Source: an uncultured Candidatus Saccharibacteria bacterium (GTDB taxonomy: Bacteria > Patescibacteriota > WWE3 > JAUXAW01 > CAYREW01). Taken from it: a DNA stretch of 61,276 nucleotides. Numbering within the stretch: the first letter of the stretch is position 1; every line of letters starts with the position of its first letter. Positions 1-61,276 of the stretch are shown here, piece after piece. The notes beneath the pieces are model-generated. The model was not told the origin of the DNA, made no database searches, and saw only the letters and a program-made list of their open reading frames with translations. The translations under genes were made by a program, and so were the position numbers. The stretch covers positions 1-61,276 of the forward strand of contig CAYVIL010000001.1 in the NCBI GenBank assembly GCA_964451675.1, in the 5' to 3' direction.

Positions 1-41
1 AACCAGGTTTCCGTCACCCAACTCTGATCAATCCCTGCCAT
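1..41 (-). CDS. 5' end of an unidentified gene running off the left edge (MAGIDQSWVTETW...)
   Basis: ATG at 41..39 on the minus strand, with GGAGG (55..51) 9 nt upstream. The frame is open to the window edge. Only 13 codons are visible. Confidence 0.25.
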   Translation of the reverse strand, partial: MAGIDQSWVTETW

Positions 42-251
42 TTCTGCTTTCCTCCTCACCACCTATGTGGCAATAATGTTTAACTTGTTAAAGTACACAG
101 AGTTGCCACTTAGTGGCAACTGAGTTTTCATTGCTGCTAAATAAACAGCGATTGATTTAACCGCAGCTTATTTTAGCCTTCCATATTACCACACTATAAG
201 GCAATAGTCAATATAATTATGCCAAAAAACGCAAAAAGCAAAACCAGAAGC

Positions 252-277
252 TTGCCTACATAAAATTATGCTATAAT
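252..277 (+). promoter_or_regulatory. Candidate promoter of the 78-aa ORF: TTGCCT (252..257) and extended -10 TGcTATAAT (269..277)
   Basis: Read directly. The 14-nt spacer is short, but the TGn extended -10 could compensate. A GAGGAGGGAG Shine-Dalgarno follows before the ATG at 314. Confidence 0.4.
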
Positions 278-313
278 ACACTTAGCAAAACAGAACCAAA
301 GAGGAGGGAGCGT

Positions 314-550
314 ATGTTTGAACTACTGCTTAATCTATTCATACTGGCTGTATGGATAGCTGTGATTCTTTTTATCGGAGCTGTGGTGCTTTTCGCTCTT
401 GTTGCAGGAATCATGCTACTAATGGAGGCTGCCTGCAACCCAATTTTTTGGCTCGCTGTTGCCGCTGTTATTGCAATAGCAACAACACTAATAACAGTGA
501 TAGTTATTACTTACATCCTTTACCGTAAACACAAGAACAGAAACAACTGA
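314..550 (+). CDS. Small hydrophobic membrane protein (78 aa)
   Basis: Strong SD (GAGGAGGGAG) 4-5 nt before the ATG. The sequence is almost entirely hydrophobic with a basic C-terminus (YRKHKNRNN), and a hairpin terminator follows immediately. Confidence 0.5.
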   Translation: MFELLLNLFILAVWIAVILFIGAVVLFALVAGIMLLMEAACNPIFWLAVAAVIAIATTLITVIVITYILYRKHKNRNN

Positions 551-552
551 CA

Positions 553-587
553 GGCCTGACCTAAAAAAGGTTAGGCCCTTGATTTTT
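553..587 (+). terminator. Rho-independent terminator after the 78-aa ORF
   Basis: Stem ggcctgacc (553..561) pairs with ggttaggcc (569..577), with one G-U pair and loop taaaaaa. A T-rich run (gattttt) follows. Confidence 0.6.
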
Positions 588-604
588 CATCCCCGTTTGG
601 TATA

Positions 605-613
605 TGTTATATT
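605..613 (+). promoter_or_regulatory. Extended -10 (TGtTATATT) 9 nt upstream of the thioredoxin-like ATG
   Basis: TG at 605..606 and hexamer at 608..613. There is no SD in the 9-nt gap to ATG 623. Confidence 0.5.
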
Positions 614-622
614 GTCTCAACT

Positions 623-895
623 ATGAAAGTTATCAAAATTGGTGCTGTCTGGTGTCCGGATTGCTTAGTAATGCGTCCTCGCTGGGCAGAAATCGAAAAC
701 GAATATCCAGAACTGGAAACGGAATATTACGATTACGATAATGATCAAGACGAGATTGATATGTACGATGTCGAAGCGGAAAGGCTTCCCGTCTTTATTT
801 TTTTAGACAACGACGGTGAAGAGATTACGAGTTTTAGCGGGGAATACAGTAAAGAAGATTTGGAAGAAATTCTGGCAGAACATGGGTTCATATAG
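623..895 (+). CDS. Small thioredoxin/glutaredoxin-fold protein with a WCPDC redox motif
   Basis: KIGAVWCPDC is a CxxC active site after beta1. The 90-aa size and acidic C-terminal half also fit the thioredoxin superfamily. Confidence 0.8.
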   Translation: MKVIKIGAVWCPDCLVMRPRWAEIENEYPELETEYYDYDNDQDEIDMYDVEAERLPVFIFLDNDGEEITSFSGEYSKEDLEEILAEHGFI

Positions 896-1008
896 CCTTG
901 GGGAAACACCGCACTTAAAATCATATTTTTGTACCTTAAATACAGCAGGTTTCCTCACCAATCTTTTATCTTAAAAACATTAACTAACTTTACTAACTTA
1001 TCACTATA

Positions 1009-1260
1009 ATGTTCAGTAACAATAAAAGCCTAACCTTAATCCTATTATCTATAATCCTCATAAATCTAATTTATCCAACCCCAACGTTGGCCCAACAAAC
1101 AAATTAAAACAAAGTTATAGTTCATTTTTTTGGGGAGATAAGAACAGCAGACGTATCTTTACCCGCACGCTCAATAATATTAGAACTCCTAGATGGATTC
1201 AATCCTTGTGCTATGTGGGCTCTACTGTTTCTGATTAGCTTACTGCTAAAAAATGGTTAA
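1009..1260 (+). pseudogene. Decayed remnant of a secreted or membrane thiol-disulfide protein
   Basis: One reading frame gives MFSNNKSLTLILLSIILINLIYPTPTLAQQTN*NKVIVHFFGEIRTADVSLPARSIILELLDGFNPCAMWALLFLISLLLKNG*. That is a signal peptide, an in-frame TAA at 1105..1107, a fragment of a thioredoxin-like beta1 strand (KVIVHFF) and one Cys-containing TM helix, followed by a stop. It is far too short to be functional. Confidence 0.4.
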
Positions 1261-1267
1261 TGTTCGG

Positions 1268-2200
1268 CTAAAAACTTAAGATTTCCGCTTCAACCTGCTC
1301 TTTCCTTATACGGAGAACACCAAATTTAAGAAGTGCTTTAATTGAAAGTTCTGTCCCTAAGGTAGCTAACACCATTATAGGAGCGGAAAATATTCTTAAG
1401 ACAATAAAAAGAGCTATCCCCAAAAATAAGGGGATGTATTTTAGAAACGGCTGTACTAAATTGTTTACCTGCTGCTCAATAACAAGACGAACACCATCGG
1501 CGGTAAGTCCGGGAATACTCCTTTCACGGATAAGTTCATCCATTATCTCCGAATCCGGCCTTAATAAAGACTTCTTCTGCTCCTCCGTTAAGTCCTCACT
1601 ACTTTCTAGTATTGAACGCGCCTCTGTTTTAAAAGCCTCCTCGTCTAAAAGCAATGTTCTCCCTCCCATTCCCAAACCGACGAAAACATTTTCAACAACT
1701 TGATTAGTAACAGAGCGCGGCAAGGTAATCCGTTCTGGCGTAAATTGAATACTATAAAGTCCTAGACCAATACTAAGAAGAATAACGAGAAGCATAAACA
1801 AATTTTCCAAATAATCTTCAAAAATCTCGCCAATATTCAATTCAGTAAAAAGGTGCGCCTTAGCATGAATTTTTTGGACGAAATAGTAAACTAGTAATAT
1901 CGAAATAATTAAAGCAGGAATATATATAACCATCTGATTGATCAACAAAACCATAGGAGCAACTACTACAACAGCTAAAAGAATCTGAAGATATTTATTA
2001 CTGAATAAATAACCACTTAGAGAAGAGAAGTTCATTGTTAAAACAAAAGCTATAAAAGAAGCAATCCCTAAAATTACAAAGTTAGTAACATTCAAAGGAA
2101 AATTCTCAATAAGCAGCGAAGTAGCCCACCAAAAACCAGATGAGGCAAGAAAGCTGAGTACAACCAGTGTTATTTTCGTGCCAAGAATTTTCCTGTTCAT
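1268..2200 (-). CDS. Polytopic membrane protein of unknown function; paralogue of 26260..27216
   Basis: 310 aa with multiple TM helices. The start overlaps the gap stop codon (ATGA at 2197..2200). It shares sequence landmarks with the 318-aa ORF at 26260..27216. Confidence 0.7.
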   Translation of the reverse strand: MNRKILGTKITLVVLSFLASSGFWWATSLLIENFPLNVTNFVILGIASFIAFVLTMNFSSLSGYLFSNKYLQILLAVVVVAPMVLLINQMVIYIPALIISILLVYYFVQKIHAKAHLFTELNIGEIFEDYLENLFMLLVILLSIGLGLYSIQFTPERITLPRSVTNQVVENVFVGLGMGGRTLLLDEEAFKTEARSILESSEDLTEEQKKSLLRPDSEIMDELIRERSIPGLTADGVRLVIEQQVNNLVQPFLKYIPLFLGIALFIVLRIFSAPIMVLATLGTELSIKALLKFGVLRIRKEQVEAEILSF

Positions 2201-3201
2201 GCAATAAGATTTACCAAATCAGCTAATCGAGAGGCGTAGCCATATTCATTATCGTACCAAGCCACAACTTTAATAAGATTTCCTTCCAAAACTTCAGTAA
2301 GGGCTAAATCTACAATAGCTGATGCTGAATTACCGATTATGTCCAAGGAAACCAAACTATCAGAATCATCAACCGCAAGTATATTTCGCATCGAGCTATC
2401 TGCTGCACTCCTTAAAGCATTGTTAACTTCTGTTACATCTGTATCACCTTTAACATAAGCAACAAGCTCAACCACAGAACCACAAAGAACAGGAACGCGG
2501 TAGGCCATACCGCTAAGCTTCCCCTCTAACTGCGGTATTACTTTTGTTACTGCTACAGCAGCACCTGTAGGCTGAGGAATAGCTGCACTAAACGCTGCAC
2601 GGGTTCTCCGTAGATTTTTGCTTGGACCATCAACAAGATTTTGAGTCGAGGTTACTGCATGTACTGTTATTAAATGAGCTGAATTTATCCCAAATGTATC
2701 ATTAAGAACTTTTACCACCGGTGCGGCACAGTTTGTGGTGCAGGAAGCATTAGAAATAATGCGGTGTTTAGAAAAATTTAAAGACTGATCATTGACCCCG
2801 AGCACAACAGTATAATCAGCACTTTTAGAATTAGCTGAAATAATAACTTTTTCAGCACCTGCGCCTAAGTGTTTTTTTGCATCATCACGGTCTGTAAACA
2901 ATCCGGTAGACTCGATCACTGTTTCCACATCCAAATCTTTCCAAGGCAGCGCTGCCGGATCTTTTTCGCTAAAAACTTTTATTTCTTGGCCACCTACCAA
3001 CATTCTATCCCCACTAACCTCAACATCAAAAGAAAATTCGCCGTAGACCGTATCTTTCCCCAAAAGGTGAGCGAGCATATCTACATTAGTAAGATCATTA
3101 ATAGCAACTACTGAAATGTCTTCTTGAAGGTTACGATTAAAAATTGAGCGGAGTGTGGCTCGGCCAATACGACCGAAACCATTAATTGCAATACGTGACA
3201 T
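2197..3201 (-). CDS. gap: Glyceraldehyde-3-phosphate dehydrogenase, type I
   Basis: INGFGRIGR (NAD-binding site), SNASCTTNCAAP (catalytic Cys) and C-terminal WYDNEYGY are present in a 334-aa protein. Confidence 0.95.
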   Translation of the reverse strand: MSRIAINGFGRIGRATLRSIFNRNLQEDISVVAINDLTNVDMLAHLLGKDTVYGEFSFDVEVSGDRMLVGGQEIKVFSEKDPAALPWKDLDVETVIESTGLFTDRDDAKKHLGAGAEKVIISANSKSADYTVVLGVNDQSLNFSKHRIISNASCTTNCAAPVVKVLNDTFGINSAHLITVHAVTSTQNLVDGPSKNLRRTRAAFSAAIPQPTGAAVAVTKVIPQLEGKLSGMAYRVPVLCGSVVELVAYVKGDTDVTEVNNALRSAADSSMRNILAVDDSDSLVSLDIIGNSASAIVDLALTEVLEGNLIKVVAWYDNEYGYASRLADLVNLIA

Positions 3202-3209
3202 GTAGTGTT

Positions 3210-3218
3210 AATTTAACA
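3210..3218 (-). promoter_or_regulatory. Extended -10 (TGtTAAATT) 8 nt upstream of the gap ATG
   Basis: The minus strand reads TGTTAAATT-aacactac-ATG, with no SD. Confidence 0.5.
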
Positions 3219-3263
3219 CAGCAGTACTAGAGAGACAATAAGGTACCGTGATGTAGCAAGAAG

Positions 3264-3313
3264 AAATCCTAAGCTTTAAATCCCTGCCGGCAGGGGTTTC
3301 GATATTAGGATTT
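3264..3313 (-). terminator. Nested hairpin downstream of the LCP gene
   Basis: Outer arms aaatcctaa (3264..3272) and ttaggattt (3305..3313) enclose the GC palindrome ccctgccggcaggg (3282..3295). The structure lies 21 nt after the LCP stop. Confidence 0.45.
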
Positions 3314-3333
3314 AGTATTTAAAAGGGGATTAA

Positions 3334-4461
3334 TTAATCACCGAAAAGGAGTTTCTGCACATAGGCCTGGATCTCAGAAAAGTCACCCGCGCGCGGCACT
3401 AGCACATATTGCCCGCCATACGGTGCTCTGTTACTAGGAGCATAAAGAAAGCCTCCTTCTCCATCAGTCCCGTCAATCACCAGAGTTTTTACTTCCCAGG
3501 CAGCACCGAACTTGTCATAAATATGATACAGTTGCTCCAACTCAAACAGATCCAAATCCGTATCTACCGCGTCCTGTCCAGCCCTCCAGAGCTCCTTTAT
3601 CGTTGAGAAATCTGTAATATTCAAATCTAACAATTTATCCTTTACTGCTAATATTACTTTTTGCTGCCGTCTTGCCCTAGCAAAATCTGTTCCTTCCGCC
3701 CCAAGAGCGTGACGCGATCTGGCGTATTTTAAAGCAGTAACCCCATCCATAAGCTGTTTACCTGCGTCAAAATGTACATGCTCATATCGACACCAATACT
3801 TATATTGCTCTCTTTCCCTCTCGTCAGGATCTTCAATATCCTCTGCCGCAGCAGCCTCTGCCTCATCTATACCACAAAGGGCATTTTCCTTCCCAGGAAT
3901 TGGAAAATAGTAATCATCAAAAGCCTGTTCAACATTTACCTCTATACCCCCTAAAATATCTATACCTTTTCTAAAACCTTCAAAATCAACCATCGCGTAG
4001 TAATGAACAGGGAGCCCCGAAACCCCACTTACAGTGTTCTTAACAGTTTCTACACCTCCGTAAGAATATGCTGAATTTATTTTCGAATAATAATCTTTTT
4101 CTATCCTCACCCAAAGATCGCGAGGCAAAGAAACTAGTAGTGCCTCCTGCTCCTTCGGTGATAAGGAGACTAAAATTATGGTGTCTGTTAAAGTACCTCC
4201 AACCTCAGAGTCTAAACGGCGGTCTAATCCCAAAAGTAATATATTAGTCCGCCCTTCGGTACTTTCTAAACCAGAAGAGGAAACAATCCTTGAAAACACA
4301 GAAACAGGCTTAATAAGACTTACAAAAGAAAGGCTTAAAAATAATTTACCAAGTAGCAAAAAAACAGCAATAAAAACAGACCAAAAAACTACCTTTTTTA
4401 CTATAGACTTCTTTTTTCTACTGGAACTTTTAGATCTAATATTCCTATATTTTCTAGCCAT
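3334..4461 (-). CDS. LytR-CpsA-Psr (LCP) family cell-envelope glycopolymer transferase
   Basis: N-terminal basic region plus TM, then NILLLGLDRR...TDTIILVSL...LVSLPRDLWV...INSAYSYGG...VHYYAMVDFEGFRKGIDILGGIEV. SD AAGGAG lies 9 nt upstream of the start. Confidence 0.85.
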   Translation of the reverse strand: MARKYRNIRSKSSSRKKKSIVKKVVFWSVFIAVFLLLGKLFLSLSFVSLIKPVSVFSRIVSSSGLESTEGRTNILLLGLDRRLDSEVGGTLTDTIILVSLSPKEQEALLVSLPRDLWVRIEKDYYSKINSAYSYGGVETVKNTVSGVSGLPVHYYAMVDFEGFRKGIDILGGIEVNVEQAFDDYYFPIPGKENALCGIDEAEAAAAEDIEDPDEREREQYKYWCRYEHVHFDAGKQLMDGVTALKYARSRHALGAEGTDFARARRQQKVILAVKDKLLDLNITDFSTIKELWRAGQDAVDTDLDLFELEQLYHIYDKFGAAWEVKTLVIDGTDGEGGFLYAPSNRAPYGGQYVLVPRAGDFSEIQAYVQKLLFGD

Positions 4462-5250
4462 TTAAACTAACTCCTTATATAAATTAGATAACTTCTCTAT
4501 CTCTTCGTGAGTCCGTGTTTCTCCCACAGCTTCCAAACAGGCAAAAGCAACTGGTATCTGTCCATAGATATCGGCGGTTTGCTCATTAGCTACCAAAGCA
4601 TCCAAAAGAATCTGGCGCTTGGTAAAGTCGCTTGATTTCCAGCTGTCACTCCACCTTGTTTGTTCTGAAGAAACAGAAAGTATTTGATCTTCACCCCACA
4701 GACCCTGCAGTGTTTTTTGCAACAAATCAGAATTAGGAACAGCTAAATTCTTAACCGAGTTAACAACTATAGCTATAAGATTGCTAATAGCTGCAAACTC
4801 ATCCGTCATAATAAGCACAGAACCAGACTTAACCTCATGCTCCCTTAACCATTTTAGCTTTTCACTGTGTGACAGTGTACTTAACAAACTAGCGTCGGCA
4901 AATCGTGTTCCTTGCCCATCTATAACTAAGTAGTAAGGCTTGTCCAACGTATTGTAAACCGACAAACCGTAGTAACCTGCTCTTTTCAACTCTACTGGAA
5001 ATGACCCATCTATATACCTTTTATTCCCTCTAAAATAGGCCACTGCTCGATCACAACCAGGAAAAAAACCAGATAAAGGTCCTGTTGCTATTATTAATGT
5101 ATTCGACCTATTATTACGATCTTTTAAATCAGCAGATATTTTTAATGCAAAACCTAAACCACCCACGTAAGGTTCTAAATCAGCGTGCAGCTTCGGTTCT
5201 GCTAATTTAGTAGCTAGATCCACATACAAAAATCTCTTTTTATTATCCAC
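4462..5250 (-). CDS. Stand-alone aldehyde:ferredoxin oxidoreductase N-terminal (AFOR_N)-like domain protein
   Basis: FLYVDL..., GGLGFALKI, LIIATGPLSG and ELKRAGYYGLSVYN..KPYYLVIDGQGTRFADASLL run parallel to the N-domain of tungsten AORs. There is no CxxCxxxC cluster or pterin domain. I place the start at GTG 5250, because a perfect TGtTATAAT lies 10 nt upstream. The ORF-track ATG at 5340 abuts the upstream terminator T-tract. Confidence 0.65.
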   Translation of the reverse strand: MDNKKRFLYVDLATKLAEPKLHADLEPYVGGLGFALKISADLKDRNNRSNTLIIATGPLSGFFPGCDRAVAYFRGNKRYIDGSFPVELKRAGYYGLSVYNTLDKPYYLVIDGQGTRFADASLLSTLSHSEKLKWLREHEVKSGSVLIMTDEFAAISNLIAIVVNSVKNLAVPNSDLLQKTLQGLWGEDQILSVSSEQTRWSDSWKSSDFTKRQILLDALVANEQTADIYGQIPVAFACLEAVGETRTHEEIEKLSNLYKELV

Positions 5251-5260
5251 AGCAGGGGTA

Positions 5261-5269
5261 ATTATAACA
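5261..5269 (-). promoter_or_regulatory. Consensus extended -10 (TGtTATAAT) 10 nt upstream of GTG 5250
   Basis: The minus strand reads TGTTATAAT-tacccctgct-GTG. Confidence 0.55.
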
Positions 5270-5292
5270 TGGGAGGTGGGACATGGGAGGTG
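5267..5292. repeat. 12-nt direct repeat acatgggaggtg x2 (5267..5278 and 5281..5292) over the AFOR_N-like promoter
   Basis: Two exact copies are separated by gg. On the minus strand they cover the TGn of the -10 and the -35 position. Confidence 0.6.
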
Positions 5293-5354
5293 AGAAACAC
5301 CCAGCCAAGGAAAGCAAAGAGCTGAGCAACTGAAAAACATAAAAACAATAAGTT

Positions 5355-5386
5355 CGCCCTTGAGTGCAATATTAGACTCAAGGGCG
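5355..5386 (-). terminator. Rho-independent terminator of the three-gene cassette
   Basis: A perfect 11-bp stem, cgcccttgagt (5355..5365) with actcaagggcg (5376..5386), has a 10-nt loop. On the minus strand it is followed by AACTTATTGTTTTT (5354..5341). Confidence 0.75.
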
Positions 5387-5399
5387 GTGCTAACTTACG

Positions 5400-5780
5400 C
5401 TAAGTAGACTCCTCCTTTTGGAGCAGACGCTGGTAGATTGCCCACGCCACAGGGTGAAGCCCGTTGGGTAATCTACATTTGATCGCTGTTTCTGCTGCAG
5501 AAAAGAAAACTGCATGCTGACCTTTTACAGAAGCGCGTATCTTTTCAAGGTCCCTGTCTCTGGAATTACCAATACCCAAAAGTAAACTCTGCAAAGGTGT
5601 GCGAGGCGAAGAAAGTTTCTCCATCCACACATATTTTTCTGCCAGCTCATCCAAAGAAGCACGGCTTGTTCTGCAAGTTACTGAGACATCCCCATCACTA
5701 TCAACAGCTAATATAGAATCCTGCAAACTACCCATACCTGCCAAAACCTGGACAACATCCTCCGGACCTTTTATCAGCAT
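5400..5780 (-). CDS. Cassette protein C (126 aa), unknown function
   Basis: GGAGG (5788..5792) lies 7 nt upstream of the ATG, and the ORF overlaps protein B by 7 nt. I recognise no family motif. The N-terminal VLAGMGSLQDSILAVDSDGDV is only vaguely Roadblock/LC7-like. Confidence 0.6.
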   Translation of the reverse strand: MLIKGPEDVVQVLAGMGSLQDSILAVDSDGDVSVTCRTSRASLDELAEKYVWMEKLSSPRTPLQSLLLGIGNSRDRDLEKIRASVKGQHAVFFSAAETAIKCRLPNGLHPVAWAIYQRLLQKEEST

Positions 5781-6181
5781 AACACAACCTCCTGAAGGCT
5801 AAGTGCCACTCTCCTTGCAATAGCTAAAGCAGATAACCATTCGCGGCAAATTGTAAGGTCTGGACAATGATACTGCCTAATTGTTTCCTCATCCTTAAAT
5901 TCCAAACCTACTACCACAGTAATTTCCCTGGTAAGTTCAAATACCTCAGCCCAAGTTATCGATCCTTTACCTATTCTGTTTTGTGCAGTATGCAAACTTC
6001 TCGGGTTACCGTAAATAAGAGCTAAATCAAACTCTTCTTGCAAAAGCATCTTTCTTAGTTCAGAAAGATCAGCAACTCGAGTTACAGCTATATTTAGATT
6101 TGTGAGTTCGCCCTCGCGCGCGTCAGGCTCAGAACTTTTATGAACAGTAACCGGCAGATAGATTACTTTACCTCTCCACAT
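5774..6181 (-). CDS. Cassette protein B (135 aa), unknown function
   Basis: GGAGG (6188..6192) lies 6 nt upstream of the ATG, and the ORF overlaps protein A by 14 nt. It has an alternating beta/alpha-looking pattern and no recognisable motif. Confidence 0.6.
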   Translation of the reverse strand: MWRGKVIYLPVTVHKSSEPDAREGELTNLNIAVTRVADLSELRKMLLQEEFDLALIYGNPRSLHTAQNRIGKGSITWAEVFELTREITVVVGLEFKDEETIRQYHCPDLTICREWLSALAIARRVALSLQEVVLC

Positions 6182-6554
6182 TCGCCACCTCCACTGCTTC
6201 TTCCGGCAAAGTCGGTATTCCAGCTTCGCGCCATTTGTCCATAATCTGTACTGTCAAATTCCTAATCCGCCGCGCTTCTTCGGGATTAAAAGAATCAGGA
6301 ATCCGAGCAATTGCAATAAACGTCAGGGTTGCATCAAACCCTTTTTCAATGCGAATTGCTGCTGGCCGATAATCACTTAAACCTACCCGCCATTCAAGGG
6401 AATTACCGCGCATATACGTCCGTACCATGCCTGGAGTTGGTGCACAGCAGGGATAATCCCTGTCCCACTGGTAACCGTTTCTGTACCAAACCAACCAAAT
6501 CTGGTCGAGAACTTTCTGCGACAAGTTATTTATAGTAAGTGCGCCTTCAACCAT
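6168..6554 (-). CDS. Cassette protein A (128 aa), unknown function, Trp-rich
   Basis: GGAGG (6561..6565) lies 6 nt upstream of ATG 6554. The ORF-track start at 6557 is a TTG one codon earlier. No recognisable motif. Confidence 0.6.
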   Translation of the reverse strand: MVEGALTINNLSQKVLDQIWLVWYRNGYQWDRDYPCCAPTPGMVRTYMRGNSLEWRVGLSDYRPAAIRIEKGFDATLTFIAIARIPDSFNPEEARRIRNLTVQIMDKWREAGIPTLPEEAVEVANVER

Positions 6555-6603
6555 CAATCTCCTCCTTTGCTTATCTGTAAGACCTGCTTATCCGGGTTAA
6601 AAG

Positions 6604-6632
6604 ATTATAACAGCAGCACAACTATCTAGCAA
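6604..6632 (-). promoter_or_regulatory. Near-consensus sigma70-type promoter of the cassette: TTGCTA-17 nt-TATAAT
   Basis: On the minus strand the -35 is at 6632..6627 and the -10 at 6609..6604, with an exact 17-nt spacer. The leader to the SD and ATG is about 40 nt. Confidence 0.7.
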
Positions 6633-6649
6633 TCTTATAGGGTCGGGGG

Positions 6650-8566
6650 TTAATCGACAATCTCGCCTTCTTCTGCATCTTGGGGAGGTTCTTGGTCACC
6701 ATTATTGCCTGTATCTTCACCTTCACCTGCTGGTGGCGTTTGGGGACCCGCAGCTTCGGGGTCTGCTGACTTGTAAAGTTCTGCACCAACCTTCTGAATT
6801 TCTTCTGACAACTCCTCAGTCTTGGACTTCAAGATACCAATATCAAGATTATCGCCTTTTTCCAGCTCTTCGCGGACTGCTTTAATTTTCTCTTCAATCG
6901 GTTTTTTTACATTATCGCCAATTTTATCTCCCGCATCTTTTAATGCTTTTTCTGCTGTGTAAGCTAGAGTCTCTGCCTGGTTGCGTGCTTCAACACGTTC
7001 TTTCTTTTTCTTATCTTCTTCCGCATGCTTTCCCGCTTCCTTTGCCATTCTCTCCGCTTCTTCCTCCGAAATACCTGTCGAACCTTTAATTGTAATCTTT
7101 TGCTCTTTGCCTGTTGCCTTGTCTTTTGCAGAAACATTTAAAATCCCGTTAGCATCAATATCAAAACTTACTTCAATCTGCGGCACACCGCGAGGAGCGG
7201 GAGGAATACCTTCCAATATAAAACGACCTAGGGACTTGTTGTCTGCCGCCATTTCCCGCTCACCCTGCAAAACATTAATTTCAACAGATGTCTGATTGTC
7301 CGCTGCAGTTGAGAAAATCTGTGATGCAGAAGTAGGAATTGTTGTGTTCCGCTCAATAAGAGGTGTTCGAACACCGCCAAGCGTCTCAATACCAAGTGTC
7401 AATGGCGTAACATCCAAGAGCAGTACATCTTTAACATCACCACCGAGTACCCCAGCCTGGATAGCAGCACCAACAGCAACAACCTCATCTGGATTCACCC
7501 CTTTGTGAGGTTCTTTACCAAAAAATTCTTGTACAGTTTCCATAATCTTCGGCATCCGCGTCTGTCCGCCAACCAAAATAACCTCATCAATATCATTTAC
7601 TGAAAGGTCAGCATCTTCAAGCGCTTTTTTGCACGGTTCAATTGACTGCTGAATCAACTCCTCTGTCAGCTGTTCCAATTTTGAACGGGTTAAAGTAGTA
7701 ACTAAATGTTTTGGACCTGTCTCATCTGCAGTAATGTAAGGAATATTTATTTCTGTTTCCATTTTTGAGGAGAGCTCAATTTTTGCTTTTTCAGAAGCGT
7801 CCCGTAGCCTCTGCATTGCCTGCTTATCCTCACTTAAGTCCATACCCTGATCCTTTTTAAATTCTTCAAGTAGCCAATCAATTATTCTTTGGTCAAAATC
7901 ATCGCCGCCTAAATGTGTATCACCATTTGTCGCGCGGACCTCATAAACACCATCACCAATTTCCAATATTGAAATATCAAAAGTACCGCCGCCAAGGTCG
8001 TAAACAGCAATTTGCTCATTCTCTTTTTTATCCAAACCGTAAGCCAAAGATGCAGCTGTCGGTTCATTAATAATCCGCAAAACTTCCAAACCAGCTATTT
8101 CACCAGCTTGCTTAGTTGCCTGACGCTGCGAATCGTCGAAGTAAGCAGGGACAGTTATTACAGCTTGTTCAACTTCGTGACCTAAAAAGTCTTCTGCATC
8201 CTGCTTACACTTCTGAAGAATCATTGCTGAAATTTCTTGGGGTGTAAAGGTTTTGCCCTCAACCTTAACCATAGCCATACCATTTTTTCCTTCCACAATT
8301 TCATAGGGCAACCATCTAATATCGTATTGGACGGATTGATCATTAAACCTTTTACCCATCAAGCGTTTTATAGAGAAAATGGTACTTTGCGGATTTACTA
8401 CTTGTGAACGCTTTGCAGGACGCCCCACAATATTTTTAACAGGATCAACCACCGAAGGAATAAGATTTTCACCTTCGGCAGAATGTATTACCTTCGGCTG
8501 CCCCCCTTCCATCACAGCCACGCAGCTATTTGTCGTTCCCAAATCAATACCAATTATTTTAGACAT
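6650..8566 (-). CDS. dnaK: Molecular chaperone DnaK (Hsp70)
   Basis: [18 protein letters not shown] and [11 protein letters not shown] are present, together with a full substrate-binding domain and an acidic C-terminal tail. Confidence 0.97.
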
Positions 8567-8696
8567 AAGTTTAAATTACCAATCCTCCTGTTTGATTAAC
8601 ACACCCATTATTCAATACACAAACACCAAAAGTAAAGCACACCAGACAACAACCTCTAAATACTGCTCATTAGTACTCTTTACAATAAACAAGTTA

Positions 8697-9134
8697 CTAT
8701 TTTACTTTAACTTTTGCTGGCCGTAGAACCTTGTCTCCCAACATATAGCCTTTTTCAACTACTTCCGTCACTTTTTCATCACCGCCAGGCTCTTGTTCCT
8801 CCTCAACTCCCTCCATCTTAATAGGGTTAAAGTCCTTCCCCAAAGCGTCAATCTCTGTAACACCTTCTGACTGTAGCACTTTGCGGAACTTCTTTACAAT
8901 ATTCGTAACACCACCATCAACTCCGGATGCAACCGCTCTTTCTAAATCATCGAGAAGCGGAAGAACTTTCAACAAAATAACCTCATTCGCATACTTAGCA
9001 AAATCAGCGCGTTCCTTTTTAACCCTTCTTTCAAGATTACGGTAGTCAGCAACTGCCCGTTTCCAACTGTTCTCCAATTCCTGCACACGGTCTTCCAACT
9101 TATTGATCTGGTCATTTAACTCTTGTTCAGTCAT
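8697..9134 (-). CDS. grpE: Nucleotide exchange factor GrpE (short, 145 aa)
   Basis: Coiled-coil N-terminus with ADYRNLERRVKKE, and C-terminal GYMLGDKVLRPAKVKV. It lies between hrcA and dnaK. Confidence 0.85.
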   Translation of the reverse strand: MTEQELNDQINKLEDRVQELENSWKRAVADYRNLERRVKKERADFAKYANEVILLKVLPLLDDLERAVASGVDGGVTNIVKKFRKVLQSEGVTEIDALGKDFNPIKMEGVEEEQEPGGDEKVTEVVEKGYMLGDKVLRPAKVKVK

Positions 9135-9143
9135 AAAAAATGA

Positions 9144-9173
9144 TTAGCCCTAGCAAGTCAAGCTCAGTGCTAA
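9144..9173. promoter_or_regulatory. Degenerate CIRCE-like inverted repeat upstream of grpE
   Basis: TTAGCCCTA-N12-CAGTGCTAA compared with the consensus TTAGCACTC-N9-GAGTGCTAA. The half-sites match 7/9 and 8/9, but the spacer is 12 nt rather than 9. Confidence 0.3.
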
Positions 9174-9181
9174 TCTATATG

Positions 9182-9907
9182 TTACCAAGCGCGTCCTATT
9201 TCGTTCAGTAAGTTTCCTACGTAACGTGCTAAAGGAATAACTTTACGGTACGGCAGCCTACTCGGCCCTACTACAGAAATGCGCCCCTCTCTCTTACCAA
9301 CCTCAAAAGGAGAAGAAACAATCGAACAGGTTGCTAAACCAGGAAAACCAATTTCGTCACCTATCAGCACGTGAACCTCTTTATCGCCAATCGCCTTACT
9401 AAAAATTTCTTGGAACACTTCAGGACGGTCCAAGAGTGACAGAACAGCTCTAGTAACGTCAATATCAAAAAACTCAGGATGATCAAGAATGTTAGCTGCA
9501 CCCGCGGACGTTAAAATCCCGTCTTTAGTAACAACCACACCTAAAACATTACTACCCTCGGCTAAAGCTAATGATGCATTACGTAGCAACCTCTCCAACT
9601 CAAAGCGATCTTGCCACAAACGTTGCTTTATAGCAACCTCTTCTAAAACAGGTAATTCTTTTTCCTCCATTAAAGAGTTTATATAGTGACGGTAAGCCAT
9701 AGGGGTTGGCTCTCTTCCAGCAGAAGCGTGGGGTTTTTCCAAAAGCCCTTTCCTGGAAAGCTCCACCATCTCATTACGAATAGTAGCGGAGGAAACGTCA
9801 GACAAATACTGATCAACAATCTTTTTGGAACTAACCGGCTCCGGGCTTTCCCCATATTCCTCAATAATTGCTTTCAATAGAGCTGTTTGGCGCTGAGTAA
9901 GATCCAT
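9182..9907 (-). CDS. hrcA: Heat-inducible transcription repressor HrcA (short, 241 aa)
   Basis: LTQRQTALLKAIIEEYGESPEPVSSKKI...SSATIRNEMVELSRKGLLEKPHASAGREPT is the typical HrcA winged-helix N-terminus. Confidence 0.85.
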   Translation of the reverse strand: MDLTQRQTALLKAIIEEYGESPEPVSSKKIVDQYLSDVSSATIRNEMVELSRKGLLEKPHASAGREPTPMAYRHYINSLMEEKELPVLEEVAIKQRLWQDRFELERLLRNASLALAEGSNVLGVVVTKDGILTSAGAANILDHPEFFDIDVTRAVLSLLDRPEVFQEIFSKAIGDKEVHVLIGDEIGFPGLATCSIVSSPFEVGKREGRISVVGPSRLPYRKVIPLARYVGNLLNEIGRAW

Positions 9908-9920
9908 AATCTTACTTAGC

Positions 9921-9950
9921 AGTATATAACCATATTTGCCAGAAAGTCAA
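9921..9950 (-). promoter_or_regulatory. Candidate hrcA-grpE-dnaK promoter: TTGACT (9950..9945) and TATACT (9926..9921)
   Basis: Read on the minus strand with an 18-nt spacer. A 13-nt gap without SD precedes ATG 9907. The promoter is divergent from the uvrD-like promoter. Confidence 0.5.
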
Positions 9951-9972
9951 GGATTGATTTTGGTTGTTAAAA

Positions 9973-9981
9973 TGCTAGTAT
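9973..9981 (+). promoter_or_regulatory. Extended -10 (TGcTAGTAT) 8 nt upstream of ATG 9990
   Basis: Read directly. TTGATT lies 16 nt upstream as a possible -35. There is no SD. Confidence 0.5.
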
Positions 9982-9989
9982 AAATCCCG

Positions 9990-11807
9990 ATGCCCAACAA
10001 AAAATCTTCTATTTTAGGTAAACTAAACCCTCAGCAGGAGGGGGCTGTGCAACACACCAACGGCGCCTCCCTAATAGTTGCAGGACCAGGATCTGGCAAA
10101 ACCCGCGCGCTAACTCATAAAGCTGCGTACCTCGTCTGCGAAAAAAACGTAAACCCGCAAAATATCCTGCTAGTTACATTTACAAACAAAGCCGCAGAAG
10201 AAATGAAAAAAAGAATAAAAAAACTTCTTGCTGAAACAAATCCCCAAATCAGACACATTTCTTGGGCAGGAACTTTCCACTCCATTGGCGCACGGATTTT
10301 ACGCCAACACGGTAAGGAAATAGGTATAAGATCCGACTTTGTCATCTACGATACCAACGATAGTAAAACAACCATTAAAAAAGTAATTAAAAATGAAGGC
10401 TTAGACAGCGAAAAAATAAAAGCTCGTTCCGTAATGTACACTATTTCTGAAGCAAAAAGGGAGCTTATAAACGCTACCGAATATAGCAAAAAGGCTTACG
10501 GATACTATCAAGAACTAACCGCTCAAATATATAGAGGTTACGAATCATTGCTTCAGCAATCAAACGCTTTAGATTTTGGCGATCTACTCTTTATGCCTGT
10601 GCGTCTTTTAGAAGAATCCCCAAGCACATTGCAACAATACCAGGAGAAATTCAATTACATTTTAGTAGATGAATACCAGGATACAAACAGCGCCCAATAT
10701 ATGATGCTGAAACTTCTGGCTGCTAAAAACAACAATATTACTGTAGTTGGCGATCCCGGACAATCAATTTACGGGTTTAGAGGAGCAAACTTCAAAAACA
10801 TACTAAACTTTACACAAGACTATCCAAACGCAAAAACTTTTCGCCTAGAACAGAACTACCGATCGACACAATCCATTGTTAAAGCTGCACAAAACGTTAT
10901 TTCTAACAACAGACACAATATTGACTTAAATTTATGGACAAACAACTCAGAAGGAACACAGATAAAATATTACGAGGCATACAGCGAAACTGACGAGGCC
11001 GACTACATACTAAAAGAAATTATCAAAAAAGCAAGAGAAAAATCCCAACAGTCCCTAAGTGATTTTGCCATACTTTATCGCACCAATGCTCAATCGCGTG
11101 CTTTGGAAGAGTGCTTTGTCCAATCAGGCCTGCCTTACCGTCTGGTTGGGGGCACCCGTTTCTACGAAAGAAGGGAGATTAAAGATGTATTGGCTTTGCT
11201 TAGAGTTATTCTCAGCCCCAATGATTTTGCCAGTTGGGAGCGAATAGAAAAATGGGGAAAAACAAAAATGAAAAAGTACAAGAAAGATCTAAATCGAAAA
11301 CCAGACATAGTAAATAGCAACCCATTAAAAATCTTGGACTGGATATTAGAAAAAACTAGCTATCTGGATTACTGGGAAAATAAAGGCGAGGAAGAATATT
11401 ACCGATTAGAAAACGTAAAAGAACTAAGAACTGTTGCTGCCCGCTTCGATTCTCTAATTGATTTTCTAGAAAATGTAGCTTTAGTAGACTACTCTAACGA
11501 CTACTCCAAAAAGGAAGCTCCTAACGCTGTAACTTTAATGACCCTGCACTCGGCTAAGGGTTTGGAATTTCCAGTAGTATTCATAGTTGGGTTGGAGGAG
11601 GGGTTGTTACCTCATGCTAAATCTCTTAAAGAAGCCGGGGGCATAGAGGAAGAGCGCCGTCTGTGTTATGTTGGCATGACCCGAGCAAAAAAAGAACTTC
11701 ACTTAACAAAAGCGCAAAAGCGGTTCTACTTTGGATCCCACCAGTACAATCCAACATCTCGATTTATAGAAGAAATACCGAACAGTCTTCTTAGGTGGTA
11801 TACTTAA
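9990..11807 (+). CDS. UvrD/PcrA/Rep-family superfamily-1 DNA helicase (605 aa)
   Basis: AGPGSGKT (Walker A), VDEYQDTN, GDPGQSIYGFRGA, QNYRS, TLHSAKGLEF and YVGMTRAK are all present. Confidence 0.9.
   Translation: MPNKKSSILGKLNPQQEGAVQHTNGASLIVAGPGSGKTRALTHKAAYLVCEKNVNPQNILLVTFTNKAAEEMKKRIKKLLAETNPQIRHISWAGTFHSIGARILRQHGKEIGIRSDFVIYDTNDSKTTIKKVIKNEGLDSEKIKARSVMYTISEAKRELINATEYSKKAYGYYQELTAQIYRGYESLLQQSNALDFGDLLFMPVRLLEESPSTLQQYQEKFNYILVDEYQDTNSAQYMMLKLLAAKNNNITVVGDPGQSIYGFRGANFKNILNFTQDYPNAKTFRLEQNYRSTQSIVKAAQNVISNNRHNIDLNLWTNNSEGTQIKYYEAYSETDEADYILKEIIKKAREKSQQSLSDFAILYRTNAQSRALEECFVQSGLPYRLVGGTRFYERREIKDVLALLRVILSPNDFASWERIEKWGKTKMKKYKKDLNRKPDIVNSNPLKILDWILEKTSYLDYWENKGEEEYYRLENVKELRTVAARFDSLIDFLENVALVDYSNDYSKKEAPNAVTLMTLHSAKGLEFPVVFIVGLEEGLLPHAKSLKEAGGIEEERRLCYVGMTRAKKELHLTKAQKRFYFGSHQYNPTSRFIEEIPNSLLRWYT
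11796..11804 (+). promoter_or_regulatory. Extended -10 (TGgTATACT) 10 nt upstream of ATG 11815, inside the 3' end of the helicase gene
   Basis: Read directly; no SD. Confidence 0.45.
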
Positions 11808-11814
11808 TAGCAGT

Positions 11815-12528
11815 ATGGAAAGAGTCGTTGCTCTCAGCCTTTTAGCAGTTACATCTATAGGAAACGTTTTGCCAGTAGCAGCGGAAACAAGCATATCCGA
11901 ACCAAAAGCTACACTTAAACAGGTAGATTATGTTACTGCTAAACCTATTCTGGAAACCAACACACGCTTTGGAACAAAAGATACTCAAACAGTTACCACC
12001 ATTCCTTTCGAACAAGAAATTATTGAAGATAATGAATTAGAATACGGCAAAGAAATAATTGAGCGCGAAGGAACAAATGGACAAGTAATCAAGCATTTCC
12101 AAATAACTTATTGGGATGGTAAAGAAGTTGAGAGAAAATTGACAAAAACAGAAAAAATACCGCCAACAAACGAAACAATCCGCCGTGGTACCAAAGATGT
12201 ATGGCACCTGTACAACACCCCGGAACAAGGGCGTGTCAGCTACTGGGCTAAACTAGAAAATGTTTGGGCTACATCTTACGATGGTAATTGCGTAGGTTGT
12301 CGCGGGCTGACCTACAGCGGAACCAAAGTTACCAAAGGTGTCTGCGCTGTGGATCCGAATCTGATACCTTTAGGCACTAACATATACATTCCAGGCTATG
12401 GTTTCTGCCGTGCGGAAGATATCGGAGGTGGTATAAAAGGGCACAGAATTGATCTTGGATTTGAAAATGTTGCCAACGGGTCCTGGTCAGCTAGGTACAC
12501 AAATGTTTACCTATTAACCAAACCATAA
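11815..12528 (+). CDS. Secreted G5-domain plus 3D-domain (MltA/RlpA-like barrel) cell-wall protein
   Basis: A signal peptide is followed by G5-like REGTNGQVIKHFQITYWDGKEVERKL...IRRGTK. The C-terminus GTKVTKGVCAVDPNLIPLGTNIYIPGYGFCRAEDIGGGIKGHRIDLGF is a 3D domain. Confidence 0.75.
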   Translation: MERVVALSLLAVTSIGNVLPVAAETSISEPKATLKQVDYVTAKPILETNTRFGTKDTQTVTTIPFEQEIIEDNELEYGKEIIEREGTNGQVIKHFQITYWDGKEVERKLTKTEKIPPTNETIRRGTKDVWHLYNTPEQGRVSYWAKLENVWATSYDGNCVGCRGLTYSGTKVTKGVCAVDPNLIPLGTNIYIPGYGFCRAEDIGGGIKGHRIDLGFENVANGSWSARYTNVYLLTKP

Positions 12529-12634
12529 AATCGCGAATTTAAAAAGCCGTAGCTTTGAATAAAGCCTAAACGCCGGAGCATAACTAGTCTAATTTTCAAA
12601 CTGTGGGCTTAAAATTTGAAACCAATTCTAGATC

Positions 12635-13618
12635 ATGTCTAACAACAATAATTTGCTAACTAATTACTTAACCAGCCCGCACATCTGCCAATCTGAAGCC
12701 TGGGGCGAGTTTAAAACAAGAATGGGAAACAGAGCATTAAGAGCAGGAAAAGCTCAATTTACCCTTCATAACGTCCCATTATCACCATACAGAATAGGAT
12801 ATTCACCTAGACCTAACATCAAGGAAATAGATTGGGAAGCGCTTTTTAAAAAGGGGAAGACCAATAATTGTTTATATATAAAACTAGATGTACCTCAGTG
12901 CCTTAAAGCCAGAGAAATTTTCAAATCCGCTGGAAAACACGCAAACAGATGCAGAAGATCCGACCCTGTTTTTGCAGATGAAACTATACTGATGGATTTA
13001 ACAGGCAGCGAAGACGAATTAATGAACAATACAAAAGAAAAAACCCGTTATAACATACGCCAAGCTTGGAAACAGGGAGTAATAATCGAAGAAAAAGACG
13101 ATAGAGATTCGCTTGAAACCTTTATTGATCTACAAAAAAAAACAGCCAAACGCCAGGGGTTCTATGTTCACCCGGATGACTACTACCGCACACTTTGGGA
13201 TGTATTGAAACCGCAAGGAATGCTCCATCTACTAATTGCAAAATTACCAACCGACTCTATTATTGCATCAATTATATTATTTAGATACAAAAGAGTACTT
13301 TACTATCCTTATGGAGCTTCTGACTACCAGTACCGTAGCTTTATGCCTAACAACCTAATTATGTGGGAAGCAATAAAATTAGGAAAAAGACACAAGTGCG
13401 AAATCTTTGATATGTGGGGAGCAACATCAGACAAGAAAAACGACTGGTGGGGCTTTACAAGATTTAAGTTGGGCTTTGGAGGCGAGATAGTAAGTCTGCC
13501 TAAAACTTACGATTTCGTGCTTCAACCAGCCCTTTATCCAGCTATAGTAGCAGCAAATAGAGCCCGTTGGGTCTGGCTACGGTTGCAATCCAAACTAGCA
13601 AGTAAATCGGAAGAATAA
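12635..13618 (+). CDS. FemAB-family peptidoglycan interpeptide-bridge aminoacyltransferase
   Basis: QSEAWGEFK, KTRYNIRQAWKQGV, YYPYGASD and MPNNLIMWEAIKLGKRHKCEIFDMWG are present. Confidence 0.75.
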   Translation: MSNNNNLLTNYLTSPHICQSEAWGEFKTRMGNRALRAGKAQFTLHNVPLSPYRIGYSPRPNIKEIDWEALFKKGKTNNCLYIKLDVPQCLKAREIFKSAGKHANRCRRSDPVFADETILMDLTGSEDELMNNTKEKTRYNIRQAWKQGVIIEEKDDRDSLETFIDLQKKTAKRQGFYVHPDDYYRTLWDVLKPQGMLHLLIAKLPTDSIIASIILFRYKRVLYYPYGASDYQYRSFMPNNLIMWEAIKLGKRHKCEIFDMWGATSDKKNDWWGFTRFKLGFGGEIVSLPKTYDFVLQPALYPAIVAANRARWVWLRLQSKLASKSEE

Positions 13619-13622
13619 AGCA

Positions 13623-14489
13623 ATGTTGAAGCACACCCCTCTCCGCCAAAGCACTGCCTGGGCAAATTTCCTGCAAAAGCAAGGGTGGAATATTAAAAAG
13701 GAAAAGTCGGAAAGCGGAAATGTTTTAATATTTGTGAGGAAACTCCCCTTTTTTGGATCCGTAATAAAAGTGCAAAGGCAAAAAAATCCGCTTCCGATAA
13801 ACACTATAGAGAAAATCGCAAAAGAAAATAAGGCTGTCCGAATTATAGTAGAGCCCTACAAAAACTTTGGGCAAGAAAAAGAGTTATACACAAGAGGTTA
13901 CAGCATAAGTACTGAACCATTATTACCACCTAAAACTACCTTGATTGATCTAACACAGAACGAGGATGAAATTTTGTCCCAAATGCACTATTCAGGCCGC
14001 CGCGGGATACGTAATGCTAAAAAGAAAGGGGTTGACATCCGAAAAGAAGAGATTACAGACAAAAACTTAAAATTATTATCCCAGACACTTGGGAATACAG
14101 CAAAAAGGGGAAATTTTAAAGCTATAAAATTCCAAACACTTAAAGAGAAAGCAGCAGCCTTCGGAAACGATGCTAATCTATTCATTGCGTACAAAAATAG
14201 CAATTTCTTAGGCGCTGTCCTAGCTTTATCCGCAGAAGAAACACTTCACTACCATCATGCAGCTACATCCAAACTGGGAAGACAAACCAGCGCAGCCTAC
14301 TTGTTAGTATGGAAAGCAATGCTCTGGGGGAAAAAAAATAACTTCGCCACATTTGACTTCGGAGGAATAGCTGATTCTAGGTTCCCACACACTAAAAGCT
14401 GGGAGGGCTTTACAGAATTCAAAAACAAATTCGGTGGTAAAAAAACCGAATGGCCTGCACCACTGATAAAATGGCGCCTCCCTTTCTAG
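13623..14489 (+). CDS. FemAB-family aminoacyltransferase, tandem paralogue
   Basis: RQSTAWANFLQKQGW, GRRGIRNAKKKGV, HYHHAATS and AAYLLVWKAMLWGKKNNFATFDFGG are present. It starts 4 nt after the previous gene. Confidence 0.7.
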   Translation: MLKHTPLRQSTAWANFLQKQGWNIKKEKSESGNVLIFVRKLPFFGSVIKVQRQKNPLPINTIEKIAKENKAVRIIVEPYKNFGQEKELYTRGYSISTEPLLPPKTTLIDLTQNEDEILSQMHYSGRRGIRNAKKKGVDIRKEEITDKNLKLLSQTLGNTAKRGNFKAIKFQTLKEKAAAFGNDANLFIAYKNSNFLGAVLALSAEETLHYHHAATSKLGRQTSAAYLLVWKAMLWGKKNNFATFDFGGIADSRFPHTKSWEGFTEFKNKFGGKKTEWPAPLIKWRLPF

Positions 14490-14616
14490 ACTAGACTGTA
14501 AACTTACACCTCTCTAAACACTACAAATTTTGCAATACAAACACATCTGTTAAAAAATACCAACCAATTGTCTGACTAACTTGACGTAGACCAAAATTTA
14601 CAGCAAAATAAAATAG

Positions 14617-15321
14617 ATGGAAGAAGAAACAAATAACCTTCAAGAAGAAATAGAAAACTCTTTGGGCCAACTTGAGAACAAGCCAGCAACCTCGAGTAGA
14701 TCAACCAGCCAGAATACAAACGAAAAGGCAGAAAAAATAGATAGGGGAGAGGAGCAAGCGTCACAAAGCTCTATGCCAGATCACAAAGACGACAAAAAGG
14801 ATCCCTTAGAACGGATTAGAAACAAAGAAAAATCCAAAACCGACACGGGAAAGCAAAAAACCCAGAAAACAGAAAAATCACCAGTGGAAGCAAAAGAAGA
14901 AAATAAGGAGGTTAGAGAGATAAAGAAAAAGCTAGAGAAAGCAGCAAAAAAAAATGCACAACGAGCACAATCCCCTACCGCGGAAGAAAAAATAGTTAAA
15001 GCGGAAAAGGAGAAAATCAACTTTGCAGAAAAAAGCAGCAAGGAGAAGGGCATTGAATGGCGACCAATAATTATTGCTGGAGTCGCAGGTATTCTTATTA
15101 TTGGTGGTGCTCTTTTCTATAATTTTGTTATTGCGAAGCAAAAATCAAACAGTATTGGACCTAGCAAATCAACTCCACAAGGCAATGGGGGAAATCAACA
15201 ACAACATCTACCTGACAGCCCGCCATACATACCAGAAAGAGAACCTGCAACAGGGACACCATCGGGGTCCCCTTCCGGTGAGTCTAACAGCTCCCCCTTC
15301 AGCCCTCTAATCCAACAATAA
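14617..15321 (+). CDS. Lys/Glu-rich protein with one TM helix and a Pro/Ser/Gly-rich tail
   Basis: Long ORF with low-complexity composition and a single hydrophobic segment (IIIAGVAGILIIGGALFYNFVI). No motif, and the start is uncertain. Confidence 0.4.
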   Translation: MEEETNNLQEEIENSLGQLENKPATSSRSTSQNTNEKAEKIDRGEEQASQSSMPDHKDDKKDPLERIRNKEKSKTDTGKQKTQKTEKSPVEAKEENKEVREIKKKLEKAAKKNAQRAQSPTAEEKIVKAEKEKINFAEKSSKEKGIEWRPIIIAGVAGILIIGGALFYNFVIAKQKSNSIGPSKSTPQGNGGNQQQHLPDSPPYIPEREPATGTPSGSPSGESNSSPFSPLIQQ

Positions 15322-15360
15322 GCAACTAAAACAACCCAAGCCATCTGTCTACTTCCCTAA

Positions 15361-18255
15361 TTAGTAACTCTCACCTTTATATGCGGGACAGATTTCATTA
15401 TAAGAACACCAACGACAAGCATAAGATGCATGCGGAGGAAAATTCCCTGCATTAATCTTCTGGATTTCTTCCGCAATTTCTTCCCTCTTTTCCGATAACT
15501 GCTCTGGTTTTCTGGTGGTAACAACCTTTTTATTGTGTTCCACAAAGTATAAACTAAGCAAATCTGCCTCTAAGCCTAACGCTTCCCGGGCTGCCAGCGC
15601 ATATATTGTTAGCTGGCTATCTTTATCAACCTTTTTCTGACTTTTGGCTTTACCTGTTTTATAATCAATAATTTCTATTCCCTGATCAGTACGATCAACC
15701 CGATCAATCGACCCTAACAAGGAGACACCTTCAATCTTTAATGTAAACTTCTTCTCCAAATAAAGCGGTTCTCTTAATAAATTTTTATGATTATCATAGT
15801 AATTACGTAGCAAGTCTTTCCCCTCGGCATAACGGGTCTGCATGTGTTCTGGGCTAGTATACCCAAAAGGGATCCAATGCTTATTGTAAAGATCAAGTAG
15901 ATAATCTAAATCTCTCTTTTCCGAAAAAAGCTCTGTTCGGTGAAAATCCCGCAAAGTTCTGTGGATTGTCTGACCAAAACTTAAAGTATGCTCCGGACGC
16001 TCCGGAAGCTTCAAAACATAGCGATACTTATACTGTAAAGGACAAGTAGCAAAAGTTTCTAACTGTGAGTGGGACAGAGTAGAAAGATTCCAACTACTAT
16101 TCTCAATACGCCATTTTCTCTGCTTATCAAGTGCAGCTTCTTCAAAAAGAGCTATAGATTCTACCTTTCGCTCACTACCTTTACTTCCAGTCTCCAAACC
16201 CAACTCTTTTATAAACAAAGAAGGTTTTTTTTCTGCTTTTCCACCGTAATCTCTAGCCCAAGTTAAAAACAAGTAATCTTTTGCCCTCGTGCAACCCACA
16301 TAGAAAAGACGACGTTCTTCCTGGATATGTTCATTTCCTTCGGGCAACTCTTCCTTAACAAACACATCGGGCAGAGGTAACTTATCACTACGGTTCCTGG
16401 TAGGGAACCGGAACTTAACTAAATCAACTAAAAATACAACAGGAAATTCCAATCCTTTTGCTGCATGCACAGTCATCAAATTAACAGTGTCTACATCTTG
16501 AATTTCCGCCTGCGCGGGGCTTTCACCTGCTTCCAGCAAAAGATCTAGATAGTTGACCAATTCTGTAACCGAAACATCTTTCACCACCCCAGGACTCTTT
16601 TTTCCCAAACTAGATGCTTCTGATTCAAATAACTTAATTTTCTCAAAGAAGAGGTTCAAATTCCTTATTTTCAATTGGTTTTCAATAGACTCCTCTTCCA
16701 GTAAGTTCTGCACATAACCAGATTGAGTTGCAAAATTATACAGCAAAACGGTTGGCGGTTTTCTTACACCATCTTGCCAACCTTGCTCAATCAACCCAAT
16801 CAAATTTGCTAAATTATTATTCTGGTCCTGATTTTCTTTAACAACTTGCCAAAGAGATTTGCCACTTTGTTTCGCAAGCTGCGAAAGCCGGAAGACAAAT
16901 TTACTGGGTAAATCAAAAACAGCAAGAACTAACAGACGGTAAAGACTAATACTATCTTCAGGATTATTCATCAGACGCAAAAAAGCGTGCATATCGCGAA
17001 CCTCATCTTGATCAAAAAGACCTCTATTACCGACCAGCTGGTAGGGAATACCCCGCCGCTTAAGTGCGGAAACAAAGGGGTCTAAATGATTTCGTGCACG
17101 AGCTAAAATAGCGGAATCTCGCCAAGAAAACTCTCTAGTTCCCTGCACTAAATCGACAATTTTTCCTACTACCTCCTCTGCTTCTTCCGTCTCATTACAC
17201 GCGCCAATAACCTGCGGTTCCGCTTTCATCCCTCTCTTACTCTCCAGCTCTTTATTTACATTTACTTTTTGTTCCAACCGATCAGGGTTATTGTGCTGAA
17301 TCAGCTGATAGGCATGATCCAATATTCGCTGCCCTGTCCGGTAATTTTTGACTAGGGTTATTGTTTCCGCGTCCGGATAATCTGTCTTGAAACTTAAAAT
17401 ATTTGATACCGCAGCCCCTCTAAACTTGTATATAGATTGATCATCATCTCCCACTACCATAAGATTGGGATCCTTTTCAGCAGGGGCAAGAGTTTTTAGT
17501 AAGCAATACTGTGCATAATTGGTATCTTGGAACTCATCAACTAAAAAGTACTTAAACTGATTTCTGTACTTTTCCAACACAGCCGGTCTTTTCTCAAAAA
17601 GCTTTAATACCCACAAAATCAAATCACCAAAATCCAAATAACTATGTTTAATCTTCAAAGCCTGATAAGTCTGGTACGCATTCGCCAACTCTAACTGTTT
17701 CTCCATTTCCTCCCTATCTGATTCTGACTTCTCCTTCTGAATTTCTGCCGTGGCCCAGCTCACATACTCTACCGGAGTAACAGCCTCGTCCTGAGCGCGC
17801 GAAAAAAGGGTTAGCATAGCACTTATAAATTTGGTCGGGTTTCCAAGAGGCCGGTAATAATTTAAATCAAAACTAAACAAGGTTTCTCTAACAAAAATCC
17901 ACGCCTGCGGAGGAGTTAAAATTTTGTATGCTGGATCTAATCCTATCTCTAAAGCCTCCTCACGTAACAACTGATCGCAAAAACTGTGGAACGTTGAAAG
18001 CCAAGGCTGCTCATACCCTAAAGGCATAGCAATATCCACACGATCCAGCATTTCTTCTGCTGCCTTTTCTGTAAAAGTTAGTGCTAAAATTTGCCGCGGT
18101 GAAAAGCCCTGATCAGAGATCAGATACTTAATCTTTTCAGTAATAACACGGGTTTTGCCAGTACCAGCCCCAGCAACAATTAGTAGCGGGCCCCCCGCAA
18201 ACTCTACAGCTCGTTTCTGCTCTGAGTTAAGCTTAATCTCTTTGCCATCTCCCAT
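15361..18255 (-). CDS. UvrD-type helicase fused to a C-terminal PD-(D/E)XK, Cas4/AddB-like Fe-S nuclease
   Basis: AGAGTGKT, VDEFQDTN, VGDDDQSIYKFRGA, KNYRT and TVHAAKGLEF define the helicase. The C-terminus carries C...(IDRVD)...DYK...QLTIYAL...CRWCSYNEIC, a C-Xn-CxxCx5C pattern. I place the start at ATG 18255, supported by an extended -10 box 7 nt upstream, rather than the track start at 18303. Confidence 0.85.
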   Translation of the reverse strand: MGDGKEIKLNSEQKRAVEFAGGPLLIVAGAGTGKTRVITEKIKYLISDQGFSPRQILALTFTEKAAEEMLDRVDIAMPLGYEQPWLSTFHSFCDQLLREEALEIGLDPAYKILTPPQAWIFVRETLFSFDLNYYRPLGNPTKFISAMLTLFSRAQDEAVTPVEYVSWATAEIQKEKSESDREEMEKQLELANAYQTYQALKIKHSYLDFGDLILWVLKLFEKRPAVLEKYRNQFKYFLVDEFQDTNYAQYCLLKTLAPAEKDPNLMVVGDDDQSIYKFRGAAVSNILSFKTDYPDAETITLVKNYRTGQRILDHAYQLIQHNNPDRLEQKVNVNKELESKRGMKAEPQVIGACNETEEAEEVVGKIVDLVQGTREFSWRDSAILARARNHLDPFVSALKRRGIPYQLVGNRGLFDQDEVRDMHAFLRLMNNPEDSISLYRLLVLAVFDLPSKFVFRLSQLAKQSGKSLWQVVKENQDQNNNLANLIGLIEQGWQDGVRKPPTVLLYNFATQSGYVQNLLEEESIENQLKIRNLNLFFEKIKLFESEASSLGKKSPGVVKDVSVTELVNYLDLLLEAGESPAQAEIQDVDTVNLMTVHAAKGLEFPVVFLVDLVKFRFPTRNRSDKLPLPDVFVKEELPEGNEHIQEERRLFYVGCTRAKDYLFLTWARDYGGKAEKKPSLFIKELGLETGSKGSERKVESIALFEEAALDKQRKWRIENSSWNLSTLSHSQLETFATCPLQYKYRYVLKLPERPEHTLSFGQTIHRTLRDFHRTELFSEKRDLDYLLDLYNKHWIPFGYTSPEHMQTRYAEGKDLLRNYYDNHKNLLREPLYLEKKFTLKIEGVSLLGSIDRVDRTDQGIEIIDYKTGKAKSQKKVDKDSQLTIYALAAREALGLEADLLSLYFVEHNKKVVTTRKPEQLSEKREEIAEEIQKINAGNFPPHASYACRWCSYNEICPAYKGESY

Positions 18256-18262
18256 ACTATTT

Positions 18263-18271
18263 ATGCTAACA
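18263..18271 (-). promoter_or_regulatory. Extended -10 (TGtTAGCAT) 7 nt upstream of ATG 18255
   Basis: The minus strand reads TGTTAGCAT-aaatagt-ATG. Confidence 0.45.
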
Positions 18272-18492
18272 CAGAATTGAAAATCACCAGAGCACCAAAG
18301 CACAAAAATATAAAAAAACTAGAAATTACAAAATTAGAAGATTACACAATAAAAAAACACCAAAAAACAGATAAGCAACAGACCCATACATAAAATCTTT
18401 TTGCTTCTCGCACTCAATGGTTCGCACTTATCCAGAAACCTGGTTATCACGGTTTTGTTCCTCAATCGCAGATCAACCAACAGGTTAATGAA

Positions 18493-19515
18493 TTAAGAAT
18501 CACTATCAGATAACTCAAGCTGGTCCAAGTCGGGAGGAATCCCCTCGCCCGCATCACGTAGCATTCTGACACTTTCTATACGACCAGAAAGTTTTTGGTA
18601 CTGGCTCGCTGTTCTATCCATTGCGTTTTTAGCGTTAGTAATATGGCGAGACAATACGCTTAACTCATCTCCAAAATTCTCCGCTTCTCTGCTGATAGAA
18701 CCAAGAACCTGCAATATCTTTTGCGCACTTTCTGCCACTTTCTTTTCTTGTAAACCTAAGAGCAAAATCTTCAAAAAATAGGTAAAAGTATTAGGAGATA
18801 CAAAAGTAACTTTACGTTGATACGCGTAATCATCTAAATCTTCGCTTTGAACAGCAACTTCGTAGTAGACCGCCTCAGAAGGAATGTACATTAAAGCAAA
18901 GTTAATTGTTCCTTCACCAGGAATAATATACTTCTTACTTATAGCATCAATATGTTTTTTTACATCGCGGACGAATTTTTTACGGTAGCTTTCTTTTTCT
19001 TCTTCCGAATCTGCATGCATTAATTTTTTAAAATTTTCCATAGGAAATTTAGCATCAATTGGAATCAACCCTTGATCCGTTTTAATAATCGCATCCACAA
19101 TATTACCGTCTGTAAATTGATACTGAGTATCATACTGGGCTGCTGGCAGAGTTTGGGCAAGAGTATCGGCCAAAACTTTTTCACCAACACCACCACGAAG
19201 CTTTGGGGATTGCAAAAAATCTTGTAAATCCTTGATCATCTTGCTGGTTTCCCGCATCGTACCCAATTCCTTCTGCACACCAGCAAAAACTTTTGCCGCC
19301 TCACTCAACCGACTATTCATTTTATCCAAACGCTTATCGGTAATATCTTTAGTTTGGTCAATACTTTGGCGCGTATTCTTCAACCATTCCATCAACATCT
19401 TCTGAGCCTCACTATCTTCCCCTCTCGTCAGCTGACTAAATTTTCGATTAAAGTAATAAAACAAAGCAGCAAAACCGCCAATGATAACTGCTATAATTAG
19501 TAATTCATAAGCCAT
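18493..19515 (-). CDS. rmuC: DNA recombination protein RmuC
   Basis: N-terminal TM plus coiled coil, then IPIDAKFPMENF and FALMYIPSEAVYYE, which are typical of the RmuC nuclease-like domain. Confidence 0.85.
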   Translation of the reverse strand: MAYELLIIAVIIGGFAALFYYFNRKFSQLTRGEDSEAQKMLMEWLKNTRQSIDQTKDITDKRLDKMNSRLSEAAKVFAGVQKELGTMRETSKMIKDLQDFLQSPKLRGGVGEKVLADTLAQTLPAAQYDTQYQFTDGNIVDAIIKTDQGLIPIDAKFPMENFKKLMHADSEEEKESYRKKFVRDVKKHIDAISKKYIIPGEGTINFALMYIPSEAVYYEVAVQSEDLDDYAYQRKVTFVSPNTFTYFLKILLLGLQEKKVAESAQKILQVLGSISREAENFGDELSVLSRHITNAKNAMDRTASQYQKLSGRIESVRMLRDAGEGIPPDLDQLELSDSDS

Positions 19516-19525
19516 GTTAATATTT

Positions 19526-19534
19526 AGTATAGCA
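19526..19534 (-). promoter_or_regulatory. Extended -10 (TGcTATACT) 10 nt upstream of the rmuC ATG
   Basis: The minus strand reads TGCTATACT-aaatattaac-ATG. Confidence 0.45.
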
Positions 19535-19549
19535 GGTGTTGTTTAATAA

Positions 19550-19924
19550 ATGGCTCCCTTCTTAACATTAAATCTAATCATTGGTACAGTTTGTTGGATC
19601 TTTCTCGCAACAACAGCGCTTCTAATTCCACCAAGCTCCATTACAGTCATTAGTATCTTCCTTCTAATCACAACGCTAGCCTTATACACAACGCTATCTG
19701 TTGCAATCTACCTAGTCAGAATCTCATCTTCTAGAAGATGGCAAAATAAAGAACACATGTTTAAAAGTGGACGCCAACCCGCAGCAATAACTGCGGCAAC
19801 TAGTACACTGTATCTCCTACTACGCATCTTAAAAGCAGCAACACTATTAAATACAATTTTACTTATTGCAATAGCAGCTTTAGTAACCGTCTATTTACAA
19901 AACAGAAAAATTATTAAAAAATAA
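19550..19924 (+). CDS. Hypothetical membrane protein (124 aa, about 4 TM)
   Basis: ORF with hydrophobic segments only; no motif. Confidence 0.4.
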   Translation: MAPFLTLNLIIGTVCWIFLATTALLIPPSSITVISIFLLITTLALYTTLSVAIYLVRISSSRRWQNKEHMFKSGRQPAAITAATSTLYLLLRILKAATLLNTILLIAIAALVTVYLQNRKIIKK

Positions 19925-19934
19925 TGGTAGAGAA

Positions 19935-20276
19935 ATGTTAATTAAACTACTTTTAGAAATTGCGCTTAGCACAGTTGCTATTTACACAGCTGCTGAACTA
20001 ACACCAGGTATCAGCATTGAATCAATCCAAACAGCACTGGTTGCCTTCCTAGTTTTAGCACTGGTCAACTCAATTATTAAACCAATCCTAAAATTAATTA
20101 CTCTTCCTATAAACATTATTACTCTGGGAATCTTCGGGTTATTCCTGAATTTTGCTCTGCTGGCGGCTGTATTCCACATTGTCCCCGGTCTCACCGCAGA
20201 AAGAATATCATCCATAATACTTTTCAGTATCATTCTGACAATAATCAATTGGATTGTTTCTGTAATTCTTGAATGA
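19935..20276 (+). CDS. DUF360 / phage-holin-4-like membrane protein (YvlD family)
   Basis: LVLALVNSIIKPILKLITLPINIITLGIFGLFLNFALL is the characteristic core of this family. 113 aa. Confidence 0.7.
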   Translation: MLIKLLLEIALSTVAIYTAAELTPGISIESIQTALVAFLVLALVNSIIKPILKLITLPINIITLGIFGLFLNFALLAAVFHIVPGLTAERISSIILFSIILTIINWIVSVILE

Positions 20277-20302
20277 TACAAGAATTATGCTAGAATACCG
20301 CT

Positions 20303-20770
20303 ATGAAGTTCCCAAAAACAGAGTTAAAAGCGTGCTGTTTTATAAAAAAGAAGGGTAAAGTCTTCTTAGTACGGTATCCAACCAACGAAGGAAAACTAGG
20401 CCCTTGGTGTCTCCCTTGCAGCAGAGCAAAACAGGGAGAAAACATTGGTAAAAACGTAGAACGCAAAATCCTCGAGGAAACTGGTCTATTAGTAAAAACT
20501 ATAGCACCCAAGCTATTTGTGAAACCAAAAGCAGAATATCCCGTAGACGGTATCGATCACCGCTCTTATAAAGGTAAACTAACATTTACACTGGTTAGCG
20601 AAGCAGTAATAATTTCTGGAAAACCAGCTATGCGTAAAAAAGGTGCGCAGTACAAATGGGCCAAACTCAAAGACGCAGAAAAAGAAGATTTATCCGCAGA
20701 AGTAAAGGAAGCAGTAAACTTCTTCCTTGACAAGAAGAGAAGTAAACCCTTCTCCCCCATTACAATATAA
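20303..20770 (+). CDS. Divergent NUDIX-family hydrolase
   Basis: GENIGKNVERKILEETGL fits the E-x7-R-(E/K)-U-x-E-E-x-G-U part of the Nudix box. The upstream GG of the box is replaced (LPCS). Confidence 0.55.
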   Translation: MKFPKTELKACCFIKKKGKVFLVRYPTNEGKLGPWCLPCSRAKQGENIGKNVERKILEETGLLVKTIAPKLFVKPKAEYPVDGIDHRSYKGKLTFTLVSEAVIISGKPAMRKKGAQYKWAKLKDAEKEDLSAEVKEAVNFFLDKKRSKPFSPITI

Positions 20771-20978
20771 AAAGTACTATTGCCAAGAACAGCAGCCAGG
20801 AGTTTAGAAAAGTAAGCAGTACATTTTGAGTTTATTTTCTTTAAACCAGTCCTAAACTAAAAACACAGCATTCTTGCAAAACCCAAACCGAATCCGTACT
20901 AGTCAGTGGCTTTCTATTTATAAAAGTGTGTTCGGTAAATAAAAATTAACATGGTTTGTTTATTACCGCGCCCTCTTC

Positions 20979-20987
20979 TGTTAAAAT
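20979..20987 (+). promoter_or_regulatory. Extended -10 (TGtTAAAAT) 8 nt upstream of ATG 20996
   Basis: Read directly; no SD. Confidence 0.5.
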
Positions 20988-20995
20988 AACTTGCT

Positions 20996-21907
20996 ATGGC
21001 AAATAAAAATTATTACGACATTCTAGGTATATCTAAAAACGCTACCCAACAAGAAATTAAAAGGGCATATCGCCGACTGGCTAAAAAACACCACCCTGAC
21101 GCTAACAAAAGTAAAGATGCGGAGCAGAGATTCAAAGAGATTTCCGAAGCCTACCAAATACTTTCTGATCCGCAAAAGCGAGCTACATACGACCGCTTCG
21201 GTTCCAGAGCTTTTGAGCAAGCAGCAGGTGGATCCAACCCGTTCAGGCAACGCCAAAATTGGGGGCAGCGGCAGGGTCCGTTTAGCTTCACGTGGAGCAC
21301 TAGCGGAGATTTCAACAACTTCCAAGATCCATTTGACCTCTTTGAAGAGATTTTCGGAATATCTGGCTTTGGGAGATCGCGTAGAGGACGTGATCTGCAA
21401 TACAATTTACAAATCAGCTTTGCAGACTCATTAAAAGGCATGGAAAGGAAAATCAACATAAACGGGGAAAAGTTCAAAGTGAAATTACCCCCCGGTGTTC
21501 AAAGTAACACCAAAATACGCTACCGCGGAAAAGGTGAAAAAGCCCAAGGAGGCAGGGGAGACCTTTACATTGTTGTTCGGGTTGGGCAACCAAAGGAATT
21601 CGCTCGCCGCGGTGCAGACATTTTAATCGAAAAGAAAATTGACCTAAGTACAGCTGTTTTAGGCGGTGATATTGATATACCGGTAGTTGATCCAGAAACA
21701 AAAAACGGTATAGGAAAAGTAAAACTTAAAATTCCACCCGGAACCCAACCAGGAACTGACTTCAGAATAAAAGGTAAAGGAATACCGCAAATGCGGACAA
21801 AAGGGCGCGGGGATGCCTACGTAAGGATACAAGTGGTAGTTCCAAAAAGCCTATCAAAAAAAGAAACGGACCTCTTTAAAGCGTTTGCGGAAAAAGCGGA
21901 TGTATAA
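20996..21907 (+). CDS. DnaJ-family co-chaperone, class II (CbpA-like, no zinc finger)
   Basis: J domain YYDILGISKNATQQEIKRAYRRLAKKHHPD, a G/F-rich linker and C-terminal beta domains are present. There are no CxxCxGxG repeats. Confidence 0.85.
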   Translation: MANKNYYDILGISKNATQQEIKRAYRRLAKKHHPDANKSKDAEQRFKEISEAYQILSDPQKRATYDRFGSRAFEQAAGGSNPFRQRQNWGQRQGPFSFTWSTSGDFNNFQDPFDLFEEIFGISGFGRSRRGRDLQYNLQISFADSLKGMERKININGEKFKVKLPPGVQSNTKIRYRGKGEKAQGGRGDLYIVVRVGQPKEFARRGADILIEKKIDLSTAVLGGDIDIPVVDPETKNGIGKVKLKIPPGTQPGTDFRIKGKGIPQMRTKGRGDAYVRIQVVVPKSLSKKETDLFKAFAEKADV

Positions 21908-22148
21908 ACTAAAGGTACTAAATTAAAAAACGCGAAACCAGGCGAACAATACGTTACGTCCGCCATTGAATACGCTACTTAAGCTATCGGATAAAGTCGA
22001 ACCCCGCATTATGTACACAGCAAAAAAATACAGCGGATCAACCAATAGACAGTTCAACAAATACGTGAACCAGCAAAGATACAAATAAATACACAAATAA
22101 AAACAAAATAAGTAACAAAAGTAATACTTAATACTTATAATAAAAGAC

Positions 22149-22346
22149 TTAGGTTGAAGCTTTCCTATAAAGTGGAACTAACCGAAGAAGAGAAAAGGCA
22201 ATCAATATAACAGCTGTAGAGATCAGAAAAAGAGTTGGTCCTGTCACTGCTGTATCAGCAGATTCCGTTGCTGCAGAAGGAGTAGCTTCTGCGAGCACGG
22301 TGCCTTCAGTATTTGGTTGAGTATCTTGCGGTAAAATTGACGCCAT
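22149..22346 (-). CDS. Possible small tail-anchored membrane protein (65 aa)
   Basis: TATACT and AAGGAA lie upstream and there is a single C-terminal TM. Otherwise unsupported. Confidence 0.3.
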   Translation of the reverse strand: MASILPQDTQPNTEGTVLAEATPSAATESADTAVTGPTLFLISTAVILIAFSLLRLVPLYRKAST

Positions 22347-22383
22347 AGGGCAGATATTCCTTTACTTTTCTAGTATAGAAGTA

Positions 22384-22626
22384 TTATTCCTTCTTTGTCA
22401 AGAGACTTGTGAGACGTGATTTCAGTCGCGCTGCTTTATTATCATGAATTACATTCCTGCGCGCACTGCGGTCTAAAACCGACTGTGCTTTTTCTAAATT
22501 TTCCTGCGTAGGGTTTTGGCGCATCTCCTTAACCGCCTCTTTGTAGGCTCTCCGCCATTTAGCGTTGATCTTTGTTCGACGCTGATCCTTCCTCAAAGCG
22601 CGTTTTGCTTGTTCTGTAACTGGCAT
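22384..22626 (-). CDS. rpsT: 30S ribosomal protein S20
   Basis: MPVTEQAKRALRKDQRRTKINAKWRRAYKEAVK... is a basic helical protein of 80 aa. I place the start at ATG 22626, supported by an extended -10 box 9 nt upstream, rather than the track start at 22665. Confidence 0.85.
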   Translation of the reverse strand: MPVTEQAKRALRKDQRRTKINAKWRRAYKEAVKEMRQNPTQENLEKAQSVLDRSARRNVIHDNKAARLKSRLTSLLTKKE

Positions 22627-22635
22627 TGCCGAGCA

Positions 22636-22644
22636 ATAATAACA
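22636..22644 (-). promoter_or_regulatory. Extended -10 (TGtTATTAT) 9 nt upstream of the rpsT ATG
   Basis: The minus strand reads TGTTATTAT-tgctcggca-ATG. Confidence 0.45.
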
Positions 22645-22868
22645 CAATAAGCTTGCAAAACACAAGACAGAAACAGATTAAATTCAAAAAGATCCGGTTG
22701 CACAATTTCCAATTTTCAAAACCTAGTCTATTAACGAACTTACCCATTTTAATTTTCGGGAGGTCTTTCTGAAAGGCGTCAATCGCTCTGGTTACCAGAA
22801 ATATCCAAAAAGAACCAAAACAAAAGGGACCACAGCAATAATATGCACAACATTAACCATATTTGTTA

Positions 22869-22877
22869 TGCTATACT
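22869..22877 (+). promoter_or_regulatory. Extended -10 (TGcTATACT) 7 nt upstream of in-frame GTG 22885
   Basis: Read directly. It lies inside the ORF-track N-terminal extension of murJ. Confidence 0.45.
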
Positions 22878-22884
22878 CAACTCC

Positions 22885-24597
22885 GTGACTCCAAAATCAT
22901 TATTTAAAAACGGTCGGGACGCCATCATTAAAGAACAAAGAACCGTTACTTCCGCTGCTATTGTATTAATGACTACCATTCTTGCTTCTCGGTTTTTAGG
23001 GCTACTAAGAGACCGCACACTTACTACATTCCTGCCAGTCGATGAACTAGGAGTTTATTTTGCAGCATTTAGACTCCCAGACACAATCTTCCAGCTTGTG
23101 GTTTGGGGAGCGCTATCTTCTGCCTTTATACCCGTATTCTGCTCCAAACTAAAACAGGGACACACTATTGTATCCGAAGAAGCAGCAAAGTTAGCAAACA
23201 TATGTATAACATTAGGCACAGCAGTTTTTAGCATGCTGGCTATAGTTATTTTAATTTTTGCCCGGCCACTCTCCTCACTAATAGCACCCGGATTTTCAAC
23301 CGAGCAGATCCAATTGATGGCCAACTTAACAAGAATTATGTTAACCGCCCAACTCTTTTTCGTTTTTTCGACCTTTTTAACTAGTATTCTTGAATCACTT
23401 CGCAGGTTTACAATACCTGCTATTGCGCCTCTTTTATACAACCTTGGAATTATTAGTTGCACCGTCTTGTTTGCAAACAAAGTTGGTATCTACGCTCCTG
23501 CTATTGGTGTAGTAGTAGGCGCTTTCCTGCATTTAGCTGTACAAATTCCGTTAGCGCACTCCCTCGGCCTACGGCTAAAACCGTCATTTAACGTAGATTT
23601 TCCAGGTGTTAAAACTGTTGTTTTTTTAATGGTACCGAGAACAATTGGCTTGGCAGTAAGCGAACTTTCGCATACTGCAGATGTTTTCTTAACCTCGCTA
23701 ATATCCGCAAGTGCTGTTGCTTACCTCAATTTCGCAAACCACCTTCAGTTAATTCCTGTTGGGCTTTTTGGCCTTGCAATAGGCAAAGCCTGCCTGCCAA
23801 ATCTATCTAGATATGCTAGCGAAGGTAATCAAGAAAAGTTTCAACATACCTTAATGTACGCACTTAAAATGCTTATATTCCTTACCGTACCTAGCGCAGC
23901 AGCACTACTTGTACTGCGCATCCCAGCAGTACGGCTAGCATTTGGTGCAGACAGATTTAGCTGGGAATCAACAGTCCTTACAGGATACACTGTCGCTTTT
24001 TTTTCAATTTCAATACCTTCCCAAAGTATCTCTCACATACTAAGGCGGGCATTCTATGCTTTACATAACACCAAAACCCCAGTAATCATTAGTATTATAA
24101 GCATTATTCTCAACATTATATTAAGTCTAACCTTTGTTTTTATCCTCAAACTTCCAGTATGGAGCCTTGCTCTCTCCTTCTCACTAGGCAGTATTTTCAA
24201 TTCGCTTACTTTACTCTGGTTTATTAACAAACAGTTCCGAAAACCTGTTTGGAACAGCTTCCTCATCTTTTCTTACAAAACAGCGACGGCAGCACTCACC
24301 TCTGGAGGAATAATGTATATCCTACTTAAAATACTGGACCGCTCTGCCTGGGATAAAAATCTCAGCTTTCTCGGCCATTTTACACTGCCGGAAAGGTTTG
24401 AAGCCTATGTACTGGATACTCGCTACACAAAAAACTTGATTCTTCTAACACTTTTAGTTGGAGTAGTTGGGACAGCTGTTTACCTCTTTGTTGCTTGGTT
24501 ACTAAAAATAGACATGCTTAAAGAAATTCCTGCCGCATTCAACAAACTAAAAAATGCTTGGAGAACCTCCCCCGCATCAGAAAACACACAAGATTGA
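22885..24597 (+). CDS. murJ: Lipid II flippase MurJ (MviN family)
   Basis: ILASRFLGLLRDR..FLP...VYFAAFRLPD with about 14 TM helices. The GTG 22885 start is proposed from the promoter position; the track start is 22843. Confidence 0.85.
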   Translation: MTPKSLFKNGRDAIIKEQRTVTSAAIVLMTTILASRFLGLLRDRTLTTFLPVDELGVYFAAFRLPDTIFQLVVWGALSSAFIPVFCSKLKQGHTIVSEEAAKLANICITLGTAVFSMLAIVILIFARPLSSLIAPGFSTEQIQLMANLTRIMLTAQLFFVFSTFLTSILESLRRFTIPAIAPLLYNLGIISCTVLFANKVGIYAPAIGVVVGAFLHLAVQIPLAHSLGLRLKPSFNVDFPGVKTVVFLMVPRTIGLAVSELSHTADVFLTSLISASAVAYLNFANHLQLIPVGLFGLAIGKACLPNLSRYASEGNQEKFQHTLMYALKMLIFLTVPSAAALLVLRIPAVRLAFGADRFSWESTVLTGYTVAFFSISIPSQSISHILRRAFYALHNTKTPVIISIISIILNIILSLTFVFILKLPVWSLALSFSLGSIFNSLTLLWFINKQFRKPVWNSFLIFSYKTATAALTSGGIMYILLKILDRSAWDKNLSFLGHFTLPERFEAYVLDTRYTKNLILLTLLVGVVGTAVYLFVAWLLKIDMLKEIPAAFNKLKNAWRTSPASENTQD

Positions 24598-24630
24598 TAA
24601 AAATATGGAACATAATCAAACAGTAGAAAA

Positions 24631-26118
24631 ATGATTAGAAGAAAAATAAAAAAACACGAACAAAAAATTACTAGAACATTGGAACTCCTACCAGGATTAA
24701 TATCCTGGTCATTAATCATATTCCCTTTTGTTGGCAGTTTTTTTATCCCAGTATGGGTTGCGTTTTTTGTACTCCTCTACAATATTTACTGGCTATACCG
24801 TTCCACAGTCATCTCTATAGGTGCTTTTTACGCTCATCACAAACTGAAAAAAGCAGAAAAGACGGACTGGCTAAAAATGGCTAAATCATTACCAAATTTC
24901 GAAGAAACTCACCATATTGCCATTATTGTCACTGCAAAAGAACCAACCTACATCTTAAAAAGAACAATTAAAAAACTAACCGAGCAAACCTACCCATTAA
25001 GCCGATTGACAGTAGTAGTAGCAGCAGAAGGCCGATTCCCCGAAGCCGCAAAAAAAGCGCAAAACCTAAAAAACGATTTTGAAGGTGTTTTTGGTAACTT
25101 TTTTGTTACAGTACACCCCAATATTCCCGGGGAAGTCAAGGGTAAATCTGCAAACATGGCTTGGGCTTCTAAAATCGCTAAAAAGGAAACAATCGATAAA
25201 CGGGGGTACGACATTAACTGGGTAACAATAACACCAATCGATGTAGATTCGCAACTGCACCCTAAATATTTTTCATACATCACATACAAATTTTTACAAG
25301 ATAAAAAAAGACACAGAAAATTTTTTCAGGGCGCAGTACTCTTCTACAACAATGTTTGGGAAATACCCGCACCCGTACGTGTTGTATCCACATTCAATAC
25401 AGTCAACCAATTATCCCAACTAGCAAGAAAAGATCGGTTAATTAATTACTCAACCTACACCACCAGCCTTAAAATGATTGATAGAATAGGTTACTGGGAT
25501 ACAGATGTTATACCCGAAGATTGGAGAATTTTCTTTAAAAGCTTCTTTAAACTCAAGGGCGAGGTTGAAGTAGAACCAATTTTCCTCCCTATCCACCAGG
25601 ATGCTGCTCAAGCCGAAACCACATGGCAAACATTCATCAATCTGTACGAGCAAGTCAAAAGATGGGCTTGGGGGGTATCTGACGATCCTTATGTAATAAT
25701 CCGTTACTTCACCGCTCCTGACGTTTCGTTTTGGGACAAAACGATCCGCACTTTCAAAATGTTAATGGATCATATTTTATGGCCGGTGCACTGGTTCGTA
25801 ATCACGTTGGGAATGAACATACCGCTGTTACTTAATCCCAAATTTTCGCAAACTATTCTTGGCTTTAGAATAGCTAAACTATCATCAATAATTATGACCA
25901 CGTGTTTCATCTTCCTAGCCATAATAATGTATATAGATTTCAAGCAACGCCCAGAAAGGCCAGAAAATATATCAAGAATACGTACCTGGCTAATGCCCCT
26001 AGAATTTGTTCTTATGCCATTAGTCGGGTTCTTCTTCGCAACCTTGCCTGCTCTAGAAGCTCACACGAGGCTAATGCTGGGTAAATACATGGAGTACAGA
26101 GTGACGGAGAAAGTGTAA
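24631..26118 (+). CDS. Membrane-embedded family-2 glycosyltransferase of the processive D,D,D,QxxRW type
   Basis: HHIAIIVTAKEP, a DVD motif (PIDVDSQLHP) and QVKRWAWG (the QxxRW motif) are present, flanked by N- and C-terminal TM helices. Confidence 0.7.
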   Translation: MIRRKIKKHEQKITRTLELLPGLISWSLIIFPFVGSFFIPVWVAFFVLLYNIYWLYRSTVISIGAFYAHHKLKKAEKTDWLKMAKSLPNFEETHHIAIIVTAKEPTYILKRTIKKLTEQTYPLSRLTVVVAAEGRFPEAAKKAQNLKNDFEGVFGNFFVTVHPNIPGEVKGKSANMAWASKIAKKETIDKRGYDINWVTITPIDVDSQLHPKYFSYITYKFLQDKKRHRKFFQGAVLFYNNVWEIPAPVRVVSTFNTVNQLSQLARKDRLINYSTYTTSLKMIDRIGYWDTDVIPEDWRIFFKSFFKLKGEVEVEPIFLPIHQDAAQAETTWQTFINLYEQVKRWAWGVSDDPYVIIRYFTAPDVSFWDKTIRTFKMLMDHILWPVHWFVITLGMNIPLLLNPKFSQTILGFRIAKLSSIIMTTCFIFLAIIMYIDFKQRPERPENISRIRTWLMPLEFVLMPLVGFFFATLPALEAHTRLMLGKYMEYRVTEKV

Positions 26119-26259
26119 CTGCCAAATACTAAAGAGGTTATCATTAATAAGCCTAGCTACTGAGGAGAATCGTTCACACCATGCCCTTTTGTGCGGCATC
26201 TATTACTATTTTCAATTACACAACCACACAATTTAAACTTAGAAAGTAACAATTAGTAA

Positions 26260-27216
26260 TTATATCCGCATCCTTTCAGCCTCAACCGTCTCTGTAAAAA
26301 CCTCTACCAAACCTGTTTTTTTCAGTACCTTAATCACTACATTTAAGAAACAAACTGCCATAAATACAATTAAAGAAGCACTAAGTCTTAGAATTAGAAA
26401 AAGAGATGTTGCAAAGATCATTGGGAAAAACCTCAGATAGGGTGCAAGTACGCTATTCAACTCATCTTCCAACTGCGACCGCAGTTCCGAAATACCCAAC
26501 TGCAGACCTCCATTTGCTTGCTGTTGACTCAAAAAGTCACGCAAAGATTCAGGAGAAACACTTCTCCCACCTAACAAGAAAAGAATATGTTCCGGTATCC
26601 TCTCTCCGACGTTCTCTTCTCTGCTCTCCTGGACAAGCCAATCAAGATTTTGCTGTGGATCGCCTTCTGTAGGCAGTTGCAAACCCCGACCAAAGAGAGA
26701 AAGCATTCTTTCTATTATAGTTTCAAACGCACGCTCTGGTAGATAAACTCTTTCCGGCACTCGTGGAACATAAAAGAAATAAAAGCTAACACACAAAAGA
26801 GCTGAAAAAAGGATAAATGTAAATTTCAAAAAAGAGCTATATATCTCACCAATTTTAATCTTTGTAAATAACGTCAATCTACTTTTAAGCCGCAACATTG
26901 CAAAACCCTGCAATAAGGAAAACAGGAATACAGTTGCAATAAACGGCAAAATTTGCGGCACTACTAGAAAAAGCGGAAGACAGCCAACAGCAGCCATCGC
27001 AAAAATAAGAAAGGGTTTTCCAAAAAAAGTAGCAACTAGACAGAATAGAGAAAGATAACAAAATAACGAAAGCAAAAAAATTATAAGAGAAAACACAGTC
27101 GCTTGCGAAGTTAAAGGGTACTGCTGCAAAACGCTACCAACTATCCACCAAATAAGTGTAGAGGAAAAAGGCAAAAGTACCGCAACCGATATTTTAAAAA
27201 TAATTCTCTTATCCAT
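26260..27216 (-). CDS. Polytopic membrane protein of unknown function; paralogue of 1268..2200
   Basis: Same length class and topology as the 1268..2200 protein. Shared landmarks are WW near the N-terminus, LFTK-IKIGEIY, VPERVYLP, APYLRFFP and C-terminal VEAE. Confidence 0.7.
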   Translation of the reverse strand: MDKRIIFKISVAVLLPFSSTLIWWIVGSVLQQYPLTSQATVFSLIIFLLSLFCYLSLFCLVATFFGKPFLIFAMAAVGCLPLFLVVPQILPFIATVFLFSLLQGFAMLRLKSRLTLFTKIKIGEIYSSFLKFTFILFSALLCVSFYFFYVPRVPERVYLPERAFETIIERMLSLFGRGLQLPTEGDPQQNLDWLVQESREENVGERIPEHILFLLGGRSVSPESLRDFLSQQQANGGLQLGISELRSQLEDELNSVLAPYLRFFPMIFATSLFLILRLSASLIVFMAVCFLNVVIKVLKKTGLVEVFTETVEAERMRI

Positions 27217-27239
27217 ATATTAAAATGTTACTCTTCCTC

Positions 27240-27653
27240 CTAATTTTTGACTGCCGGATCACTTCTCCCAGCATCCAGATAATCTTGTAAAACCAAACCA
27301 GCTGCAACAGCATCCAGCTTCTTCTCTGCTTTCTTTTTACTTAATTCTTGCTGTTCCAATTTCCTCAAAGCCTCATCGGTAGTAAATCTCTCGTTCTGAT
27401 AAACTATTTCAACTTTGCCTCTCAGCAACACCCGAAGATGCTTTACAAAATCACGAACTTTTCTTGCCTGAAAACCCTCTTTACCCTCGGGATTCAGTGG
27501 TAAACCAACTACAATTTTTTCAATATTATGTTGAGCAACAAATCGGACAACATCCTCTACATTATGAACAACTTTAGTAGGAACAGCTAACTCTCCTCGT
27601 GAGTATGCTAAACCAATATTCTTTTCCCCGTAATCTATACCTAAAATATACAT
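27240..27653 (-). CDS. ruvX: Putative pre-16S rRNA nuclease / Holliday-junction-resolvase-like RuvX (YqgF)
   Basis: MYILGIDYGEKNIGLAYS, IVVGLPLN..G and DERFTT-like QNERFTTDEA are present in a 137-aa protein. Confidence 0.85.
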   Translation of the reverse strand: MYILGIDYGEKNIGLAYSRGELAVPTKVVHNVEDVVRFVAQHNIEKIVVGLPLNPEGKEGFQARKVRDFVKHLRVLLRGKVEIVYQNERFTTDEALRKLEQQELSKKKAEKKLDAVAAGLVLQDYLDAGRSDPAVKN

Positions 27654-27657
27654 TAAA

Positions 27658-29262
27658 CTATTTCACTCCAAACTCGACTTTAATATTTTCCGCCCTCTTA
27701 GGTAAAAAGCGGAATGGAGAGGGGAGGACAGGCCACATACCAATATTTACTTGCGTAACGTTAGGTAGAGCAGTAAGATAGGTATGCGCAGATGAAACTT
27801 TTGACCCCGCTAAGTCATACTTGATCTGCTCAAGATCAAGAGACGGTACCAAATGTGCTTTAACTTTAGCAGTAATAATTAAATCATCCCCATCTCTCTT
27901 TGCATCCAAAAGCGCAAATTGAACGCTGTCCTCTTTCAAAGCATAGTTTTCAGGTATCTTACTTTCCAAGTAAGCTCTTAGTACTTCCTCATAAGTATCT
28001 ACTGAATAAGCTAATGCGGATGATTCAACAGACATTTGTAATCTTACTTCATCAGCCTCCTCACCAACCCCTTTACTAAGGTTGCTTGAAAGAACTGTAC
28101 TACTTAAAACACCCTGTGGAACAGTGTACCCTGCAGGCAGCTCTAAATCTAACTCACTGTACGCTGCCTGCTCTAAATCGCGGGTCAGAGACTCAGTTAT
28201 TGCCTGTACATCCTGCTCACTAACAGTAGTAACTTTCTTTGAAAAACCGCCACTTAAAGCTTCGTCATTCTTAGCATAAACGCTGTCTTTACTGAAAGAA
28301 GCTACCAAGAATTCAGTGCCTGCCGAAAGATTATACTGATCACCAAGATCAGCCGCAATAATACCTACATTTGTTCTCCCCGCTGTATAAGTAACTGTTA
28401 GCTGCCCTTCTGCGCTCTGTGTAGATGACATTGTTTGTGGCTCAACAGAGGCACTGCTTGCAAGCACAAACTGTAAATCTTCCGCTCCTAAACCAGTTCC
28501 CCGATCTAAATTCTTTTCCTGATCTGTTTGGTTATATATTGTAACCGTCCCCCGAGCCTTTTCGCCGACTAAAGCCTCACCAGTAGCTTTAGCAATTTTT
28601 GTACCTTCTTTCTGCACACTAAGCTTCCTTGCTGGTATTATTTTTTGGTCAACTAAAGTTGTAGAAGCACTGCTAGATGCAAGTATATCAACAGTTTTTA
28701 CAATCTGCTCCGAATTAACATAAAGCGTGATAGTTGCCCTAGGAACAACAAAGAAAAAAGCAAAAAGCACAACCCCAATTAAAACTACACCGCCAAAAAT
28801 AGATAATGGAATAATAAACTTCTTATGCCTTAATGTTGAACCGGAGAGAAAACTTAAATTTAAATTAGGGAGAAATTTCTTAAACTTAAACATAAAACCG
28901 ACACTATCATTTGGAACAGGAGAGCCTACCTCAGGATTCTGAGCAGCAATATCGCCATCTACAAATCCAAACCGATCCTCTTCCTCACTAGTTTCAACCT
29001 CCGCCTCCTTACTAGCCGAATCAGAAACACCTAGCATCTCACGCACTTTCGCATCCTTAGATCCAAAAGCAATCTTCTTTCCCATATTTTCAGCTTCCCG
29101 TGTAATTAATTGTAAATTGAACTGCTTATCTAGAAGAGGCGACCCGACAGGAATAAAAACACGAATCCCTTGTTCATCCTGTTCACGAATAGCCTTCAAA
29201 ACATCAACAACATTGTCATCAGGGGTTAGATAAATATCAGCCATTAGATTTAAATAAAGCAA
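27658..29262 (-). CDS. Bitopic membrane protein, unknown function (cytoplasmic N-domain, one TM, large Thr/Ser-rich beta-looking ectodomain)
   Basis: 534-aa ORF with one TM (IIPLSIFGGVVLIGVVLFAFFFVV). It overlaps the upstream FtsA-like gene by 8-26 nt depending on the start chosen (ATG 29262 or 29244). No motif recognised. Confidence 0.6.
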   Translation of the reverse strand: MLYLNLMADIYLTPDDNVVDVLKAIREQDEQGIRVFIPVGSPLLDKQFNLQLITREAENMGKKIAFGSKDAKVREMLGVSDSASKEAEVETSEEEDRFGFVDGDIAAQNPEVGSPVPNDSVGFMFKFKKFLPNLNLSFLSGSTLRHKKFIIPLSIFGGVVLIGVVLFAFFFVVPRATITLYVNSEQIVKTVDILASSSASTTLVDQKIIPARKLSVQKEGTKIAKATGEALVGEKARGTVTIYNQTDQEKNLDRGTGLGAEDLQFVLASSASVEPQTMSSTQSAEGQLTVTYTAGRTNVGIIAADLGDQYNLSAGTEFLVASFSKDSVYAKNDEALSGGFSKKVTTVSEQDVQAITESLTRDLEQAAYSELDLELPAGYTVPQGVLSSTVLSSNLSKGVGEEADEVRLQMSVESSALAYSVDTYEEVLRAYLESKIPENYALKEDSVQFALLDAKRDGDDLIITAKVKAHLVPSLDLEQIKYDLAGSKVSSAHTYLTALPNVTQVNIGMWPVLPSPFRFLPKRAENIKVEFGVK

Positions 29263-30316
29263 AGTCCATTAGTCCAAAAAGTGTGGGTGGCACTTTTCCA
29301 AGCTTACCACTGCGGTCCACCATTTCCTCAGGGTCCAGCGTTCTAACCTCTTCAACCGCACCTTCTTGCTGAATAGGCAAAGTATCTTCCCGTGCAAACT
29401 CAGCTAGTTTATTACGGAGCGGCAACTCGATATCCGAATCAGTTACCAAGACAAACCTAAACGGATAAGAAGAAGCATTAAACCCTTCTAAAGCTAACTC
29501 TAAACTGGATGCCCACCAATCTAACAAATCTCCGTTCTCTTTTCTTAAATGAGAACTCCCCAAAGGAATAACTTTTGTACCTATAATAGCACGGTTAATT
29601 TGCACAGTCACTTCTGTAGTTGAACCCCGATCATTAACAAAAATCTGATCGCGATAGTCATTCAACAACAGAGGGGTGTTGGTATCTGTAATAAATACTT
29701 TTCTAAATTTAAGAAAAGAGGCAACCGAACTAACAGCTGAAAGGTGAGTTTTTACACCGGCCTGGTAAAAAAGAGCCACTTCCAAAACACTTCCCCTAAA
29801 CCCAACCGGGTTGGTAATCTCAAACCCATCTAAAAGCACATGACTAAACCAAGTAGCGAGTTCCTCCAGCTTTATATTTTGCTGACCTGTTTCTTGCACC
29901 ACCTCTTCTAAACACTTCTGTGCCGCAGCAACAGTTAACCGAGTCTCAATCTTCTTCCATTCTTCCTCAGTAATCGGTTGCTCGCTTTCTTTACGATTTA
30001 CACGGGCCTTAACTGTAACATGACGAATTATCTCTGCTCCTGTCCCCAGTACAGCTTTTTGCGGGTAATCTATCCCCTGGCTGTAAACCGCCTGGTCTAA
30101 AGCTGCCCTAGAATTTTGTGCAACAGCCGACAAATCCGCAATAACACCGCTACGCATATCGGAGGTTCTCTGCGGAGCATATCCCACACCCAAAACCTCA
30201 ATATTTTGTCCTGAATTTTTAAAAACCAGGGCAGATACGCGATCCGGAGACAAATCAATAACAGCCCAGGGGCTGTCTTCTAAATTAGCTTTCTTAAAAA
30301 ATGGCAGGCTTAACAT
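29237..30316 (-). CDS. Divergent FtsA/PilM-family actin-fold protein
   Basis: The layout follows FtsA: AVIDLSPDRVSALVF..IEVLGVGYAP...SGVIADL, LLDGFEITNPVGFRGSVLEVALF and VNDRGSTTEVTV. The C-terminus LFGLMDFALFKS is amphipathic. The phosphate-binding motifs are degenerate. Confidence 0.65.
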   Translation of the reverse strand: MLSLPFFKKANLEDSPWAVIDLSPDRVSALVFKNSGQNIEVLGVGYAPQRTSDMRSGVIADLSAVAQNSRAALDQAVYSQGIDYPQKAVLGTGAEIIRHVTVKARVNRKESEQPITEEEWKKIETRLTVAAAQKCLEEVVQETGQQNIKLEELATWFSHVLLDGFEITNPVGFRGSVLEVALFYQAGVKTHLSAVSSVASFLKFRKVFITDTNTPLLLNDYRDQIFVNDRGSTTEVTVQINRAIIGTKVIPLGSSHLRKENGDLLDWWASSLELALEGFNASSYPFRFVLVTDSDIELPLRNKLAEFAREDTLPIQQEGAVEEVRTLDPEEMVDRSGKLGKVPPTLFGLMDFALFKSNG

Positions 30317-30326
30317 GGAAGTAATT

Positions 30327-32093
30327 CTACAATAAAGTTGCTTTTATACGCCGCACTCCACTTCCTACTGATTCTTGCTTAATAACTTTAAATTCCCCCA
30401 ACTCCCCAGTTCTTTTCACATGTGGACCCGCACACAACTCTTTGGAAAAATCACCAATAGAATACAAAGTTACTGTATCTGCCCCTTTATATTTTTCCTC
30501 AAAAAGTGCTTCTGCACCGGATGCTACAGCATCTTCAAAAGTTGTTTCAGTACAAACAACAGGAAAATCTTTCTCAATCTGTTCGTTAACTATATCTTCT
30601 ACTTCTTTTATTTCTTCATCCGCCAACTTCCTATCAAAAGTAAAATCAAAACGCAGCCTTTCCGGTGTTAAGTTCTGACCTGCTTGGTGTACATCACTAC
30701 CTAAAACTCTGCGAAGGGCTTCATTCATCAAATGTGTTGCTGTGTGCAAAGGAGCTATTTGCTCAGGGGTAAAAGATCTATCTTTTTGAGCAGCACGAGA
30801 CCGTTGCCGTTGTTTTTTCAATTCTTTTTGGAAGCCCCCCTCATCAACTTCCAAACCAGCCTCCTTTGCAATTTCAACAGTAAGATCCAAGGGAAACCCG
30901 TAGGTATCGTATAGCTCAAAAGCAACCTCTCCCGGAAACACTTCTTCACCTTCATCCAAACCAGCTAATCGTTTCTCAAGCTCCTTCAAACCCGTACTCA
31001 GTGTTTGTTCAAAAGATCGCTCTTCTTCCTGAACAATTTGCTTTATTTTCAATAAATTCTCTTCCAAGTAAGGATATTCATCACCCATAACCTCAACAAC
31101 CTTTTCTACCGGCTGACCTAAAAAAGCCCCCCCGATATTCAAAAGCTTTCCGTGTCTATAAGCACGGCGGATAATTCTCCTAAGCACATAGCCGCGGTCT
31201 TTATTAGAAGGGACTACACCATCAGCAATAAGAAAAGCAATAGCACGCGAATGGTCAGTAATAATACGTTCGGAAACCTTTAAATCGCGGTGAGCACCAA
31301 CCCCAGCAAGTGACTCCACCACCTTATAAATTGGGGTTAAAAGATCAATTTCATATACGGAATCCTTGTTTTGCAGTACAGTTGCAAAACGCTCCAAACC
31401 AGCACCTGTATCCACACTTTTCATTGGTAATTCTTCAAATGTACCATCTTCTTTACGGTTATAAACCATAAAAACACCTGGATTCCACAATTCTAAAAAG
31501 CGCTCGCATTCGCATCCAGGTTTACAGCCAGGTTTACCGCAACCAAACTCCTCTCCGCGATCATAGTAAATTTCAGTACACGGGCCAAACGGGCCCACAG
31601 GGCCACTGACCCAAAGATTATCTTCCGCTGGAAGCTCTACAATGCGCTCTTTAGGGAGTCCAACCTCTTGCCAATCCTCTAGAGAATCTGTATCTCTAGG
31701 AATCTCGTCACTACCAGCAAAGACAGTCGCCCATAACCTGGTTTCTTCAAAGTCAAACTCCTCTGTTAAAAGCTCCCACGCAAGCTTAATTGCAATTTTA
31801 GAGAAATAATCACCAATCGACCAAGTACCCATCATCTCAAAAAAAGAGAGCGTCGCGGAGGAAGGGCCCACTTTTTCAATATCAACTGTTCTTAAACAAC
31901 GCTGAACATTACAAAGCCGCTGTGCCGGAGGATGCCGCCGACCAAGAAAATAATCTTTAAGCGGCGCCATTCCTGAATTAATAAACAGCAAGGTAGGGTC
32001 TCTTTCAGGAACTAAAGAAGAAGAAGGAATCTCTATATGATCACGCTTCTTAAAGAAATCTAAAAAAATCTTGCGAATATCTTTTGATGTCAT
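30327..32093 (-). CDS. alaS: Alanine--tRNA ligase, short form lacking the C-terminal C-Ala/DHHA1 region
   Basis: IRKIFLDFFKKRDH, FINSGM, QRCLRT, FEMMGTWS and WNPGVFM mark the catalytic core, and HTATHLMNEALRRVLG..HQAGQN marks the editing domain. I place the start at ATG 32093 (MTSKDIRK...); the track start is 32141. Confidence 0.9.
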   Translation of the reverse strand: MTSKDIRKIFLDFFKKRDHIEIPSSSLVPERDPTLLFINSGMAPLKDYFLGRRHPPAQRLCNVQRCLRTVDIEKVGPSSATLSFFEMMGTWSIGDYFSKIAIKLAWELLTEEFDFEETRLWATVFAGSDEIPRDTDSLEDWQEVGLPKERIVELPAEDNLWVSGPVGPFGPCTEIYYDRGEEFGCGKPGCKPGCECERFLELWNPGVFMVYNRKEDGTFEELPMKSVDTGAGLERFATVLQNKDSVYEIDLLTPIYKVVESLAGVGAHRDLKVSERIITDHSRAIAFLIADGVVPSNKDRGYVLRRIIRRAYRHGKLLNIGGAFLGQPVEKVVEVMGDEYPYLEENLLKIKQIVQEEERSFEQTLSTGLKELEKRLAGLDEGEEVFPGEVAFELYDTYGFPLDLTVEIAKEAGLEVDEGGFQKELKKQRQRSRAAQKDRSFTPEQIAPLHTATHLMNEALRRVLGSDVHQAGQNLTPERLRFDFTFDRKLADEEIKEVEDIVNEQIEKDFPVVCTETTFEDAVASGAEALFEEKYKGADTVTLYSIGDFSKELCAGPHVKRTGELGEFKVIKQESVGSGVRRIKATLL

Positions 32094-32230
32094 TGCAGTG
32101 GGTATAGTATAAACAATAAGCACCCTATTATACAACCACAACTAGCTTTTGCCGTACAAGAAAACAGTAAGCCAATAAGTTAACAGAGTCTTGTGAACAG
32201 GAAAGGGCATAAAACCAAGATTGTATAAAA

Positions 32231-32239
32231 TGTTAAAAT
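32231..32239 (+). promoter_or_regulatory. Extended -10 (TGtTAAAAT) 7 nt upstream of the pgk ATG
   Basis: Read directly; no SD. Confidence 0.5.
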
Positions 32240-32246
32240 ACCCCCA

Positions 32247-33314
32247 ATGCCTAAAAAGTCACCACTCCCTGTTATTACAGATCTATCACCGGACGCCCTT
32301 GCTAACAAAACAGTCCTTGTCCGCGCTGACTTGGATGTTCCTCTTACAAAAGATGGAACAGTCGCCGACAACTACCGCCTCCGCCGCGCCTTGCCAACCA
32401 TTAACTATCTTGTTAAGAACCAAGCTAAAACAGTTCTGATAGGGCATTTAGATAGACCAGGGGGGCGGGTAGTTGAAGAGCTGCGCATGGATCCGGTCGC
32501 AGAAGAACTGAGCAGATTATTAAACGACCAGGAAGTTCTTGTTTACAAAATAGACGATTGCCTGGGAACTGCTGTTCAGCAAACTGTCCAAGAAATGGAG
32601 CCGGGAGAAATAGTCCTGCTAGAAAACCTAAAATTCCACACTGGTGAACCAGAAAACAGCAAAGAGTTTGCCCGGCAGTTAGCTACCCTAGCGGACATGT
32701 ACGTTAATGATTGCTTTAGCACCAGTCACCATCAATACGCATCCATTACCAAAATTCCCCAATTCATACATTCTTACGCAGGCAACCACTTAATAAAAGA
32801 GCTTAAAATGCTAAACAAAGCGCGCAAAAATCCTAAAAGACCAGTAATTGCTATTATCGGCGGTGCAAAAGTGGAAAGCAAATCGAAAGCAATCCAAGAA
32901 TTAACTCCTCTCGTAGATCATATATTATTAGGCGGCAAACTTATGTTTGAAAAGTCACTTGAAAAAAATCCTAAAGTAATATTTCCCAAAGACTATGTAG
33001 GTGCTTACGATATTGGACCGCAGACTGCGCAAGACTACATTGAAGGACTAAAGCATGCAGGGACCATTATCTGGGGAGGTCCTTTGGGCAAGTTCGAAAA
33101 TCCAACCTACCAACAAGGAACAAAAACTATTGCCCAAGCTGTAGCAGATAGCAGTGCTTACACAATAGTCGGCGGAGGAGATACTATTTCAGCATTAAAC
33201 AAATTTAATCTGCTAAAAAGTATAGATTGGGTGTGTTCTGGAGGGGGAGCAATGCTGGAGTATATGGGTAAAGGAACCTTGGCAGGAATAGAAGCATTAA
33301 AACAAAGGCTGTAA
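32247..33314 (+). CDS. pgk: Phosphoglycerate kinase (short, 355 aa)
   Basis: VLVRADLDVPL, IGHLDRPGG, AIIGGAKVESK, GGGDT and SGGGAMLEY are present. Confidence 0.92.
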   Translation: MPKKSPLPVITDLSPDALANKTVLVRADLDVPLTKDGTVADNYRLRRALPTINYLVKNQAKTVLIGHLDRPGGRVVEELRMDPVAEELSRLLNDQEVLVYKIDDCLGTAVQQTVQEMEPGEIVLLENLKFHTGEPENSKEFARQLATLADMYVNDCFSTSHHQYASITKIPQFIHSYAGNHLIKELKMLNKARKNPKRPVIAIIGGAKVESKSKAIQELTPLVDHILLGGKLMFEKSLEKNPKVIFPKDYVGAYDIGPQTAQDYIEGLKHAGTIIWGGPLGKFENPTYQQGTKTIAQAVADSSAYTIVGGGDTISALNKFNLLKSIDWVCSGGGAMLEYMGKGTLAGIEALKQRL

Positions 33315-33474
33315 CAAAGAGGTTCAAGGTCGTAAATCTAATATCTTTAATTGCAAATAAGTACTAAGCAACAAAACCAAAAATTCAAATAAACCTGAAG
33401 CAAGAATTTCGAAATATTTCTAATTTATAATTTAAAACCAACAGGAAAAAAGCAGAACACTATTCAATACAATC

Positions 33475-34173
33475 ATGATCACAATCATCCATGGCAAAGA
33501 TCTATCATCTAGCCGCGCAGCACTAACCACCAAAAAGGCAGGGTTTCCGCCCGAAGCAATAACTACCATTGACGAAGAAAACCTGGAAGAGATAGCACAA
33601 GCAGGTGGAGCTAAAGGTATGTTTAACCCCAAAAGACTGGTTGTGCTAGAAAAAAGAGGTAGATGGACAAAAAAATTCAGCAGAGAATTAATGGAGCAGC
33701 TCAAGTTTATTGATCGAGAAAACCATATTATTATATGGTACGAAAAAAAAATACCGAAATCAGATACCTTACTGCAACTAACTAAAAAAAGGGGGGAGGT
33801 CTTGTATTTTAAAGGTTATAATAATAGCAAAGATATATTTGATTTCTTAGACAGCTTAGGTAATAGAAATAAAAAAGCTGCTTACATTCAATTACAGCAG
33901 CTCCAAGAGAACGGAGAACACCCAATTTACATTCTGAACAGAATAATTGGTTTATTTAGAAAGATGATGGCAGTTAAGTGGAATGCTAAAAAACTAATTC
34001 CCTCCCATCCATATGCTAAGAAAAAAATAACCTCACAGACTAGCAATTTCACAGAGAAAGAGCTTTTAGGTATTTACAAGGAATTAGAGAAAGCTGACAT
34101 CGGTATGAAAACAGGTACGGATGCGGAGCTGCTGCTACATTTGCTTATTGAGAAAATATGTAAAAGAGGATAA
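33475..34173 (+). CDS. holA: DNA polymerase III delta subunit-like protein (short)
   Basis: The size and the pattern IIHGKD...(clamp-loader-like N-domain)...LLGIYKELEKADIGMKTGTDAELLLHLLIEKI resemble a HolA C-terminal domain. This is a weak call. Confidence 0.5.
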   Translation: MITIIHGKDLSSSRAALTTKKAGFPPEAITTIDEENLEEIAQAGGAKGMFNPKRLVVLEKRGRWTKKFSRELMEQLKFIDRENHIIIWYEKKIPKSDTLLQLTKKRGEVLYFKGYNNSKDIFDFLDSLGNRNKKAAYIQLQQLQENGEHPIYILNRIIGLFRKMMAVKWNAKKLIPSHPYAKKKITSQTSNFTEKELLGIYKELEKADIGMKTGTDAELLLHLLIEKICKRG

Positions 34174-34275
34174 ATATTTAAAACATCGACGTGCTCATTT
34201 ACTCAGAAGTTGTTAGGAACTTTGAATTTCAAATATAGAGTTACAATTAGAATCGCTTAAACCAAACAATTTAAA

Positions 34276-34929
34276 ATGAATTTCAGAAACAAAATCATCC
34301 CCACCGCGACATTTGCTATTGCTGTATATATTTTAGCTTCACAATTGATAATACCGCTTTGGCAGTACAGAGCTCAACAAAACCTAGTCAATCCTGTTGC
34401 CGGTGCTTATACAACTTTCTGGGACCAACGCAGGGATTTGCTAATCTTAGAGGAGCCGCAAACACCGCCTCCTCCATTTTTCTACCTTTCAATACCTAAA
34501 ATTGAACTGGAGGAAGTTCCGGTAGAAACCAACAGCACAAAAGCACCGGACCAAAACCTCATCCATATTAAAGGAACTGCATTACCGGGCTCCGGCCAAA
34601 CCTCTGCTTCACAACTAAAAATACCAATAGTTGTTTCCGGTCACTCAGTATCACCTCTTTTTTTTAACTCCAAAGATCCTAGAACTTACTTCACTGGCTT
34701 ACCAAAACTACAGACTGGAGACGAGATAGAAGTTAACTTCCAAAACAAAAACTATAAATATAGCGTTGAGAAAAAAGAGGTTGTAAAACCAAAAGACCTC
34801 TGGGAAGTAATTAGCAAAGAAGCAGCTCTGAACCAAACAGAGCTAGTGCTATTTACTTGTGTACCACCTGGACTACGCACTAATCGTTTAATTATTTTTG
34901 CCCAGGCTTTAGAAAACCAGCAAAATTAA
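34276..34929 (+). CDS. Sortase family transpeptidase
   Basis: N-terminal TM, YLSIPKIELEEVPV, His in VVSGHS, Cys in LVLFTCVPPG and Arg in TNRLII give the H-C-R catalytic triad in the right order. Confidence 0.8.
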   Translation: MNFRNKIIPTATFAIAVYILASQLIIPLWQYRAQQNLVNPVAGAYTTFWDQRRDLLILEEPQTPPPPFFYLSIPKIELEEVPVETNSTKAPDQNLIHIKGTALPGSGQTSASQLKIPIVVSGHSVSPLFFNSKDPRTYFTGLPKLQTGDEIEVNFQNKNYKYSVEKKEVVKPKDLWEVISKEAALNQTELVLFTCVPPGLRTNRLIIFAQALENQQN

Positions 34930-36472
34930 AAAGGACTAACAACAAACCAACCAAAGTCCCACCGCTTAATATAGCCAGTGCTTTTGATTTACCAGCTGTT
35001 AACAGAGCCACCGCGCCACAGATACCAGTCAATAACCAATAAAAAAGCGCCACTTGGCTCTGGCTCCAGCCTCTGTTAAGGAGATGGTGGTGTAAGTGCT
35101 CACTGTCTCCCCAAAACGGGGACTGTCCCTTCAAGATTCTTCTTGAAACAGCTGCTACAGAATCCAAAATAGGAACCAATAAAATTAGAACAGCAGTAGC
35201 AACTTTGGCCCCTGTCATTATAGATAACACTGCCAGTATAACCCCTAAACTAGTTGCACCAAATCCGTAAAAAATTCGCGCAGGATGCCAAACAAAAGGA
35301 ACAGTTCCTAAAATTGCACCTGTCGTGGCAAAAGCAATCTTTGCTGGAACTATTTGAGCAGGTTCATGCCCTACATAACGAAGAGATAAAAGCCCAATCA
35401 CAACAGAGGCAACACTTACAATACCTGGAAACTGACCATCAACACCGTTCGACCAGGAAATCATATTAGCTACAAAAATAATCCAAAAAGCAGTTATCAG
35501 ATCTGCGGGTAGCAAAATATGATGTTCTCCAAACAAATTGAGTGGTATATCAATTTGATCTAACCGAATAACGCCATTTAAAGGATTATTAATAAAGGTT
35601 ATCCCAATACCGGAAGCTATAATAACAAGTACTAAAAAAATCTGACTAACAAACCGTATATAAGGGTTAATATCCCAGCGATCATCAATTACTCCAACCA
35701 AAATTGCTATACCAGCCGCAAGCAAAGTCCCTACAACATCCTTACCAAAACTCAGGAATAAAGCACTACTAACCAATATCCCTAAAAAAACTGGCAGAGC
35801 TCCTGCGCGTGGGACAGGTTTACTATGCAGAATAGCAGGGTGCTTACGCTGCGGACTATCAATAATCTTTAAATAGCGACAAAGCTGCATAACCACCGGT
35901 GTTGCTAGCGCCGATACAATTAAAGCTGTCAAAAACGGGAGAGCAATAACAGAAATATATGAACCTGTTATTTCCTTACCTGACATACCAAGATCAAATA
36001 GATTACCGGGAGGTGTAGCAATACTTGCAGAGAAAACCCCTCCTAAATTCAACAGAAAGGCTGTAAGAACTGCCAAAACAAGGGGTAGCCAATAAACTTT
36101 GGCCGGCTGGTTTTCCAAAGAGCAAGATTTAATAACATTAGCTAAACTAATATTCAGTATTGTAAATAATAAGGATAATAATGGTAAACAAAAAAGAATT
36201 TGTTTAGATATCAAACGCTGCGAACCCCACACTAAACTGTAAAACAAGGGTACCTTATCCGGGAGTCTGGCATACACCAAAGCAAAAATTATTAAAGCGA
36301 AGAGAGAAACAGAGATACTTAGTACCAAAGTGATTAAACGACCCAGTTTCCACATATCCACTATCTTCAACAAAGAAGTAGTTCTACGCCGCCCTGTAAT
36401 TCGAGCGTACATCCTCTTTGGGGACAACAACCTTGCTAACATAAAATTAACTTTTTTCATATTTTTCAGCAA
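34892..36472 (-). CDS. Polyprenyl-phosphate sugar-phosphate transferase (GT4, MraY/WecA family) with about 180 aa of extra N-terminal TM region
   Basis: PVPRAGALPVFLG, GVIDDRWDINPYIRF, NMISWSNGVDGQ and HLHHHLLNRGWSQ are present. The 3' end overlaps the convergent sortase gene by 38 nt. Confidence 0.7.
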   Translation of the reverse strand: MLKNMKKVNFMLARLLSPKRMYARITGRRRTTSLLKIVDMWKLGRLITLVLSISVSLFALIIFALVYARLPDKVPLFYSLVWGSQRLISKQILFCLPLLSLLFTILNISLANVIKSCSLENQPAKVYWLPLVLAVLTAFLLNLGGVFSASIATPPGNLFDLGMSGKEITGSYISVIALPFLTALIVSALATPVVMQLCRYLKIIDSPQRKHPAILHSKPVPRAGALPVFLGILVSSALFLSFGKDVVGTLLAAGIAILVGVIDDRWDINPYIRFVSQIFLVLVIIASGIGITFINNPLNGVIRLDQIDIPLNLFGEHHILLPADLITAFWIIFVANMISWSNGVDGQFPGIVSVASVVIGLLSLRYVGHEPAQIVPAKIAFATTGAILGTVPFVWHPARIFYGFGATSLGVILAVLSIMTGAKVATAVLILLVPILDSVAAVSRRILKGQSPFWGDSEHLHHHLLNRGWSQSQVALFYWLLTGICGAVALLTAGKSKALAILSGGTLVGLLLVLFNFAGFLKPGQK

Positions 36473-36547
36473 TAAATTTAATATTTTTCTTTCCGATTAG
36501 TATAACAACTAAACTAGTATACACATATACACTCTCAAAAAGACTTT

Positions 36548-38038
36548 TCAATTACAGAGCAGATAAAAATCATAAAAATCCCATGAACGGGACAATGCGT
36601 AGTAATCGTGTACAAAATCATTCAGAACTTCTGGCACTCCAATATCATCTTGTATAATAATTAGCTCCGGAGGTTCTTTCCTCAAATCCTGCAGAGCTCG
36701 TTCTGTATTCCAAGCACGCCAAAACACATGGTAAGCAGAAAAAAAACGAACAGGAGACAAAACATTTGCTATATCATAAATCCAAGGTACATTAGCAAAA
36801 ACGAAAACGCGGTCAATCTCAGAGTAATGCGAAGCAAGCATTCTCTTAATTTCAGCTATATCATTTACAGAAGGGTCAAAACAGTCATTAAACTCCTGTT
36901 GAGAAATACGACCCGCCCACTTATCCAAAAAAAGACGGTAATAACCAGAAGGCATTACACTACTTAACTTTCCCCATCCTGTAAATACATTAAACAAAAG
37001 GAAAACAACTAACAAAGACATTGCGAAATTGCGCAGATAAAATTTAGATGTAAAGCTAACACCAACTAATAAAGAAACAGCGGGTATAACCTGAAGCAGA
37101 TAATGGGGATAGGCGCGCGAGGACAGCGTTGCCCCTACAAATGCAGCAATCACCCAAACCAACGCAAAAAACATTTTCGAATTTATTTTAACGAGTAAGC
37201 GCAGCAAGAAAACAAATCCCAGTAAAAAGGCAAACAGTAACCCACGAAAAATAATTGTATTAGGAACCAAGGAAGGAAGCAGCCATTTAACAAAAGGTTC
37301 CTGAACGTACGAAACCCCGAATAGAAACGCAGAATAAATAAACTGGCCCAGAGTTCCGGTAAGCAAAAAGTAGATAAATGTAAGTAACAAAGGAGTTAAA
37401 AACCCTAAAATAGCAAGCCAATATCTGCTTACAAAATCTTTATAAAGAGTATTGTCCACATACGCCTCCACTAAGAAAAAAAAGAGAACAGCAAATAATT
37501 CGAATACTGGAGGCACTTTTATCAGAAAAGCAATTGAAAACAACACACCGCCTAAAAAAAGAGCTGGTCTTTCCCTGTTCCACAGCAGCAATATTCCTAA
37601 ACAGGAAAACAGAATAAAGAAGTTCTCTGCATTTGCAATATTTGCCTCGAAAATTGGCGTAGCTAAAAAAAGGTTACTCAACACAGCAGCTAAAACAGCT
37701 GAGGCTTTTTTCCCTGTTACTTTTAAAGTAAGGAAAAATAAAATGAGCGATGTAGTAGCAGAGAAAATTAAATTTGTGACCCGCGCTGCCACTTGATTAT
37801 ATTTACCAAAAAGATCAAAAAACATGTAAAGCAGGTACAGTAACGGGGGCTTGTTATCCCAAGCATCTCTATACAGCATTCCCCCTGCTCGTAAATGATG
37901 TCCAACTGCAGCATAGATACCCTCATCACCGTACCACTTGGGTTCAAAAATACTTGGAACACGCAATACCAAAAGAAGAATAAACGAACCAATTAACAAA
38001 AAACGCAGCGCTGCTCTGTAATGTGTAGTTTTAAACAT
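36548..38038 (-). CDS. ArnT/PMT-like (GT39/GT83-type) polytopic glycosyltransferase
   Basis: GDEGIYAAVGHHLRAGGMLYRDAWDNKPPLLYLLY is the first-loop D-E motif. About 11 TM helices are followed by a soluble C-terminal domain. Confidence 0.6.
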   Translation of the reverse strand: MFKTTHYRAALRFLLIGSFILLLVLRVPSIFEPKWYGDEGIYAAVGHHLRAGGMLYRDAWDNKPPLLYLLYMFFDLFGKYNQVAARVTNLIFSATTSLILFFLTLKVTGKKASAVLAAVLSNLFLATPIFEANIANAENFFILFSCLGILLLWNRERPALFLGGVLFSIAFLIKVPPVFELFAVLFFFLVEAYVDNTLYKDFVSRYWLAILGFLTPLLLTFIYFLLTGTLGQFIYSAFLFGVSYVQEPFVKWLLPSLVPNTIIFRGLLFAFLLGFVFLLRLLVKINSKMFFALVWVIAAFVGATLSSRAYPHYLLQVIPAVSLLVGVSFTSKFYLRNFAMSLLVVFLLFNVFTGWGKLSSVMPSGYYRLFLDKWAGRISQQEFNDCFDPSVNDIAEIKRMLASHYSEIDRVFVFANVPWIYDIANVLSPVRFFSAYHVFWRAWNTERALQDLRKEPPELIIIQDDIGVPEVLNDFVHDYYALSRSWDFYDFYLLCN

Positions 38039-38156
38039 AGCACTCTAATTGTATATGGAATACAAGCAGCTAGCAAAAGGCCAACAAAACACACAGCTTT
38101 ATTACAGCGCCGCTAATATATCCATAGGGACAGCTACTAACACCACTACTTTCTAG

Positions 38157-38165
38157 TGTTATACT
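38157..38165 (+). promoter_or_regulatory. Extended -10 (TGtTATACT) 9 nt upstream of ATG 38175
   Basis: Read directly; no SD. Confidence 0.5.
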
Positions 38166-38174
38166 ATTCCTAAC

Positions 38175-39128
38175 ATGAAAAAAGTAGGAATAATCCTAAA
38201 AAAGGCACGGCGTGAAAAAGGTATAGAAATTGAGGAAGCTTCAAGAGAACTAAAAATACAAAAAAAATTCCTCGAAGCTTTAGAAGAAGGCAACTATGAT
38301 CTATTTGATTCTGTGGTACATATAAAAGGCTTTCTTCGCAATTATGCCGACTTCTTGAATCTAAAACCAGAAGAATTGCTGGCCTTCTGGAGAAGAGAAT
38401 TCGACAAACAAGAATTCAAACCAGAAGCAAGACAATTACCAGCTAAGCCACTAAAAAACCCTAAACAATTAATAACTCCGGGACTAGCTACTATTGTAGG
38501 TATAATCATTCTCTCTTTGGCCTTCTTTAGCTACCTTTTTTGGCAGTACAGATCATTAACAGGACCACCAAAACTGGTTGTAGATTACCCGCAGGATAAT
38601 GCGCATCTTAACGAAAATTACATCCAGGCAACCGGGAAAGCAGGTCCTACCGCAGAATTGTATATAAATGAGCAACGAATAAGCTTAAAACAAGACGGTA
38701 CTTTTAGTGTACCTCTTGCACTATCGTCAGGCTTAAACACTATTGTGTTTACCGCAAAAAACAATTTGGGCAGTAACCAAGAAGTTGTACGGACAGTTTT
38801 TGTTATCCCTGAAGATCAGCAAGAAGGAACTGTCGCCGCCGAGGCAACCCCCTCGGCACAACCGCAAGTGGCACAGGAGCAGCAGACATCACAATCAATT
38901 TTAGAAATTAAAGCTAAACCCAATTCTGCTTGGCTGGAAGTAAGAAGCGGCGAGCAAGTCTTATTCCAAGGAATGTTAATGTCAGGAGCAGAAAACGAAT
39001 TTACAATTAACGAAGAAATATATATAAAAACAGGTAACGCTGGTTCAACCCGCATTATCATTAACAATGAAGACCTGGGCGTACTGGGTGAGGAAGGAGA
39101 GATTGTTGAAAGGAAATTTACGCCTTGA
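38175..39128 (+). CDS. rodZ: RodZ-like cytoskeleton protein (XRE-type HTH, TM, DUF4115-like C-domain)
   Basis: LKKARREKGIEIEEASRELKIQKKFLEALEEGNYDLF, one TM, and C-terminal AWLEVRSGEQVLFQGMLMSGAENEFT...IKTGNAGSTRIIINNEDLG. Confidence 0.75.
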   Translation: MKKVGIILKKARREKGIEIEEASRELKIQKKFLEALEEGNYDLFDSVVHIKGFLRNYADFLNLKPEELLAFWRREFDKQEFKPEARQLPAKPLKNPKQLITPGLATIVGIIILSLAFFSYLFWQYRSLTGPPKLVVDYPQDNAHLNENYIQATGKAGPTAELYINEQRISLKQDGTFSVPLALSSGLNTIVFTAKNNLGSNQEVVRTVFVIPEDQQEGTVAAEATPSAQPQVAQEQQTSQSILEIKAKPNSAWLEVRSGEQVLFQGMLMSGAENEFTINEEIYIKTGNAGSTRIIINNEDLGVLGEEGEIVERKFTP

Positions 39129-39179
39129 CGCAGTTAGACTTAAATTGTTAAATTTAATTATAGAAAAGGTACCCTGCCT

Positions 39180-39455
39180 ATGGATCTCAACAGTACACTT
39201 TTAATCATTATCTTAGCCGTCCTCTCCGTGAATATTGTTTTTGTCGGTATTTACATTGTCTTAGTCCTCCGCGAAGTACGTACATCTATATCAAAACTAA
39301 ACAGTATGCTAGAAACAGTTGACGGTGTTTTATCCTCTATTGCAGCACCTTTAGTAGGTGCATCCGCAGCAATAACTGCTCTAAGCAAAGGTAAAAATAT
39401 ATTAAACAACATTAAAAACATTACTGGTAGCAAAGAAGAGGAAGAGGATTCTTAA
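39180..39455 (+). CDS. DUF948-like small membrane protein
   Basis: N-terminal TM followed by a helical segment. It is paired with a YtxH-like gene, as in the ytxG/ytxH-type arrangement. Confidence 0.5.
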   Translation: MDLNSTLLIIILAVLSVNIVFVGIYIVLVLREVRTSISKLNSMLETVDGVLSSIAAPLVGASAAITALSKGKNILNNIKNITGSKEEEEDS

Positions 39456-39483
39456 AATTAATGTGAAGGGGGTGCCCTGATAA

Positions 39484-39828
39484 ATGAGTAAAAATAATAA
39501 CAGCGGTAATTTTCTAACCGGTTTTCTTGTAGGAGCTGTGGTAGGCGGCGCTCTTGGTGTTCTTTTAGCACCGGAAGAGGGCAAGGAAACGAGAAAAAAA
39601 TTAAATAAAAAGGGCAAAGAGTTAAAAAAGCAACTAGACAAGATATCGAACAACATCTCGGAAAAAGCAGAAGAGATAATAGAAGACGTAGAAGAAAAGT
39701 CAGAACCGATCAAAAAGCAGGCAGACGAAACTAAACAAGTTGTTGCAAAGAAAGTAGAAAAATTTAAGAACGAACTAGAACAAGAGCTAGAGAATAGAAA
39801 AAGAAAGCGCTACTTCCGCGGGGTCTAA
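39484..39828 (+). CDS. YtxH-domain protein
   Basis: GFLVGAVVGGALGVLLAPEEGKETRKKL is the signature YtxH N-terminus. A charged helical tail follows. Confidence 0.7.
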   Translation: MSKNNNSGNFLTGFLVGAVVGGALGVLLAPEEGKETRKKLNKKGKELKKQLDKISNNISEKAEEIIEDVEEKSEPIKKQADETKQVVAKKVEKFKNELEQELENRKRKRYFRGV

Positions 39829-39943
39829 TACTAGCTAAGTAAACAATAATACCAGTAACTTCAGCCCCATCCCTGCCCAAGCTATTGCATCCTTTGTCTT
39901 AACAAGCAGTTTCTGCTAAAATAATCCTGTTGGTACCCACAGC

Positions 39944-40018
39944 GGCCCGATAGCCAAGTGGTAAGGCGGGAGTCTGCAAAACTCCTATGCGCCGGTTCGA
40001 ATCCGGCTCGGGCCTCCA
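39944..40018 (+). tRNA. tRNA-Cys (anticodon GCA), with CCA encoded
   Basis: The cloverleaf was folded by hand. The acceptor stem GGCCCGA/TCGGGCC is perfect, the anticodon stem is GGAGT/ACTCC with loop CTGCAAA, and the T-arm is GCCGG-TTCGAATC-CGGC. Discriminator T plus CCA gives 75 nt. Confidence 0.9.
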
Positions 40019-40070
40019 AATATCACTTCACTTATTTTCAACAACTGAACAATAGTCATAAAGTGCGCTT

Positions 40071-41984
40071 TTACAACTCTTCTAATGTTTCCAAACTGTC
40101 TAACACTTCTCGCGCTTCAGTATACTGAGGACGCAACTCTATTGCTTTCTCCAATGCTGCCTTAGCATCTTCGTCAGCACCTTGCAAAATACAAACTAAC
40201 CCTAAATTGTAATAAGCTTTAGCATCCGTAGGCGACAGCCTTACCATCTCACTTGCCACTCTTTGAGCGCTAGAAACATAAGTACTGTCTACCAAAGCCA
40301 AATCATAGTAAACCCTGGTTAACTGCTTTAAAGTCAAGGAATTTAAAGGATTTATTGCATAAGCTTGCTGTGCTGCATCACTTGCCCACGAAGCTAAATA
40401 CTGTTGACTTTCTATTGAACCTGCGACTAAGGCAGCGTTCGCCAAATTTTCGGATAAATCCCGCAAATAAGTGGGCTCGGTCGGTCTCAGCCGGCTCGCT
40501 TTATTAATTTCAGCAGAGGCTAACAGGTACTCACCAGCTGCTTCCAAAGCCTGACCGCGGGCATATATAACATCCGCCCAGAAAGATCTAAAAACAAAAA
40601 AGTCAAAAAACAGAATACTTACCACCATAAATGCACCAATAATAACTCGCTGTAACATGCTAGAAAGCTCGAGTTGCCGATAACTAGAGTCCTGTTCTGC
40701 AGAAACGACAATGAAAGCCAAAAAGGCCCAAAATAACAGTGCTGTCGCAACAACAGAGAAACCAAAAAAATTGCTAGCAAGATAAACAGCAATACCTGAA
40801 AAAAAGCCAACCGACAGCGGGGCCCATTTCAGAGAGCGTTTGGCAAAACAAGCAAACGCAACAACAACAATAGCTAAAAAAGAAAGCAAGCCTAATACAC
40901 CAGTGTTGCAAAGAAGGTCAAGGTATTCGTTATGTGCCTTATTATAGAGAAAGTCCCATTCATCTGTTGAGTTTAAACCTGCGGGACGTTGCGGCAAAAA
41001 AGAATATGCAAAAGTTTCCGGTCCATGTCCAAGAACAGGACGAGACATAAATGTCTGTAATGCACCTCCCCACACCAAAAGACGGATCCTGGTTGTAGAT
41101 CCAGAATGACTGGGAACAGCTGTCTGGGCAAAAACAGCAAGCTCATTGGCAAGAATATCTTTAATCTGGTTAATACGCGCTTCGAAAAGCCCTGGGAACA
41201 AGCAGGAAAAAACAAAGAAAGCAAAAATAGTAACCACTAAATATTTTTTTTGATTAAGGTCTAACCTAGTTCTCAACAAAGCTATCATCACGATCATACC
41301 GAGTAACAAACCGGCTAAACCGGACAGCGAATAAGCGAACCAAAAAGATAAATAATAAATAAAAGAAAGGAAACCCAAAAAGCAAGCATATTTCCATCTA
41401 CCTTTTCTTACAAAATACAAACCCCAACACAATATAACAGGAATTAACATTGCCAGAAATGCGGCAAGCCAATTCGGCTGCCCCAAAGTAGAAAATACAC
41501 GCGACTGGACATCCTGTACCCAGTAATCTTTGTCAATACCAAAATGTTCAAGTACCCCCCAAATAGACACCAACCCCGCAGATAAAAACATAGAAAACAA
41601 AAACGGTTCTAAATTGCTAAACTCGGAAACAAAAATATAGAAAAGAAAAACGTAACAAAACAGACTTAAAAGCCCTCCGTGAAAGCGGGTATAGTAACCA
41701 AAAAAAGAGGTTTCAAAATGGATAGAAAAAACCGTTGCCAATATGTAAACAAATACAAACAATAATATCGGCGCGTCTAAAGGAGTCCTCCGTATACTCA
41801 ATCGTCCTTGTATCAAACTTTTCACAACAAAAACAAACACAATCCAACCGGTAAAGAAGTATACAGCTATCATTTTCGGAAACTCAAAAAGCTCACGAGT
41901 AAAGGGAGTCCAAAGCAAAGGAACGAAAAAAAATAAGGCACAATATAATGTTTTTAGCAAGTGATGCAAATATTTTTTTAGCAT
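40071..41984 (-). CDS. O-antigen ligase (Wzy_C)-domain polytopic protein with C-terminal TPR repeats
   Basis: AHNEYLDLLCNTGVLGLLSFL is the Wzy_C loop motif. There are at least 10 TM helices, and the C-terminal 200 aa carry TPR-like A/Y/L periodicity. Confidence 0.75.
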   Translation of the reverse strand: MLKKYLHHLLKTLYCALFFFVPLLWTPFTRELFEFPKMIAVYFFTGWIVFVFVVKSLIQGRLSIRRTPLDAPILLFVFVYILATVFSIHFETSFFGYYTRFHGGLLSLFCYVFLFYIFVSEFSNLEPFLFSMFLSAGLVSIWGVLEHFGIDKDYWVQDVQSRVFSTLGQPNWLAAFLAMLIPVILCWGLYFVRKGRWKYACFLGFLSFIYYLSFWFAYSLSGLAGLLLGMIVMIALLRTRLDLNQKKYLVVTIFAFFVFSCLFPGLFEARINQIKDILANELAVFAQTAVPSHSGSTTRIRLLVWGGALQTFMSRPVLGHGPETFAYSFLPQRPAGLNSTDEWDFLYNKAHNEYLDLLCNTGVLGLLSFLAIVVVAFACFAKRSLKWAPLSVGFFSGIAVYLASNFFGFSVVATALLFWAFLAFIVVSAEQDSSYRQLELSSMLQRVIIGAFMVVSILFFDFFVFRSFWADVIYARGQALEAAGEYLLASAEINKASRLRPTEPTYLRDLSENLANAALVAGSIESQQYLASWASDAAQQAYAINPLNSLTLKQLTRVYYDLALVDSTYVSSAQRVASEMVRLSPTDAKAYYNLGLVCILQGADEDAKAALEKAIELRPQYTEAREVLDSLETLEEL

Positions 41985-42136
41985 ACTTAATAACTAATTA
42001 TAAAAAAAACCAAACTCTGCTCCTTTACCACAAAGAGCAGCAATTACTGAAAAAACTACAGACTCTTCAATCTTTGAGAAGCATTACTCAAAGAGCAGAT
42101 AAGTAGTAAGCTGTTGTTACCTATTTTACTGTAATA

Positions 42137-43063
42137 CTAATCTGAGAGAACGTAAATTATAATCAAAACAGAAAACAGCCACAAACCAACAGTTGCCAAA
42201 AGCGGTTTATCAGAAAGAAGCACATCTTCCGGACTTTCGCCTTCTTTCTTCTCATAAATAACATACAAATACCTAGCTAACCCGTACAAAACCAAAGGGA
42301 CAGTAAGCATCATTAGTTTAGGCTGGGACACGGTACGTGGCAAAGCTAAACTAATTATGGAGTCAGTTCTAGGTGCTGTTTGGAAAGCAAACAAAGAATA
42401 ACTCATTGCTGCTATAGTGGCAGACATAGTAATTACAGAATCCAAAAGACTTTTAGGATATTGCTGCAAAGTCTCCCTAGTACCTAGTGCTTCAACCCTT
42501 TCCGCCAATGTTTTTTCACTTCTCCTTTTACCAAATGCAATAACGAGCGATAGCCCAATAGTAGCCATAGCTAACCAAGATGAAAGTGGTATTGGTATTA
42601 GCCAAGAACCCGCATACACTCTTATAATGAACCCTATAGCGACGGCGATGGCGTCAACAATTATTACTGATCTTACATACAAAGAATAAACAATTTGCAA
42701 AAAAAAGTAACCTAACACCAAAACAAAAAAATAATCAGATAAAAAATATGCAAAGATTGCTGCGGTTAGAGAAAGTAAAAAACTTACAGACAAAGCAAAT
42801 GGGACAGAAATACGCCCAGCAGCAATAGGTCTATTCCTTTTAATAGGGTGGTTCCTATCCTCAGGTGCATCAACCACATCATTAAACAAGTACATTGACG
42901 AAGAAATTAAACAAAAAACTGCTACACCTAGAACTGTCTTTGTAAAAACTGCAACATTAAACAGTTCCCCCCAAAAGATTGCTGCCGCAAAAAGGCTCAA
43001 GTTTTTAAGCCATTGCCGCGGACGGGTTGAAATAACAAGATCTTTTATCACCAAAAAAGACAT
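42137..43063 (-). CDS. UbiA-family prenyl-phosphate transferase, decaprenyl-phosphate phosphoribosyltransferase-like
   Basis: RPRQWLKNL and NDVVDAPEDRNHPIKRNRPIAAG (NDxxD plus a basic loop) are present with about 8 TM helices. Confidence 0.75.
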   Translation of the reverse strand: MSFLVIKDLVISTRPRQWLKNLSLFAAAIFWGELFNVAVFTKTVLGVAVFCLISSSMYLFNDVVDAPEDRNHPIKRNRPIAAGRISVPFALSVSFLLSLTAAIFAYFLSDYFFVLVLGYFFLQIVYSLYVRSVIIVDAIAVAIGFIIRVYAGSWLIPIPLSSWLAMATIGLSLVIAFGKRRSEKTLAERVEALGTRETLQQYPKSLLDSVITMSATIAAMSYSLFAFQTAPRTDSIISLALPRTVSQPKLMMLTVPLVLYGLARYLYVIYEKKEGESPEDVLLSDKPLLATVGLWLFSVLIIIYVLSD

Positions 43064-43230
43064 ATGGATTCATCTTGTATTTTAGCAGGTTATTGCAACA
43101 TCCTTCCAGCAGCAGTGCTGCCCACCCTGTACAAATCAGTAAAAAACTGCTTCTTTCAACAATGTATTAAACCTAAATCACAATCCTCTTGAGAAAAGGT
43201 CATATATTCAACTAAAATTAAGACATAAAC

Positions 43231-44886
43231 ATGCCTACAGAGAAACACCCCGTTCCCCAGCACGTTATGGGAATCGAATTCAAACTCGTTGGTGACTTGA
43301 ATGTACGGCAATTTTTCTTCCTACTAGGTGGGGGGGTACTAATATTTTTCCTACTCCGCTCTGGAGCACCCTTCTACTTCAAATGGCCCTCGGCGTTGTT
43401 CTTCGCTATGTGCACTCTTATTGCTGCATTTGTACCACTAGAAGGACGGCGTGCAGATCAGTGGATACGGAGTTTTTTTAATTCTGTATTTTCCCCAACA
43501 CAACGAATATGGAAACGATCAGTAAGCGCTCCCACATTCATCAGTGACGAATTTATAAATTCATTAAGAAAAGAAGCCTACTCAGTCGCCCCCCAGAACG
43601 AAAGGTGGCGGTTGAAAAGATTTATAGAAGAATTTGAGGAAAAAGAAGAAAAAACAAAGCTAGACTTAAAAATAGATCAGTTTCTGAATAATTTAAACTT
43701 TGATCAGCCGCTGCCGGAAGGAGTCGCACCGAAAATAAGCAAAAAAATTGAAATTCCCAAACGCGAAAGACCAGAAGAAGTCACAGCAGAAAAAGCAGAG
43801 CAAGAAAGACCAGAAGTAACAAAACCAGTGGAAAAAGAACCATCAGCAAAAAAGAGAAAGGTAACTTTGGAAGAATCACCTACATTGGCAGCAGAAGTAA
43901 ACTGGTCATCAGAAAATGTAATAACCATACCTGTCGCAGGAGCCAAACAGAAAAGGTACGTAACCACAGTAAGCAACGTTAGACCAGGAAGAAAGCTAAA
44001 AAACCTACCGCGCATACAAGGAGAAATAGTAATGCCAGTAAAAGGAAAAAGAGTAATTATGCCTCAGGGGGAAGAACCGGATGATATTGAAGGATTTAAA
44101 ATCAAAGAAGACCGCACAGAAGAGCTCGCCACACCACTTCACAAAGGGGAGGAACAGCCATCACAACCGGAAGTAAAAACAGAAAAGGCAGTGGATACAT
44201 TGCCTTACGCACCAGAAGAAAAGGAAGTGGAGGAAGATAAAGAGCCAATTACAGAAAGAATAGTTAGCGAAAAGACAAAAAAAACAGCGCAAGGTCTGCA
44301 AGAAAAAATCAATCAGCTAACAAGACAAATCAGCATACTTGGAAAACGGCTAAAGCAAGCCCAAACAGGTGGGAAAGATAGCCAAATGGCAGACCTATAC
44401 CAGAAACAAATAAAACAGTTAGAAGAAGAAAAGGACAGCCTTTTTAAAAAAGGAGGCAAAAAAATACCACAAAAGGAAGATGAGGAAAAGGAAAAGGAAA
44501 AGGAAAAGGAAAAACAAGAACAGGAAATTGCCAGAAGCATCTCTTTGAAAAAGAAAAAAAAACCGAGTAAGAAACCTGCAAAAGCTAAAAAAGAAGAGAA
44601 AGCCGTTGAGTACCGCGGACTTGGTGCAGAACCCAATATCATCCACGGCGTTGTAAGAGATAAACAAGGAAGTGTTGTATCAAATGCTGTTATAATTGTA
44701 GAAGATGAGGAAGGTAATCCTGTTAGAGCACTCAAAACAGATCCATTAGGTCATTTCGCCATTACAACTAAACTCCCCAATGGAAAATACAAGATAAAGA
44801 CAAGTAGAGATGATTTAAAGTTTGGTATAATGGAAACTCAGTTAAAAGGGGAGACGCCTCCCCCACTGAAGATAATTGCTAAATAA
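43231..44886 (+). CDS. PrgI/VirB3-like membrane protein fused to a long Lys/Glu-rich linker and a C-terminal CarboxypepD_reg-like beta-sandwich
   Basis: The N-terminus GIEFKLVGDLNVRQFFFLLGGGVLIFF...FVPLEGRRADQWIRSFF follows the PrgI-family layout with 2 TM helices. The C-terminus IHGVVRDKQGSVVSNAVIIVEDEEGNPVRALKTDPLGHFAITTKLPNGKYKIK is a carboxypeptidase-regulatory-like fold signature. Confidence 0.7.
   Translation: MPTEKHPVPQHVMGIEFKLVGDLNVRQFFFLLGGGVLIFFLLRSGAPFYFKWPSALFFAMCTLIAAFVPLEGRRADQWIRSFFNSVFSPTQRIWKRSVSAPTFISDEFINSLRKEAYSVAPQNERWRLKRFIEEFEEKEEKTKLDLKIDQFLNNLNFDQPLPEGVAPKISKKIEIPKRERPEEVTAEKAEQERPEVTKPVEKEPSAKKRKVTLEESPTLAAEVNWSSENVITIPVAGAKQKRYVTTVSNVRPGRKLKNLPRIQGEIVMPVKGKRVIMPQGEEPDDIEGFKIKEDRTEELATPLHKGEEQPSQPEVKTEKAVDTLPYAPEEKEVEEDKEPITERIVSEKTKKTAQGLQEKINQLTRQISILGKRLKQAQTGGKDSQMADLYQKQIKQLEEEKDSLFKKGGKKIPQKEDEEKEKEKEKEKQEQEIARSISLKKKKKPSKKPAKAKKEEKAVEYRGLGAEPNIIHGVVRDKQGSVVSNAVIIVEDEEGNPVRALKTDPLGHFAITTKLPNGKYKIKTSRDDLKFGIMETQLKGETPPPLKIIAK
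44484..44513 (+). repeat. In-frame hexanucleotide microsatellite (GGAAAA)x5 encoding (EK)n
   Basis: Five exact tandem units were read directly inside the linker of the PrgI-like ORF. Confidence 0.9.
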
Positions 44887-44888
44887 AA

Positions 44889-45575
44889 ATGCCAGAAACA
44901 AAAGCCAGCACCCAAGACCATCTTGACATTGTAGATATCCGAGATAGCTTACTAATCCTGAAAGGCGGGGTAGTAGCTCTTGTAGTTCAGTGTAGCGCTA
45001 TAAACTTTGACCTGCTATCGGAAGGCGAGCAAGACGCTATGATTGGAGCATATGCATCATTACTAAATTCCCTAGCTTTCCCACTCCAAGTGATTGTACG
45101 CTCTAAAAAGGTCGATATTTCAAATTACATCGACACATTACGAGCACTTGAGCTAAAACAGAAAAATAAGCACCTAAAAAAAAGGATTGAGGCCTACTTG
45201 CAGTTTGTAGAAAATTTAGTTTCTAAAAAAGAAGTTCTGAACAAAAGCTTCTACATTGTTATCCGCTATGGTGAACCTCTATTCGTCAAAGAAAATAATT
45301 TAATTCAAAACCTCTTAGGTCAATCAGAGAAAAAACCTAAAGAGATAAAAAATAAGGCAAACTTAATAGAAAAAGCGAACCAGGACCTTGGACCCCGACT
45401 GGACCATCTAATAGATCAATTAGGCAAAATAGGCATTGAGTCCCACCAACTATCTACGCAGGAACTAGTAACATTATTCTATGAAATATACAATCCAAGC
45501 TCAGCTTACGAGGAAAGATTGCAACTAGGAATAGAGGAATATACAGCACCAATTGTAGAACCGGCAATCGAATAA
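44889..45575 (+). CDS. Soluble 228-aa protein of the T4SS-like module, possibly a detached VirB4 N-terminal domain
   Basis: Starts 2 nt after the PrgI-like gene and ends 5 nt before virB4. LDIVDIRDSLLILKGGVVALVVQCSAINFDLLSEGEQDAMIGAYASLLNSLAFPLQVIVRSKKVD resembles, from memory, the extreme N-terminus of Gram-positive VirB4/PrgJ-type ATPases. Confidence 0.55.
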   Translation: MPETKASTQDHLDIVDIRDSLLILKGGVVALVVQCSAINFDLLSEGEQDAMIGAYASLLNSLAFPLQVIVRSKKVDISNYIDTLRALELKQKNKHLKKRIEAYLQFVENLVSKKEVLNKSFYIVIRYGEPLFVKENNLIQNLLGQSEKKPKEIKNKANLIEKANQDLGPRLDHLIDQLGKIGIESHQLSTQELVTLFYEIYNPSSAYEERLQLGIEEYTAPIVEPAIE

Positions 45576-45580
45576 AAAAC

Positions 45581-47542
45581 ATGAAACTACCCTTAAATAA
45601 CTTACTAAATAAATCAAGCGAAGAGACTCAGGTAGAACAAGAAAGAAATGACAGCGTCTCTCCAGCTCAGCAGCTTGGACAGGGTATGAATAAAATCCAA
45701 GATGTTATAGCACCCTCATCCATAGAAGCAGACTTCAATCACATCAGAATGGGCCAAACTTATTTTAGGACATTGTTCATAACCGGATACCCCCGATTTG
45801 TCGGTGCAAACTGGCTAGCACCTGTTATCAATTTCGAACACACCCTCACCCTATCCATGTTTTACTACCCCGTTTCCTCCAACAAAGTATTGAATGAACT
45901 AAAAAGAAAACTCGCAGAAATGGAAGCTACAGTGCGTACTGATCTAGCCCGTGGGAAACTAGTTGATCCAGCTGTTCAAGCTGCCTTGGAAGATGCCCAG
46001 GAGCTTCAAGACCAATTGGTAAAAGGGGTCGAACGCTTTTTCCAATTCGGGTTTTACATTACCATTTCTGCCAACTCGGAAAAAGAGTTAGACGCAGTAA
46101 CCTCCCGATTAGAATCTACCCTAGGATCTCTGATGCTTATATCCAAACAGTGCACCCTCCAAATGGAAGATGGTTTCCAAACTACAACACCCACAGGTTT
46201 AGATAAGCTGAACATAGTTCGCAATATGGATACAACCTCCCTAGCAAGCACCTTCCCATTTACATCTTCCGAGCTCACCGCTAACGAGGGAATCCTTTAT
46301 GGCATTAATGAACACAACGGTTCTTTAATTGTCTTTGATCGATTTACACTAGAAAACGCCAACGCAGTTGTCTTCGGTAAATCCGGTTCTGGTAAATCTT
46401 TTGCCATCAAATTAGAAGTACTACGATCTTTATTATTCGGAACAGAGGTTATTGTTATCGACCCTGAAAACGAATACTATCCTCTGGCAGAAGCAGTTGG
46501 CGGAGATGTAATTGACTTCACCATTCACGGCGAAACCAGTATTAACCCATTCGACCTTTCTGGTGTGGCTGGTGAAGATGAGGACGAACTAAGCTTGAAA
46601 ATACTTTCCTTACACGCCCTCTTCGGTATTATTTTTGAAGATCTTTCAAACACGGAATCAGCAATTTTAGACCGGGCACTTATCGCCACCTACCGCATGA
46701 AGGGTATAACCAGAGATCCTGAAACACACGACAACGAACCTCCCATTATGGAAGACTTGTACAAAGTACTTTTAGGTATGCCAGAGACGGAAGCTCGGGG
46801 ACTTGCTGAAAGATTGGAAAGATTTGTCAAGGGGTCCTTAGCAGGAATATTTGATAAACCTTCTAATGTTAATATCAAAAACACCTTTACTGTTTTCTCT
46901 GTCCGTAACCTAGAAGATGCTTTAAGACCAATTGCTATGTTTATAATTCTCGATTTTATTTGGAACAAGGTTAAAAAAGAAACTAAAAAGAGAATCCTCC
47001 TTGTTGACGAAGCCTGGTATCTTATTGCACATCCAGACTCCGCTATGTTTCTATATTCAATAGCTAAGAGAGGACGCAAATACTATCTAGGACTTACAAC
47101 AATCACTCAAGATGTCGACGACTTCTTAAAAAGTGATTACGGGCGTGCTATTGTTACCAACTCATCAATACAGCTGCTGATGAAACAACACCCTGCAGCA
47201 ATTGAGCAGGTTGCGGACGTATTTAATCTGTCTGAAGGTGAAAAAAGCCTACTCCTATCAGCAGACATTGGAGAAGGTTTATTCTTTGCAGGTAACAGCC
47301 ACGTAGCAATGCAGGTAGTAGCCTCAGAAGAGGAGTACCAACTAGTAACAACAAAACCTGCTGAAGTTATTGAACGTGAAAAGCGCACTGAGAGTGGGAA
47401 GTCAGAAAAAACAGAGGACCACGAAGAAGAAGAAGAAGAAGAGAAAAAAGCAGTAAATGAAAGTACAGAGCATAAATCTCCGCGAGCCGGTTTTCAGTTC
47501 AATAAAGAAACAGGCAAGTGGGAAGAAACAGAAAAGCAATAA
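45581..47542 (+). CDS. virB4: VirB4/TrbE/PrgJ-family type IV secretion ATPase (AAA_10/DUF87-like)
   Basis: YFRTLFITGYPRFVGANWLAPVI and Walker A VVFGKSGSGKSF are present. VIVIDPENEY, Walker B RILLVDEAWYL and GRKYYLGLTTITQD also match, and the C-terminal tail is acidic. Confidence 0.85.
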   Translation: MKLPLNNLLNKSSEETQVEQERNDSVSPAQQLGQGMNKIQDVIAPSSIEADFNHIRMGQTYFRTLFITGYPRFVGANWLAPVINFEHTLTLSMFYYPVSSNKVLNELKRKLAEMEATVRTDLARGKLVDPAVQAALEDAQELQDQLVKGVERFFQFGFYITISANSEKELDAVTSRLESTLGSLMLISKQCTLQMEDGFQTTTPTGLDKLNIVRNMDTTSLASTFPFTSSELTANEGILYGINEHNGSLIVFDRFTLENANAVVFGKSGSGKSFAIKLEVLRSLLFGTEVIVIDPENEYYPLAEAVGGDVIDFTIHGETSINPFDLSGVAGEDEDELSLKILSLHALFGIIFEDLSNTESAILDRALIATYRMKGITRDPETHDNEPPIMEDLYKVLLGMPETEARGLAERLERFVKGSLAGIFDKPSNVNIKNTFTVFSVRNLEDALRPIAMFIILDFIWNKVKKETKKRILLVDEAWYLIAHPDSAMFLYSIAKRGRKYYLGLTTITQDVDDFLKSDYGRAIVTNSSIQLLMKQHPAAIEQVADVFNLSEGEKSLLLSADIGEGLFFAGNSHVAMQVVASEEEYQLVTTKPAEVIEREKRTESGKSEKTEDHEEEEEEEKKAVNESTEHKSPRAGFQFNKETGKWEETEKQ

Positions 47543-47688
47543 GTGCATCGAAAGCATAAACCAATATAAAAAATAACGTCGTATACTACACTAGGTAACT
47601 ACAAAAAACCTCTAAAACAATACAATTTTGGAACTAGTGCTAACCAAGTGTCATATAAAGGCTGTACTTGCCTATCATTATCTCTTTC

Positions 47689-47697
47689 TGGTATCAT
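47689..47697 (+). promoter_or_regulatory. Extended -10 (TGgTATCAT) 9 nt upstream of the rpsO ATG; TTGCCT -35 lies 18 nt upstream
   Basis: Read directly; no SD. Confidence 0.5.
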
Positions 47698-47706
47698 TGG
47701 TCTGTT

Positions 47707-47976
47707 ATGGCATTAGAAAAGAAAGAAAAAAGCGATATTATTGATGAATTTAAAATCCACAAGGGTGACACAGGTTCACCGGAAATACAGATCGCGTTAC
47801 TAGCTAAGAAAATAGAAAAGCTCACCGATCATTTAAAAGAGCATAAGAAGGACCACCATTCGCGCCGTGGATTATTAAAAACTGTTAATAAACGACGGCG
47901 ACTACTTATGTATCTTAGAAACAAAGACGAAGATAGGTACCAGAAAGTGATTGAAAAAATCGGAATAGACTTTTAG
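47707..47976 (+). CDS. rpsO: 30S ribosomal protein S15
   Basis: [71 protein letters not shown] place the start at ATG 47707; the track start at 47668 is a TTG extension. Confidence 0.92.
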
Positions 47977-48046
47977 AATAGATAAAGTTAACTCCAGAAA
48001 TTCCTACAACTTCTGCTGGTTTACAGAAAAAACTTTCTAAACAAAA

Positions 48047-50212
48047 ATGGATCAAATTATTAAAAAGACAGAACTTTCAGGACGTGAACTCTCACTAAAA
48101 ACAGGACAGATAGCACCACAGGCAAACGGCTCAGTAATTGCACAATGGGGCGACACTGTAGTACTTGCTACTGCTACTATAGATGAACCTCGCGAAGGCA
48201 TTGATTTCTTCCCTTTGCGTGTAGATTATATTGAACGTCTTTATGCTGGCGGCATTATTAAAGGTTCCCGCTTTGTAAAAAGGGAACGCGCGCCTCGTGA
48301 CGAAATTATCTTGGCTGACAGAATGATCGATCGAGCTATCCGCCCTCTTTTTGCAGAAGGGTTGCGTCACGATGTTCAAATCATCGTTCTTCCCGTTTCC
48401 GTAGACCGGGGTTCAGACCCAGACTTACTTTCATTAATTGCTACCTCTGCCGCACTAGCTATTTCAGATATTCCTTGGGACGGACCAGTAGGAGCTGCCA
48501 GAATGGGCCTGGTGCAAGAAGGAGAAACTGAAAAAATAGTGCTAAATCCGCCGATTAAGGATCTGGAAACAAGCAAGATGGATATTATTGTTGCTGGGTC
48601 TGAAGAAAAAGTAATTATGCTAGATGCAGAAGCAGAAGGAATTCCAGACGATCTAATTGCTGACAGCATAGAAAAAGCCCAAAGTAGTATAAAACAGACA
48701 ATCCAGTTAATTGAGGAACTTCAAAGTGTTGCAGGAAAAGAAAAAATCATCCTAGCAGAGGAAGAGAAAGACAAAGCTAAAGAAAAAGCAAGAGAGGAAA
48801 TAAAAAAACTCACAAAAAAGGACTTTATACCAAAGATTGTAGAGGCAGGCAAGATTGTGGATGAGAAAAAGGATGAATTCCAAGAAATTCTCCACGAGAA
48901 ATTCGAAGGCAAACTTTCCAAATCAGAAATGGACAAGGAAGTCGAAGAAGCCACCAAAAAAGAAATACGCCGCCTAATAATAAATCAGGATAAACGCTTA
49001 GATGGGAGAGCAATGGACGAAATCAGACCGCTGACTATGGAAACAGGCCTATTTCCCCGAACACACGGTTCTGCCCTTTTCCAAAGAGGAAAAACCCAAG
49101 TAATAAACATCACAACACTCGGATCAACATCACTTGAGCAACTAATCGAGGGTATGCTAGGCGAAAAAACAAAAAGATACATGCACCACTACTACTTCCC
49201 TCCTTTTAGCACAGGACAAGTTTGGCCACTGAGGTCACCTAAAAGAAGAGAGGTAGGGCATGGTGCTTTAGCAGAAAAAGCGCTAAAACCTGTTATACCT
49301 GATGAAGAGGAATTTCCTTACGCAATGCGCCTAGTAAGTGAAGTAACATCCTCTGCTGGTTCAACTTCTATGGCAGCCACATGCGCCTCGTCACTTTCAT
49401 TAATGGATGCGGGTGTCCCAATAAAAAAACCGGTCGCAGGTATAGCTATGGGGCTAATTACCGAGAAGGATAAAAAATACAAAATATTAACAGACATGCA
49501 TGCTATTGAAGACTTTTACGGAGACATGGACCTTAAAATAACAGGAACTGAAGATGGAATTACCGCAATACAGCTCGATGTAAAAAATCAAGGATTAACA
49601 ATTAAAATTGTCAGGGAAACTTTTCGGCAAGCGCGCGATGCCAGACTAAAAATTTTAAAAGAAATGCAAAAAGCTATTAGCTCTCCGCGCAGAGAGCTGT
49701 CGGAATTTGCACCTAGAATTACTAGAATTAAAATCGACCCATCTAAGATCGGACAAGTTATAGGCAGCGGTGGTAAAGTCATTCGCTCTATCATCGAAGA
49801 AACAGGAGTAGCCATTGATGTGGAAGACGACGGTACAGTACTTATTTCCTCACCAGATCCGGAGCAGGCTGAAAAGGCTAAAAAAATTGTGGAAGAACTA
49901 ACTCACGAAGTTACGGTCGGAGAAATTTACGAAGGAGAGGTTACAAGAGTCGAAAACTTCGGAGCTTTTGTGGAAATTTTACCTGGAAAAGAAGGACTAA
50001 TACCCATAAGCGAGTTAGAACACTACTATGTAAAAGAGGTCGAAGATTCTGTTAAAGTAGGTGATACTGTACGGGTAAAAGTTATAGAAATAGATAATCG
50101 CGGCCGAATAAACCTATCTAAAAAGGCCTTACAAAAAAGCAGCAGCAAGGAAAAAAGGAATAAAGACAAAGGTAAGAAACCTTATTACAGACGGCCGGGT
50201 AATCATAAATAA
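48047..50212 (+). CDS. pnp: Polyribonucleotide nucleotidyltransferase (PNPase)
   Basis: Two RNase PH domains (RLDGR, FPPFSTG, HGALAEKAL), a KH domain (IGQVIGSGGKVIRSI) and an S1 domain (GEIYEGEVTRVENFGAFVE) are present. Confidence 0.95.
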   Translation: MDQIIKKTELSGRELSLKTGQIAPQANGSVIAQWGDTVVLATATIDEPREGIDFFPLRVDYIERLYAGGIIKGSRFVKRERAPRDEIILADRMIDRAIRPLFAEGLRHDVQIIVLPVSVDRGSDPDLLSLIATSAALAISDIPWDGPVGAARMGLVQEGETEKIVLNPPIKDLETSKMDIIVAGSEEKVIMLDAEAEGIPDDLIADSIEKAQSSIKQTIQLIEELQSVAGKEKIILAEEEKDKAKEKAREEIKKLTKKDFIPKIVEAGKIVDEKKDEFQEILHEKFEGKLSKSEMDKEVEEATKKEIRRLIINQDKRLDGRAMDEIRPLTMETGLFPRTHGSALFQRGKTQVINITTLGSTSLEQLIEGMLGEKTKRYMHHYYFPPFSTGQVWPLRSPKRREVGHGALAEKALKPVIPDEEEFPYAMRLVSEVTSSAGSTSMAATCASSLSLMDAGVPIKKPVAGIAMGLITEKDKKYKILTDMHAIEDFYGDMDLKITGTEDGITAIQLDVKNQGLTIKIVRETFRQARDARLKILKEMQKAISSPRRELSEFAPRITRIKIDPSKIGQVIGSGGKVIRSIIEETGVAIDVEDDGTVLISSPDPEQAEKAKKIVEELTHEVTVGEIYEGEVTRVENFGAFVEILPGKEGLIPISELEHYYVKEVEDSVKVGDTVRVKVIEIDNRGRINLSKKALQKSSSKEKRNKDKGKKPYYRRPGNHK

Positions 50213-50214
50213 AT

Positions 50215-51171
50215 ATGCTGCGCCTAATAATCTGCCCCAAATGCGGCACAGAATACAAGAAACAAGACATTTACTTCTGTTTTAACTGTGGTGCTAGATT
50301 ACCACGAGAGGAAAAAACCGAAAAACATAAGGATACCGGTGGTGGGGGCAAAAACACCGTAAATAAAAATAAAACCGTAAAAGCAACTGAATCAAACAGC
50401 GAAAAAAAAGACAATAAATACAATATTAGGCTTATAATACTAGCTCTAATATTTTTAGCCAGCACAACGTTATTCATATACACATACAATGTGCATCTAA
50501 AACTAAAAAACTTAAGCACCCGTATACTAGATACAGAACCCAGAAACGCAATAACAACGGAAGCAACACCCTCTGCCATACCTCGGATCACATTCAACAA
50601 CGAACGAGCAGAATGGCTAAATTATTACGCTTCGCTTGTTCCGCAGAACATAGATTTCTTTTTAATAACCGGTCACGATACTAATTTGTACTTACCACAA
50701 ATTGAAGGAGAATTATTAGCAGAATTAGAAACAGCTCTTGGCATAGAAATAAAAGAAGCATTAACATATATAGAACCGGAATACGCTCTAGTACAGCAAG
50801 CCTCGGAAAGTGCACTTCTAGCAACAGCAAAAAACCCGAAATTCGTGCAACAACTAATATCTCCCCTGACCGAAAGCGGTATCCAAGAATACACACCAAA
50901 AATGCACAACACTTTGCTAGTTGTATCTAATTCAGAATCTTTACACAAACAGATAGAAAATGTTATTAAAAACGCAGAACTATCAATGGCACAAGACCCT
51001 AATTTCGACAGCGCAAAGAGAAAGTTACCCAATAAAGGGCAAATATTCATATTTGGAAAATCAGTAACCCTTTGGCTAATACCCGATGAGTTCCGACCAG
51101 ATCAAGAGCTTAGTCTTGGATTTGTTATTGATAAAGAAAATGGAAAGACGATATATTACAACAGCGATTAA
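50215..51171 (+). CDS. Zinc-ribbon bitopic membrane protein, unknown function
   Basis: CPKCGTEY...CFNCGARL is followed by a basic linker, one TM (IILALIFLASTTLFIY) and an ectodomain of about 230 aa. It starts 2 nt after pnp. Confidence 0.55.
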   Translation: MLRLIICPKCGTEYKKQDIYFCFNCGARLPREEKTEKHKDTGGGGKNTVNKNKTVKATESNSEKKDNKYNIRLIILALIFLASTTLFIYTYNVHLKLKNLSTRILDTEPRNAITTEATPSAIPRITFNNERAEWLNYYASLVPQNIDFFLITGHDTNLYLPQIEGELLAELETALGIEIKEALTYIEPEYALVQQASESALLATAKNPKFVQQLISPLTESGIQEYTPKMHNTLLVVSNSESLHKQIENVIKNAELSMAQDPNFDSAKRKLPNKGQIFIFGKSVTLWLIPDEFRPDQELSLGFVIDKENGKTIYYNSD

Positions 51172-51179
51172 AAATTGAA

Positions 51180-52268
51180 ATGAAAACCAGAGAAGAAGCA
51201 ATTCTATTTGAAGAAATTAGTGTTTTACTTGAGAAAGTAGAAAAAGCAGACATACCTCCGGAATTGAAAACCAAAACCATCCGTATGGTAAACCGCCTGC
51301 AAAGAATGGCCCAATTCGGTAGCTACAGTACAGAATATGAAAATATATCAGCTTATGTGGACTGGGTAACAGGGTTGCCATGGACTAAAAGAACAGATGA
51401 TAACCTTAACCTAGAACAAGCTGAAAAAACCCTGGGATCCAGTCACTACGGGATGGAAGCAGTTAAAACCAGAATTTTGGAATACATATCAGTACTAAAC
51501 CTCACAGAAGAGCGCAGAAAAGGAACAATGCAAATCAGCACCGGACCGCTAGCAGCCACACGTTCGACTGTTATCTGTTTCCTAGGATTGCCTGGAACAG
51601 GAAAAACATCAGTGTCCTATTCCATAGCTGATGCTCTTGATAGAGAATTTGTACGTATTGCCATGGGCGGTATGGGCAACGCTAACCAACTGCGGGGAGA
51701 GCCGCGTTCTGTACCGGCAGCCGAACCCGGACTTGTAATTAAAGGCCTTAGACAAGCACAAAGCAGAAACCCCGTTATTTTGTTGGACGAAATTGATCGC
51801 GTAGCCGAAAATGCTCAAGCAGGTATCACTGGTGTACTATTAGAACTCTTGGATCCCGAGCAAAACAGTGCGTTTACAGACCACTATATAAATTTCCCGT
51901 TCAATCTCTCCGAAGTCTTATTTTTAATAACATGCAACAGCACCCGCAATATTGCCAACGCTGTTCTAGATAGACTAGAGGTAATTGAAATGCAACCTTA
52001 TAGTGATGAGGAGAAAACCATAATTGGAAAAGAATACCTTTTACCACGAGCTTTAAAAACTTGCGGTTTATCTCCTAACCAAATTATTATTGATGACAAA
52101 CTTTGGTCCCTAATTATCCGACCCTTAGGCTACGATGCCGGTATAAGGACCCTTGACAGAACTATTAATACTATCTGCCGTAGAGTAGCAAGGAAAGTTG
52201 TGGAATCTGGTAATGAAAATGAAGTATTTGAAATCACAAAAGACAATATAAAAGAATTCATTGTATAA
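51180..52268 (+). CDS. Lon-like AAA+ ATPase module without the LON N-domain or protease domain
   Basis: YVDWVTGLPWTKRT, HYGMEAVKTRILEYISV, Walker A GLPGTGKTS, VRIAMGGMGNANQLRGEPRS, Walker B ILLDEIDRV and DAGIRTLDRTINTICRR run parallel to Lon residues of about 230-600. The ORF stops where the Ser-Lys protease domain should begin. Confidence 0.7.
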   Translation: MKTREEAILFEEISVLLEKVEKADIPPELKTKTIRMVNRLQRMAQFGSYSTEYENISAYVDWVTGLPWTKRTDDNLNLEQAEKTLGSSHYGMEAVKTRILEYISVLNLTEERRKGTMQISTGPLAATRSTVICFLGLPGTGKTSVSYSIADALDREFVRIAMGGMGNANQLRGEPRSVPAAEPGLVIKGLRQAQSRNPVILLDEIDRVAENAQAGITGVLLELLDPEQNSAFTDHYINFPFNLSEVLFLITCNSTRNIANAVLDRLEVIEMQPYSDEEKTIIGKEYLLPRALKTCGLSPNQIIIDDKLWSLIIRPLGYDAGIRTLDRTINTICRRVARKVVESGNENEVFEITKDNIKEFIV

Positions 52269-52344
52269 AAGATCATCCAGCAGGTAATTTATTCATCCAT
52301 AAACTCAGATAAATAGACCAACGGATTTTAGTATTCGCGAAACT

Positions 52345-52962
52345 ATGGGAAAAAAAGAACTAATAGAAAAAATAGCAGAATCTGTTAAAAAATGCACTCA
52401 ATGTCGGCTACATAAAACACGAACGCAGGCTGTTCCTGGCGAAGGCAATATAAGTGCAAAAATTATGTTTATTGGACAATGCCCAGGTTACAACGAAGAC
52501 CAAACAGGACGTCCTTTCGTTGGAAAAGCAGGTACTTTGCTAAATAACTTGTTTAAAATTGCAAATATTGACCGCGAAGATGTTTTTATTACTAACATTG
52601 TCAAGTGCCGTCCCCCAAAAAACAGAGACCCAATGGCAGATGAGGTTCGAACATGCGAACCCTACTTAGAGGGGCAAATAAAATTGATTAACCCCCGGAT
52701 AATCGTTCCCCTAGGAAGATTTGCAACAACCCACTTTATAAAAAACACATCTATTAGTAAAATACATGGTGAACCAGTTACAGCACGGGGCAGAATAATT
52801 TTTCCTTTGTATCACCCTGCAGCAGCTTTACGTTCAGAAGCAGTAGCCCAGGTTTTAGAAAAAGATTTTTTAAAAATTCCGAGCTTGCTGGAAAGAGACA
52901 GTAGCGAATTCGAAAAAATCGAAGGAAACGAGGAAACTGATAATCAACTGGGACTAATATAA
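52345..52962 (+). CDS. Uracil-DNA glycosylase, family 4 (Fe-S type)
   Basis: CTQCRLHKTRTQAVPGEGN, MFIGQCPGYNEDQTGRPFVGKAG, NIVKCRPP and YHPAAALR are present. Confidence 0.85.
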   Translation: MGKKELIEKIAESVKKCTQCRLHKTRTQAVPGEGNISAKIMFIGQCPGYNEDQTGRPFVGKAGTLLNNLFKIANIDREDVFITNIVKCRPPKNRDPMADEVRTCEPYLEGQIKLINPRIIVPLGRFATTHFIKNTSISKIHGEPVTARGRIIFPLYHPAAALRSEAVAQVLEKDFLKIPSLLERDSSEFEKIEGNEETDNQLGLI

Positions 52963-54632
52963 TGAGTACAAAAAAAAGAACCTATCTAAAGCTAATCCCT
53001 CTTGGTGGCTTGGGAAAAGCAACCAAAAACATGCATGTTTATGAGCAGGGCAATGATATTGTAATTGTAGACTGCGGTATTGCTTTCCCAACAGAAGCAA
53101 CACCTGGTGTAGATCTCATTATTCCCGATATTTCTCCCATAAAGAACAAAAAGCAGAAAATTAAGGGGATTGTATTAAGCCATGGCCACCAGGACCATAT
53201 AGGAGCTATACCATATATAGTACCTCAACTGAATTTCCCACCTATCTATGGAACAAGACTGACATTAGGCTTGGTAGAAGCTTCTTTAGAGGAATTCAAC
53301 CTAGAAAAAAAACCGGAGTTAATAGAAATTCAACCAGATAAACCTATTAAACTAGGAAACTTTCAACTTGATTTCTTCCGCGTAACCCACTCAATACCTG
53401 ATGCAGTAGGATTAATCATCAATACCCCCTTAGGCAAAATCATCCATGCTGCTGACTATAAATTCGATTGGACACCCGCAGCTGGGCCACCACCAGATAT
53501 ATCCAAAATAGCAGCAGCCGGAGAACAAGGGGTACACTTGCTTCTTTCTGACTGTCTAGGTGCAGAAAGAGAAGGGTACACCCTTTCAGAAACACTAATT
53601 GAAGAAGTCTTTTCACAACATATGCGAGACGCTGAATCTAGAGTATTTATAACAACATACTCATCCAACATCTCCCGTATTCAACAAGCAGTAAACGCCT
53701 CTAAAAAAAACAACCGGAAAGTAGCTTTCTTGGGCCGTTCTTTAAATGAAAGCGTTCGAGTGGCGCAAAGCCTAAATTACCTGAACATACCTAAAGGAAT
53801 GTATGTTAAAGCCCACAAAATAAAGGATGTGCCGCCTAAACAGTTAACAATCATCGTTGCCGGAGCACTAGGGCAGCCCAACTCCTCCTTAACCAGAGTT
53901 GCTAGTGGTGAGCATCGCCTAGCACAGATCAAAAAAGGTGATATTGTCCTTTTTTCCGCCGACCCCATCCCTGGTAGTGAAGAACACGTTACTGATGTCA
54001 TTGATGATCTCTACATACAAGGAGCCCGGGTTTTTTATTCCAGAATAACAGACGAGTTGCACGTCAGCGGCCATGCTTCACAAGAGGAGCTAAAATTAAT
54101 GCTAGCACTTACCAAACCAAACTTCATAGTTCCTATTGGTGGTACAGTTGCTATGGCACGGAGATATTCTCTACTCGCGCAGAGTATGGGCCACCCTGCC
54201 AAAAACATCTTCGAACTAGAAGAAGGGGAAACCTTGGAAATGAGTAAAACATTTGTCCGCAAAGGTAGAAAAATCGGAGTGCAAAACATTCTAGTTGACG
54301 GTTTAGGGGTAGGCGATGTCGGAAACGTAGTTTTGCGTGACAGACAACAACTAGCCAAAGACGGAATTTTGGTAGCGGTGATACCAATAGAACACAAAAC
54401 AAATAAAGTAGCGGGAGAAATAGAACTAATTTCACGCGGTTTTGTTTACGTCAAAGAAGCAGGCCAGCTCATGAATAAAGCAAAAAAAATTGTAGCTTCC
54501 TCTGTAGCAGAAGAAAAAAAGCAAAAAAACCTGCGGTATCTCAGAAGAAAAATCAGCGACAAACTGGAAACATTCTTTTACGAAGAGACCAAAAGAAGAC
54601 CGATTGTTCTGGTTGAGTTGATTGAGGTTTAA
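52962..54632 (+). CDS. rnj: Ribonuclease J
   Basis: Metallo-beta-lactamase motif LSHGHQDHIG, a beta-CASP region and HVSGHASQEEL are present in a 556-aa protein. The start overlaps the UDG stop by 1 nt (TAATG). Confidence 0.9.
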   Translation: MSTKKRTYLKLIPLGGLGKATKNMHVYEQGNDIVIVDCGIAFPTEATPGVDLIIPDISPIKNKKQKIKGIVLSHGHQDHIGAIPYIVPQLNFPPIYGTRLTLGLVEASLEEFNLEKKPELIEIQPDKPIKLGNFQLDFFRVTHSIPDAVGLIINTPLGKIIHAADYKFDWTPAAGPPPDISKIAAAGEQGVHLLLSDCLGAEREGYTLSETLIEEVFSQHMRDAESRVFITTYSSNISRIQQAVNASKKNNRKVAFLGRSLNESVRVAQSLNYLNIPKGMYVKAHKIKDVPPKQLTIIVAGALGQPNSSLTRVASGEHRLAQIKKGDIVLFSADPIPGSEEHVTDVIDDLYIQGARVFYSRITDELHVSGHASQEELKLMLALTKPNFIVPIGGTVAMARRYSLLAQSMGHPAKNIFELEEGETLEMSKTFVRKGRKIGVQNILVDGLGVGDVGNVVLRDRQQLAKDGILVAVIPIEHKTNKVAGEIELISRGFVYVKEAGQLMNKAKKIVASSVAEEKKQKNLRYLRRKISDKLETFFYEETKRRPIVLVELIEV

Positions 54633-54662
54633 GAAACAGAATTCCTAACCAACGGAAGGACA

Positions 54663-55364
54663 CTAAAAGGTACTCAATTCTTGCATAAAATAGCTAACAG
54701 TTTTAGCCCAGGAACCCCCTTTATCAATAGATAATGGACAATATTTTGTCATTATCTGTTCAGGAGTAACCAAACCCTGCTCGTAGTATTCCTCCTTCAG
54801 GTAGCGGGTAACACGCTCAATACCCTCTTCAAAAGAGCTGAAATGCTTAGTACCTCGTTCATGAATACCGTAACCCCAAAAATTATAGGAGCCGGGGGGA
54901 TATGTACGCCCAAATGTGGATTCAGCACCTGCAATTGCTATAGGCAGCCGCCAGTCAACACCATATTTGTCAGCAGTGTCTACTAACACCTTGGCATAAG
55001 GTGCTAAAGGTGATTTACGAGCACTCAAATAACGCTTCACAATTAATGGTCTTGCATCACCATAAATTAAACTTTCGTAACTAGAAGAATAAACTGGCGG
55101 GTTTGCGGAAAAAACGCCGTACACTTGAGGTACAATACGCTGCTCAATACGAATCACATTCAAAGGATTAAAAAGCACAAATAAACAAGAACCCATCAAA
55201 ACAACTGTTGATATAACAAAGAAAACAAGAGGAAAAGTAAATAGTAGTAATTTGCCAGTAGGCAGGCGAGATTTTATCATAAAATAAATAAATATCCGCA
55301 AACAGAAGCAATACAAAACTAGCATAATTAAAAAAAAATTGCAAAAAAAGTCTTCACGTGACAT
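54663..55364 (-). CDS. Membrane-anchored mannosyl-glycoprotein endo-beta-N-acetylglucosaminidase-like (glucosaminidase domain) protein
   Basis: YAKVLVDTADKYGVDWRLPIAIAGAESTFGR...YNFWGYG is present. The start is uncertain, with an alternative ATG at 55280. Confidence 0.65.
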   Translation of the reverse strand: MSREDFFCNFFLIMLVLYCFCLRIFIYFMIKSRLPTGKLLLFTFPLVFFVISTVVLMGSCLFVLFNPLNVIRIEQRIVPQVYGVFSANPPVYSSSYESLIYGDARPLIVKRYLSARKSPLAPYAKVLVDTADKYGVDWRLPIAIAGAESTFGRTYPPGSYNFWGYGIHERGTKHFSSFEEGIERVTRYLKEEYYEQGLVTPEQIMTKYCPLSIDKGGSWAKTVSYFMQELSTF

Positions 55365-55367
55365 ACT
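55359..55367 (+). promoter_or_regulatory. Extended -10-like element (TGaCATACT) 9 nt upstream of the ftsK ATG
   Basis: Read directly; no SD. Confidence 0.4.
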
Positions 55368-55376
55368 TTAATTACT

Positions 55377-57671
55377 ATGGCTAGAAAACGTAGATCGCGG
55401 CGGCGAACAATTAAATTCAAACTAAAAAAGGACACTGCTCAATCAATAACCGCTACCACCCTCTTATTTCTCGGAGTTATCTCTCTGTTGTCTTTTTTTG
55501 GACAGGCTGTTGGAATTGGTGTCAAAAATGTATTAAGCATCTTTTTTGGTTGGCTAGCTATTCTAATACCTCTTATCTTTATACTAACCGGCTTAGTATT
55601 ACTAAGACGTATAAAATGGTCTTTTGTTAAACTAAGAACACTACTTGGGCTTATATCAGCTACCCTGCTCACTGCAGCAACTATCCACTTCTTTTTCCCC
55701 CAAAGCACTGCTTACGAACAGGGTTCTATGGGAGAAGGGGGAGGTTTAGCAGGATACTTTATCCAAAGATTCCTAAGACAACATCTTTCTCCACTAGGAG
55801 CAGCAGCAACTTTAATATTTCTCACCTTAACAAGTATCCTCATTTTGTTCAATTCATCTCTAGACGCTGTAATAAAAATCATTAACAGAATAAGTGAGGA
55901 GTTCGCCGCCTTTTATAAACACTATATTAAAAGGAATAAAAATGAGCTAGAAAAGGAAGATGGGGAGAAAGTAAACGAAACAGACGCACAAGAAGAACTG
56001 GATACTACAGAACCTCAATTCATAACGCAGCAGGGTGGAAAATTGGTAACTGAAAAGAAGGAAGAAAAACACGAGGAAAAAGATTTTGCCAAATTTGAAC
56101 TTATAAACATAGTGGGCACAAGGTCATCGGAAAAAACAGAAGAAACAGAAATTAATGTACAGCAATCGGATCAGAACACAACTTCGCAGGACACAGACAA
56201 AACAGAAACAAAAAAGAAAAAGCCTCCCGAATGGAAACAGCCCCCGTTATCACTACTTTCTGAAACACAAGGTGAAGAAGCAGAAAGAGGAGACATTAAA
56301 AAAAACGCTGACCTAATAGAGAAAACTCTCAACGCTTTCGGTGTAGAAGCAAAGGTAGTTGAGGTAAATTTAGGACCCTCAGTCACTCAATACGCCATAG
56401 ACCTAGCAGAAGGCACAAAAGTATCGAAAGTTGTCAGCCTACAAAACAACCTTGCAATGGCCCTAGCAGCTCCTACCGGAATGGTCAGAATAGAAGCACC
56501 TATACCTGGAAAGGCTTTAGTTGGTATTGAAGTACCAAATTATCAAGCTGCCCTAGTTACGCTTAAAGACATAATGACTTCAGATCAGATGCAAAAAGCA
56601 CAAGATAAATTAACAGTAGCTCTGGGACACGATGTGTCCGGTGAACCTGTCATAACAAATATTTCAAAAATGCCTCATGTGTTAATAGCTGGCACAACTG
56701 GTTCCGGTAAATCTGTACTTTTAAACGCCTTTTTATCAACATTACTTTTCCGAAATTCTCCTGAAGACTTGCAATTGCTTCTTATTGACACCAAACGTGT
56801 GGAATTTTCTGCTTACAACGACATGCCTCACCTCCTACACCCTGTAATTGTTGAACCTGAAAAGGTACTTTCCTCGCTTAAATGGGCTGTTGAAGAAATG
56901 GAAAAAAGATACAGAATACTGCAAAAAGAAAAAGTTAAAAATCTAGACAGTTATAACCAGCTGCCTAACGTAGAAAAAATTCCTTATATTTTAATTTTAG
57001 TTGATGAACTAGCAGATTTGATGGGCTACTCACCAAACGAAGTAGAAAAAGCTGTTTGCCGCCTAGCTCAGATGGCCCGCGCTGTAGGCATTCATCTAGT
57101 ACTAGCAACACAAAGACCAAGCACAGAAGTTCTCACAGGGCTAATCAAAGCTAATATCCCTTGCCGCATCGCCTTCCAAGTCGCTTCCCAAATAGATTCC
57201 CGAGTCATTCTAGATACAAGCGGCGCAGAAAAACTAATGGGTAAAGGTGACATGCTCTTTTTACCTCCAGACCGTCCTAAACCATTAAGAATACGCGGAG
57301 TTTACGTATCTGAAAAAGAGTTAGAAAAACTAAGGAACTTCCTAAAAAATAGTGGGCATGATCCTAATTATCAAGCTGAAATTACAGAAACAAAGAGCGA
57401 ATTTACAGACAGTCCTTTTGATAAACCAGAGGATGACAAATTCTACGATGCTGTAGAAGTGGTGTGTAACCACGGGCGCGCATCTGCGTCACTGCTACAA
57501 AGACGTTTGCGTGTCGGTTACGCCCGTGCAGCAAGATTACTAGATGCTATGCATGACAGAGGTATTATTGGACCACACAACGGCTCCAACCCAAGAGAAG
57601 TCCTTATTGATGACCTCTCACAAATCATTAGCAGGGGTGGGGATAACGAACTTGAAAGTCAGAATCTATAA
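55377..57671 (+). CDS. ftsK: DNA translocase FtsK
   Basis: Four or five N-terminal TM helices and a charged linker are followed by the motor domain, with HVLIAGTTGSGKS and LILVDELADLM. The gamma winged-helix ASASLLQRRLRVGYARAARLLDAM is also present. Confidence 0.92.
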   Translation: MARKRRSRRRTIKFKLKKDTAQSITATTLLFLGVISLLSFFGQAVGIGVKNVLSIFFGWLAILIPLIFILTGLVLLRRIKWSFVKLRTLLGLISATLLTAATIHFFFPQSTAYEQGSMGEGGGLAGYFIQRFLRQHLSPLGAAATLIFLTLTSILILFNSSLDAVIKIINRISEEFAAFYKHYIKRNKNELEKEDGEKVNETDAQEELDTTEPQFITQQGGKLVTEKKEEKHEEKDFAKFELINIVGTRSSEKTEETEINVQQSDQNTTSQDTDKTETKKKKPPEWKQPPLSLLSETQGEEAERGDIKKNADLIEKTLNAFGVEAKVVEVNLGPSVTQYAIDLAEGTKVSKVVSLQNNLAMALAAPTGMVRIEAPIPGKALVGIEVPNYQAALVTLKDIMTSDQMQKAQDKLTVALGHDVSGEPVITNISKMPHVLIAGTTGSGKSVLLNAFLSTLLFRNSPEDLQLLLIDTKRVEFSAYNDMPHLLHPVIVEPEKVLSSLKWAVEEMEKRYRILQKEKVKNLDSYNQLPNVEKIPYILILVDELADLMGYSPNEVEKAVCRLAQMARAVGIHLVLATQRPSTEVLTGLIKANIPCRIAFQVASQIDSRVILDTSGAEKLMGKGDMLFLPPDRPKPLRIRGVYVSEKELEKLRNFLKNSGHDPNYQAEITETKSEFTDSPFDKPEDDKFYDAVEVVCNHGRASASLLQRRLRVGYARAARLLDAMHDRGIIGPHNGSNPREVLIDDLSQIISRGGDNELESQNL

Positions 57672-57716
57672 CAAAAAAACTGCACCAACTTTCCTCGTCT
57701 ACATATTTAATACAAA

Positions 57717-57986
57717 ATGAAAAGCATAAAAGATATACTAGCTAACAAAGAAATAGAACAACAACCTAAATACGTAACTAAGGAATTCCAGGCCTACGGT
57801 TACCGCCTGGCCGAGGAGTTGGACGATTTAAAGCACAAAGCTTTATACATCAAACTAGCTAAAGAAGAACCGCGTGCCCGTTTAGATAAAGCACTGGAAT
57901 TTGTAAAATCAAGCAACCCCAAAAGCAAAGCAAAACTATTTATGTGGAAGTTGAAAAAATTAAGGGAGGATACAAATTCAAACTAA
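57717..57986 (+). CDS. Small basic helical protein, unknown function (89 aa)
   Basis: ORF only; no motif recognised. Confidence 0.4.
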   Translation: MKSIKDILANKEIEQQPKYVTKEFQAYGYRLAEELDDLKHKALYIKLAKEEPRARLDKALEFVKSSNPKSKAKLFMWKLKKLREDTNSN

Positions 57987-58131
57987 ACCTCACCCCCGCC
58001 ATTTTACTTAGGGTAATTTGCGATCCTGTTTACGCCCCATCACCCCCCTAAATCTATGAACAGGCTAACAGGCTAACAGAGTAACATGTTCGTGATCAAC
58101 ATAGTATTTAACTCTTTAGAAAAATACAGAG

Positions 58132-59919
58132 CTAGTTTCGTTGTACTATGTCATATAGCGAACTCCACAAAGCTAAATAGCCTCGGGAGCGCATTACAAA
58201 AATCTTCCTGAACCGCTTGCCGTCTAAAACTTCTCCATCAGGATAATTTTCCGAAGCTACAAATATATTTTCCGTGTAACCATCTTCCGAATCAGCTAAC
58301 TTTATCTCTGTAATTTCACCAACAGGATCAATACCTTCATCTTCTAAAGCTTCTTTAACATCATCTTTACTCCAACCTTCGTCTGTAGAAACACCAGGGA
58401 CAGGGTCTTCCTGAGAAAGGTGTTCATCATAGCTTTCTGGAAGAAGGGTAGCATTAAGTAGATCTTGCATTTCTTCCTCAGTTAGCCACGGATGTTCATC
58501 ATAAGAGGAATCAAACCATGCTTTATAAAACCAAGGAGAATCACCCCACTCAGAGCCATCGTAAGCATTACCATCCCCATCGTAATCCTTCATCCGCTTC
58601 GTGTAACTTGGAGAAGAATTCCATTTAACATCAAAATCAGTAGGTAAGCGGGTAAACCCTCCAGCAGTAGAAGAGTACCAGGCTTTTATGGGAGAGCCAC
58701 CGTGTGTTATAACCTTGCCTTCAGTTTCTTCCACTGCTTTGTGCCAATTAGCAGCAGCATCATTATCTACTTTAGATGCCAGATAAACTTGGCAGCGCTG
58801 GGTTGTACAAATAGGGGAGGAGCCGTTGCCAGTTGCGGCTAGCGCATATGTACGGGCAGCAATTGCTTGGGCCTTTAGTGCTTCCATACCACCATCACTA
58901 CCCCAGTAAGAAGGCATTTCTGCAATACCTTTTAAATAATTGCCCTCGAAATCAATCTCCTCCGTACCGGAACCGGAATAAATCGTGATAGTATCAGGAC
59001 AATTGTAATCAACAATATCAACATCTTTGTAATAAGCTTTTAAAATATCTTTGTAAGACTGTCCTGCTTTGGAACGGCCGTAGGCACCGTACTGGTTCAT
59101 ACCCACACGGTGGGGATACCCACGGGAAAAAACAGCATAAGCAGGGGAAAACGGAGGCTCAGGTAAAGATTGAATTGCTGGCTCACGGTCACCAACGGAC
59201 GTAAACTCTGCAGTAGCAGAAAGTTTTTCCCGGATCAACTCCTGCATTCTACTACTAAGCGAACTAATCTCGTTCAACAGCTCGTTTTTATACATCTGCA
59301 GCTCATTAATTCGTTCCGCAGTACGCTGCTTACGGATTGCTAAAACTTCCTGCTCTCTGTTTAAACGTGTTATCTCTTGCTCCAATCTTGCCTTTGCTTG
59401 TTCTTCTGTTTCAATTCGCCCTTTTAACTCAATAATTTCTTTACTCAGCTCCTCTGCTTGCTTCTTTATTTCTTTAATCGTTACCTCGAAAATCATTAGC
59501 TTTTGAGTAAATTCTGAAAAGCCATCACTGGAAAACAAAATGGTTAATGGATCAGCTTGCCCCCTCTTATAAAGATCACGGATTAGTTTTGCCCTAACCT
59601 CTTCTTTTTGGGCATACTGGTCTTCGCGGGAATCTTTCTCTTCCTCTAATTTGGCTATCTCATCCCTTTTTTGGGCCAATAAATAAGAATTAGAAGAAAG
59701 CTGATTATTTATCTGTCCTATTTGATTACTGTAACCAGATATCTGCTGATTCAGAGACCCTGTTTCATCCTCGACTTGCGCCAACTCATCTTCTTTAGCT
59801 GACTTTTCATCCTGCAGTTCCGAATAATCGCCCGCAAATACAGGAAGGACAACAGCAGACACTGCTATTAAAAGGAGAAATACAATTGCGGCAAGGTGTT
59901 TTTTGGGCAGAGTAAACAT
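58132..59919 (-). CDS. SpoIID/LytB-domain cell-wall protein with a long N-terminal coiled coil
   Basis: A signal/TM segment is followed by about 230 aa of heptad-like Q/E/K repeats. The SpoIID core follows: GMNQYGAYGRSKAGQSYKDILKAYY, ALKAQAIAARTYAL and WYSSTAGGFT. Confidence 0.8.
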   Translation of the reverse strand: MFTLPKKHLAAIVFLLLIAVSAVVLPVFAGDYSELQDEKSAKEDELAQVEDETGSLNQQISGYSNQIGQINNQLSSNSYLLAQKRDEIAKLEEEKDSREDQYAQKEEVRAKLIRDLYKRGQADPLTILFSSDGFSEFTQKLMIFEVTIKEIKKQAEELSKEIIELKGRIETEEQAKARLEQEITRLNREQEVLAIRKQRTAERINELQMYKNELLNEISSLSSRMQELIREKLSATAEFTSVGDREPAIQSLPEPPFSPAYAVFSRGYPHRVGMNQYGAYGRSKAGQSYKDILKAYYKDVDIVDYNCPDTITIYSGSGTEEIDFEGNYLKGIAEMPSYWGSDGGMEALKAQAIAARTYALAATGNGSSPICTTQRCQVYLASKVDNDAAANWHKAVEETEGKVITHGGSPIKAWYSSTAGGFTRLPTDFDVKWNSSPSYTKRMKDYDGDGNAYDGSEWGDSPWFYKAWFDSSYDEHPWLTEEEMQDLLNATLLPESYDEHLSQEDPVPGVSTDEGWSKDDVKEALEDEGIDPVGEITEIKLADSEDGYTENIFVASENYPDGEVLDGKRFRKIFVMRSRGYLALWSSLYDIVQRN

Positions 59920-59927
59920 AGTAACTT

Positions 59928-59936
59928 ATTTTAACA
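59928..59936 (-). promoter_or_regulatory. Extended -10 (TGtTAAAAT) 8 nt upstream of the SpoIID-like ATG
   Basis: The minus strand reads TGTTAAAAT-aagttact-ATG. Confidence 0.5.
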
Positions 59937-60153
59937 CGATAGTTGATTGTTAATTGCCGATTGTTTGTTGTTTTTGCACAACCTAAAGTCTGGTTTGCAA
60001 AGAATACCTTAGAAACACACATTAATATTCGGGGAAGCAGACCTGCTGAACAACCATAATTGGTTACCTATTGGGGCAGACTTCCAAAAATCAGACCGTA
60101 AGTTGAAAATGGAAGTGCATAATACAAGTACTGCTACAAAAAATGCTTGCTAA

Positions 60154-61276
60154 CTACCGCACCAAAACGACAGCAGTTGAATCCGTGTATATAAACTTCC
60201 ATCCTAACTCCTTCTGCAGCTTAAAACTAAGCTCAGAACTATTTTCTAGCAAAGCCCAATCAATACTATACCGCCTGAAAACCCCTTCCCACCCCGGCTC
60301 CAACTTCTGCGCTTTCAAATGTTCTTTAAAAATATATTCGCCATCTTTCCGCCAGGCAGGCATACGCCCGTCAACAAATGTTTTATAATTTGGCAGGTGA
60401 TAAATTAAATAACCGCCCCAACCATAGTGGTTGTACATCTGTCCCTCCATACCATGCTCGTTAATATAACTGACAGCATCAACAGGGTACGTATGTCTAT
60501 CAGCAAGGACTCCACCTTCTGTGCTCTGCCAGGTTTCAACTGCTGAAACTGGTCCTGCTGCCAGCAAGGTAGCTGCTAAACCAAGTAACAAAAACCTCTT
60601 AAATACTTGGTCAGCATTTTGGGCTAAAAAGGGGAGTTTTTTAAGTTGGAGTTCTTTACCTAACAATTTAAAACTTTCTAAAATAAAAGGGGCGGAAATT
60701 AAAATTAAAATATGCAGGTAATAATAAGATTTAATACTTGAAACAGCAAAAATAAACTGTGGCAGATAATTTAATAAAATAACAAATCTTTGCTTTGGTG
60801 TTAGATCTTTTCTTGTGATTCGCCAAAGCAGTAAAAAAACAACTGTTGTAATAACAAATATGCTTAACCGTCCTACAGCATGATCACTATTAGGTGTTAA
60901 CCACTCATTTATATTCCTATGCATTGCTGTTGCTCCAACTTCTTTAAACAGTGTTGTCCACAAGTGGTATGTGTAGGGGTTAAGCAAGGTTGCTGCTGTG
61001 CTAGCAAGCAATATGAATAAAATCGGTACTACGTCATTCTGAACTCGATTCAAAATCCGCCCCTCAAAGATTCCGGCCCGGGGGCCGGAATGACAATCAC
61101 AGGATAATAGCAACCTAATTAAAAAACCACCCGCCAGATATAAAGCAAAAACAAACAAGCCAATCACCCAATCAGCATGCATATTTGCCCACAAAGCAAA
61201 AAGAGGAACAAGAAAAAGCAAATATTTATCAAACCCCTTCTTCCTATACCTTTCTAAAAGAAGGACCTCGACTGCC
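60154..61276 (-). CDS. Polytopic membrane protein with a soluble C-terminal domain, 5'-truncated by the window edge (possibly another large glycosyltransferase)
   Basis: The track start at 61221 is a TTG. The same frame stays open upstream to position 61275 (...AVEVLLLERYRKKGFDKYLLFLVPLF...), so the gene continues beyond the window. Confidence 0.6.
   Translation of the reverse strand, partial: AVEVLLLERYRKKGFDKYLLFLVPLFALWANMHADWVIGLFVFALYLAGGFLIRLLLSCDCHSGPRAGIFEGRILNRVQNDVVPILFILLASTAATLLNPYTYHLWTTLFKEVGATAMHRNINEWLTPNSDHAVGRLSIFVITTVVFLLLWRITRKDLTPKQRFVILLNYLPQFIFAVSSIKSYYYLHILILISAPFILESFKLLGKELQLKKLPFLAQNADQVFKRFLLLGLAATLLAAGPVSAVETWQSTEGGVLADRHTYPVDAVSYINEHGMEGQMYNHYGWGGYLIYHLPNYKTFVDGRMPAWRKDGEYIFKEHLKAQKLEPGWEGVFRRYSIDWALLENSSELSFKLQKELGWKFIYTDSTAVVLVR

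Follow-up and report, generated by a model that had tools for sequence, protein, structure and literature searches.

Extended -10 boxes lie close to start codons

The window, by which we mean the whole 61,276-nt stretch of DNA analysed here, stems from an ultra-small, uncultured member of the Patescibacteria (CPR) and carries 17 candidate sites at which a box of the TGnTAnnnT type is separated from a start codon by a gap of 6-10 nt. The start codon is ATG in 15 of them and GTG in the two marked as such, and coordinates run from the box to the start codon. On the plus strand, the box precedes a thioredoxin-like gene (trx-like; TGtTATATT, 9-nt gap, 605..625), a uvrD-like helicase gene (TGcTAGTAT, 8-nt gap, 9973..9992), a G5/3D gene (TGgTATACT, 10-nt gap, 11796..11817), a NUDIX gene (TGcTAGAAT, 6-nt gap, start at 20303, 20288..20305), a dnaJ-like gene (TGtTAAAAT, 8-nt gap, 20979..20998), murJ (TGcTATACT, 7-nt gap, GTG, 22869..22887), pgk (TGtTAAAAT, 7-nt gap, 32231..32249), rodZ (TGtTATACT, 9-nt gap, 38157..38177), rpsO (uS15, 89 aa; TGgTATCAT, 9-nt gap, 47689..47709) and ftsK (TGaCATACT, 9-nt gap, 55359..55379). 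The minus strand holds gap (GAPDH; TGtTAAATT, 8-nt gap, 3199..3218), an AFOR_N-domain gene (TGtTATAAT, 10-nt gap, GTG, 5248..5269), dnaK (TGgTAATTT, 6-nt gap, start at 8566, 8564..8581), a helicase-nuclease gene (TGtTAGCAT, 7-nt gap, 18253..18271), rmuC (TGcTATACT, 10-nt gap, 19513..19534), rpsT (bS20; TGtTATTAT, 9-nt gap, 22624..22644) and a SpoIID-like gene (TGtTAAAAT, 8-nt gap, 59917..59936). After curation of the starts, this amounts to 16 strict TGnTAnnnT cases plus ftsK among 55 genes (~30%). The spacer ranges from 6 to 10 nt (median 8); it measures 8-10 nt in 12 of the 17 candidates and 6-7 nt in the other five.

An earlier note on this DNA had described such elements at 15 starts, and all 15 were recovered in place and with the spacers claimed; dnaK and the NUDIX gene are additional cases. 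The ftsK box is indeed present with its 9-nt gap, but it is non-canonical (C at -12) and does not fit TGnTAnnnT. It lies inside the divergent neighbour gene, whose start is only 12 nt away. The note had also held that the gaps are free of a purine-rich Shine-Dalgarno (SD) sequence, and GGAG, GAGG and AGGA are missing from all of them. Upstream of dnaK, an AGGAGG is found at 16 nt, a distance that is excessive for a normal SD. The box of the G5/3D gene is located within the 3' end of uvrD and would thus be an internal promoter.

The same type of box also occurs at larger distances. It lies 36 nt upstream of the ATG of a 78-aa ORF (TGcTATAAT; 269..316, plus strand), with GAGGAGGG in the intervening leader, and 46 nt upstream of the first gene of a three-gene cassette (TGtTATAAT; 6555..6612, minus strand), where the leader contains AAAGGAGGAGA. 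Moreover, TGcTAAAAT is found 21 nt upstream of the non-coding tRNA-Cys gene (39914..40018, plus strand).

Position, not abundance, distinguishes the motif

Genome-wide enrichment of the motif at this position, beyond what an AT-rich composition predicts, had been put forward as a check, and in the 61-kb window a peak far above chance was found. For this analysis we employed 55 long non-overlapping ORFs, each with its mechanical first start and chosen without regard to the motif. TGnTAnnnT was present at spacer 6-10 upstream of 11 of the 55 mechanical first starts (binomial P=1e-6 under uniform placement 0-60 nt upstream), corresponding to 33 per 1000 positions; the remainder of the +/-150 nt region has 1-5 per 1000. 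A comparison of the mechanical starts with all other ATGs yielded P=1e-10 in Fisher's test. The total number of TGnTAnnnT matches in the window is not over-represented (190 observed vs 169 +/- 12 expected); thus, position rather than abundance is the distinctive property. Furthermore, the non-extended TAnnnT alone shows no enrichment at spacer 6-10 once the extended cases are removed.

The earlier note had chosen internal starts in six ORFs by the motif itself, and the motif is not enriched across the window overall. Both points would suit an explanation in which the pattern arises from the AT-rich make-up of intergenic DNA and from starts fitted to the motif. However, the peak persists with the mechanical starts, for which 5000 shuffles of each 60-nt upstream region gave a mean of 0.5 matches and a maximum of 4 against the 11 observed. 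It is also seen in the database gene calls of relatives, and Pfam coordinates, orthologues and solved bS20 structures speak for the internal starts (see below). In contrast, the same script applied to bases 1-50,000 of E. coli K-12 found the motif at 0-1 of 42-44 starts, a flat profile. We therefore rejected a compositional or start-choice artefact, to which we assign practically no probability.

The box has the character of a promoter

Among the 17 candidates, TG, A-11 and T-7 are invariant (17/17 each) and T-12 is present in 16/17. The -35 region is weak, and about 7/17 have TTG there. The density of the motif is 3.3-fold higher in non-coding DNA. The gap between box and start is composed of 29% C and 11% G in the candidates, as compared to 44% A and 11% C at the same positions of other genes, and the base directly before the start codon is a pyrimidine in 14/17 candidates vs 20/38 other genes (P=0.04). 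Start-site selection has been described to follow a Y-R-Y start element and a 7-bp rule (PMC12641261), with which the C-rich gap and the pyrimidine before the start codon are consistent.

The distribution of the box over operons bears on whether it might instead be a translation signal. Motifs of GeneMarkS-2 group B, i.e., U/A-rich non-SD ribosome-binding sites (RBS), precede the first and the internal genes of operons alike (PMC6028130), whereas here the box is found at 14/34 operon-first but only 2/19 internal genes (P=0.019). This distribution argues against reading the motif as such an RBS or enhancer in a longer leader that is transcribed from a promoter further upstream. The distance between motif and start would be typical of an RBS, and SD sequences are scarce in the window: strong ones (GGAGG or AGGAG at 3-9 nt; enrichment P=0.005) were found in 5 of the 55 genes, and 4-mer SD cores are not enriched among them. 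Yet the combination of TG with a T-A-n-n-n-T hexamer is the contact signature of sigma-70 region 3.0 and unlike any known RBS, and an RBS would hardly be placed before a tRNA gene or 36-46 nt upstream of SD-bearing genes. Several candidates also lack space for a further promoter upstream: ftsK and rmuC lie 12 nt and 34 nt, respectively, from a divergent gene. On the other side, the G5/3D and NUDIX cases are situated within apparent operons. We consider an RBS improbable, and every computational test that we ran supports a putative role of the TGnTAnnnT elements as promoters rather than translation signals.

The arrangement is conserved in relatives

The clearest case of conservation is rpsO, for which 7/7 relatives (PNPase identity 55-77%, GC 38-52%) show an extended -10 box at spacer 8-11. 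Their spacers are unrelated in sequence, and the adjoining pnp carries an extended -10 box in 0/7 of those relatives. For dnaJ, the box position is kept in 4/4, with TGnTAAAAT at spacer 10 in relative loci L006, L009 and L013. L006 and L009 also show a TAAAnT box at spacer 8-9 upstream of rodZ, and a conserved TGnTTAAAT lies about 9 nt upstream of ftsK in L006, L008, L009 and L010. The alaS orthologues of L008 and L009 have TAnnnT at spacer 10. A Woykebacteria NUDIX gene (L013) and a WWE3 uvrD gene (L014) are preceded by an extended -10 box at spacer 6 and 10, respectively. Pooling the relatives (about 170 kb), we observed the motif at 17/139 database-called starts (P=3e-8), with a peak of 20 per 1000 positions vs 1-5 elsewhere. 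This peak is also present in the Woykebacteria and WWE3 loci, and the spacer of the relatives is often 10 nt.

Predicted transcription start points and mode of translation

The claim of leaderless-type promoters abutting start codons thus gains support from the positional peak, the promoter traits and the conservation, and from these observations we infer the transcription start points and the translation mode. Probably, extended -10 promoters near start codons give rise to leaderless or near-leaderless mRNAs that are translated independently of an SD. TGnTAnnnT would serve as the extended -10 promoter of the housekeeping sigma factor, from which RNA polymerase would initiate ~7 nt past the hexamer, either at the first base (A/G) of the start codon or 1-4 nt ahead of it. 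As the box lies just 6-10 nt before the start in 16-17 of the 55 genes, the mRNA would be almost leaderless and offer no room for an SD. The ribosome, together with initiator tRNA, may then bind the 5'-terminal or near-terminal AUG/GUG directly. Leadered or operon-internal genes would use a classic GGAGG site, or no signal that we could recognise apart from tight coupling or A-rich sequence upstream; ~25 genes have neither box nor SD.

The median spacer of 8 nt leads us to expect leaders of 0-4 nt, and many transcripts may have 1-4 nt. Extra 5' nucleotides are known to lower leaderless translation in E. coli. This touches on a variant in which the promoters are real and transcription starts at a Y-R site 6-8 nt past the hexamer, yielding a fixed 1-4 nt leader with SD-independent translation by a ribosome that would have to tolerate short 5' extensions. 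It overlaps with the main explanation and differs solely in the exact 5' end. Spacers of 8-10 nt in 12/17 candidates place the start codon at position 9-11 after the hexamer, beyond the E. coli optimum of 7-8 (PMC12641261), and most candidates have a Y-R dinucleotide at position 6-8. In 7/7 rpsO orthologues, position 7-8 holds a purine (G or A); for rpsO, the leader would begin at a conserved G located 3 nt ahead of the AUG. In the five candidates with spacers of 6-7 nt, however, position 7-8 is occupied by the start codon's own A/G, which in four of them belongs to a Y-R-Y triplet, and the -1 pyrimidine in 14/17 makes the start codon part of a Y-R-Y element. Moreover, -10-to-TSS distances are unusually variable in Nanosynbacter lyticus (PMC12641261). 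We give a fixed short leader appreciable, though less than even, weight.

Comparison with known leaderless systems

Leaderless transcription and translation are well known in mycobacteria and Deinococcus. The predicted arrangement in this window matches the organisation of GeneMarkS-2 group C, the leaderless-rich genomes of Mycobacterium, Streptomyces, Corynebacterium and Deinococcus (Lomsadze et al. 2018, PMC6028130). As in group C, a Pribnow-type TAnnnT box is found at a fixed short distance from operon-first starts without an SD in between, and gene finders built around an RBS make genes too long or put their starts in the wrong place. The extent is similar, with roughly 25-50% of operons affected in group C and about 41-44% of operon-first genes here. 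The remaining genes of group C use an RBS, whereas here an SD is present in just 5 of 55 genes. Further differences are that the host lineage, Patescibacteria/CPR, is not one of the clades reported for group C (PMC6028130), that almost every box has the extended TG, and that the spacer (6-10 nt, median 8, and often 10 in the relatives) exceeds by ~2 nt the 6-8 nt reported for Actinobacteria and Deinococcus.

The box itself resembles the extended -10 promoters (TGnTATAAT) used by sigma-70 in E. coli and Gram-positive bacteria, with TG one base upstream of the hexamer, the T-12, A-11 and T-7 bases, and a weak or dispensable -35. A Y-R(-Y) site is also present where start-site rules (PMC12641261) would place the start. 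Unlike these promoters, those predicted here are set against start codons and have a C-rich and G-poor discriminator. A 5'-terminal AUG without an SD is likewise known from the lambda cI mRNA transcribed from pRM and from other single E. coli leaderless mRNAs (PMC10491246). These are isolated exceptions in E. coli, whereas the pattern here would be a genome-level habit that extends to genes for ribosomal proteins, glycolysis, chaperones and cell division.

We found no publication linking leaderless mRNAs to CPR/Patescibacteria. Leaderless or near-leaderless initiation could conceivably be lineage-wide in much of Patescibacteria (the clade of the window, Woykebacteria and WWE3), with a -10-to-AUG distance that exceeds the one in Actinobacteria and Deinococcus by ~2 nt, a proposal that we make tentatively. 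If so, CPR RNA polymerase and sigma factor might initiate further downstream, or mRNAs with 1-3 nt leaders might be translated efficiently by the reduced CPR ribosome. Already the arrangement predicted for the window would place an uncultured, deep-branching phylum whose ribosomes are reduced among the few bacteria that have leaderless translation as a main mode, and it would affect core genes such as rpsO, rpsT, gap, pgk, dnaK, dnaJ, ftsK and rodZ. The compact promoter-and-start rule could also be used for defining transcription units in CPR MAGs.

Corrected gene starts

Several of the starts lie within longer mechanical ORFs. The earlier note had used the motif to select internal starts for rpsO, rpsT, the helicase-nuclease, AFOR_N and alaS, and homology agrees with all five, the mechanical ORFs being over-extended by 13, 13, 16, 30 and 16 codons, respectively. 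In the AFOR_N-domain gene, position 2 of the Pfam profile corresponds to residue 36 of the long ORF, and position 1 of the UvrD profile corresponds to residue 25 in the helicase-nuclease. When rpsT is aligned with bS20 chains of solved structure, their residue 4 matches residue 17 of the long ORF. The internal start of alaS (MTSKDIRK...; 32091..32109, minus strand) is backed by homology, but the extended box is missing there and just a non-extended TACTAT is found 10 nt upstream, making it a weak case. For murJ, the motif selects a candidate GTG 14 codons within the mechanical ORF.

Gene finders favouring an RBS or the longest ORF would hence lengthen genes wrongly in these genomes. A comparison of CPR ribosomal proteins has cautioned that N-terminal extensions may be products of start prediction (PMC9297842), and if the initiation mode were lineage-wide, many of the 'CPR-specific N-terminal extensions' in the literature, ribosomal proteins included, would be start-calling artefacts. 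Among the relatives, the database calls for rpsO (L011) and dnaJ (L006) contain the same start error.

Start-abutting extended -10 motifs occur beyond chance

Leaderless mRNAs had been proposed in the earlier note from 15 extended -10 boxes (TGnTAnnnT) lying just upstream of start codons. All 15 were recovered at the same positions and with the same spacers (the nt between box and start codon), and the gaps of 6-10 nt indeed contain no purine-rich Shine-Dalgarno (SD) sequence. The pattern itself holds for 14 of the boxes but not for that of ftsK, whose TGaCATACT does not match. Pfam backs the gene names (thioredoxin, GAPDH, AFOR_N, UvrD, G5/3D, UvrD-PDDEXK helicase-nuclease, RmuC, DnaJ, S20, MurJ, PGK, RodZ, S15, FtsK and SpoIID) and further supports PNPase, AlaRS, LCP and HrcA-GrpE-DnaK in the window.

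Across the whole window, 190 copies of the motif were observed against 169 ± 12 in shuffled sequence, i.e., no overall excess, and the test therefore had to be positional. We employed an unbiased set of 55 long ORFs without mutual overlap and took the first ATG, GTG or TTG of each as its mechanical start. Eleven of these starts carry the motif at a spacer of 6-10 nt, corresponding to 33 per 1000 positions, compared to 0-5.5 per 1000 in the remaining bins within ±150 nt. Uniform placement of the copies 0-60 nt upstream as null gave P = 1e-6. In 5000 shuffles of the 60 nt upstream, performed within each gene, the count averaged 0.5 and never exceeded 4. Comparison of the mechanical starts to all other ATGs in the window gave P = 1e-10 (Fisher's test). 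The identical script applied to bases 1-50,000 of E. coli K-12 found the motif at none of 44 mechanical starts and at one of 42 annotated starts. The positional enrichment suggested for checking in the earlier note is thus present at window scale as a peak at 6-10 nt, and a placement of the motif against start codons beyond chance is confirmed.

The gene set was then curated by listing every start codon with a box at spacer 6-11 and by correcting five over-extended ORFs, which left 16 strict cases plus ftsK. Two genes overlooked earlier are included, dnaK (8566) and a NUDIX gene (20303), both with a spacer of 6. The spacers of the 17 candidates are 6 (two genes), 7 (three), 8 (four), 9 (five) and 10 nt (three), with a median of 8, and the start codons comprise 15 ATG and 2 GTG. 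Plain TAnnnT without the TG, counted at spacer 6-11 after removal of the extended cases, occurred 9 times in 330 positions, which is about background. Therefore, 5-7 non-extended candidates (30316, 38038, 52345, 27216, 41984, 43231) were not counted and alaS was treated as weak. The start codons of ftsK and of a divergent 233-aa ORF (55364-55377) lie 12 nt apart, so that each promoter must sit within the coding sequence of the other gene.

The motif has the features of a promoter

When the 17 candidates were aligned on the hexamer, the TG was invariant and T-12, A-11 and T-7 were found in 16, 17 and 17 sequences, respectively. The -35 region is weak, with TTG in about 7 of 17 and no consistent element among them. 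A conserved TG and hexamer combined with a weak -35 is typical of extended -10 promoters. Of the 190 copies, 43 fall in non-coding DNA, which makes up 8.2% of the window, so that the motif is 3.3 times denser there. At distances other than the leaderless spacing, boxes in the correct orientation precede tRNA-Cys (by 21 nt), the SD-led ORF at 314 (by 36 nt) and the SD-led cassette of three genes on the minus strand (by 46 nt); the box is therefore predicted to drive leadered units of the classic type and a non-coding gene as well. A ribosome-binding motif, as the alternative reading, would be expected before operon-first and internal genes alike (PMC6028130); the box at leaderless spacing precedes 14 of 34 operon-first genes vs 2 of 19 internal genes (P=0.019). 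The gap between box and start contains 29% C and 11% G in the candidates, compared to 11% C in other genes, and a pyrimidine directly precedes the start codon in 14 of 17 candidates vs 20 of 38 others (P=0.04). Such a pyrimidine at -1 creates Y-A-T or Y-G-T, and thereby the Y-R-Y start element described in PMC12641261. Taken together, several independent features of the sequence point to the motif being a promoter.

Where bacterial transcription start sites (TSSs) have been mapped, they centre 7 bp past the -10, with a preference for Y-R-Y (PMC12641261). At spacers of 6-7 nt (five candidates), the A or G of the start codon falls at position 7-8, so these five transcripts are predicted to be strictly leaderless. 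At spacers of 8-10 nt (twelve candidates), the start codon lies at position 9-11, and a Y-R site is also present at 6-8 in most of these. All rpsO orthologues share a purine at position 7-8. Judging from the spacers, the Y-R sites and the TSS rule, the transcripts would carry leaders of 0-4 nt, in every case too short for an SD. The leaderless or near-leaderless reading of the boxes is supported but not proven.

Boxes are conserved in relatives

Ten rpsO-pnp loci of relatives were compared. By its PNPase homologues, the window belongs to Patescibacteria; the two nearest are 77% and 75% identical, followed by a group at 55-59%, and named matches include Patescibacteria group, Woykebacteria and WWE3. 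Among sequencing runs, the window sequence itself was found only in three DNA runs of microbial-mat metagenomes and in none of the RNA runs. At rpsO, all seven closest loci (GC 38-52%) possess an extended -10 at spacer 8-11 (TGgTATCAT, TGaTATCAT, TGtTATTAT, TGaTAGTAT, TGgTAGTAT, TGgTAATAT and TGgTATCAT), and the spacer sequences are unrelated. An extended -10 is absent before pnp, 45-120 nt downstream of rpsO, from all seven. TGnTAAAAT precedes dnaJ at spacer 8-10 in the window, in the relatives' loci L006 and L009 and in the Woykebacteria locus L013, and a -10-like box is retained at 8-10 nt before the ftsK, rodZ and alaS orthologues of several relatives. In the WWE3 locus L014, uvrD, corA and chlI have extended -10 boxes 8-10 nt upstream, and other genes have AGGAGG sites. 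Pooling nine loci with database gene calls placed a box at 6-11 nt before 17 of 139 starts (20 per 1000 positions vs 1-5 elsewhere, P=3e-8), figures that are inflated by repeated rpsO orthologues. Homologues of pgk among genome contigs (≤33% identical) were left out, and one locus labelled Cloacimonetes (L015) was uninformative, having too little sequence upstream of rpsO.

The motif selects internal gene starts

For five of the six ORFs concerned (rpsO, rpsT, helicase-nuclease, AFOR_N and alaS), the internal start favoured in the earlier note over the longer ORF agrees with homology. Orthologues of rpsO are 88-99 aa long and the closest begin with MALEK, like the window at 47707; the relative's rpsO at L011 is called too long, at 102 aa, with the very over-extension seen in the ORF list of the window. 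In rpsT, alignment to solved bS20 chains pairs their residue 4 with residue 17 of the long ORF, which puts the start of the protein at 22626 (predicted N-terminus MPVTEQ...). Pfam profile position 1-2 falls at long-ORF residue 25 in the helicase-nuclease and at residue 36 in AFOR_N; counted from the motif-selected starts, these are residues 9 and 6, respectively. Orthologues of alaS begin with M(N/T)ARELI..., aligning with MTSKDIRK at 32093; its box is only a TACTAT at 10 nt without TG, and the description of this case as less clean was thus accurate. For murJ, the GTG at 22885 is the motif-selected candidate start, with the ATG at 22843 as the alternative. The added N-terminal pieces (e.g. 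lcfasllcyycsa) look like translated promoter DNA. The same error is found in database calls for relatives, with dnaJ of L006 (5126-5158) and rpsO of L011 (545-583) over-extended to a TTG upstream of the conserved extended -10. Our analysis bears mainly on gene-start annotation in CPR genomes, where N-terminal extensions may reflect start prediction according to a study of CPR ribosomes (PMC9297842).

SD sites are few and many genes lack either signal

A strong, well-placed SD (GGAGG/AGGAG at 3-9 nt) was found at only five genes, the 78-aa ORF at 314, LCP and the three cassette genes, the last four as noted earlier. Strong SDs are enriched at gene starts over other ATGs (P=0.005), and 4-mer SD cores show no enrichment at the starts of the 55 genes. 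From the five sites we infer that the anti-SD of the 16S rRNA is intact; among CPR ribosomes, it is missing only in some Parcubacteria (PMC9297842). For about 25 of the 55 genes (e.g. 48047, 44889, 45581, 50215, 51180), an SD and a start-abutting -10 box are both lacking; pnp and virB4 are among them, as had been claimed. The region upstream of these signal-less genes is A-rich (44% A over the last 8 bases), and coupling or A-rich unstructured leaders may serve as their initiation routes. How the reduced CPR ribosomes initiate on many SD-less genes is a further question on which the data bear.

The gene organisation of the window resembles GeneMarkS-2 group C, in which a Pribnow box lies 6-8 nt from operon-first starts, an RBS is used elsewhere and 25-50% of operons are leaderless; this group has been reported mainly from Actinobacteria and Deinococcus-Thermus (PMC6028130). 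For CPR, Patescibacteria, Saccharibacteria and TM7x, the searchable literature yielded only reference-list mentions of leaderless mRNAs and no paper that makes the connection.

Further sequence features

The minus-strand genes hrcA, grpE and dnaK are consecutive, dnaK with its own predicted start-abutting promoter. The grpE leader contains an imperfect inverted repeat (9142-9175; GATTAGCCCT-N14-AGTGCTAATC) that resembles CIRCE (TTAGCACTC-N9-GAGTGCTAA). Upstream of this repeat is a TGgTAACAT box, at 44 nt from the start. A 12-nt inverted repeat at 9892-9920 (GCTGAGTAAGAT / ATCTTACTTAGC, 92% complementary, arms 5 nt apart) spans the start codon of hrcA (9905-9907, minus strand). This repeat may act as an operator or, in the RNA, form a hairpin over that codon. 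A short tandem repeat at 58062-58086, two copies of AGGCTAAC followed by the variant AGAGTAAC, is intergenic between an 89-aa ORF and the end of the SpoIID-like gene. ARAGORN called a 'tRNA-???' with a two-base anticodon at 34487-34572, inside the ORF 34276-34929; since Rfam gives no support, the call is probably false. The two strands of the window differ strongly in composition. Across the 5-kb bins, GC skew ranges from near zero to negative values as low as -0.21, and AT skew reaches +0.29 where genes are on the plus strand and is about 0 where they are on the minus strand. Such a composition points to a replication-strand bias on top of purine loading in the coding strands, and a similar disparity is reported for a Microgenomates genome (PMC7143001).

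Follow-up and report, generated by a model that had tools for sequence, protein, structure and literature searches.

A clade-restricted two-gene operon directly downstream of dnaK in a few related Candidatus Saccharibacteria, with a probable third gene inserted at its stop/start junction in one lineage

Introduction

DafA is encoded in the dnaK operon. This small orphan protein assembles the DnaK-DnaJ complex, and the DnaK3-DnaJ3-DafA3 complex of Thermus thermophilus establishes that orphan Hsp70 co-factors exist (PMC3727329). Two other described formats bear comparison with short, coupled genes next to a chaperone gene, namely the type II toxin-antitoxin couple and the tripartite toxin-antitoxin-chaperone (TAC) module. 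We analysed a stretch of 61,276 nucleotides from an uncultured Candidatus Saccharibacteria bacterium (contig CAYVIL010000001.1, positions 1 to 61,276; hereafter the window), in which three short genes, here called A, B and C, follow dnaK. A sequence-only reading had presented them as a self-contained three-gene cassette inserted where dnaJ should follow dnaK, and had likened them to TAC modules. Here we show that A and C, in that order, constitute a self-contained operon of two genes, restricted to a small group of Candidatus Saccharibacteria and located directly 3' of dnaK. We are highly confident of the anatomy and evolutionary history of the cassette as read below. For its function we tentatively favour, at a probability of roughly 0.3, a fast-evolving binary module in which A would modulate the conserved C and B would be a recent add-on.

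Results

The cassette lies directly downstream of dnaK (6650..8566, minus strand) and on the same strand. Gene A (6554..6168, minus strand) encodes 128 aa from an ATG preceded at 6 nt by GGAGG; the ORF lister begins one codon earlier, at a TTG, and the ATG was taken as the start because it aligns with the GTG start found in relatives. Gene B (6181..5774, minus strand; 135 aa), also with GGAGG 6 nt before its ATG, overlaps A by 14 nt, and gene C (5780..5400, minus strand; 126 aa) overlaps B by 7 nt. A GGAGG at 6–7 nt precedes all three ATGs and no other start among the 49 long ORFs of the window, whereas in many other window genes a -10 box ends 7–16 nt before the ATG. The contrast drawn earlier between a Shine-Dalgarno-led cassette and neighbours of leaderless pattern is therefore real.

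Upstream of gene A, a sigma-70-type promoter (6632..6604, minus strand) is formed by TTGCTA, a 17-nt spacer and a TG-extended -10 element, TATAAT. It matches at 10 of 12 positions and is the top-scoring site within 4300..9000. Promoter-like sites in the cassette region are no commoner than in shuffled sequence, and the promoter is credible because it is found again at the same position in two relatives, with identical hexamers in L004 and as TTGAAT-17-TATATT in L005. The promoter columns are invariant across our DNA alignment of the locus (A1). At the other end, an intrinsic terminator (5341..5386, minus strand) comprises a hairpin with an 11-bp GC-rich stem (5386..5355) and a T-rich tail. The hairpin folds at -23.3 kcal/mol (z = -4.0 relative to shuffles). 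All four lineages have a stable hairpin with a T-tract, the equivalents in L001, L004 and L005 having energies of -19 to -23 kcal/mol and z-scores of -4.6 to -6.9. We detected no local inverted repeat or palindromic operator at the promoter, no Rfam match, no conserved structure in the leader and no CIRCE element within the whole window. The promoter, the three GGAGG-led overlapping ORFs and the terminator are thus all present where they had been placed, and these checks bear out a complete unit: the cassette is an independently promoted, independently terminated transcription unit. Between the dnaK stop codon (6652..6650) and the -35 hexamer lie 17 nt without a terminator-like site, so read-through from dnaK into the cassette, as had been proposed, is possible.

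Comparison with relatives revealed the ancestral state of the cassette. Every relative recovered (L001, L002, L003/L004 and L005) has dnaK-A-C without B, and the A-C locus of the relatives keeps the promoter, the ribosome-binding sites and the terminator. Their A/C junction is a 7-nt ATGCTGA stop/start overlap, replaced in L005 by a short spacer, the coupling being kept in three of the four lineages. A homologue of A directly follows dnaK in L002, L003/L004 and L005; in L001 the block downstream is inverted, yet the A-C pair stayed with dnaK. An exhaustive search of 1.84 billion representative proteins identified carriers of A or C genes in only four or five lineages. No relative devoid of the pair was retrieved, two metagenome scans being empty and a genome-collection scan returning a single locus. 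L006 has a distant A homologue alone, without C and away from dnaK, which suggests that A can function without C. These observations refute the idea of a co-conserved three-gene module: the relatives couple A straight to C, and the tripartite proposal fails on co-conservation, the criterion that the sequence-only reading had itself set. Likewise, there is no support for A-C having been inserted where dnaJ should be: the pair already follows dnaK in all four lineages. The only J-protein gene of the window, dnaJ (20996..21907, plus strand; Pfam DnaJ 1.6e-28 and DnaJ_C 6.6e-40, no zinc-finger domain), is indeed distant, about 14.4 kb away, close to the 14 kb given before.

The position of the pair raises the main rival to a binary module, namely that A and C assist the DnaK system as lineage-specific accessory factors (an assembly factor, tail-binding co-factor or regulator) co-expressed with hrcA-grpE-dnaK by read-through, with B as a later addition. 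In all four lineages the A homologue adjoins dnaK on the same strand with no terminator between them, and the retention of the pair beside dnaK through the L001 inversion, the location of dnaJ elsewhere without its zinc-finger domain and the precedent of DafA all fit such a role. Furthermore, the DnaK of the window has EEGEIVD at its C-terminus; this EEVD-like tail could, speculatively, dock a partner. However, the cassette is served by a strong, conserved promoter and translation signals of its own and differs in composition from dnaK, and the lone A homologue of L006 is not linked to dnaK. A and C fall to 36–44% identity between lineages whose DnaK proteins share 89–91.5%, more divergence than a conserved binding partner would readily allow. 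None of the three proteins has a Pfam DnaJ match or an HPD motif, and the lack of CIRCE also counts against this role. Synteny by itself is weak evidence for a DnaK link, because the lineages are close and unrelated flanking genes (an AFOR_N-like gene, LCP, GAPDH and Trx) are syntenic across the same lineages. A literature search on the dnaK neighbourhood of Saccharibacteria found nothing relevant. We consider an accessory role in the DnaK system improbable. A more specific version, in which A and C would form a new Hsp70-associated pair of this clade, with either the new fold of A or C docking on DnaK, perhaps at the EEGEIVD tail, and B, born de novo or captured very recently, being wired in by translational coupling, is a long shot.

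Gene B owes its place to an insertion of 394 nt (5794..6187, minus strand) that distinguishes the window from all relatives in alignment A1 and lies at the A/C stop-start junction. The inserted DNA contains the ribosome-binding site, ATG and body of B. Since GGAGGT is found at each end, its boundaries may be drawn a few nt one way or the other. The A/C junction of L005, GGAGGTGGCGCTATG, resembles the A/B junction of the window, GGAGGTGGCGAATG, and the final codons of B (..EVVLC-stop) correspond to the former tail of A. The insertion supplied A with a new stop codon, and B inherited the old last codons of A together with the 7-nt overlap with C; this manner of remaking the junctions accounts for the GGAGG and the overlapping stop/start codons that all three ORFs keep. 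By DnaK, L005 branches outside the window plus L004 and it lacks B, which indicates that B was gained in the window lineage. No terminal inverted repeats flank the insertion, and blastn found no source DNA for B in the window or in the loci of the relatives. Transfer, extreme divergence and de novo origin are the candidate sources of the DNA.

Sequence statistics suggest that B is very probably coding. Its frame of 134 codons stays open in just 12 of 200,000 shuffles (p ~ 6e-5), and the other two forward frames hold 11 and 15 stops. Its GC3 (0.316) is host-like, as is its in-frame codon score of 0.110, compared with -0.095 and 0.014 out of frame. These values, the GGAGG 6 nt before the ATG and the exact overlaps with both neighbours, which preserve the coupling to C, argue against the alternative that B is non-functional, being either inserted DNA open by chance or an assembly artefact, and that the real unit is A plus C. 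A chimeric assembly, moreover, would not yield an in-frame splice into the tail of A. On the other side, B was seen on one contig only, and a word-indexed search and the exhaustive HMMER search of 1.84 billion representative proteins matched it to nothing but itself. Its AlphaFold confidence is very low (pLDDT 25–41), which is uninformative because C, demonstrably conserved, also models poorly. On balance we regard a non-functional B as unlikely.

Two candidate identities for B were rejected. By its length B could be a tandem duplicate of A or C that has since diverged, but BLASTP and hhalign showed no relation. As a parvulin-type peptidyl-prolyl isomerase, B has only borderline, non-independent matches to a single family from Leptospira (TIGR04142, E = 0.023, well short of the cutoff of that model; PDB 3nrk, E = 0.14), with no Pfam rotamase match and no parvulin protein in the exhaustive search.

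Codon-level comparison of homologues indicates that A and C are coding and under purifying selection of unequal strength. A, a Trp-rich and acidic protein, is the variable member of the pair (omega 0.25–0.49), with homologues P0002, P0007, P0008 and P0010, identities between lineages of 36% to 67% and deep allelic types. C, also acidic, is the conserved member (omega 0.09–0.18), with 81–84% identity among the window, L001 and L004 and 39–44% to L005. The AlphaFold model of A reaches pLDDT 72–93 over residues 4–121 and predicts the order helix, helix, three strands, helix, for which Foldseek returned no match with E below 0.01. C alone models with low confidence (pLDDT 42) and a predicted helical C-terminal half, and within a fused model C and B reached pLDDT 25–54, so a fold search on B and C is not meaningful.

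The earlier statement that A, B and C fall outside known families holds, with no accepted match in Pfam, NCBIfam, PADLOC, PHROGs or PDB sequences. No member of the families matched a known toxin or antitoxin superfamily in Pfam, NCBIfam, PADLOC or PDB sequences, all members lacked PADLOC component families of known anti-phage defence, and A and C had no phage, plasmid or IMG/VR relatives. The faint Roadblock/LC7 resemblance once seen in C did not survive: four members of the C family gave no Pfam match at E up to 1, and the helical C-terminal half of the low-confidence models does not suit Robl_LC7, an alpha-beta-beta-alpha-beta-beta-beta fold. Relationships of A to TPR-repeat proteins (P0009, P0011) or to a designed helical repeat in the PDB proved to be spurious sums of weak repeat matches.

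Third-position composition, proposed earlier as a check, divided the cassette. A and C are GC3-rich (0.45 and 0.41, against 0.340 ± 0.031 in 46 host genes), an excess that holds also in L001, L004 and L005; B, as noted above, is host-like. Furthermore, at 74% of conserved residues in C the window and L004 have identical codons, compared with 43–56% in nine other genes. Site patterns place the promoter and A of the window with L001 (104:39:41) and, over the 3' two-thirds of C, ally the window with L004 (35 third codon positions versus 14 and 12); the flanking genes give a near-star tree. By these patterns the histories of A and C disagree with each other and with those of the flanking genes. 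From the GC3 richness, the dependence on Shine-Dalgarno sites in a host mostly without them, the deep allelic types of A and the discordant histories, we infer that the A-C pair is an accessory, exchangeable module and not part of the core chaperone machinery.

The same features bear on a further account, in which A and C would be ordinary genes of this clade that serve an unrelated cellular or epibiont-lifestyle role, their proximity to dnaK would be an accident of inherited synteny, and their odd composition and rates would stem from constraints of their own, with no part played by conflict or exchange. Hypothetical proteins abound in the genomes of candidate phyla, the unrelated flanking genes share the synteny, no family or structural match points to a specific function, and A stands alone in L006. 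Such an account leaves unexplained why A and C are consistently GC3-rich, why GGAGG precedes these genes alone, why the tight stop/start coupling persists in three of four lineages and why the site patterns of A and C disagree, and it makes no testable mechanistic prediction. We give it serious weight, somewhat short of an even chance.

In the binary module that we tentatively favour, A and C would interact as a pair, the variable upstream A binding the constrained downstream C and modulating or neutralising it, a relation modelled on a type II toxin-antitoxin or effector-immunity couple. Transcription would come from the constitutive promoter of the cassette, with read-through from dnaK as a further input under heat stress, and B would have been captured recently and joined to the pair by translational coupling, with a function that has yet to become fixed. 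Several observations speak against this proposal. Neither protein resembles a toxin, antitoxin, immunity or defence family; the predicted fold of A is not a usual antitoxin DNA-binding fold and the promoter has no palindromic operator; both proteins are acidic. In addition, all four lineages have the pair at one and the same locus, without sign of a mobile element or of phage, plasmid or viral links; L006 has A without C, and the recombination signal draws on a few dozen sites in short genes.

Discussion

If A-C is a binary module of the conflict type, the repertoire of such modules in ultra-small episymbiotic bacteria would gain two new protein families, one with a confidently predicted fold and no structural neighbour. 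Should the pair instead act with DnaK, it would count as an uncommon Hsp70 co-factor, specific to one lineage. These readings of function remain proposals, in a tiny family and in genomes of candidate phyla where orphan genes are common. Either way, the locus offers a clean natural example of a new gene joining an operon, through a 394-nt insertion in a 7-nt overlap with both junctions recoupled.

Like type II toxin-antitoxin loci, A-C is a pair of small genes that run in one direction, overlap and are translationally coupled, between a promoter and a terminator of their own. It also shares with such loci a faster-evolving upstream partner, a very narrow distribution, atypical composition and signs of exchange between lineages. 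It differs in that neither protein has a homologue among the toxin or antitoxin superfamilies and that A has no recognisable RHH, HTH, AbrB or Phd-type DNA-binding domain and the promoter no operator. Furthermore, both A and C are acidic, the locus stays fixed beside dnaK and A also occurs alone. With TAC systems the cassette of the window shares a row of three small genes and a chaperone-related setting. The TAC format suggested earlier is not sustained, since A, B and C include no SecB-like chaperone and no known toxin or antitoxin domain; the third gene, B, lies in the middle and not at the end, and its absence from every relative means that the three genes are not co-inherited.

The likeness to DafA is that of small, lineage-restricted proteins tied to the DnaK system, here by position beside dnaK in four lineages. 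In contrast to DafA, the A-C cassette has a promoter of its own and a composition unlike dnaK, and its proteins diverge far faster than DnaK. Finally, B resembles ORFan gains within operons in being a singleton of host-like composition, confined to one lineage and inserted into an existing operon. What sets it apart is the unusual exactness of the insertion, which fell inside a 7-nt stop/start overlap and left coupled junctions on both sides.

A three-gene transcription unit downstream of dnaK

On the minus strand, the ORF listing places hrcA (9907..9182), grpE (9134..8697) and dnaK (8566..6650) upstream of three overlapping ORFs: A (6554..6168, 128 aa), B (6181..5774, 135 aa) and C (5780..5400, 126 aa). 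A and B overlap by 14 nt, B and C by 7 nt, and each ATG is preceded at 6-7 nt by GGAGG. The top match of a promoter scan within 4300..9000 lies at 6632..6604 on the same strand (TTGCTA-17-TATAAT, with TG before TATAAT). It begins 17 nt past the stop codon of dnaK, with nothing terminator-like in between. Folding of the region 3' of C gave an 11-bp stem with a T-rich tail (-23.3 kcal/mol, z = -4.0). This anatomy of promoter, GGAGG sites, overlapping ORFs and terminator had been proposed in a sequence-only reading, and all of it was found as described; the description was accurate, whereas the interpretation attached to it needs revising. That A-B-C is a real transcription unit is well supported.

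The same reading had contrasted the Shine-Dalgarno sites of the cassette with its neighbors, and this contrast holds. Among the 49 long ORFs of the window, GGAGG at 6-7 nt is confined to A, B and C; a weaker GGAG-type motif occurs in two further ORFs, and the Shine-Dalgarno motif is otherwise near-absent. In many first genes the ATG is preceded at 7-16 nt by the end of an extended -10 box (TGnTAnAAT), a sign that leaderless or near-leaderless mRNAs may be widespread in the window. CIRCE (TTAGCACTC-N9-GAGTGCTAA) is the usual operator of hrcA; despite the presence of hrcA, it was not found in the whole 61-kb window at up to 3 mismatches.

Several features of the surroundings were recorded. DnaK ends in an acidic tail, ...DAEEGEIVD(D) (window 6650..6690, minus strand; L002, 12..203; L004, 5565..7493, both loci of relatives) that recalls the EEVD motif by which eukaryotic Hsp70 docks TPR co-chaperones. 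The sole J-protein in the window, dnaJ (20996..21907, plus strand), has a J domain and a DnaJ C-terminal domain and, like CbpA, no zinc-finger domain. The first gene after the cassette (4462..5340, minus strand; Pfam AFOR_N, 3e-16) encodes the N-terminal domain only of aldehyde:ferredoxin oxidoreductase, without the catalytic C-terminal domain, and translation probably starts downstream of 5340, given a TATAAT box within the listed ORF at ~5262. An 86-nt tRNA called by ARAGORN at 34487..34572 (minus strand), with an odd anticodon loop and no identity call, lies inside ORF 34276..34929, had no Rfam confirmation at gathering score, and is probably a false positive.

An ancestral A-C pair and the insertion of B

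Relatives carry A and C in a Saccharibacteria MAG (L003/L004; hrcA-grpE-dnaK-A-C-AFOR_N-like-LCP-GAPDH-membrane protein-Trx), a Logan assembly (L002; dnaK-A-C), GCA_964462365.1 (L001; short upstream ORF-A-C, then Trx) and a JGI metagenome (L005; grpE-dnaK-A-C-AFOR_N-like); B is absent from all of them. The short ORF in L001 is probably the dnaK 3' end, because this region is near-identical to L002, and Trx follows C there because the downstream block from the AFOR_N-like gene to Trx (L001, 1000..5700) is inverted relative to the window and L004, with a breakpoint directly after the cassette terminator. The AFOR_N-like gene lies beside an LCP gene in L001 and L004 also.

Save for the missing B, the gene order of L003/L004 is exactly that of the window. 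In L001/L002 and L003/L004 the A stop overlaps the C start (ATGCTGA), identical to the B/C overlap of the window. In the DNA alignment, promoter hexamers, the two ribosome-binding sites and the stem of the terminator are all conserved, and the relatives have a single 394-nt gap, at window 6187..5794. As a result of the insertion, A terminates at a new stop codon after a changed tail (..EEAVEVANVER), the former last codons of A now end B (EVVLC-stop, compared with EEVAVC-stop or EEAVC-stop in the relatives' A), and a GGAGGT..ATG junction flanks B on both sides. The window A/B junction, GGAGGTGGCGAATG, resembles the L005 A/C junction, GGAGGTGGCGCTATG. DnaK site patterns (33:21:19) place L005 outside the window plus L004; it is therefore more parsimonious to assume that the window lineage gained B once than that B was lost repeatedly. 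Neither inverted repeats at the insertion ends nor source DNA for B in the window or the relatives' loci was found. It is well supported that the ancestral unit was A-C and that B is a lineage-specific insertion, a history at odds with the tripartite toxin-antitoxin-chaperone idea of the sequence-only reading, which is not supported. Insertion into a coupled junction makes a neat evolutionary case. Orphan cassettes are common in such genomes.

Coding status, predicted structure and rarity

Purifying selection acts on A (dN/dS-type omega 0.25-0.49) and on C (0.09-0.18). B is very probably translated, because its frame stays open in only 12 of 200,000 shuffles of its own sequence, its in-frame codon score is host-like (0.110, compared with -0.095 and 0.014 for the two other forward frames, which contain 11 and 15 stops), and it is coupled exactly to both neighboring genes. 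BLASTP and hhalign ruled out B as a diverged copy of A or C, and A and C are themselves unrelated.

No member of any of the three families had a credible match in Pfam, NCBIfam, PADLOC, PHROGs or PDB sequences. A parvulin-like assignment of B, raised by two mutually non-independent hits of borderline E-value (0.023 and 0.14), both to one Leptospira family, found no backing in Pfam or the exhaustive HMMER search and was rejected. All the proteins are acidic and soluble-looking. A model of C from three sequences reached pLDDT 42. When A, B and C were modeled as one fused chain, on an alignment of all homologues in unpaired blocks, A was confident (pLDDT 72-93, residues 4-121; helices 13-27 and 41-47, strands 52-56, 66-71 and 76-82, helix 91-110), and B (25-41) and C (28-54) were poor. 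Foldseek on this model returned nothing at E <= 0.001; the top matches (E = 0.1, PDB; 0.026, BFVD) all superpose poorly. A is therefore predicted to have a well-defined fold outside the recognition of the searched libraries, and the cassette proteins are new families, one with an unrecognized predicted fold. No Rfam family matched, and the cassette leader had no conserved structure.

A word-indexed protein search gave a single relative of A (69% identical), none of B and two of C (83-84%). Exhaustive HMMER, with A+B+C joined as one query against 1.84 billion representative proteins, added P0007, P0008 and P0010 for A (35-39% identity; P0007 is identical to the L003/L004 protein) and P0012 for C (42%), and B recovered itself alone. 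Two long TPR-repeat proteins were treated as spurious, their score being many weak repeat matches summed. The species-representative genome collection held one matching locus, L004; metagenome scans gave no matches, and phage, plasmid and IMG/VR collections no relatives. The A and C families thus span four or five lineages out of ~15 billion proteins, with B a singleton.

Divergence and mosaic history

Third-codon-position GC is 0.45 in A and 0.41 in C, compared with 0.340 +/- 0.031 in host genes, an excess repeated in L001, L004 and L005; B is host-like (0.316). Identity of DnaK among the window, L004 and L005 is 89-91.5%. For A, the window and L001 share 67% identity and every other pair 36-43%; for C, three lineages are 81-84% identical to one another, and identity to L005 is 39-44%, far more divergence than DnaK predicts. 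A frameshift near codon 17, beside a GGG run, breaks the L005 C homologue (2860..3232); it may reflect a sequencing error or the onset of pseudogenization.

These rates bear on the possibility that A and C are DnaK accessory factors, DafA-like (PMC3727329). dnaK always adjoins the pair and no terminator separates them, but the pair has its own promoter and its divergence goes far beyond that of DnaK, and we consider this role unlikely.

Where a residue is conserved between the window and L004, the codon is unchanged in 74% of cases for C (pS 0.39) and in 43-56% (pS 0.64-0.84) for nine other genes. Site patterns of four flanking genes come close to a star tree; those of the promoter and A place the window with L001 (104:39:41), and those of the 3' two-thirds of C place it with L004 (third positions, 35 versus 14 and 12). 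The discordance and the synonymous similarity of C are signs of recombination or allelic exchange whose breakpoint would be close to the A/C junction, the site of B; with such small numbers the case is suggestive.

A distant relative (L006, 52% GC) has an A homologue that stands alone: no dnaK or C is nearby, a FemAB-like gene and a 182-aa ORF lie to one side, and ksgA and uvrD to the other. In this region (804..1899) the A homologue follows the 182-aa protein, which has an N-terminal zinc-ribbon-like CxxC...CxxC motif and no Pfam match. FemAB and uvrD also neighbor the dnaK region in the window, and L006 carries a full AFOR_N+AFOR_C gene.

Possible functions

A-C may be an accessory, exchangeable binary module rather than core chaperone machinery. 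Against a binary module, every homology-based membership test for toxin-antitoxin or effector-immunity-type systems fails, A can occur alone (L006), and the locus is fixed. Some unrelated clade-specific role is more probable than either specific reading, though we would put it short of even odds. Among the specific readings we favor the binary module, at a probability of roughly 30%, because of its self-contained expression signals, composition, rate asymmetry, deep allelic types, mosaic history and rarity: the variable A would modulate or neutralize the conserved C, in the style of toxin-antitoxin or effector-immunity pairs.

Follow-up and report, generated by a model that had tools for sequence, protein, structure and literature searches.

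Three genes on a 61,276-nucleotide contig from an uncultured Candidatus Saccharibacteria bacterium (GCA_964451675.1, CAYVIL010000001.1:1-61276; hereafter the window) resemble parts of a type IV secretion system (T4SS) and stand by themselves among housekeeping genes. Are they a machine in their own right, or the part of a larger one that happens to lie here? A sequence-only reading had called them a minimal, orphan module, a stripped-down VirB3/VirB4 engine of lineage-specific use. Our analysis instead favors, at a probability of roughly 85%, a trio that supplies the core parts, a membrane anchor with its ATPase motor, of a larger chromosomal, relaxase-less Patescibacteria T4SS.

An operon among core genes

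The junction sequences (TAA-aa-ATG and TAA-aaaac-ATG) confirmed three plus-strand genes with gaps of 2 nt and 5 nt (Table 1). The promoter-like site in front of ORF1 is weak evidence, because shuffled sequence yields at least as many such sites as the region does. The likely start of rpsO is the ATG at 47707, and transcriptional read-through from virB4 across the spacer into rpsO-pnp is possible.

Pfam scans bore out the core-gene neighbors described earlier. A UbiA-family prenyltransferase and a Wzy-like/TPR protein are encoded upstream, with PMT_2 and GT4 glycosyltransferases further up, and rpsO-pnp follows virB4. The contig is otherwise filled with housekeeping genes, and its GC content is ~0.40 throughout, with no compositional shift at the operon. 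At 3.2 kb upstream there is a tRNA-Cys gene, and such genes are common targets of integration.

The same scans, covering the ~47 ORFs of the contig, found no relaxase, VirD4/TcpA, VirB6, VirB8 or VirB1-type gene and no integrase, as the sequence-only reading had reported. Phmmer searches with the pilins, VirB6-like proteins and hydrolases of related loci gave no match in any window ORF of 40 aa or more. The window also holds no att-like repeats, again as reported, and no duplicated tRNA-Cys end. With no mobility genes, repeats or GC shift, the operon is chromosomal and is neither an integrative conjugative element nor a conjugative plasmid. Conjugative export is unlikely because a relaxase and a coupling protein are both missing from the window.

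Table 1. Positions in the window of the three genes, their domains and motifs, and nearby control signals.
Feature	Position	Strand	Evidence
Promoter-like site TTGAGA-18-TAAAAT	43189..43218	+	Consensus scan, 10/12 matches; 12 nt 5' of ORF1 start codon
ORF1, 551 aa, PrgI/VirB3-like membrane anchor, charged coiled-coil linker and C-terminal beta-sandwich	43231..44886	+	Pfam, AlphaFold, alignment
ORF1 transmembrane hairpin, aa 25-66	43303..43428	+	AlphaFold helices 25-43 and 48-66, pLDDT ~92; hydropathy peaks 23-41 and 50-68
ORF1 predicted coiled-coil helices, aa 341-436	44251..44538	+	AlphaFold long helices, pLDDT up to 97; inside K/E-rich linker
ORF1 transthyretin-like/CarboxypepD_reg beta-sandwich, aa 470-551	44638..44883	+	AlphaFold pLDDT ~94, Foldseek
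ORF2, 228 aa, soluble, TrsD/TraC-like; apparent N-terminal part of a split VirB4	44889..45575	+	NCBIfam, PF26593, Foldseek
ORF3, 653 aa, VirB4-type ATPase (CD1110 / MPF_FATA-like)	45581..47542	+	NF045971, VirB4_plasma, PF19044, PDB 4ag5
Walker A GKSGSGKS, ORF3 aa 266-273	46376..46399	+	Read from translation
Walker B LLVDEAW, ORF3 aa 473-479	46997..47017	+	Read from translation
virB4-rpsO spacer, 164 nt	47543..47706	+	Terminator scan; no terminator-like site on + strand

A split VirB4 and its membrane anchor

ORF3 scored 424 bits against NCBIfam NF045971 (conju_CD1110, the CD1110-family VirB4; cut-off 325) and matched the solved VirB4 C-terminal domain (PDB 4ag5) at E = 1.6e-52. It also gave 102 bits with PF19044 (P-loop_TraG). 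Matches to other VirB4/TraC models, ranked FATA > F > T > B, each stayed under the cut-off of the model concerned. Both Walker motifs are intact, as first described. Thus ORF3 is a VirB4 and not a member of FtsK/HerA, the alternative that had been raised against it; DUF87/HerA reached 32 bits. The only FtsK-family protein of the contig comes from a separate gene (55377-57671) and, with its alpha and gamma domains, is a true FtsK.

The match of ORF3 to NF045971 spans positions 182-752 of 752, so that approximately the first 180, the first part of the N-terminal domain, are missing. On a second model, VirB4_plasma, ORF3 covers positions 272-892 and ORF2 positions 129-282 (E 8.7e-10), nearly contiguous stretches of one protein. 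The 228-aa product, previously described only as a soluble protein, therefore appears to be TrsD/TraC-like and to represent the N-terminal part of a VirB4 that has been split. The nearest relatives in Bacillota and Actinomycetota show the same split. Formally ORF2 falls outside NCBIfam TrsD (NF041427), because it scored 38.3 bits (E 1.2e-9) where the cut-off is 200, and we treated it as a distant TrsD-like homologue. Pfam PF26593 (TraC-like) is recorded as a precomputed match for the exact ORF2 protein; our own Pfam scan returned no match for it. When the ORF2 model (pLDDT 72) was searched against the PDB with Foldseek, the top eight matches were all R388 TrwK/VirB4 (prob 0.98, E 7e-3, TMq 0.41), a specific but weak result. 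Since the model positions of ORF2 and ORF3 adjoin and the ORF2 model resembles R388 VirB4, albeit weakly, the N-terminal VirB4 domain appears to be supplied in trans by ORF2. In the R388 structure this domain contacts VirB3.

For ORF1, the assignment as a PrgI-family, VirB3-like protein with two transmembrane segments probably holds for the N-terminal region, where the hairpin is confidently modelled. The protein is not a small VirB3 but a 551-aa fusion, whose length, long charged linker and C-terminal domain the sequence-only reading had left unmentioned. Pfam PrgI (PF12666) matched aa 7-93 with 26.2 bits, 0.8 below the 27-bit cut-off. Homologues at two related loci exceed that cut-off (42.7 bits at L003 and 28.4 bits at L005), and most of the aligned ORF1 homologues carry a precomputed PF12666. 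An alignment of 23 ORF1 sequences revealed the conserved motifs HPVPQ...FKLxG and VRALKTNxLGxF. The linker that follows (aa ~161-465) contains 18% K and 16% E, and over aa 161-465 identity to the closest relative is just 38-53%.

Near the C-terminus, aa 471-527 matched Pfam CarboxypepD_reg at 35.5 bits (cut-off 32.3 bits), and Foldseek related the beta-sandwich to the carboxypeptidase D/N transthyretin-like domain and to CnaB folds, with E down to 3e-5. In other CPR genomes the sandwich, together with the coiled coil, sits on a separate soluble protein of 500-950 aa encoded between prgI and trsD, and besides ORF1 at least 45 representative clusters have this conserved module joined to PrgI. 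The ORF1 sandwich is 43-44% identical to the C-terminus of stand-alone proteins of 879-954 aa at L007 and L008, and neither the 879-aa nor the 954-aa protein has a signal peptide or a transmembrane segment. Natural VirB3-VirB4 fusions imply that the C-terminus of VirB3 is cytoplasmic; such fusions are mentioned in PMC12102498. From these two lines of evidence the sandwich module is probably cytoplasmic, and we infer that the coiled coil and sandwich together are a cytoplasmic accessory or adaptor module. That they are a CPR-specific T4SS subunit, seated on VirB4/TrsD as a substrate receptor or adaptor in place of the coupling protein, is a speculative extension that we consider rather doubtful.

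Relatives and known systems

At least 7,997 relatives of the VirB4 fall within E <= 1e-20, which does not fit an orphan or lineage-specific gene. The best 120 of these are 62-85% identical to it, and all the source-named ones among the 120 come from Patescibacteria (WWE3, Shapirobacteria, Woesebacteria). Plasmid VirB4s from outside the CPR reach 38% identity at best. Membership of ORF3 in the CPR clade was judged by these identity levels together with the published tree (PMC12102498). Conservation of the three-gene unit, which the sequence-only reading had proposed to follow across genomes, was also evident. The order PrgI(+sandwich)-TrsD-VirB4 recurs in eight related loci (L001, L002, L003, L005, L007, L008, L011 and L012), and L009 has PrgI-TrsD at a contig end. 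The records of L001-L003 bear Patescibacteria-type names, including Dojkabacteria, and L005 was deposited as a MAG of an uncultured gammaproteobacterium.

In L005, L007-L009 and L011 the trio has VirB2-like pilin arrays, polytopic VirB6-like proteins and M23/CHAP hydrolases as neighbors. In L001, L003 and L012, as here, it has only housekeeping genes around it. In comparison with L001, the closest relative, amino acid identity is highest for VirB4 within the syntenic block (86%, against 82% for LonAAA, 81% for TrsD, 77% for PNPase and 72% for S15). The virB4-rpsO-pnp adjacency is common to this contig and L001 only; at the other related loci the trio is next to dnaN/dnaA or other genes.

A phylum-wide Patescibacteria T4SS is already in the literature (PMC12102498, PMC10633639, PMC12857230). 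VirB4 was found in 2,417 of 3,035 CPR genomes (~80%), as a monophyletic CPR clade nested in MPF_FATA, with TrsD as its most frequent neighbor and relaxases nearly absent (Quinonero-Coronel 2025, PMC12102498). The T4SS of Southlakia epibionticum (cluster SEML1_0006-0019) is essential for its epibiotic growth (Wang 2023, PMC10633639). Our locus agrees with that system in being chromosomal and relaxase-less, in having TrsD-like and PrgI/VirB3-like genes adjoining VirB4 between housekeeping flanks, and in the 62-72% identity of ORF3 to many CPR VirB4s. It differs in that no pilin array, VirB6-like gene or hydrolase gene adjoins it on the contig, in its position beside rpsO-pnp and not dnaA/dnaN, and in the PrgI-coiled coil-sandwich fusion of ORF1, which is absent from the main text of the survey (PMC12102498).

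Similarity to the monoderm conjugative T4SSs of MPF_FATA (the CD1110-type VirB4 of CTn2, TrsC-TrsD-TrsE of pGO1 and PrgI-PrgJ of pCF10) was more distant. ORF3 passes the CD1110 model, a TrsD-like gene lies 5' of VirB4 as in the pGO1 type, and the VirB3 is of PrgI type. However, identity is 32-38%, ORF2 is far under the NCBIfam TrsD cut-off, ORF1 has its extra C-terminal module, and the genes here have no relaxase, T4CP or adhesin and lie on neither a plasmid nor an ICE. One of the best non-CPR matches was the 898-kb plasmid of Pontibacillus sp. ALD_SL1 (NZ_CP062975.1, 350-361 kb), which shares the order PrgI/TraL-like, TrsD-like, VirB4 (37.7% identity for VirB4 and 31% for TrsD) and has no relaxase annotated within 25 kb. 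Unlike our locus that cluster is complete in one place, with two T4SS_pilin genes, a TrbL/VirB6-like protein of 779 aa and an NlpC/P60+M23 hydrolase of 1,050 aa, and its PrgI-like protein is only 116 aa long, without the beta-sandwich tail. The R388 complex of TrwM/VirB3 and TrwK/VirB4 (PDB 7o41, 8rtb) shares the likeness of the ORF2 model to TrwK chains, the P-loop domain of ORF3 and the VirB3-type hairpin. It belongs, however, to a conjugative system of diderms whose VirB4 is not split and which also has an outer-membrane core complex and a relaxosome, and sequence identity in structural alignments is ~8-14%. The H. pylori ComB and archaeal Ced importers likewise use a VirB4-family ATPase without a relaxase and are a precedent for inward transport, but ORF3 gave 54.8 bits with the CedB model (cut-off 700) and no ComB/Ced partner genes are present.

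Alternative functions and proposed working

The trio might be an autonomous minimal machine that works without pilins, VirB6-like channel or hydrolase, for example as a membrane-bound ATPase for a lineage-specific surface or uptake process. Its isolation here and in L001, L003 and L012 and the failure to find partner genes in 61 kb are consistent with this. Against it, VirB4 is not known to act outside T4SSs, and homologous trios elsewhere do adjoin pilin arrays, polytopic proteins and M23/CHAP hydrolases. A MAG contig of 61 kb is also less than ~10% of a typical CPR genome, which leaves the claim of a stripped-down unit unproven. The published survey can be read both ways, as VirB6 homologues are scarce and VirB3 is often unlinked from virB4 in Microgenomatia, but VirB2-like pilins occur in 1,948 assemblies, many of them away from virB4 (PMC12102498). 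Overall we regard a self-sufficient trio as improbable. Far less credible still is a decaying, non-functional remnant of an integrated conjugative element. Such decay would fit the presence of only three T4SS genes and the upstream tRNA-Cys gene, but the ORFs are intact and tightly spaced with intact Walker motifs, no other gene in the block shared with L001 is as well conserved as VirB4, and the trio is conserved over thousands of CPR sequences. Furthermore, the window shows no att-like repeat, tRNA duplication, integrase or compositional shift.

A tentative but more serious alternative concerns the direction of transport, namely that the T4SS core drives host nucleic acid (DNA/RNA) into the cell, like ComB/Ced, and does not export effectors. 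The window has no relaxase or coupling protein, nucleotide acquisition is named as a candidate role in reviews (PMC11665869), and a 2026 preprint reports that a cultivated representative of the phylum takes up host RNA, notes possible T4SS pili where it contacts the host, and links VirB4 with PNPase-based RNA catabolism. Here rpsO-pnp lies directly 3' of virB4 with no terminator detected, and there is the weak similarity to NCBIfam CedB. That similarity is far under the cut-off, however, the virB4-rpsO-pnp adjacency recurs only in L001, and rpsO-pnp is widespread as an operon on its own. We consider import unlikely on balance, although it stands ahead of the other alternatives.

For the trio as anchor and motor of a larger T4SS, the following working is proposed. 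ORF1 would place the PrgI/VirB3-type helical hairpin in the membrane with both ends cytoplasmic, ORF2 would give in trans the N-terminal domain that an unsplit VirB4 has in cis, and ORF3 would be the remaining VirB4 with its P-loop ATPase domain. The three would make up a membrane-docked VirB4 oligomer that hydrolyzes ATP to power the building of a channel and a VirB2-like pilus. A complete machine is assumed and not seen for this organism, because the 61-kb window has no pilin, VirB6-like, VirB8-like or hydrolase gene; the pilin, VirB6-like and cell-wall hydrolase genes are expected elsewhere in the genome, possibly on other contigs. The machine would serve host-cell contact and macromolecule exchange and not conjugation. 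In this respect the suggestion of a host-contact machine was probably right.

Co-transcription of virB4 with rpsO-pnp in this lineage is a second speculative idea, weaker than the adaptor proposal made above for the ORF1 tail. If it occurs, it could reflect uptake of host RNA by the T4SS coupled to phosphorolysis by PNPase. The operon itself is real and biologically important, yet it is one more example of a known system.

The operon and its chromosomal surroundings

Three plus-strand genes form the trio: ORF1 (PrgI/VirB3-like), ORF2 (TrsD/TraC-like) and ORF3 (VirB4). ORF1 and ORF2 are separated by 2 nt (TAA-aa-ATG) and ORF2 and ORF3 by 5 nt (TAA-aaaac-ATG), and coordinates and junctions agree with the earlier sequence-only reading. 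The first ATG is preceded, at a distance of 12 nt, by a promoter-like site (TTGAGA-18-TAAAAT), and no terminator-like site was seen on the plus strand 3' of the third gene. After a 164-nt spacer, rpsO and then pnp follow on the same strand. Among the loci compared, L001, the closest relative, is the only other one with virB4 next to rpsO-pnp, and the adjacency may therefore be coincidental.

Pfam scans of about 47 ORFs over the whole contig identified housekeeping genes only. The lack of T4SS partner genes, integrase and repeats, previously reported for the flanks, extends to the full 61,276 bp. The Pfam scans detected no relaxase, VirD4/TcpA, integrase, VirB6, VirB8 or VirB1-type gene. The window was also queried by tblastn and phmmer with proteins of three related loci (L005, L007 and L009), namely pilins, VirB6-like proteins, M23/CHAP hydrolases and large neighbours without annotation, and gave no match at E ≤ 1. 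Att-like flanking repeats, a duplicated tRNA-Cys end and a GC anomaly were also absent from the contig. Rfam detected tRNA-Cys only; an ARAGORN "tRNA-???" call was not confirmed by Rfam and is therefore probably a false positive. Two paralogous polytopic membrane proteins (25% identity, E 3e-29), which match no Pfam family, were considered as VirB6 candidates and rejected, as they show no likeness to the VirB6-like proteins encoded at related loci.

Features of the window and of related loci
Feature	Location	Strand	Length	Remarks
ORF1	43231-44886	+	551 aa	PrgI/VirB3-like
Coiled coil and beta-sandwich of ORF1	44251-44883	+
ORF2	44889-45575	+	228 aa	TrsD/TraC-like
ORF3	45581-47542	+	653 aa	VirB4
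Spacer, rpsO and pnp	47543-50212	+		rpsO likely start 47707
Lon-like protein	51180-52268	+	362 aa	AAA+ and Lon-lid domains only, no protease domain
Paralogous membrane proteins	1268-2200; 26260-27216	-	310 aa; 318 aa
AFOR_N protein	4462-5340	-	292 aa	Aldehyde:ferredoxin oxidoreductase N-terminal domain alone, no catalytic domains
Three successive small ORFs	5400-6557	-	126, 135, 129 aa	Ends overlap; no family match; between AFOR_N-only protein and dnaK, in slightly GC-richer part of contig
ARAGORN "tRNA-???"	34487-34572	-		Two-base anticodon; inside sortase ORF
GAPDH, LytR, dnaK-grpE-hrcA, UvrD/AddA-type helicases, FemAB, RmuC, DnaJ	window			Pfam
MurJ, RuvX, AlaRS, PGK, sortase, glycosyltransferases, RodZ, YtxH	window			Pfam
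Wzy-like/TPR protein, UbiA-family prenyltransferase, rpsO-pnp	window			Pfam
Lon-like AAA+ protein, UDG, RNase J, genuine FtsK, SpoIID	window			Pfam
Stand-alone sandwich proteins	L007 7344-9983; L008 7108-9972		879-954 aa
NUDIX hydrolase gene	L003 9109-9642			Between TrsD-like gene and virB4
VirB4 with N-terminal extension	L004 9401-11758		785 aa	No adjacent TrsD- or PrgI-like gene
Pontibacillus sp. ALD_SL1 plasmid cluster (L010)	NZ_CP062975.1 350336-361354			Bacillota megaplasmid

A VirB4 ATPase apparently in two parts

Both ATPase motifs of ORF3 are intact, as first read: Walker A at aa 266-273 (GKSGSGKS) and Walker B at aa 473-479 (LLVDEAW). ORF3 matched the NCBIfam model NF045971 ("VirB4-like conjugal transfer ATPase, CD1110 family") with 424 bits (cut-off 325). 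Scores against other VirB4/TraC models were 288 bits for Mycoplasma-ICE VirB4, 175 for F-type TraC, 128 for VirB4_CagE and 76 for Bacteroidetes TraG, and the CedB model gave 55 bits (cut-off 700). In Pfam, P-loop_TraG scored 102 bits versus only 32 for DUF87/HerA, and the C-terminal 360 aa matched 4ag5, the solved VirB4 C-terminal domain (E = 1.6e-52). The sequence-only reading had named a grouping of the ATPase with FtsK or HerA as an outcome that would refute it; these results exclude that grouping and identify ORF3 as VirB4.

ORF2 had no match in local Pfam. It matched the NCBIfam TrsD/TraD model at E 1.2e-9, although with only 38 bits (cut-off 200), and the precomputed annotation for the exact protein is PF26593, "TraC-like". 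On the full-length 894-position VirB4 model ORF2 covers positions 129-282 and ORF3 covers 272-892; the two thus cover adjoining stretches of one VirB4 with hardly any overlap. On the CD1110 model, 752 positions long, the match of ORF3 begins at position 182. For an AlphaFold model of ORF2 built from 45 homologues (mean pLDDT 72), the eight best PDB fold matches were all TrwK/VirB4 chains of the R388 T4SS (probability 0.98, E 7e-3, TMq 0.41), a likeness that is specific but weak. A PDB sequence-profile search with the TrsD alignment gave no match at E ≤ 1, and VirB4 was recovered by the fold search only. The sole hydrophobic stretch of ORF2 is modelled as beta-strands, and the protein is therefore soluble, as had been proposed. 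We conclude that ORF2 is probably the N-terminal part of VirB4, split off, and not a partner of obscure nature. TrsD has likewise been described as a split-off VirB4 N-terminal part (PMC12102498).

In the best matches outside the Patescibacteria (CPR), which are plasmids of Pontibacillus, Priestia and Miltoncostaea with VirB4 proteins 32-38% identical to ORF3, a TrsD-like ORF is found immediately 5' of a CD1110-type VirB4. The split is not a CPR invention and is common to the nearest Bacillota and Actinomycetota relatives. The VirB4 of locus L004 was considered as an unsplit TrsD+VirB4 and rejected, as its extra 200 aa, an N-terminal extension, are N/Q-rich low complexity and dissimilar to ORF2.

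Conservation of the trio and the sandwich module of ORF1

At E ≤ 1e-20, ORF3 has at least 7,997 relatives. Among the matches listed, two close relatives are 85% and 72% identical and the others 62-71%, and every one whose source is named comes from the Patescibacteria (WWE3, Shapirobacteria, Woesebacteria, "Patescibacteria group"). Species-representative genomes yielded five loci: L005, deposited as an uncultured gammaproteobacterium MAG, an unclassified one, and three whose titles are of Patescibacteria type, among them a Dojkabacteria MAG. The trio belongs to the Patescibacteria T4SS already in the literature, and the earlier description of it as an orphan, lineage-specific module does not stand.

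L001 (VirB4 ~85-86% identical) shares with the window the whole stretch from the Wzy-like to the Lon-like gene. VirB4 is the best-conserved protein of this block (86%, versus 82% for the Lon-like protein, 81% for TrsD, 77% for PNPase, 77% for UbiA and 72% for S15), which points to strong purifying selection and speaks against a remnant in decay. The synteny check proposed earlier bore out the trio: the order PrgI(+sandwich), TrsD-like, VirB4 is kept in L001, L002, L003, L005, L007, L008, L011 and L012, and L009 carries PrgI-TrsD at a contig end. L003, the Dojkabacteria MAG, has a NUDIX hydrolase gene lodged between the TrsD-like gene and virB4. The trio stands alone amid housekeeping genes in L003 and L012, as in the window. 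In L005, L007-L009 and L011 its neighbours are T4SS_pilin (PF18895) genes, M23 or CHAP hydrolases and polytopic or large unannotated proteins, and it often adjoins dnaN/dnaA. Since the order recurs with or without these neighbours, the trio is a constant unit, kept together even where accessory genes lie elsewhere.

The Pontibacillus plasmid (L010) holds a single cluster in which two T4SS_pilin genes are joined by genes for a CD1110 VirB4, a TrsD-like protein, an NlpC/P60+M23 hydrolase, a 779-aa TrbL/VirB6-like protein and a 116-aa PrgI/TraL-like protein. The cluster adjoins flagellar genes, and the annotation shows no relaxase within 25 kb of it. It is a CPR-like gene order with pilins in a Gram-positive bacterium, a situation that reviews treat as exceptional.

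ORF1 is more than a VirB3. The two-TM PrgI/VirB3-like protein recognized earlier is present as a predicted hairpin (helices 25-43 and 48-66, pLDDT ~92), whose PrgI match is 26.2 bits, 0.8 below the Pfam cut-off (aligned homologues lie above it, at 42.7 and 28.4 bits), but the protein continues through a linker to a beta-sandwich. Residues ~161-465 are rich in K/E (18% K, 16% E), with long helices predicted at 341-436. The sandwich (aa 470-551, pLDDT ~94) matches Pfam CarboxypepD_reg above cut-off, and in fold it is similar to transthyretin-like, carboxypeptidase-D and CnaB domains. In L007 and L008 a domain 43-44% identical to this C-terminus forms the end of a stand-alone protein, whose gene lies between that of a short PrgI (199-207 aa) and the TrsD-like gene. 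Neither signal peptide nor TM segment was detected in these stand-alone proteins. A small HMM of an ORF1 mid-region motif (aa 215-275) gave weak, position-consistent matches only (best E 1e-5 in a 23-sequence set), from which we draw no claim; BLASTP of this motif against the N-terminus of the stand-alone proteins gave no match.

Searching 1.84 billion representative proteins with ORF1 aa 440-551 returned 1,986 matches at E ≤ 1e-3. The best 150 include 100 proteins of ≤1,000 aa, in nearly all of which the domain occurs once, at the very C-terminal end. Of these, at least 45 start with a PrgI-like motif plus hairpin, and no fewer than 14 are stand-alone, soluble forms. With at least 45 fusions among the best 150 of 1,986, PrgI-sandwich fusion is therefore common among CPR bacteria, and so is the stand-alone form. 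Natural VirB3-VirB4 fusions require a cytoplasmic VirB3 C-terminus. Because of this and of the stand-alone forms without export signals, the module (coiled coil plus sandwich) is most likely cytoplasmic. Its association with PrgI, widespread and not special to the window, is the one feature that the papers cited here were not found to describe; the main text of the 2025 survey does not mention the domain (PMC12102498).

Proposed role of the Patescibacteria T4SS

We give a probability of about 0.85 to the identification of the trio as the core of a T4SS. The analysis found a PrgI-type hairpin, a split VirB4 with intact motifs, operon-like packing, strong conservation and a contig without mobility genes. 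ORF1, ORF2 and ORF3 would form a membrane-docked VirB4 oligomer, whose ATP hydrolysis may drive assembly of a channel and a VirB2-like pilus encoded elsewhere in the genome. The assembled machine would serve host-cell contact and macromolecule exchange, with the ORF1 tail as a putative cytoplasmic accessory or adaptor. Of the sequence-only reading, the chromosomal, non-conjugative character of the module is retained, and a host-directed role is probable.

Published work describes the same system. In the survey of Quinonero-Coronel et al. (2025), 2,417 of 3,035 CPR genomes have VirB4, and almost all of these proteins fall into a single clade within MPF_FATA; TrsD is its most frequent partner (1,664 genes adjoining virB4) and VirB3/PrgI is often adjacent (PMC12102498). 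VirB6 is scarce in Microgenomatia, VirB2-like pilins are widespread and relaxases almost absent, and the authors concluded that the system had been recruited to a role other than conjugation (PMC12102498). Wang et al. (2023) showed by Tn-seq that Southlakia epibionticum requires its T4SS cluster, in which neither a coupling protein nor a relaxase can be recognised, for epibiotic growth (PMC10633639).

That the trio is a truly autonomous minimal machine we consider unlikely. It does stand alone in some loci, as in the window, but the label "minimal" in the earlier reading goes further than one 61,276-bp contig allows, and pilins and hydrolases adjoin the trio in five related loci. An ICE remnant is highly improbable given the conservation of VirB4 relative to L001, and an ICE or plasmid fragment is rejected, as the contig has no relaxase, T4CP, integrase, flanking repeats, tRNA-Cys duplication or GC shift. 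A function in importing host nucleic acid would fit the T4SS-core reading and is a tentative possibility, at perhaps one chance in a few. Reviews call the role of the CPR T4SS "completely unknown", with effector delivery and nucleotide acquisition as candidates (PMC11665869). A 2026 preprint reports that a cultivated Patescibacteria member feeds on host RNA, with what may be T4SS pili where the two cells meet, and links VirB4 with PNPase.

With the Patescibacteria T4SS, a T4SS was for the first time shown to be indispensable to the growth of its own carrier bacterium. One more instance leaves the overall picture unchanged; the comparison sharpens it in the trio unit, the VirB4 split and the sandwich module. 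The last is a concrete candidate subunit that merits structural and genetic work in cultivable Saccharibacteria.
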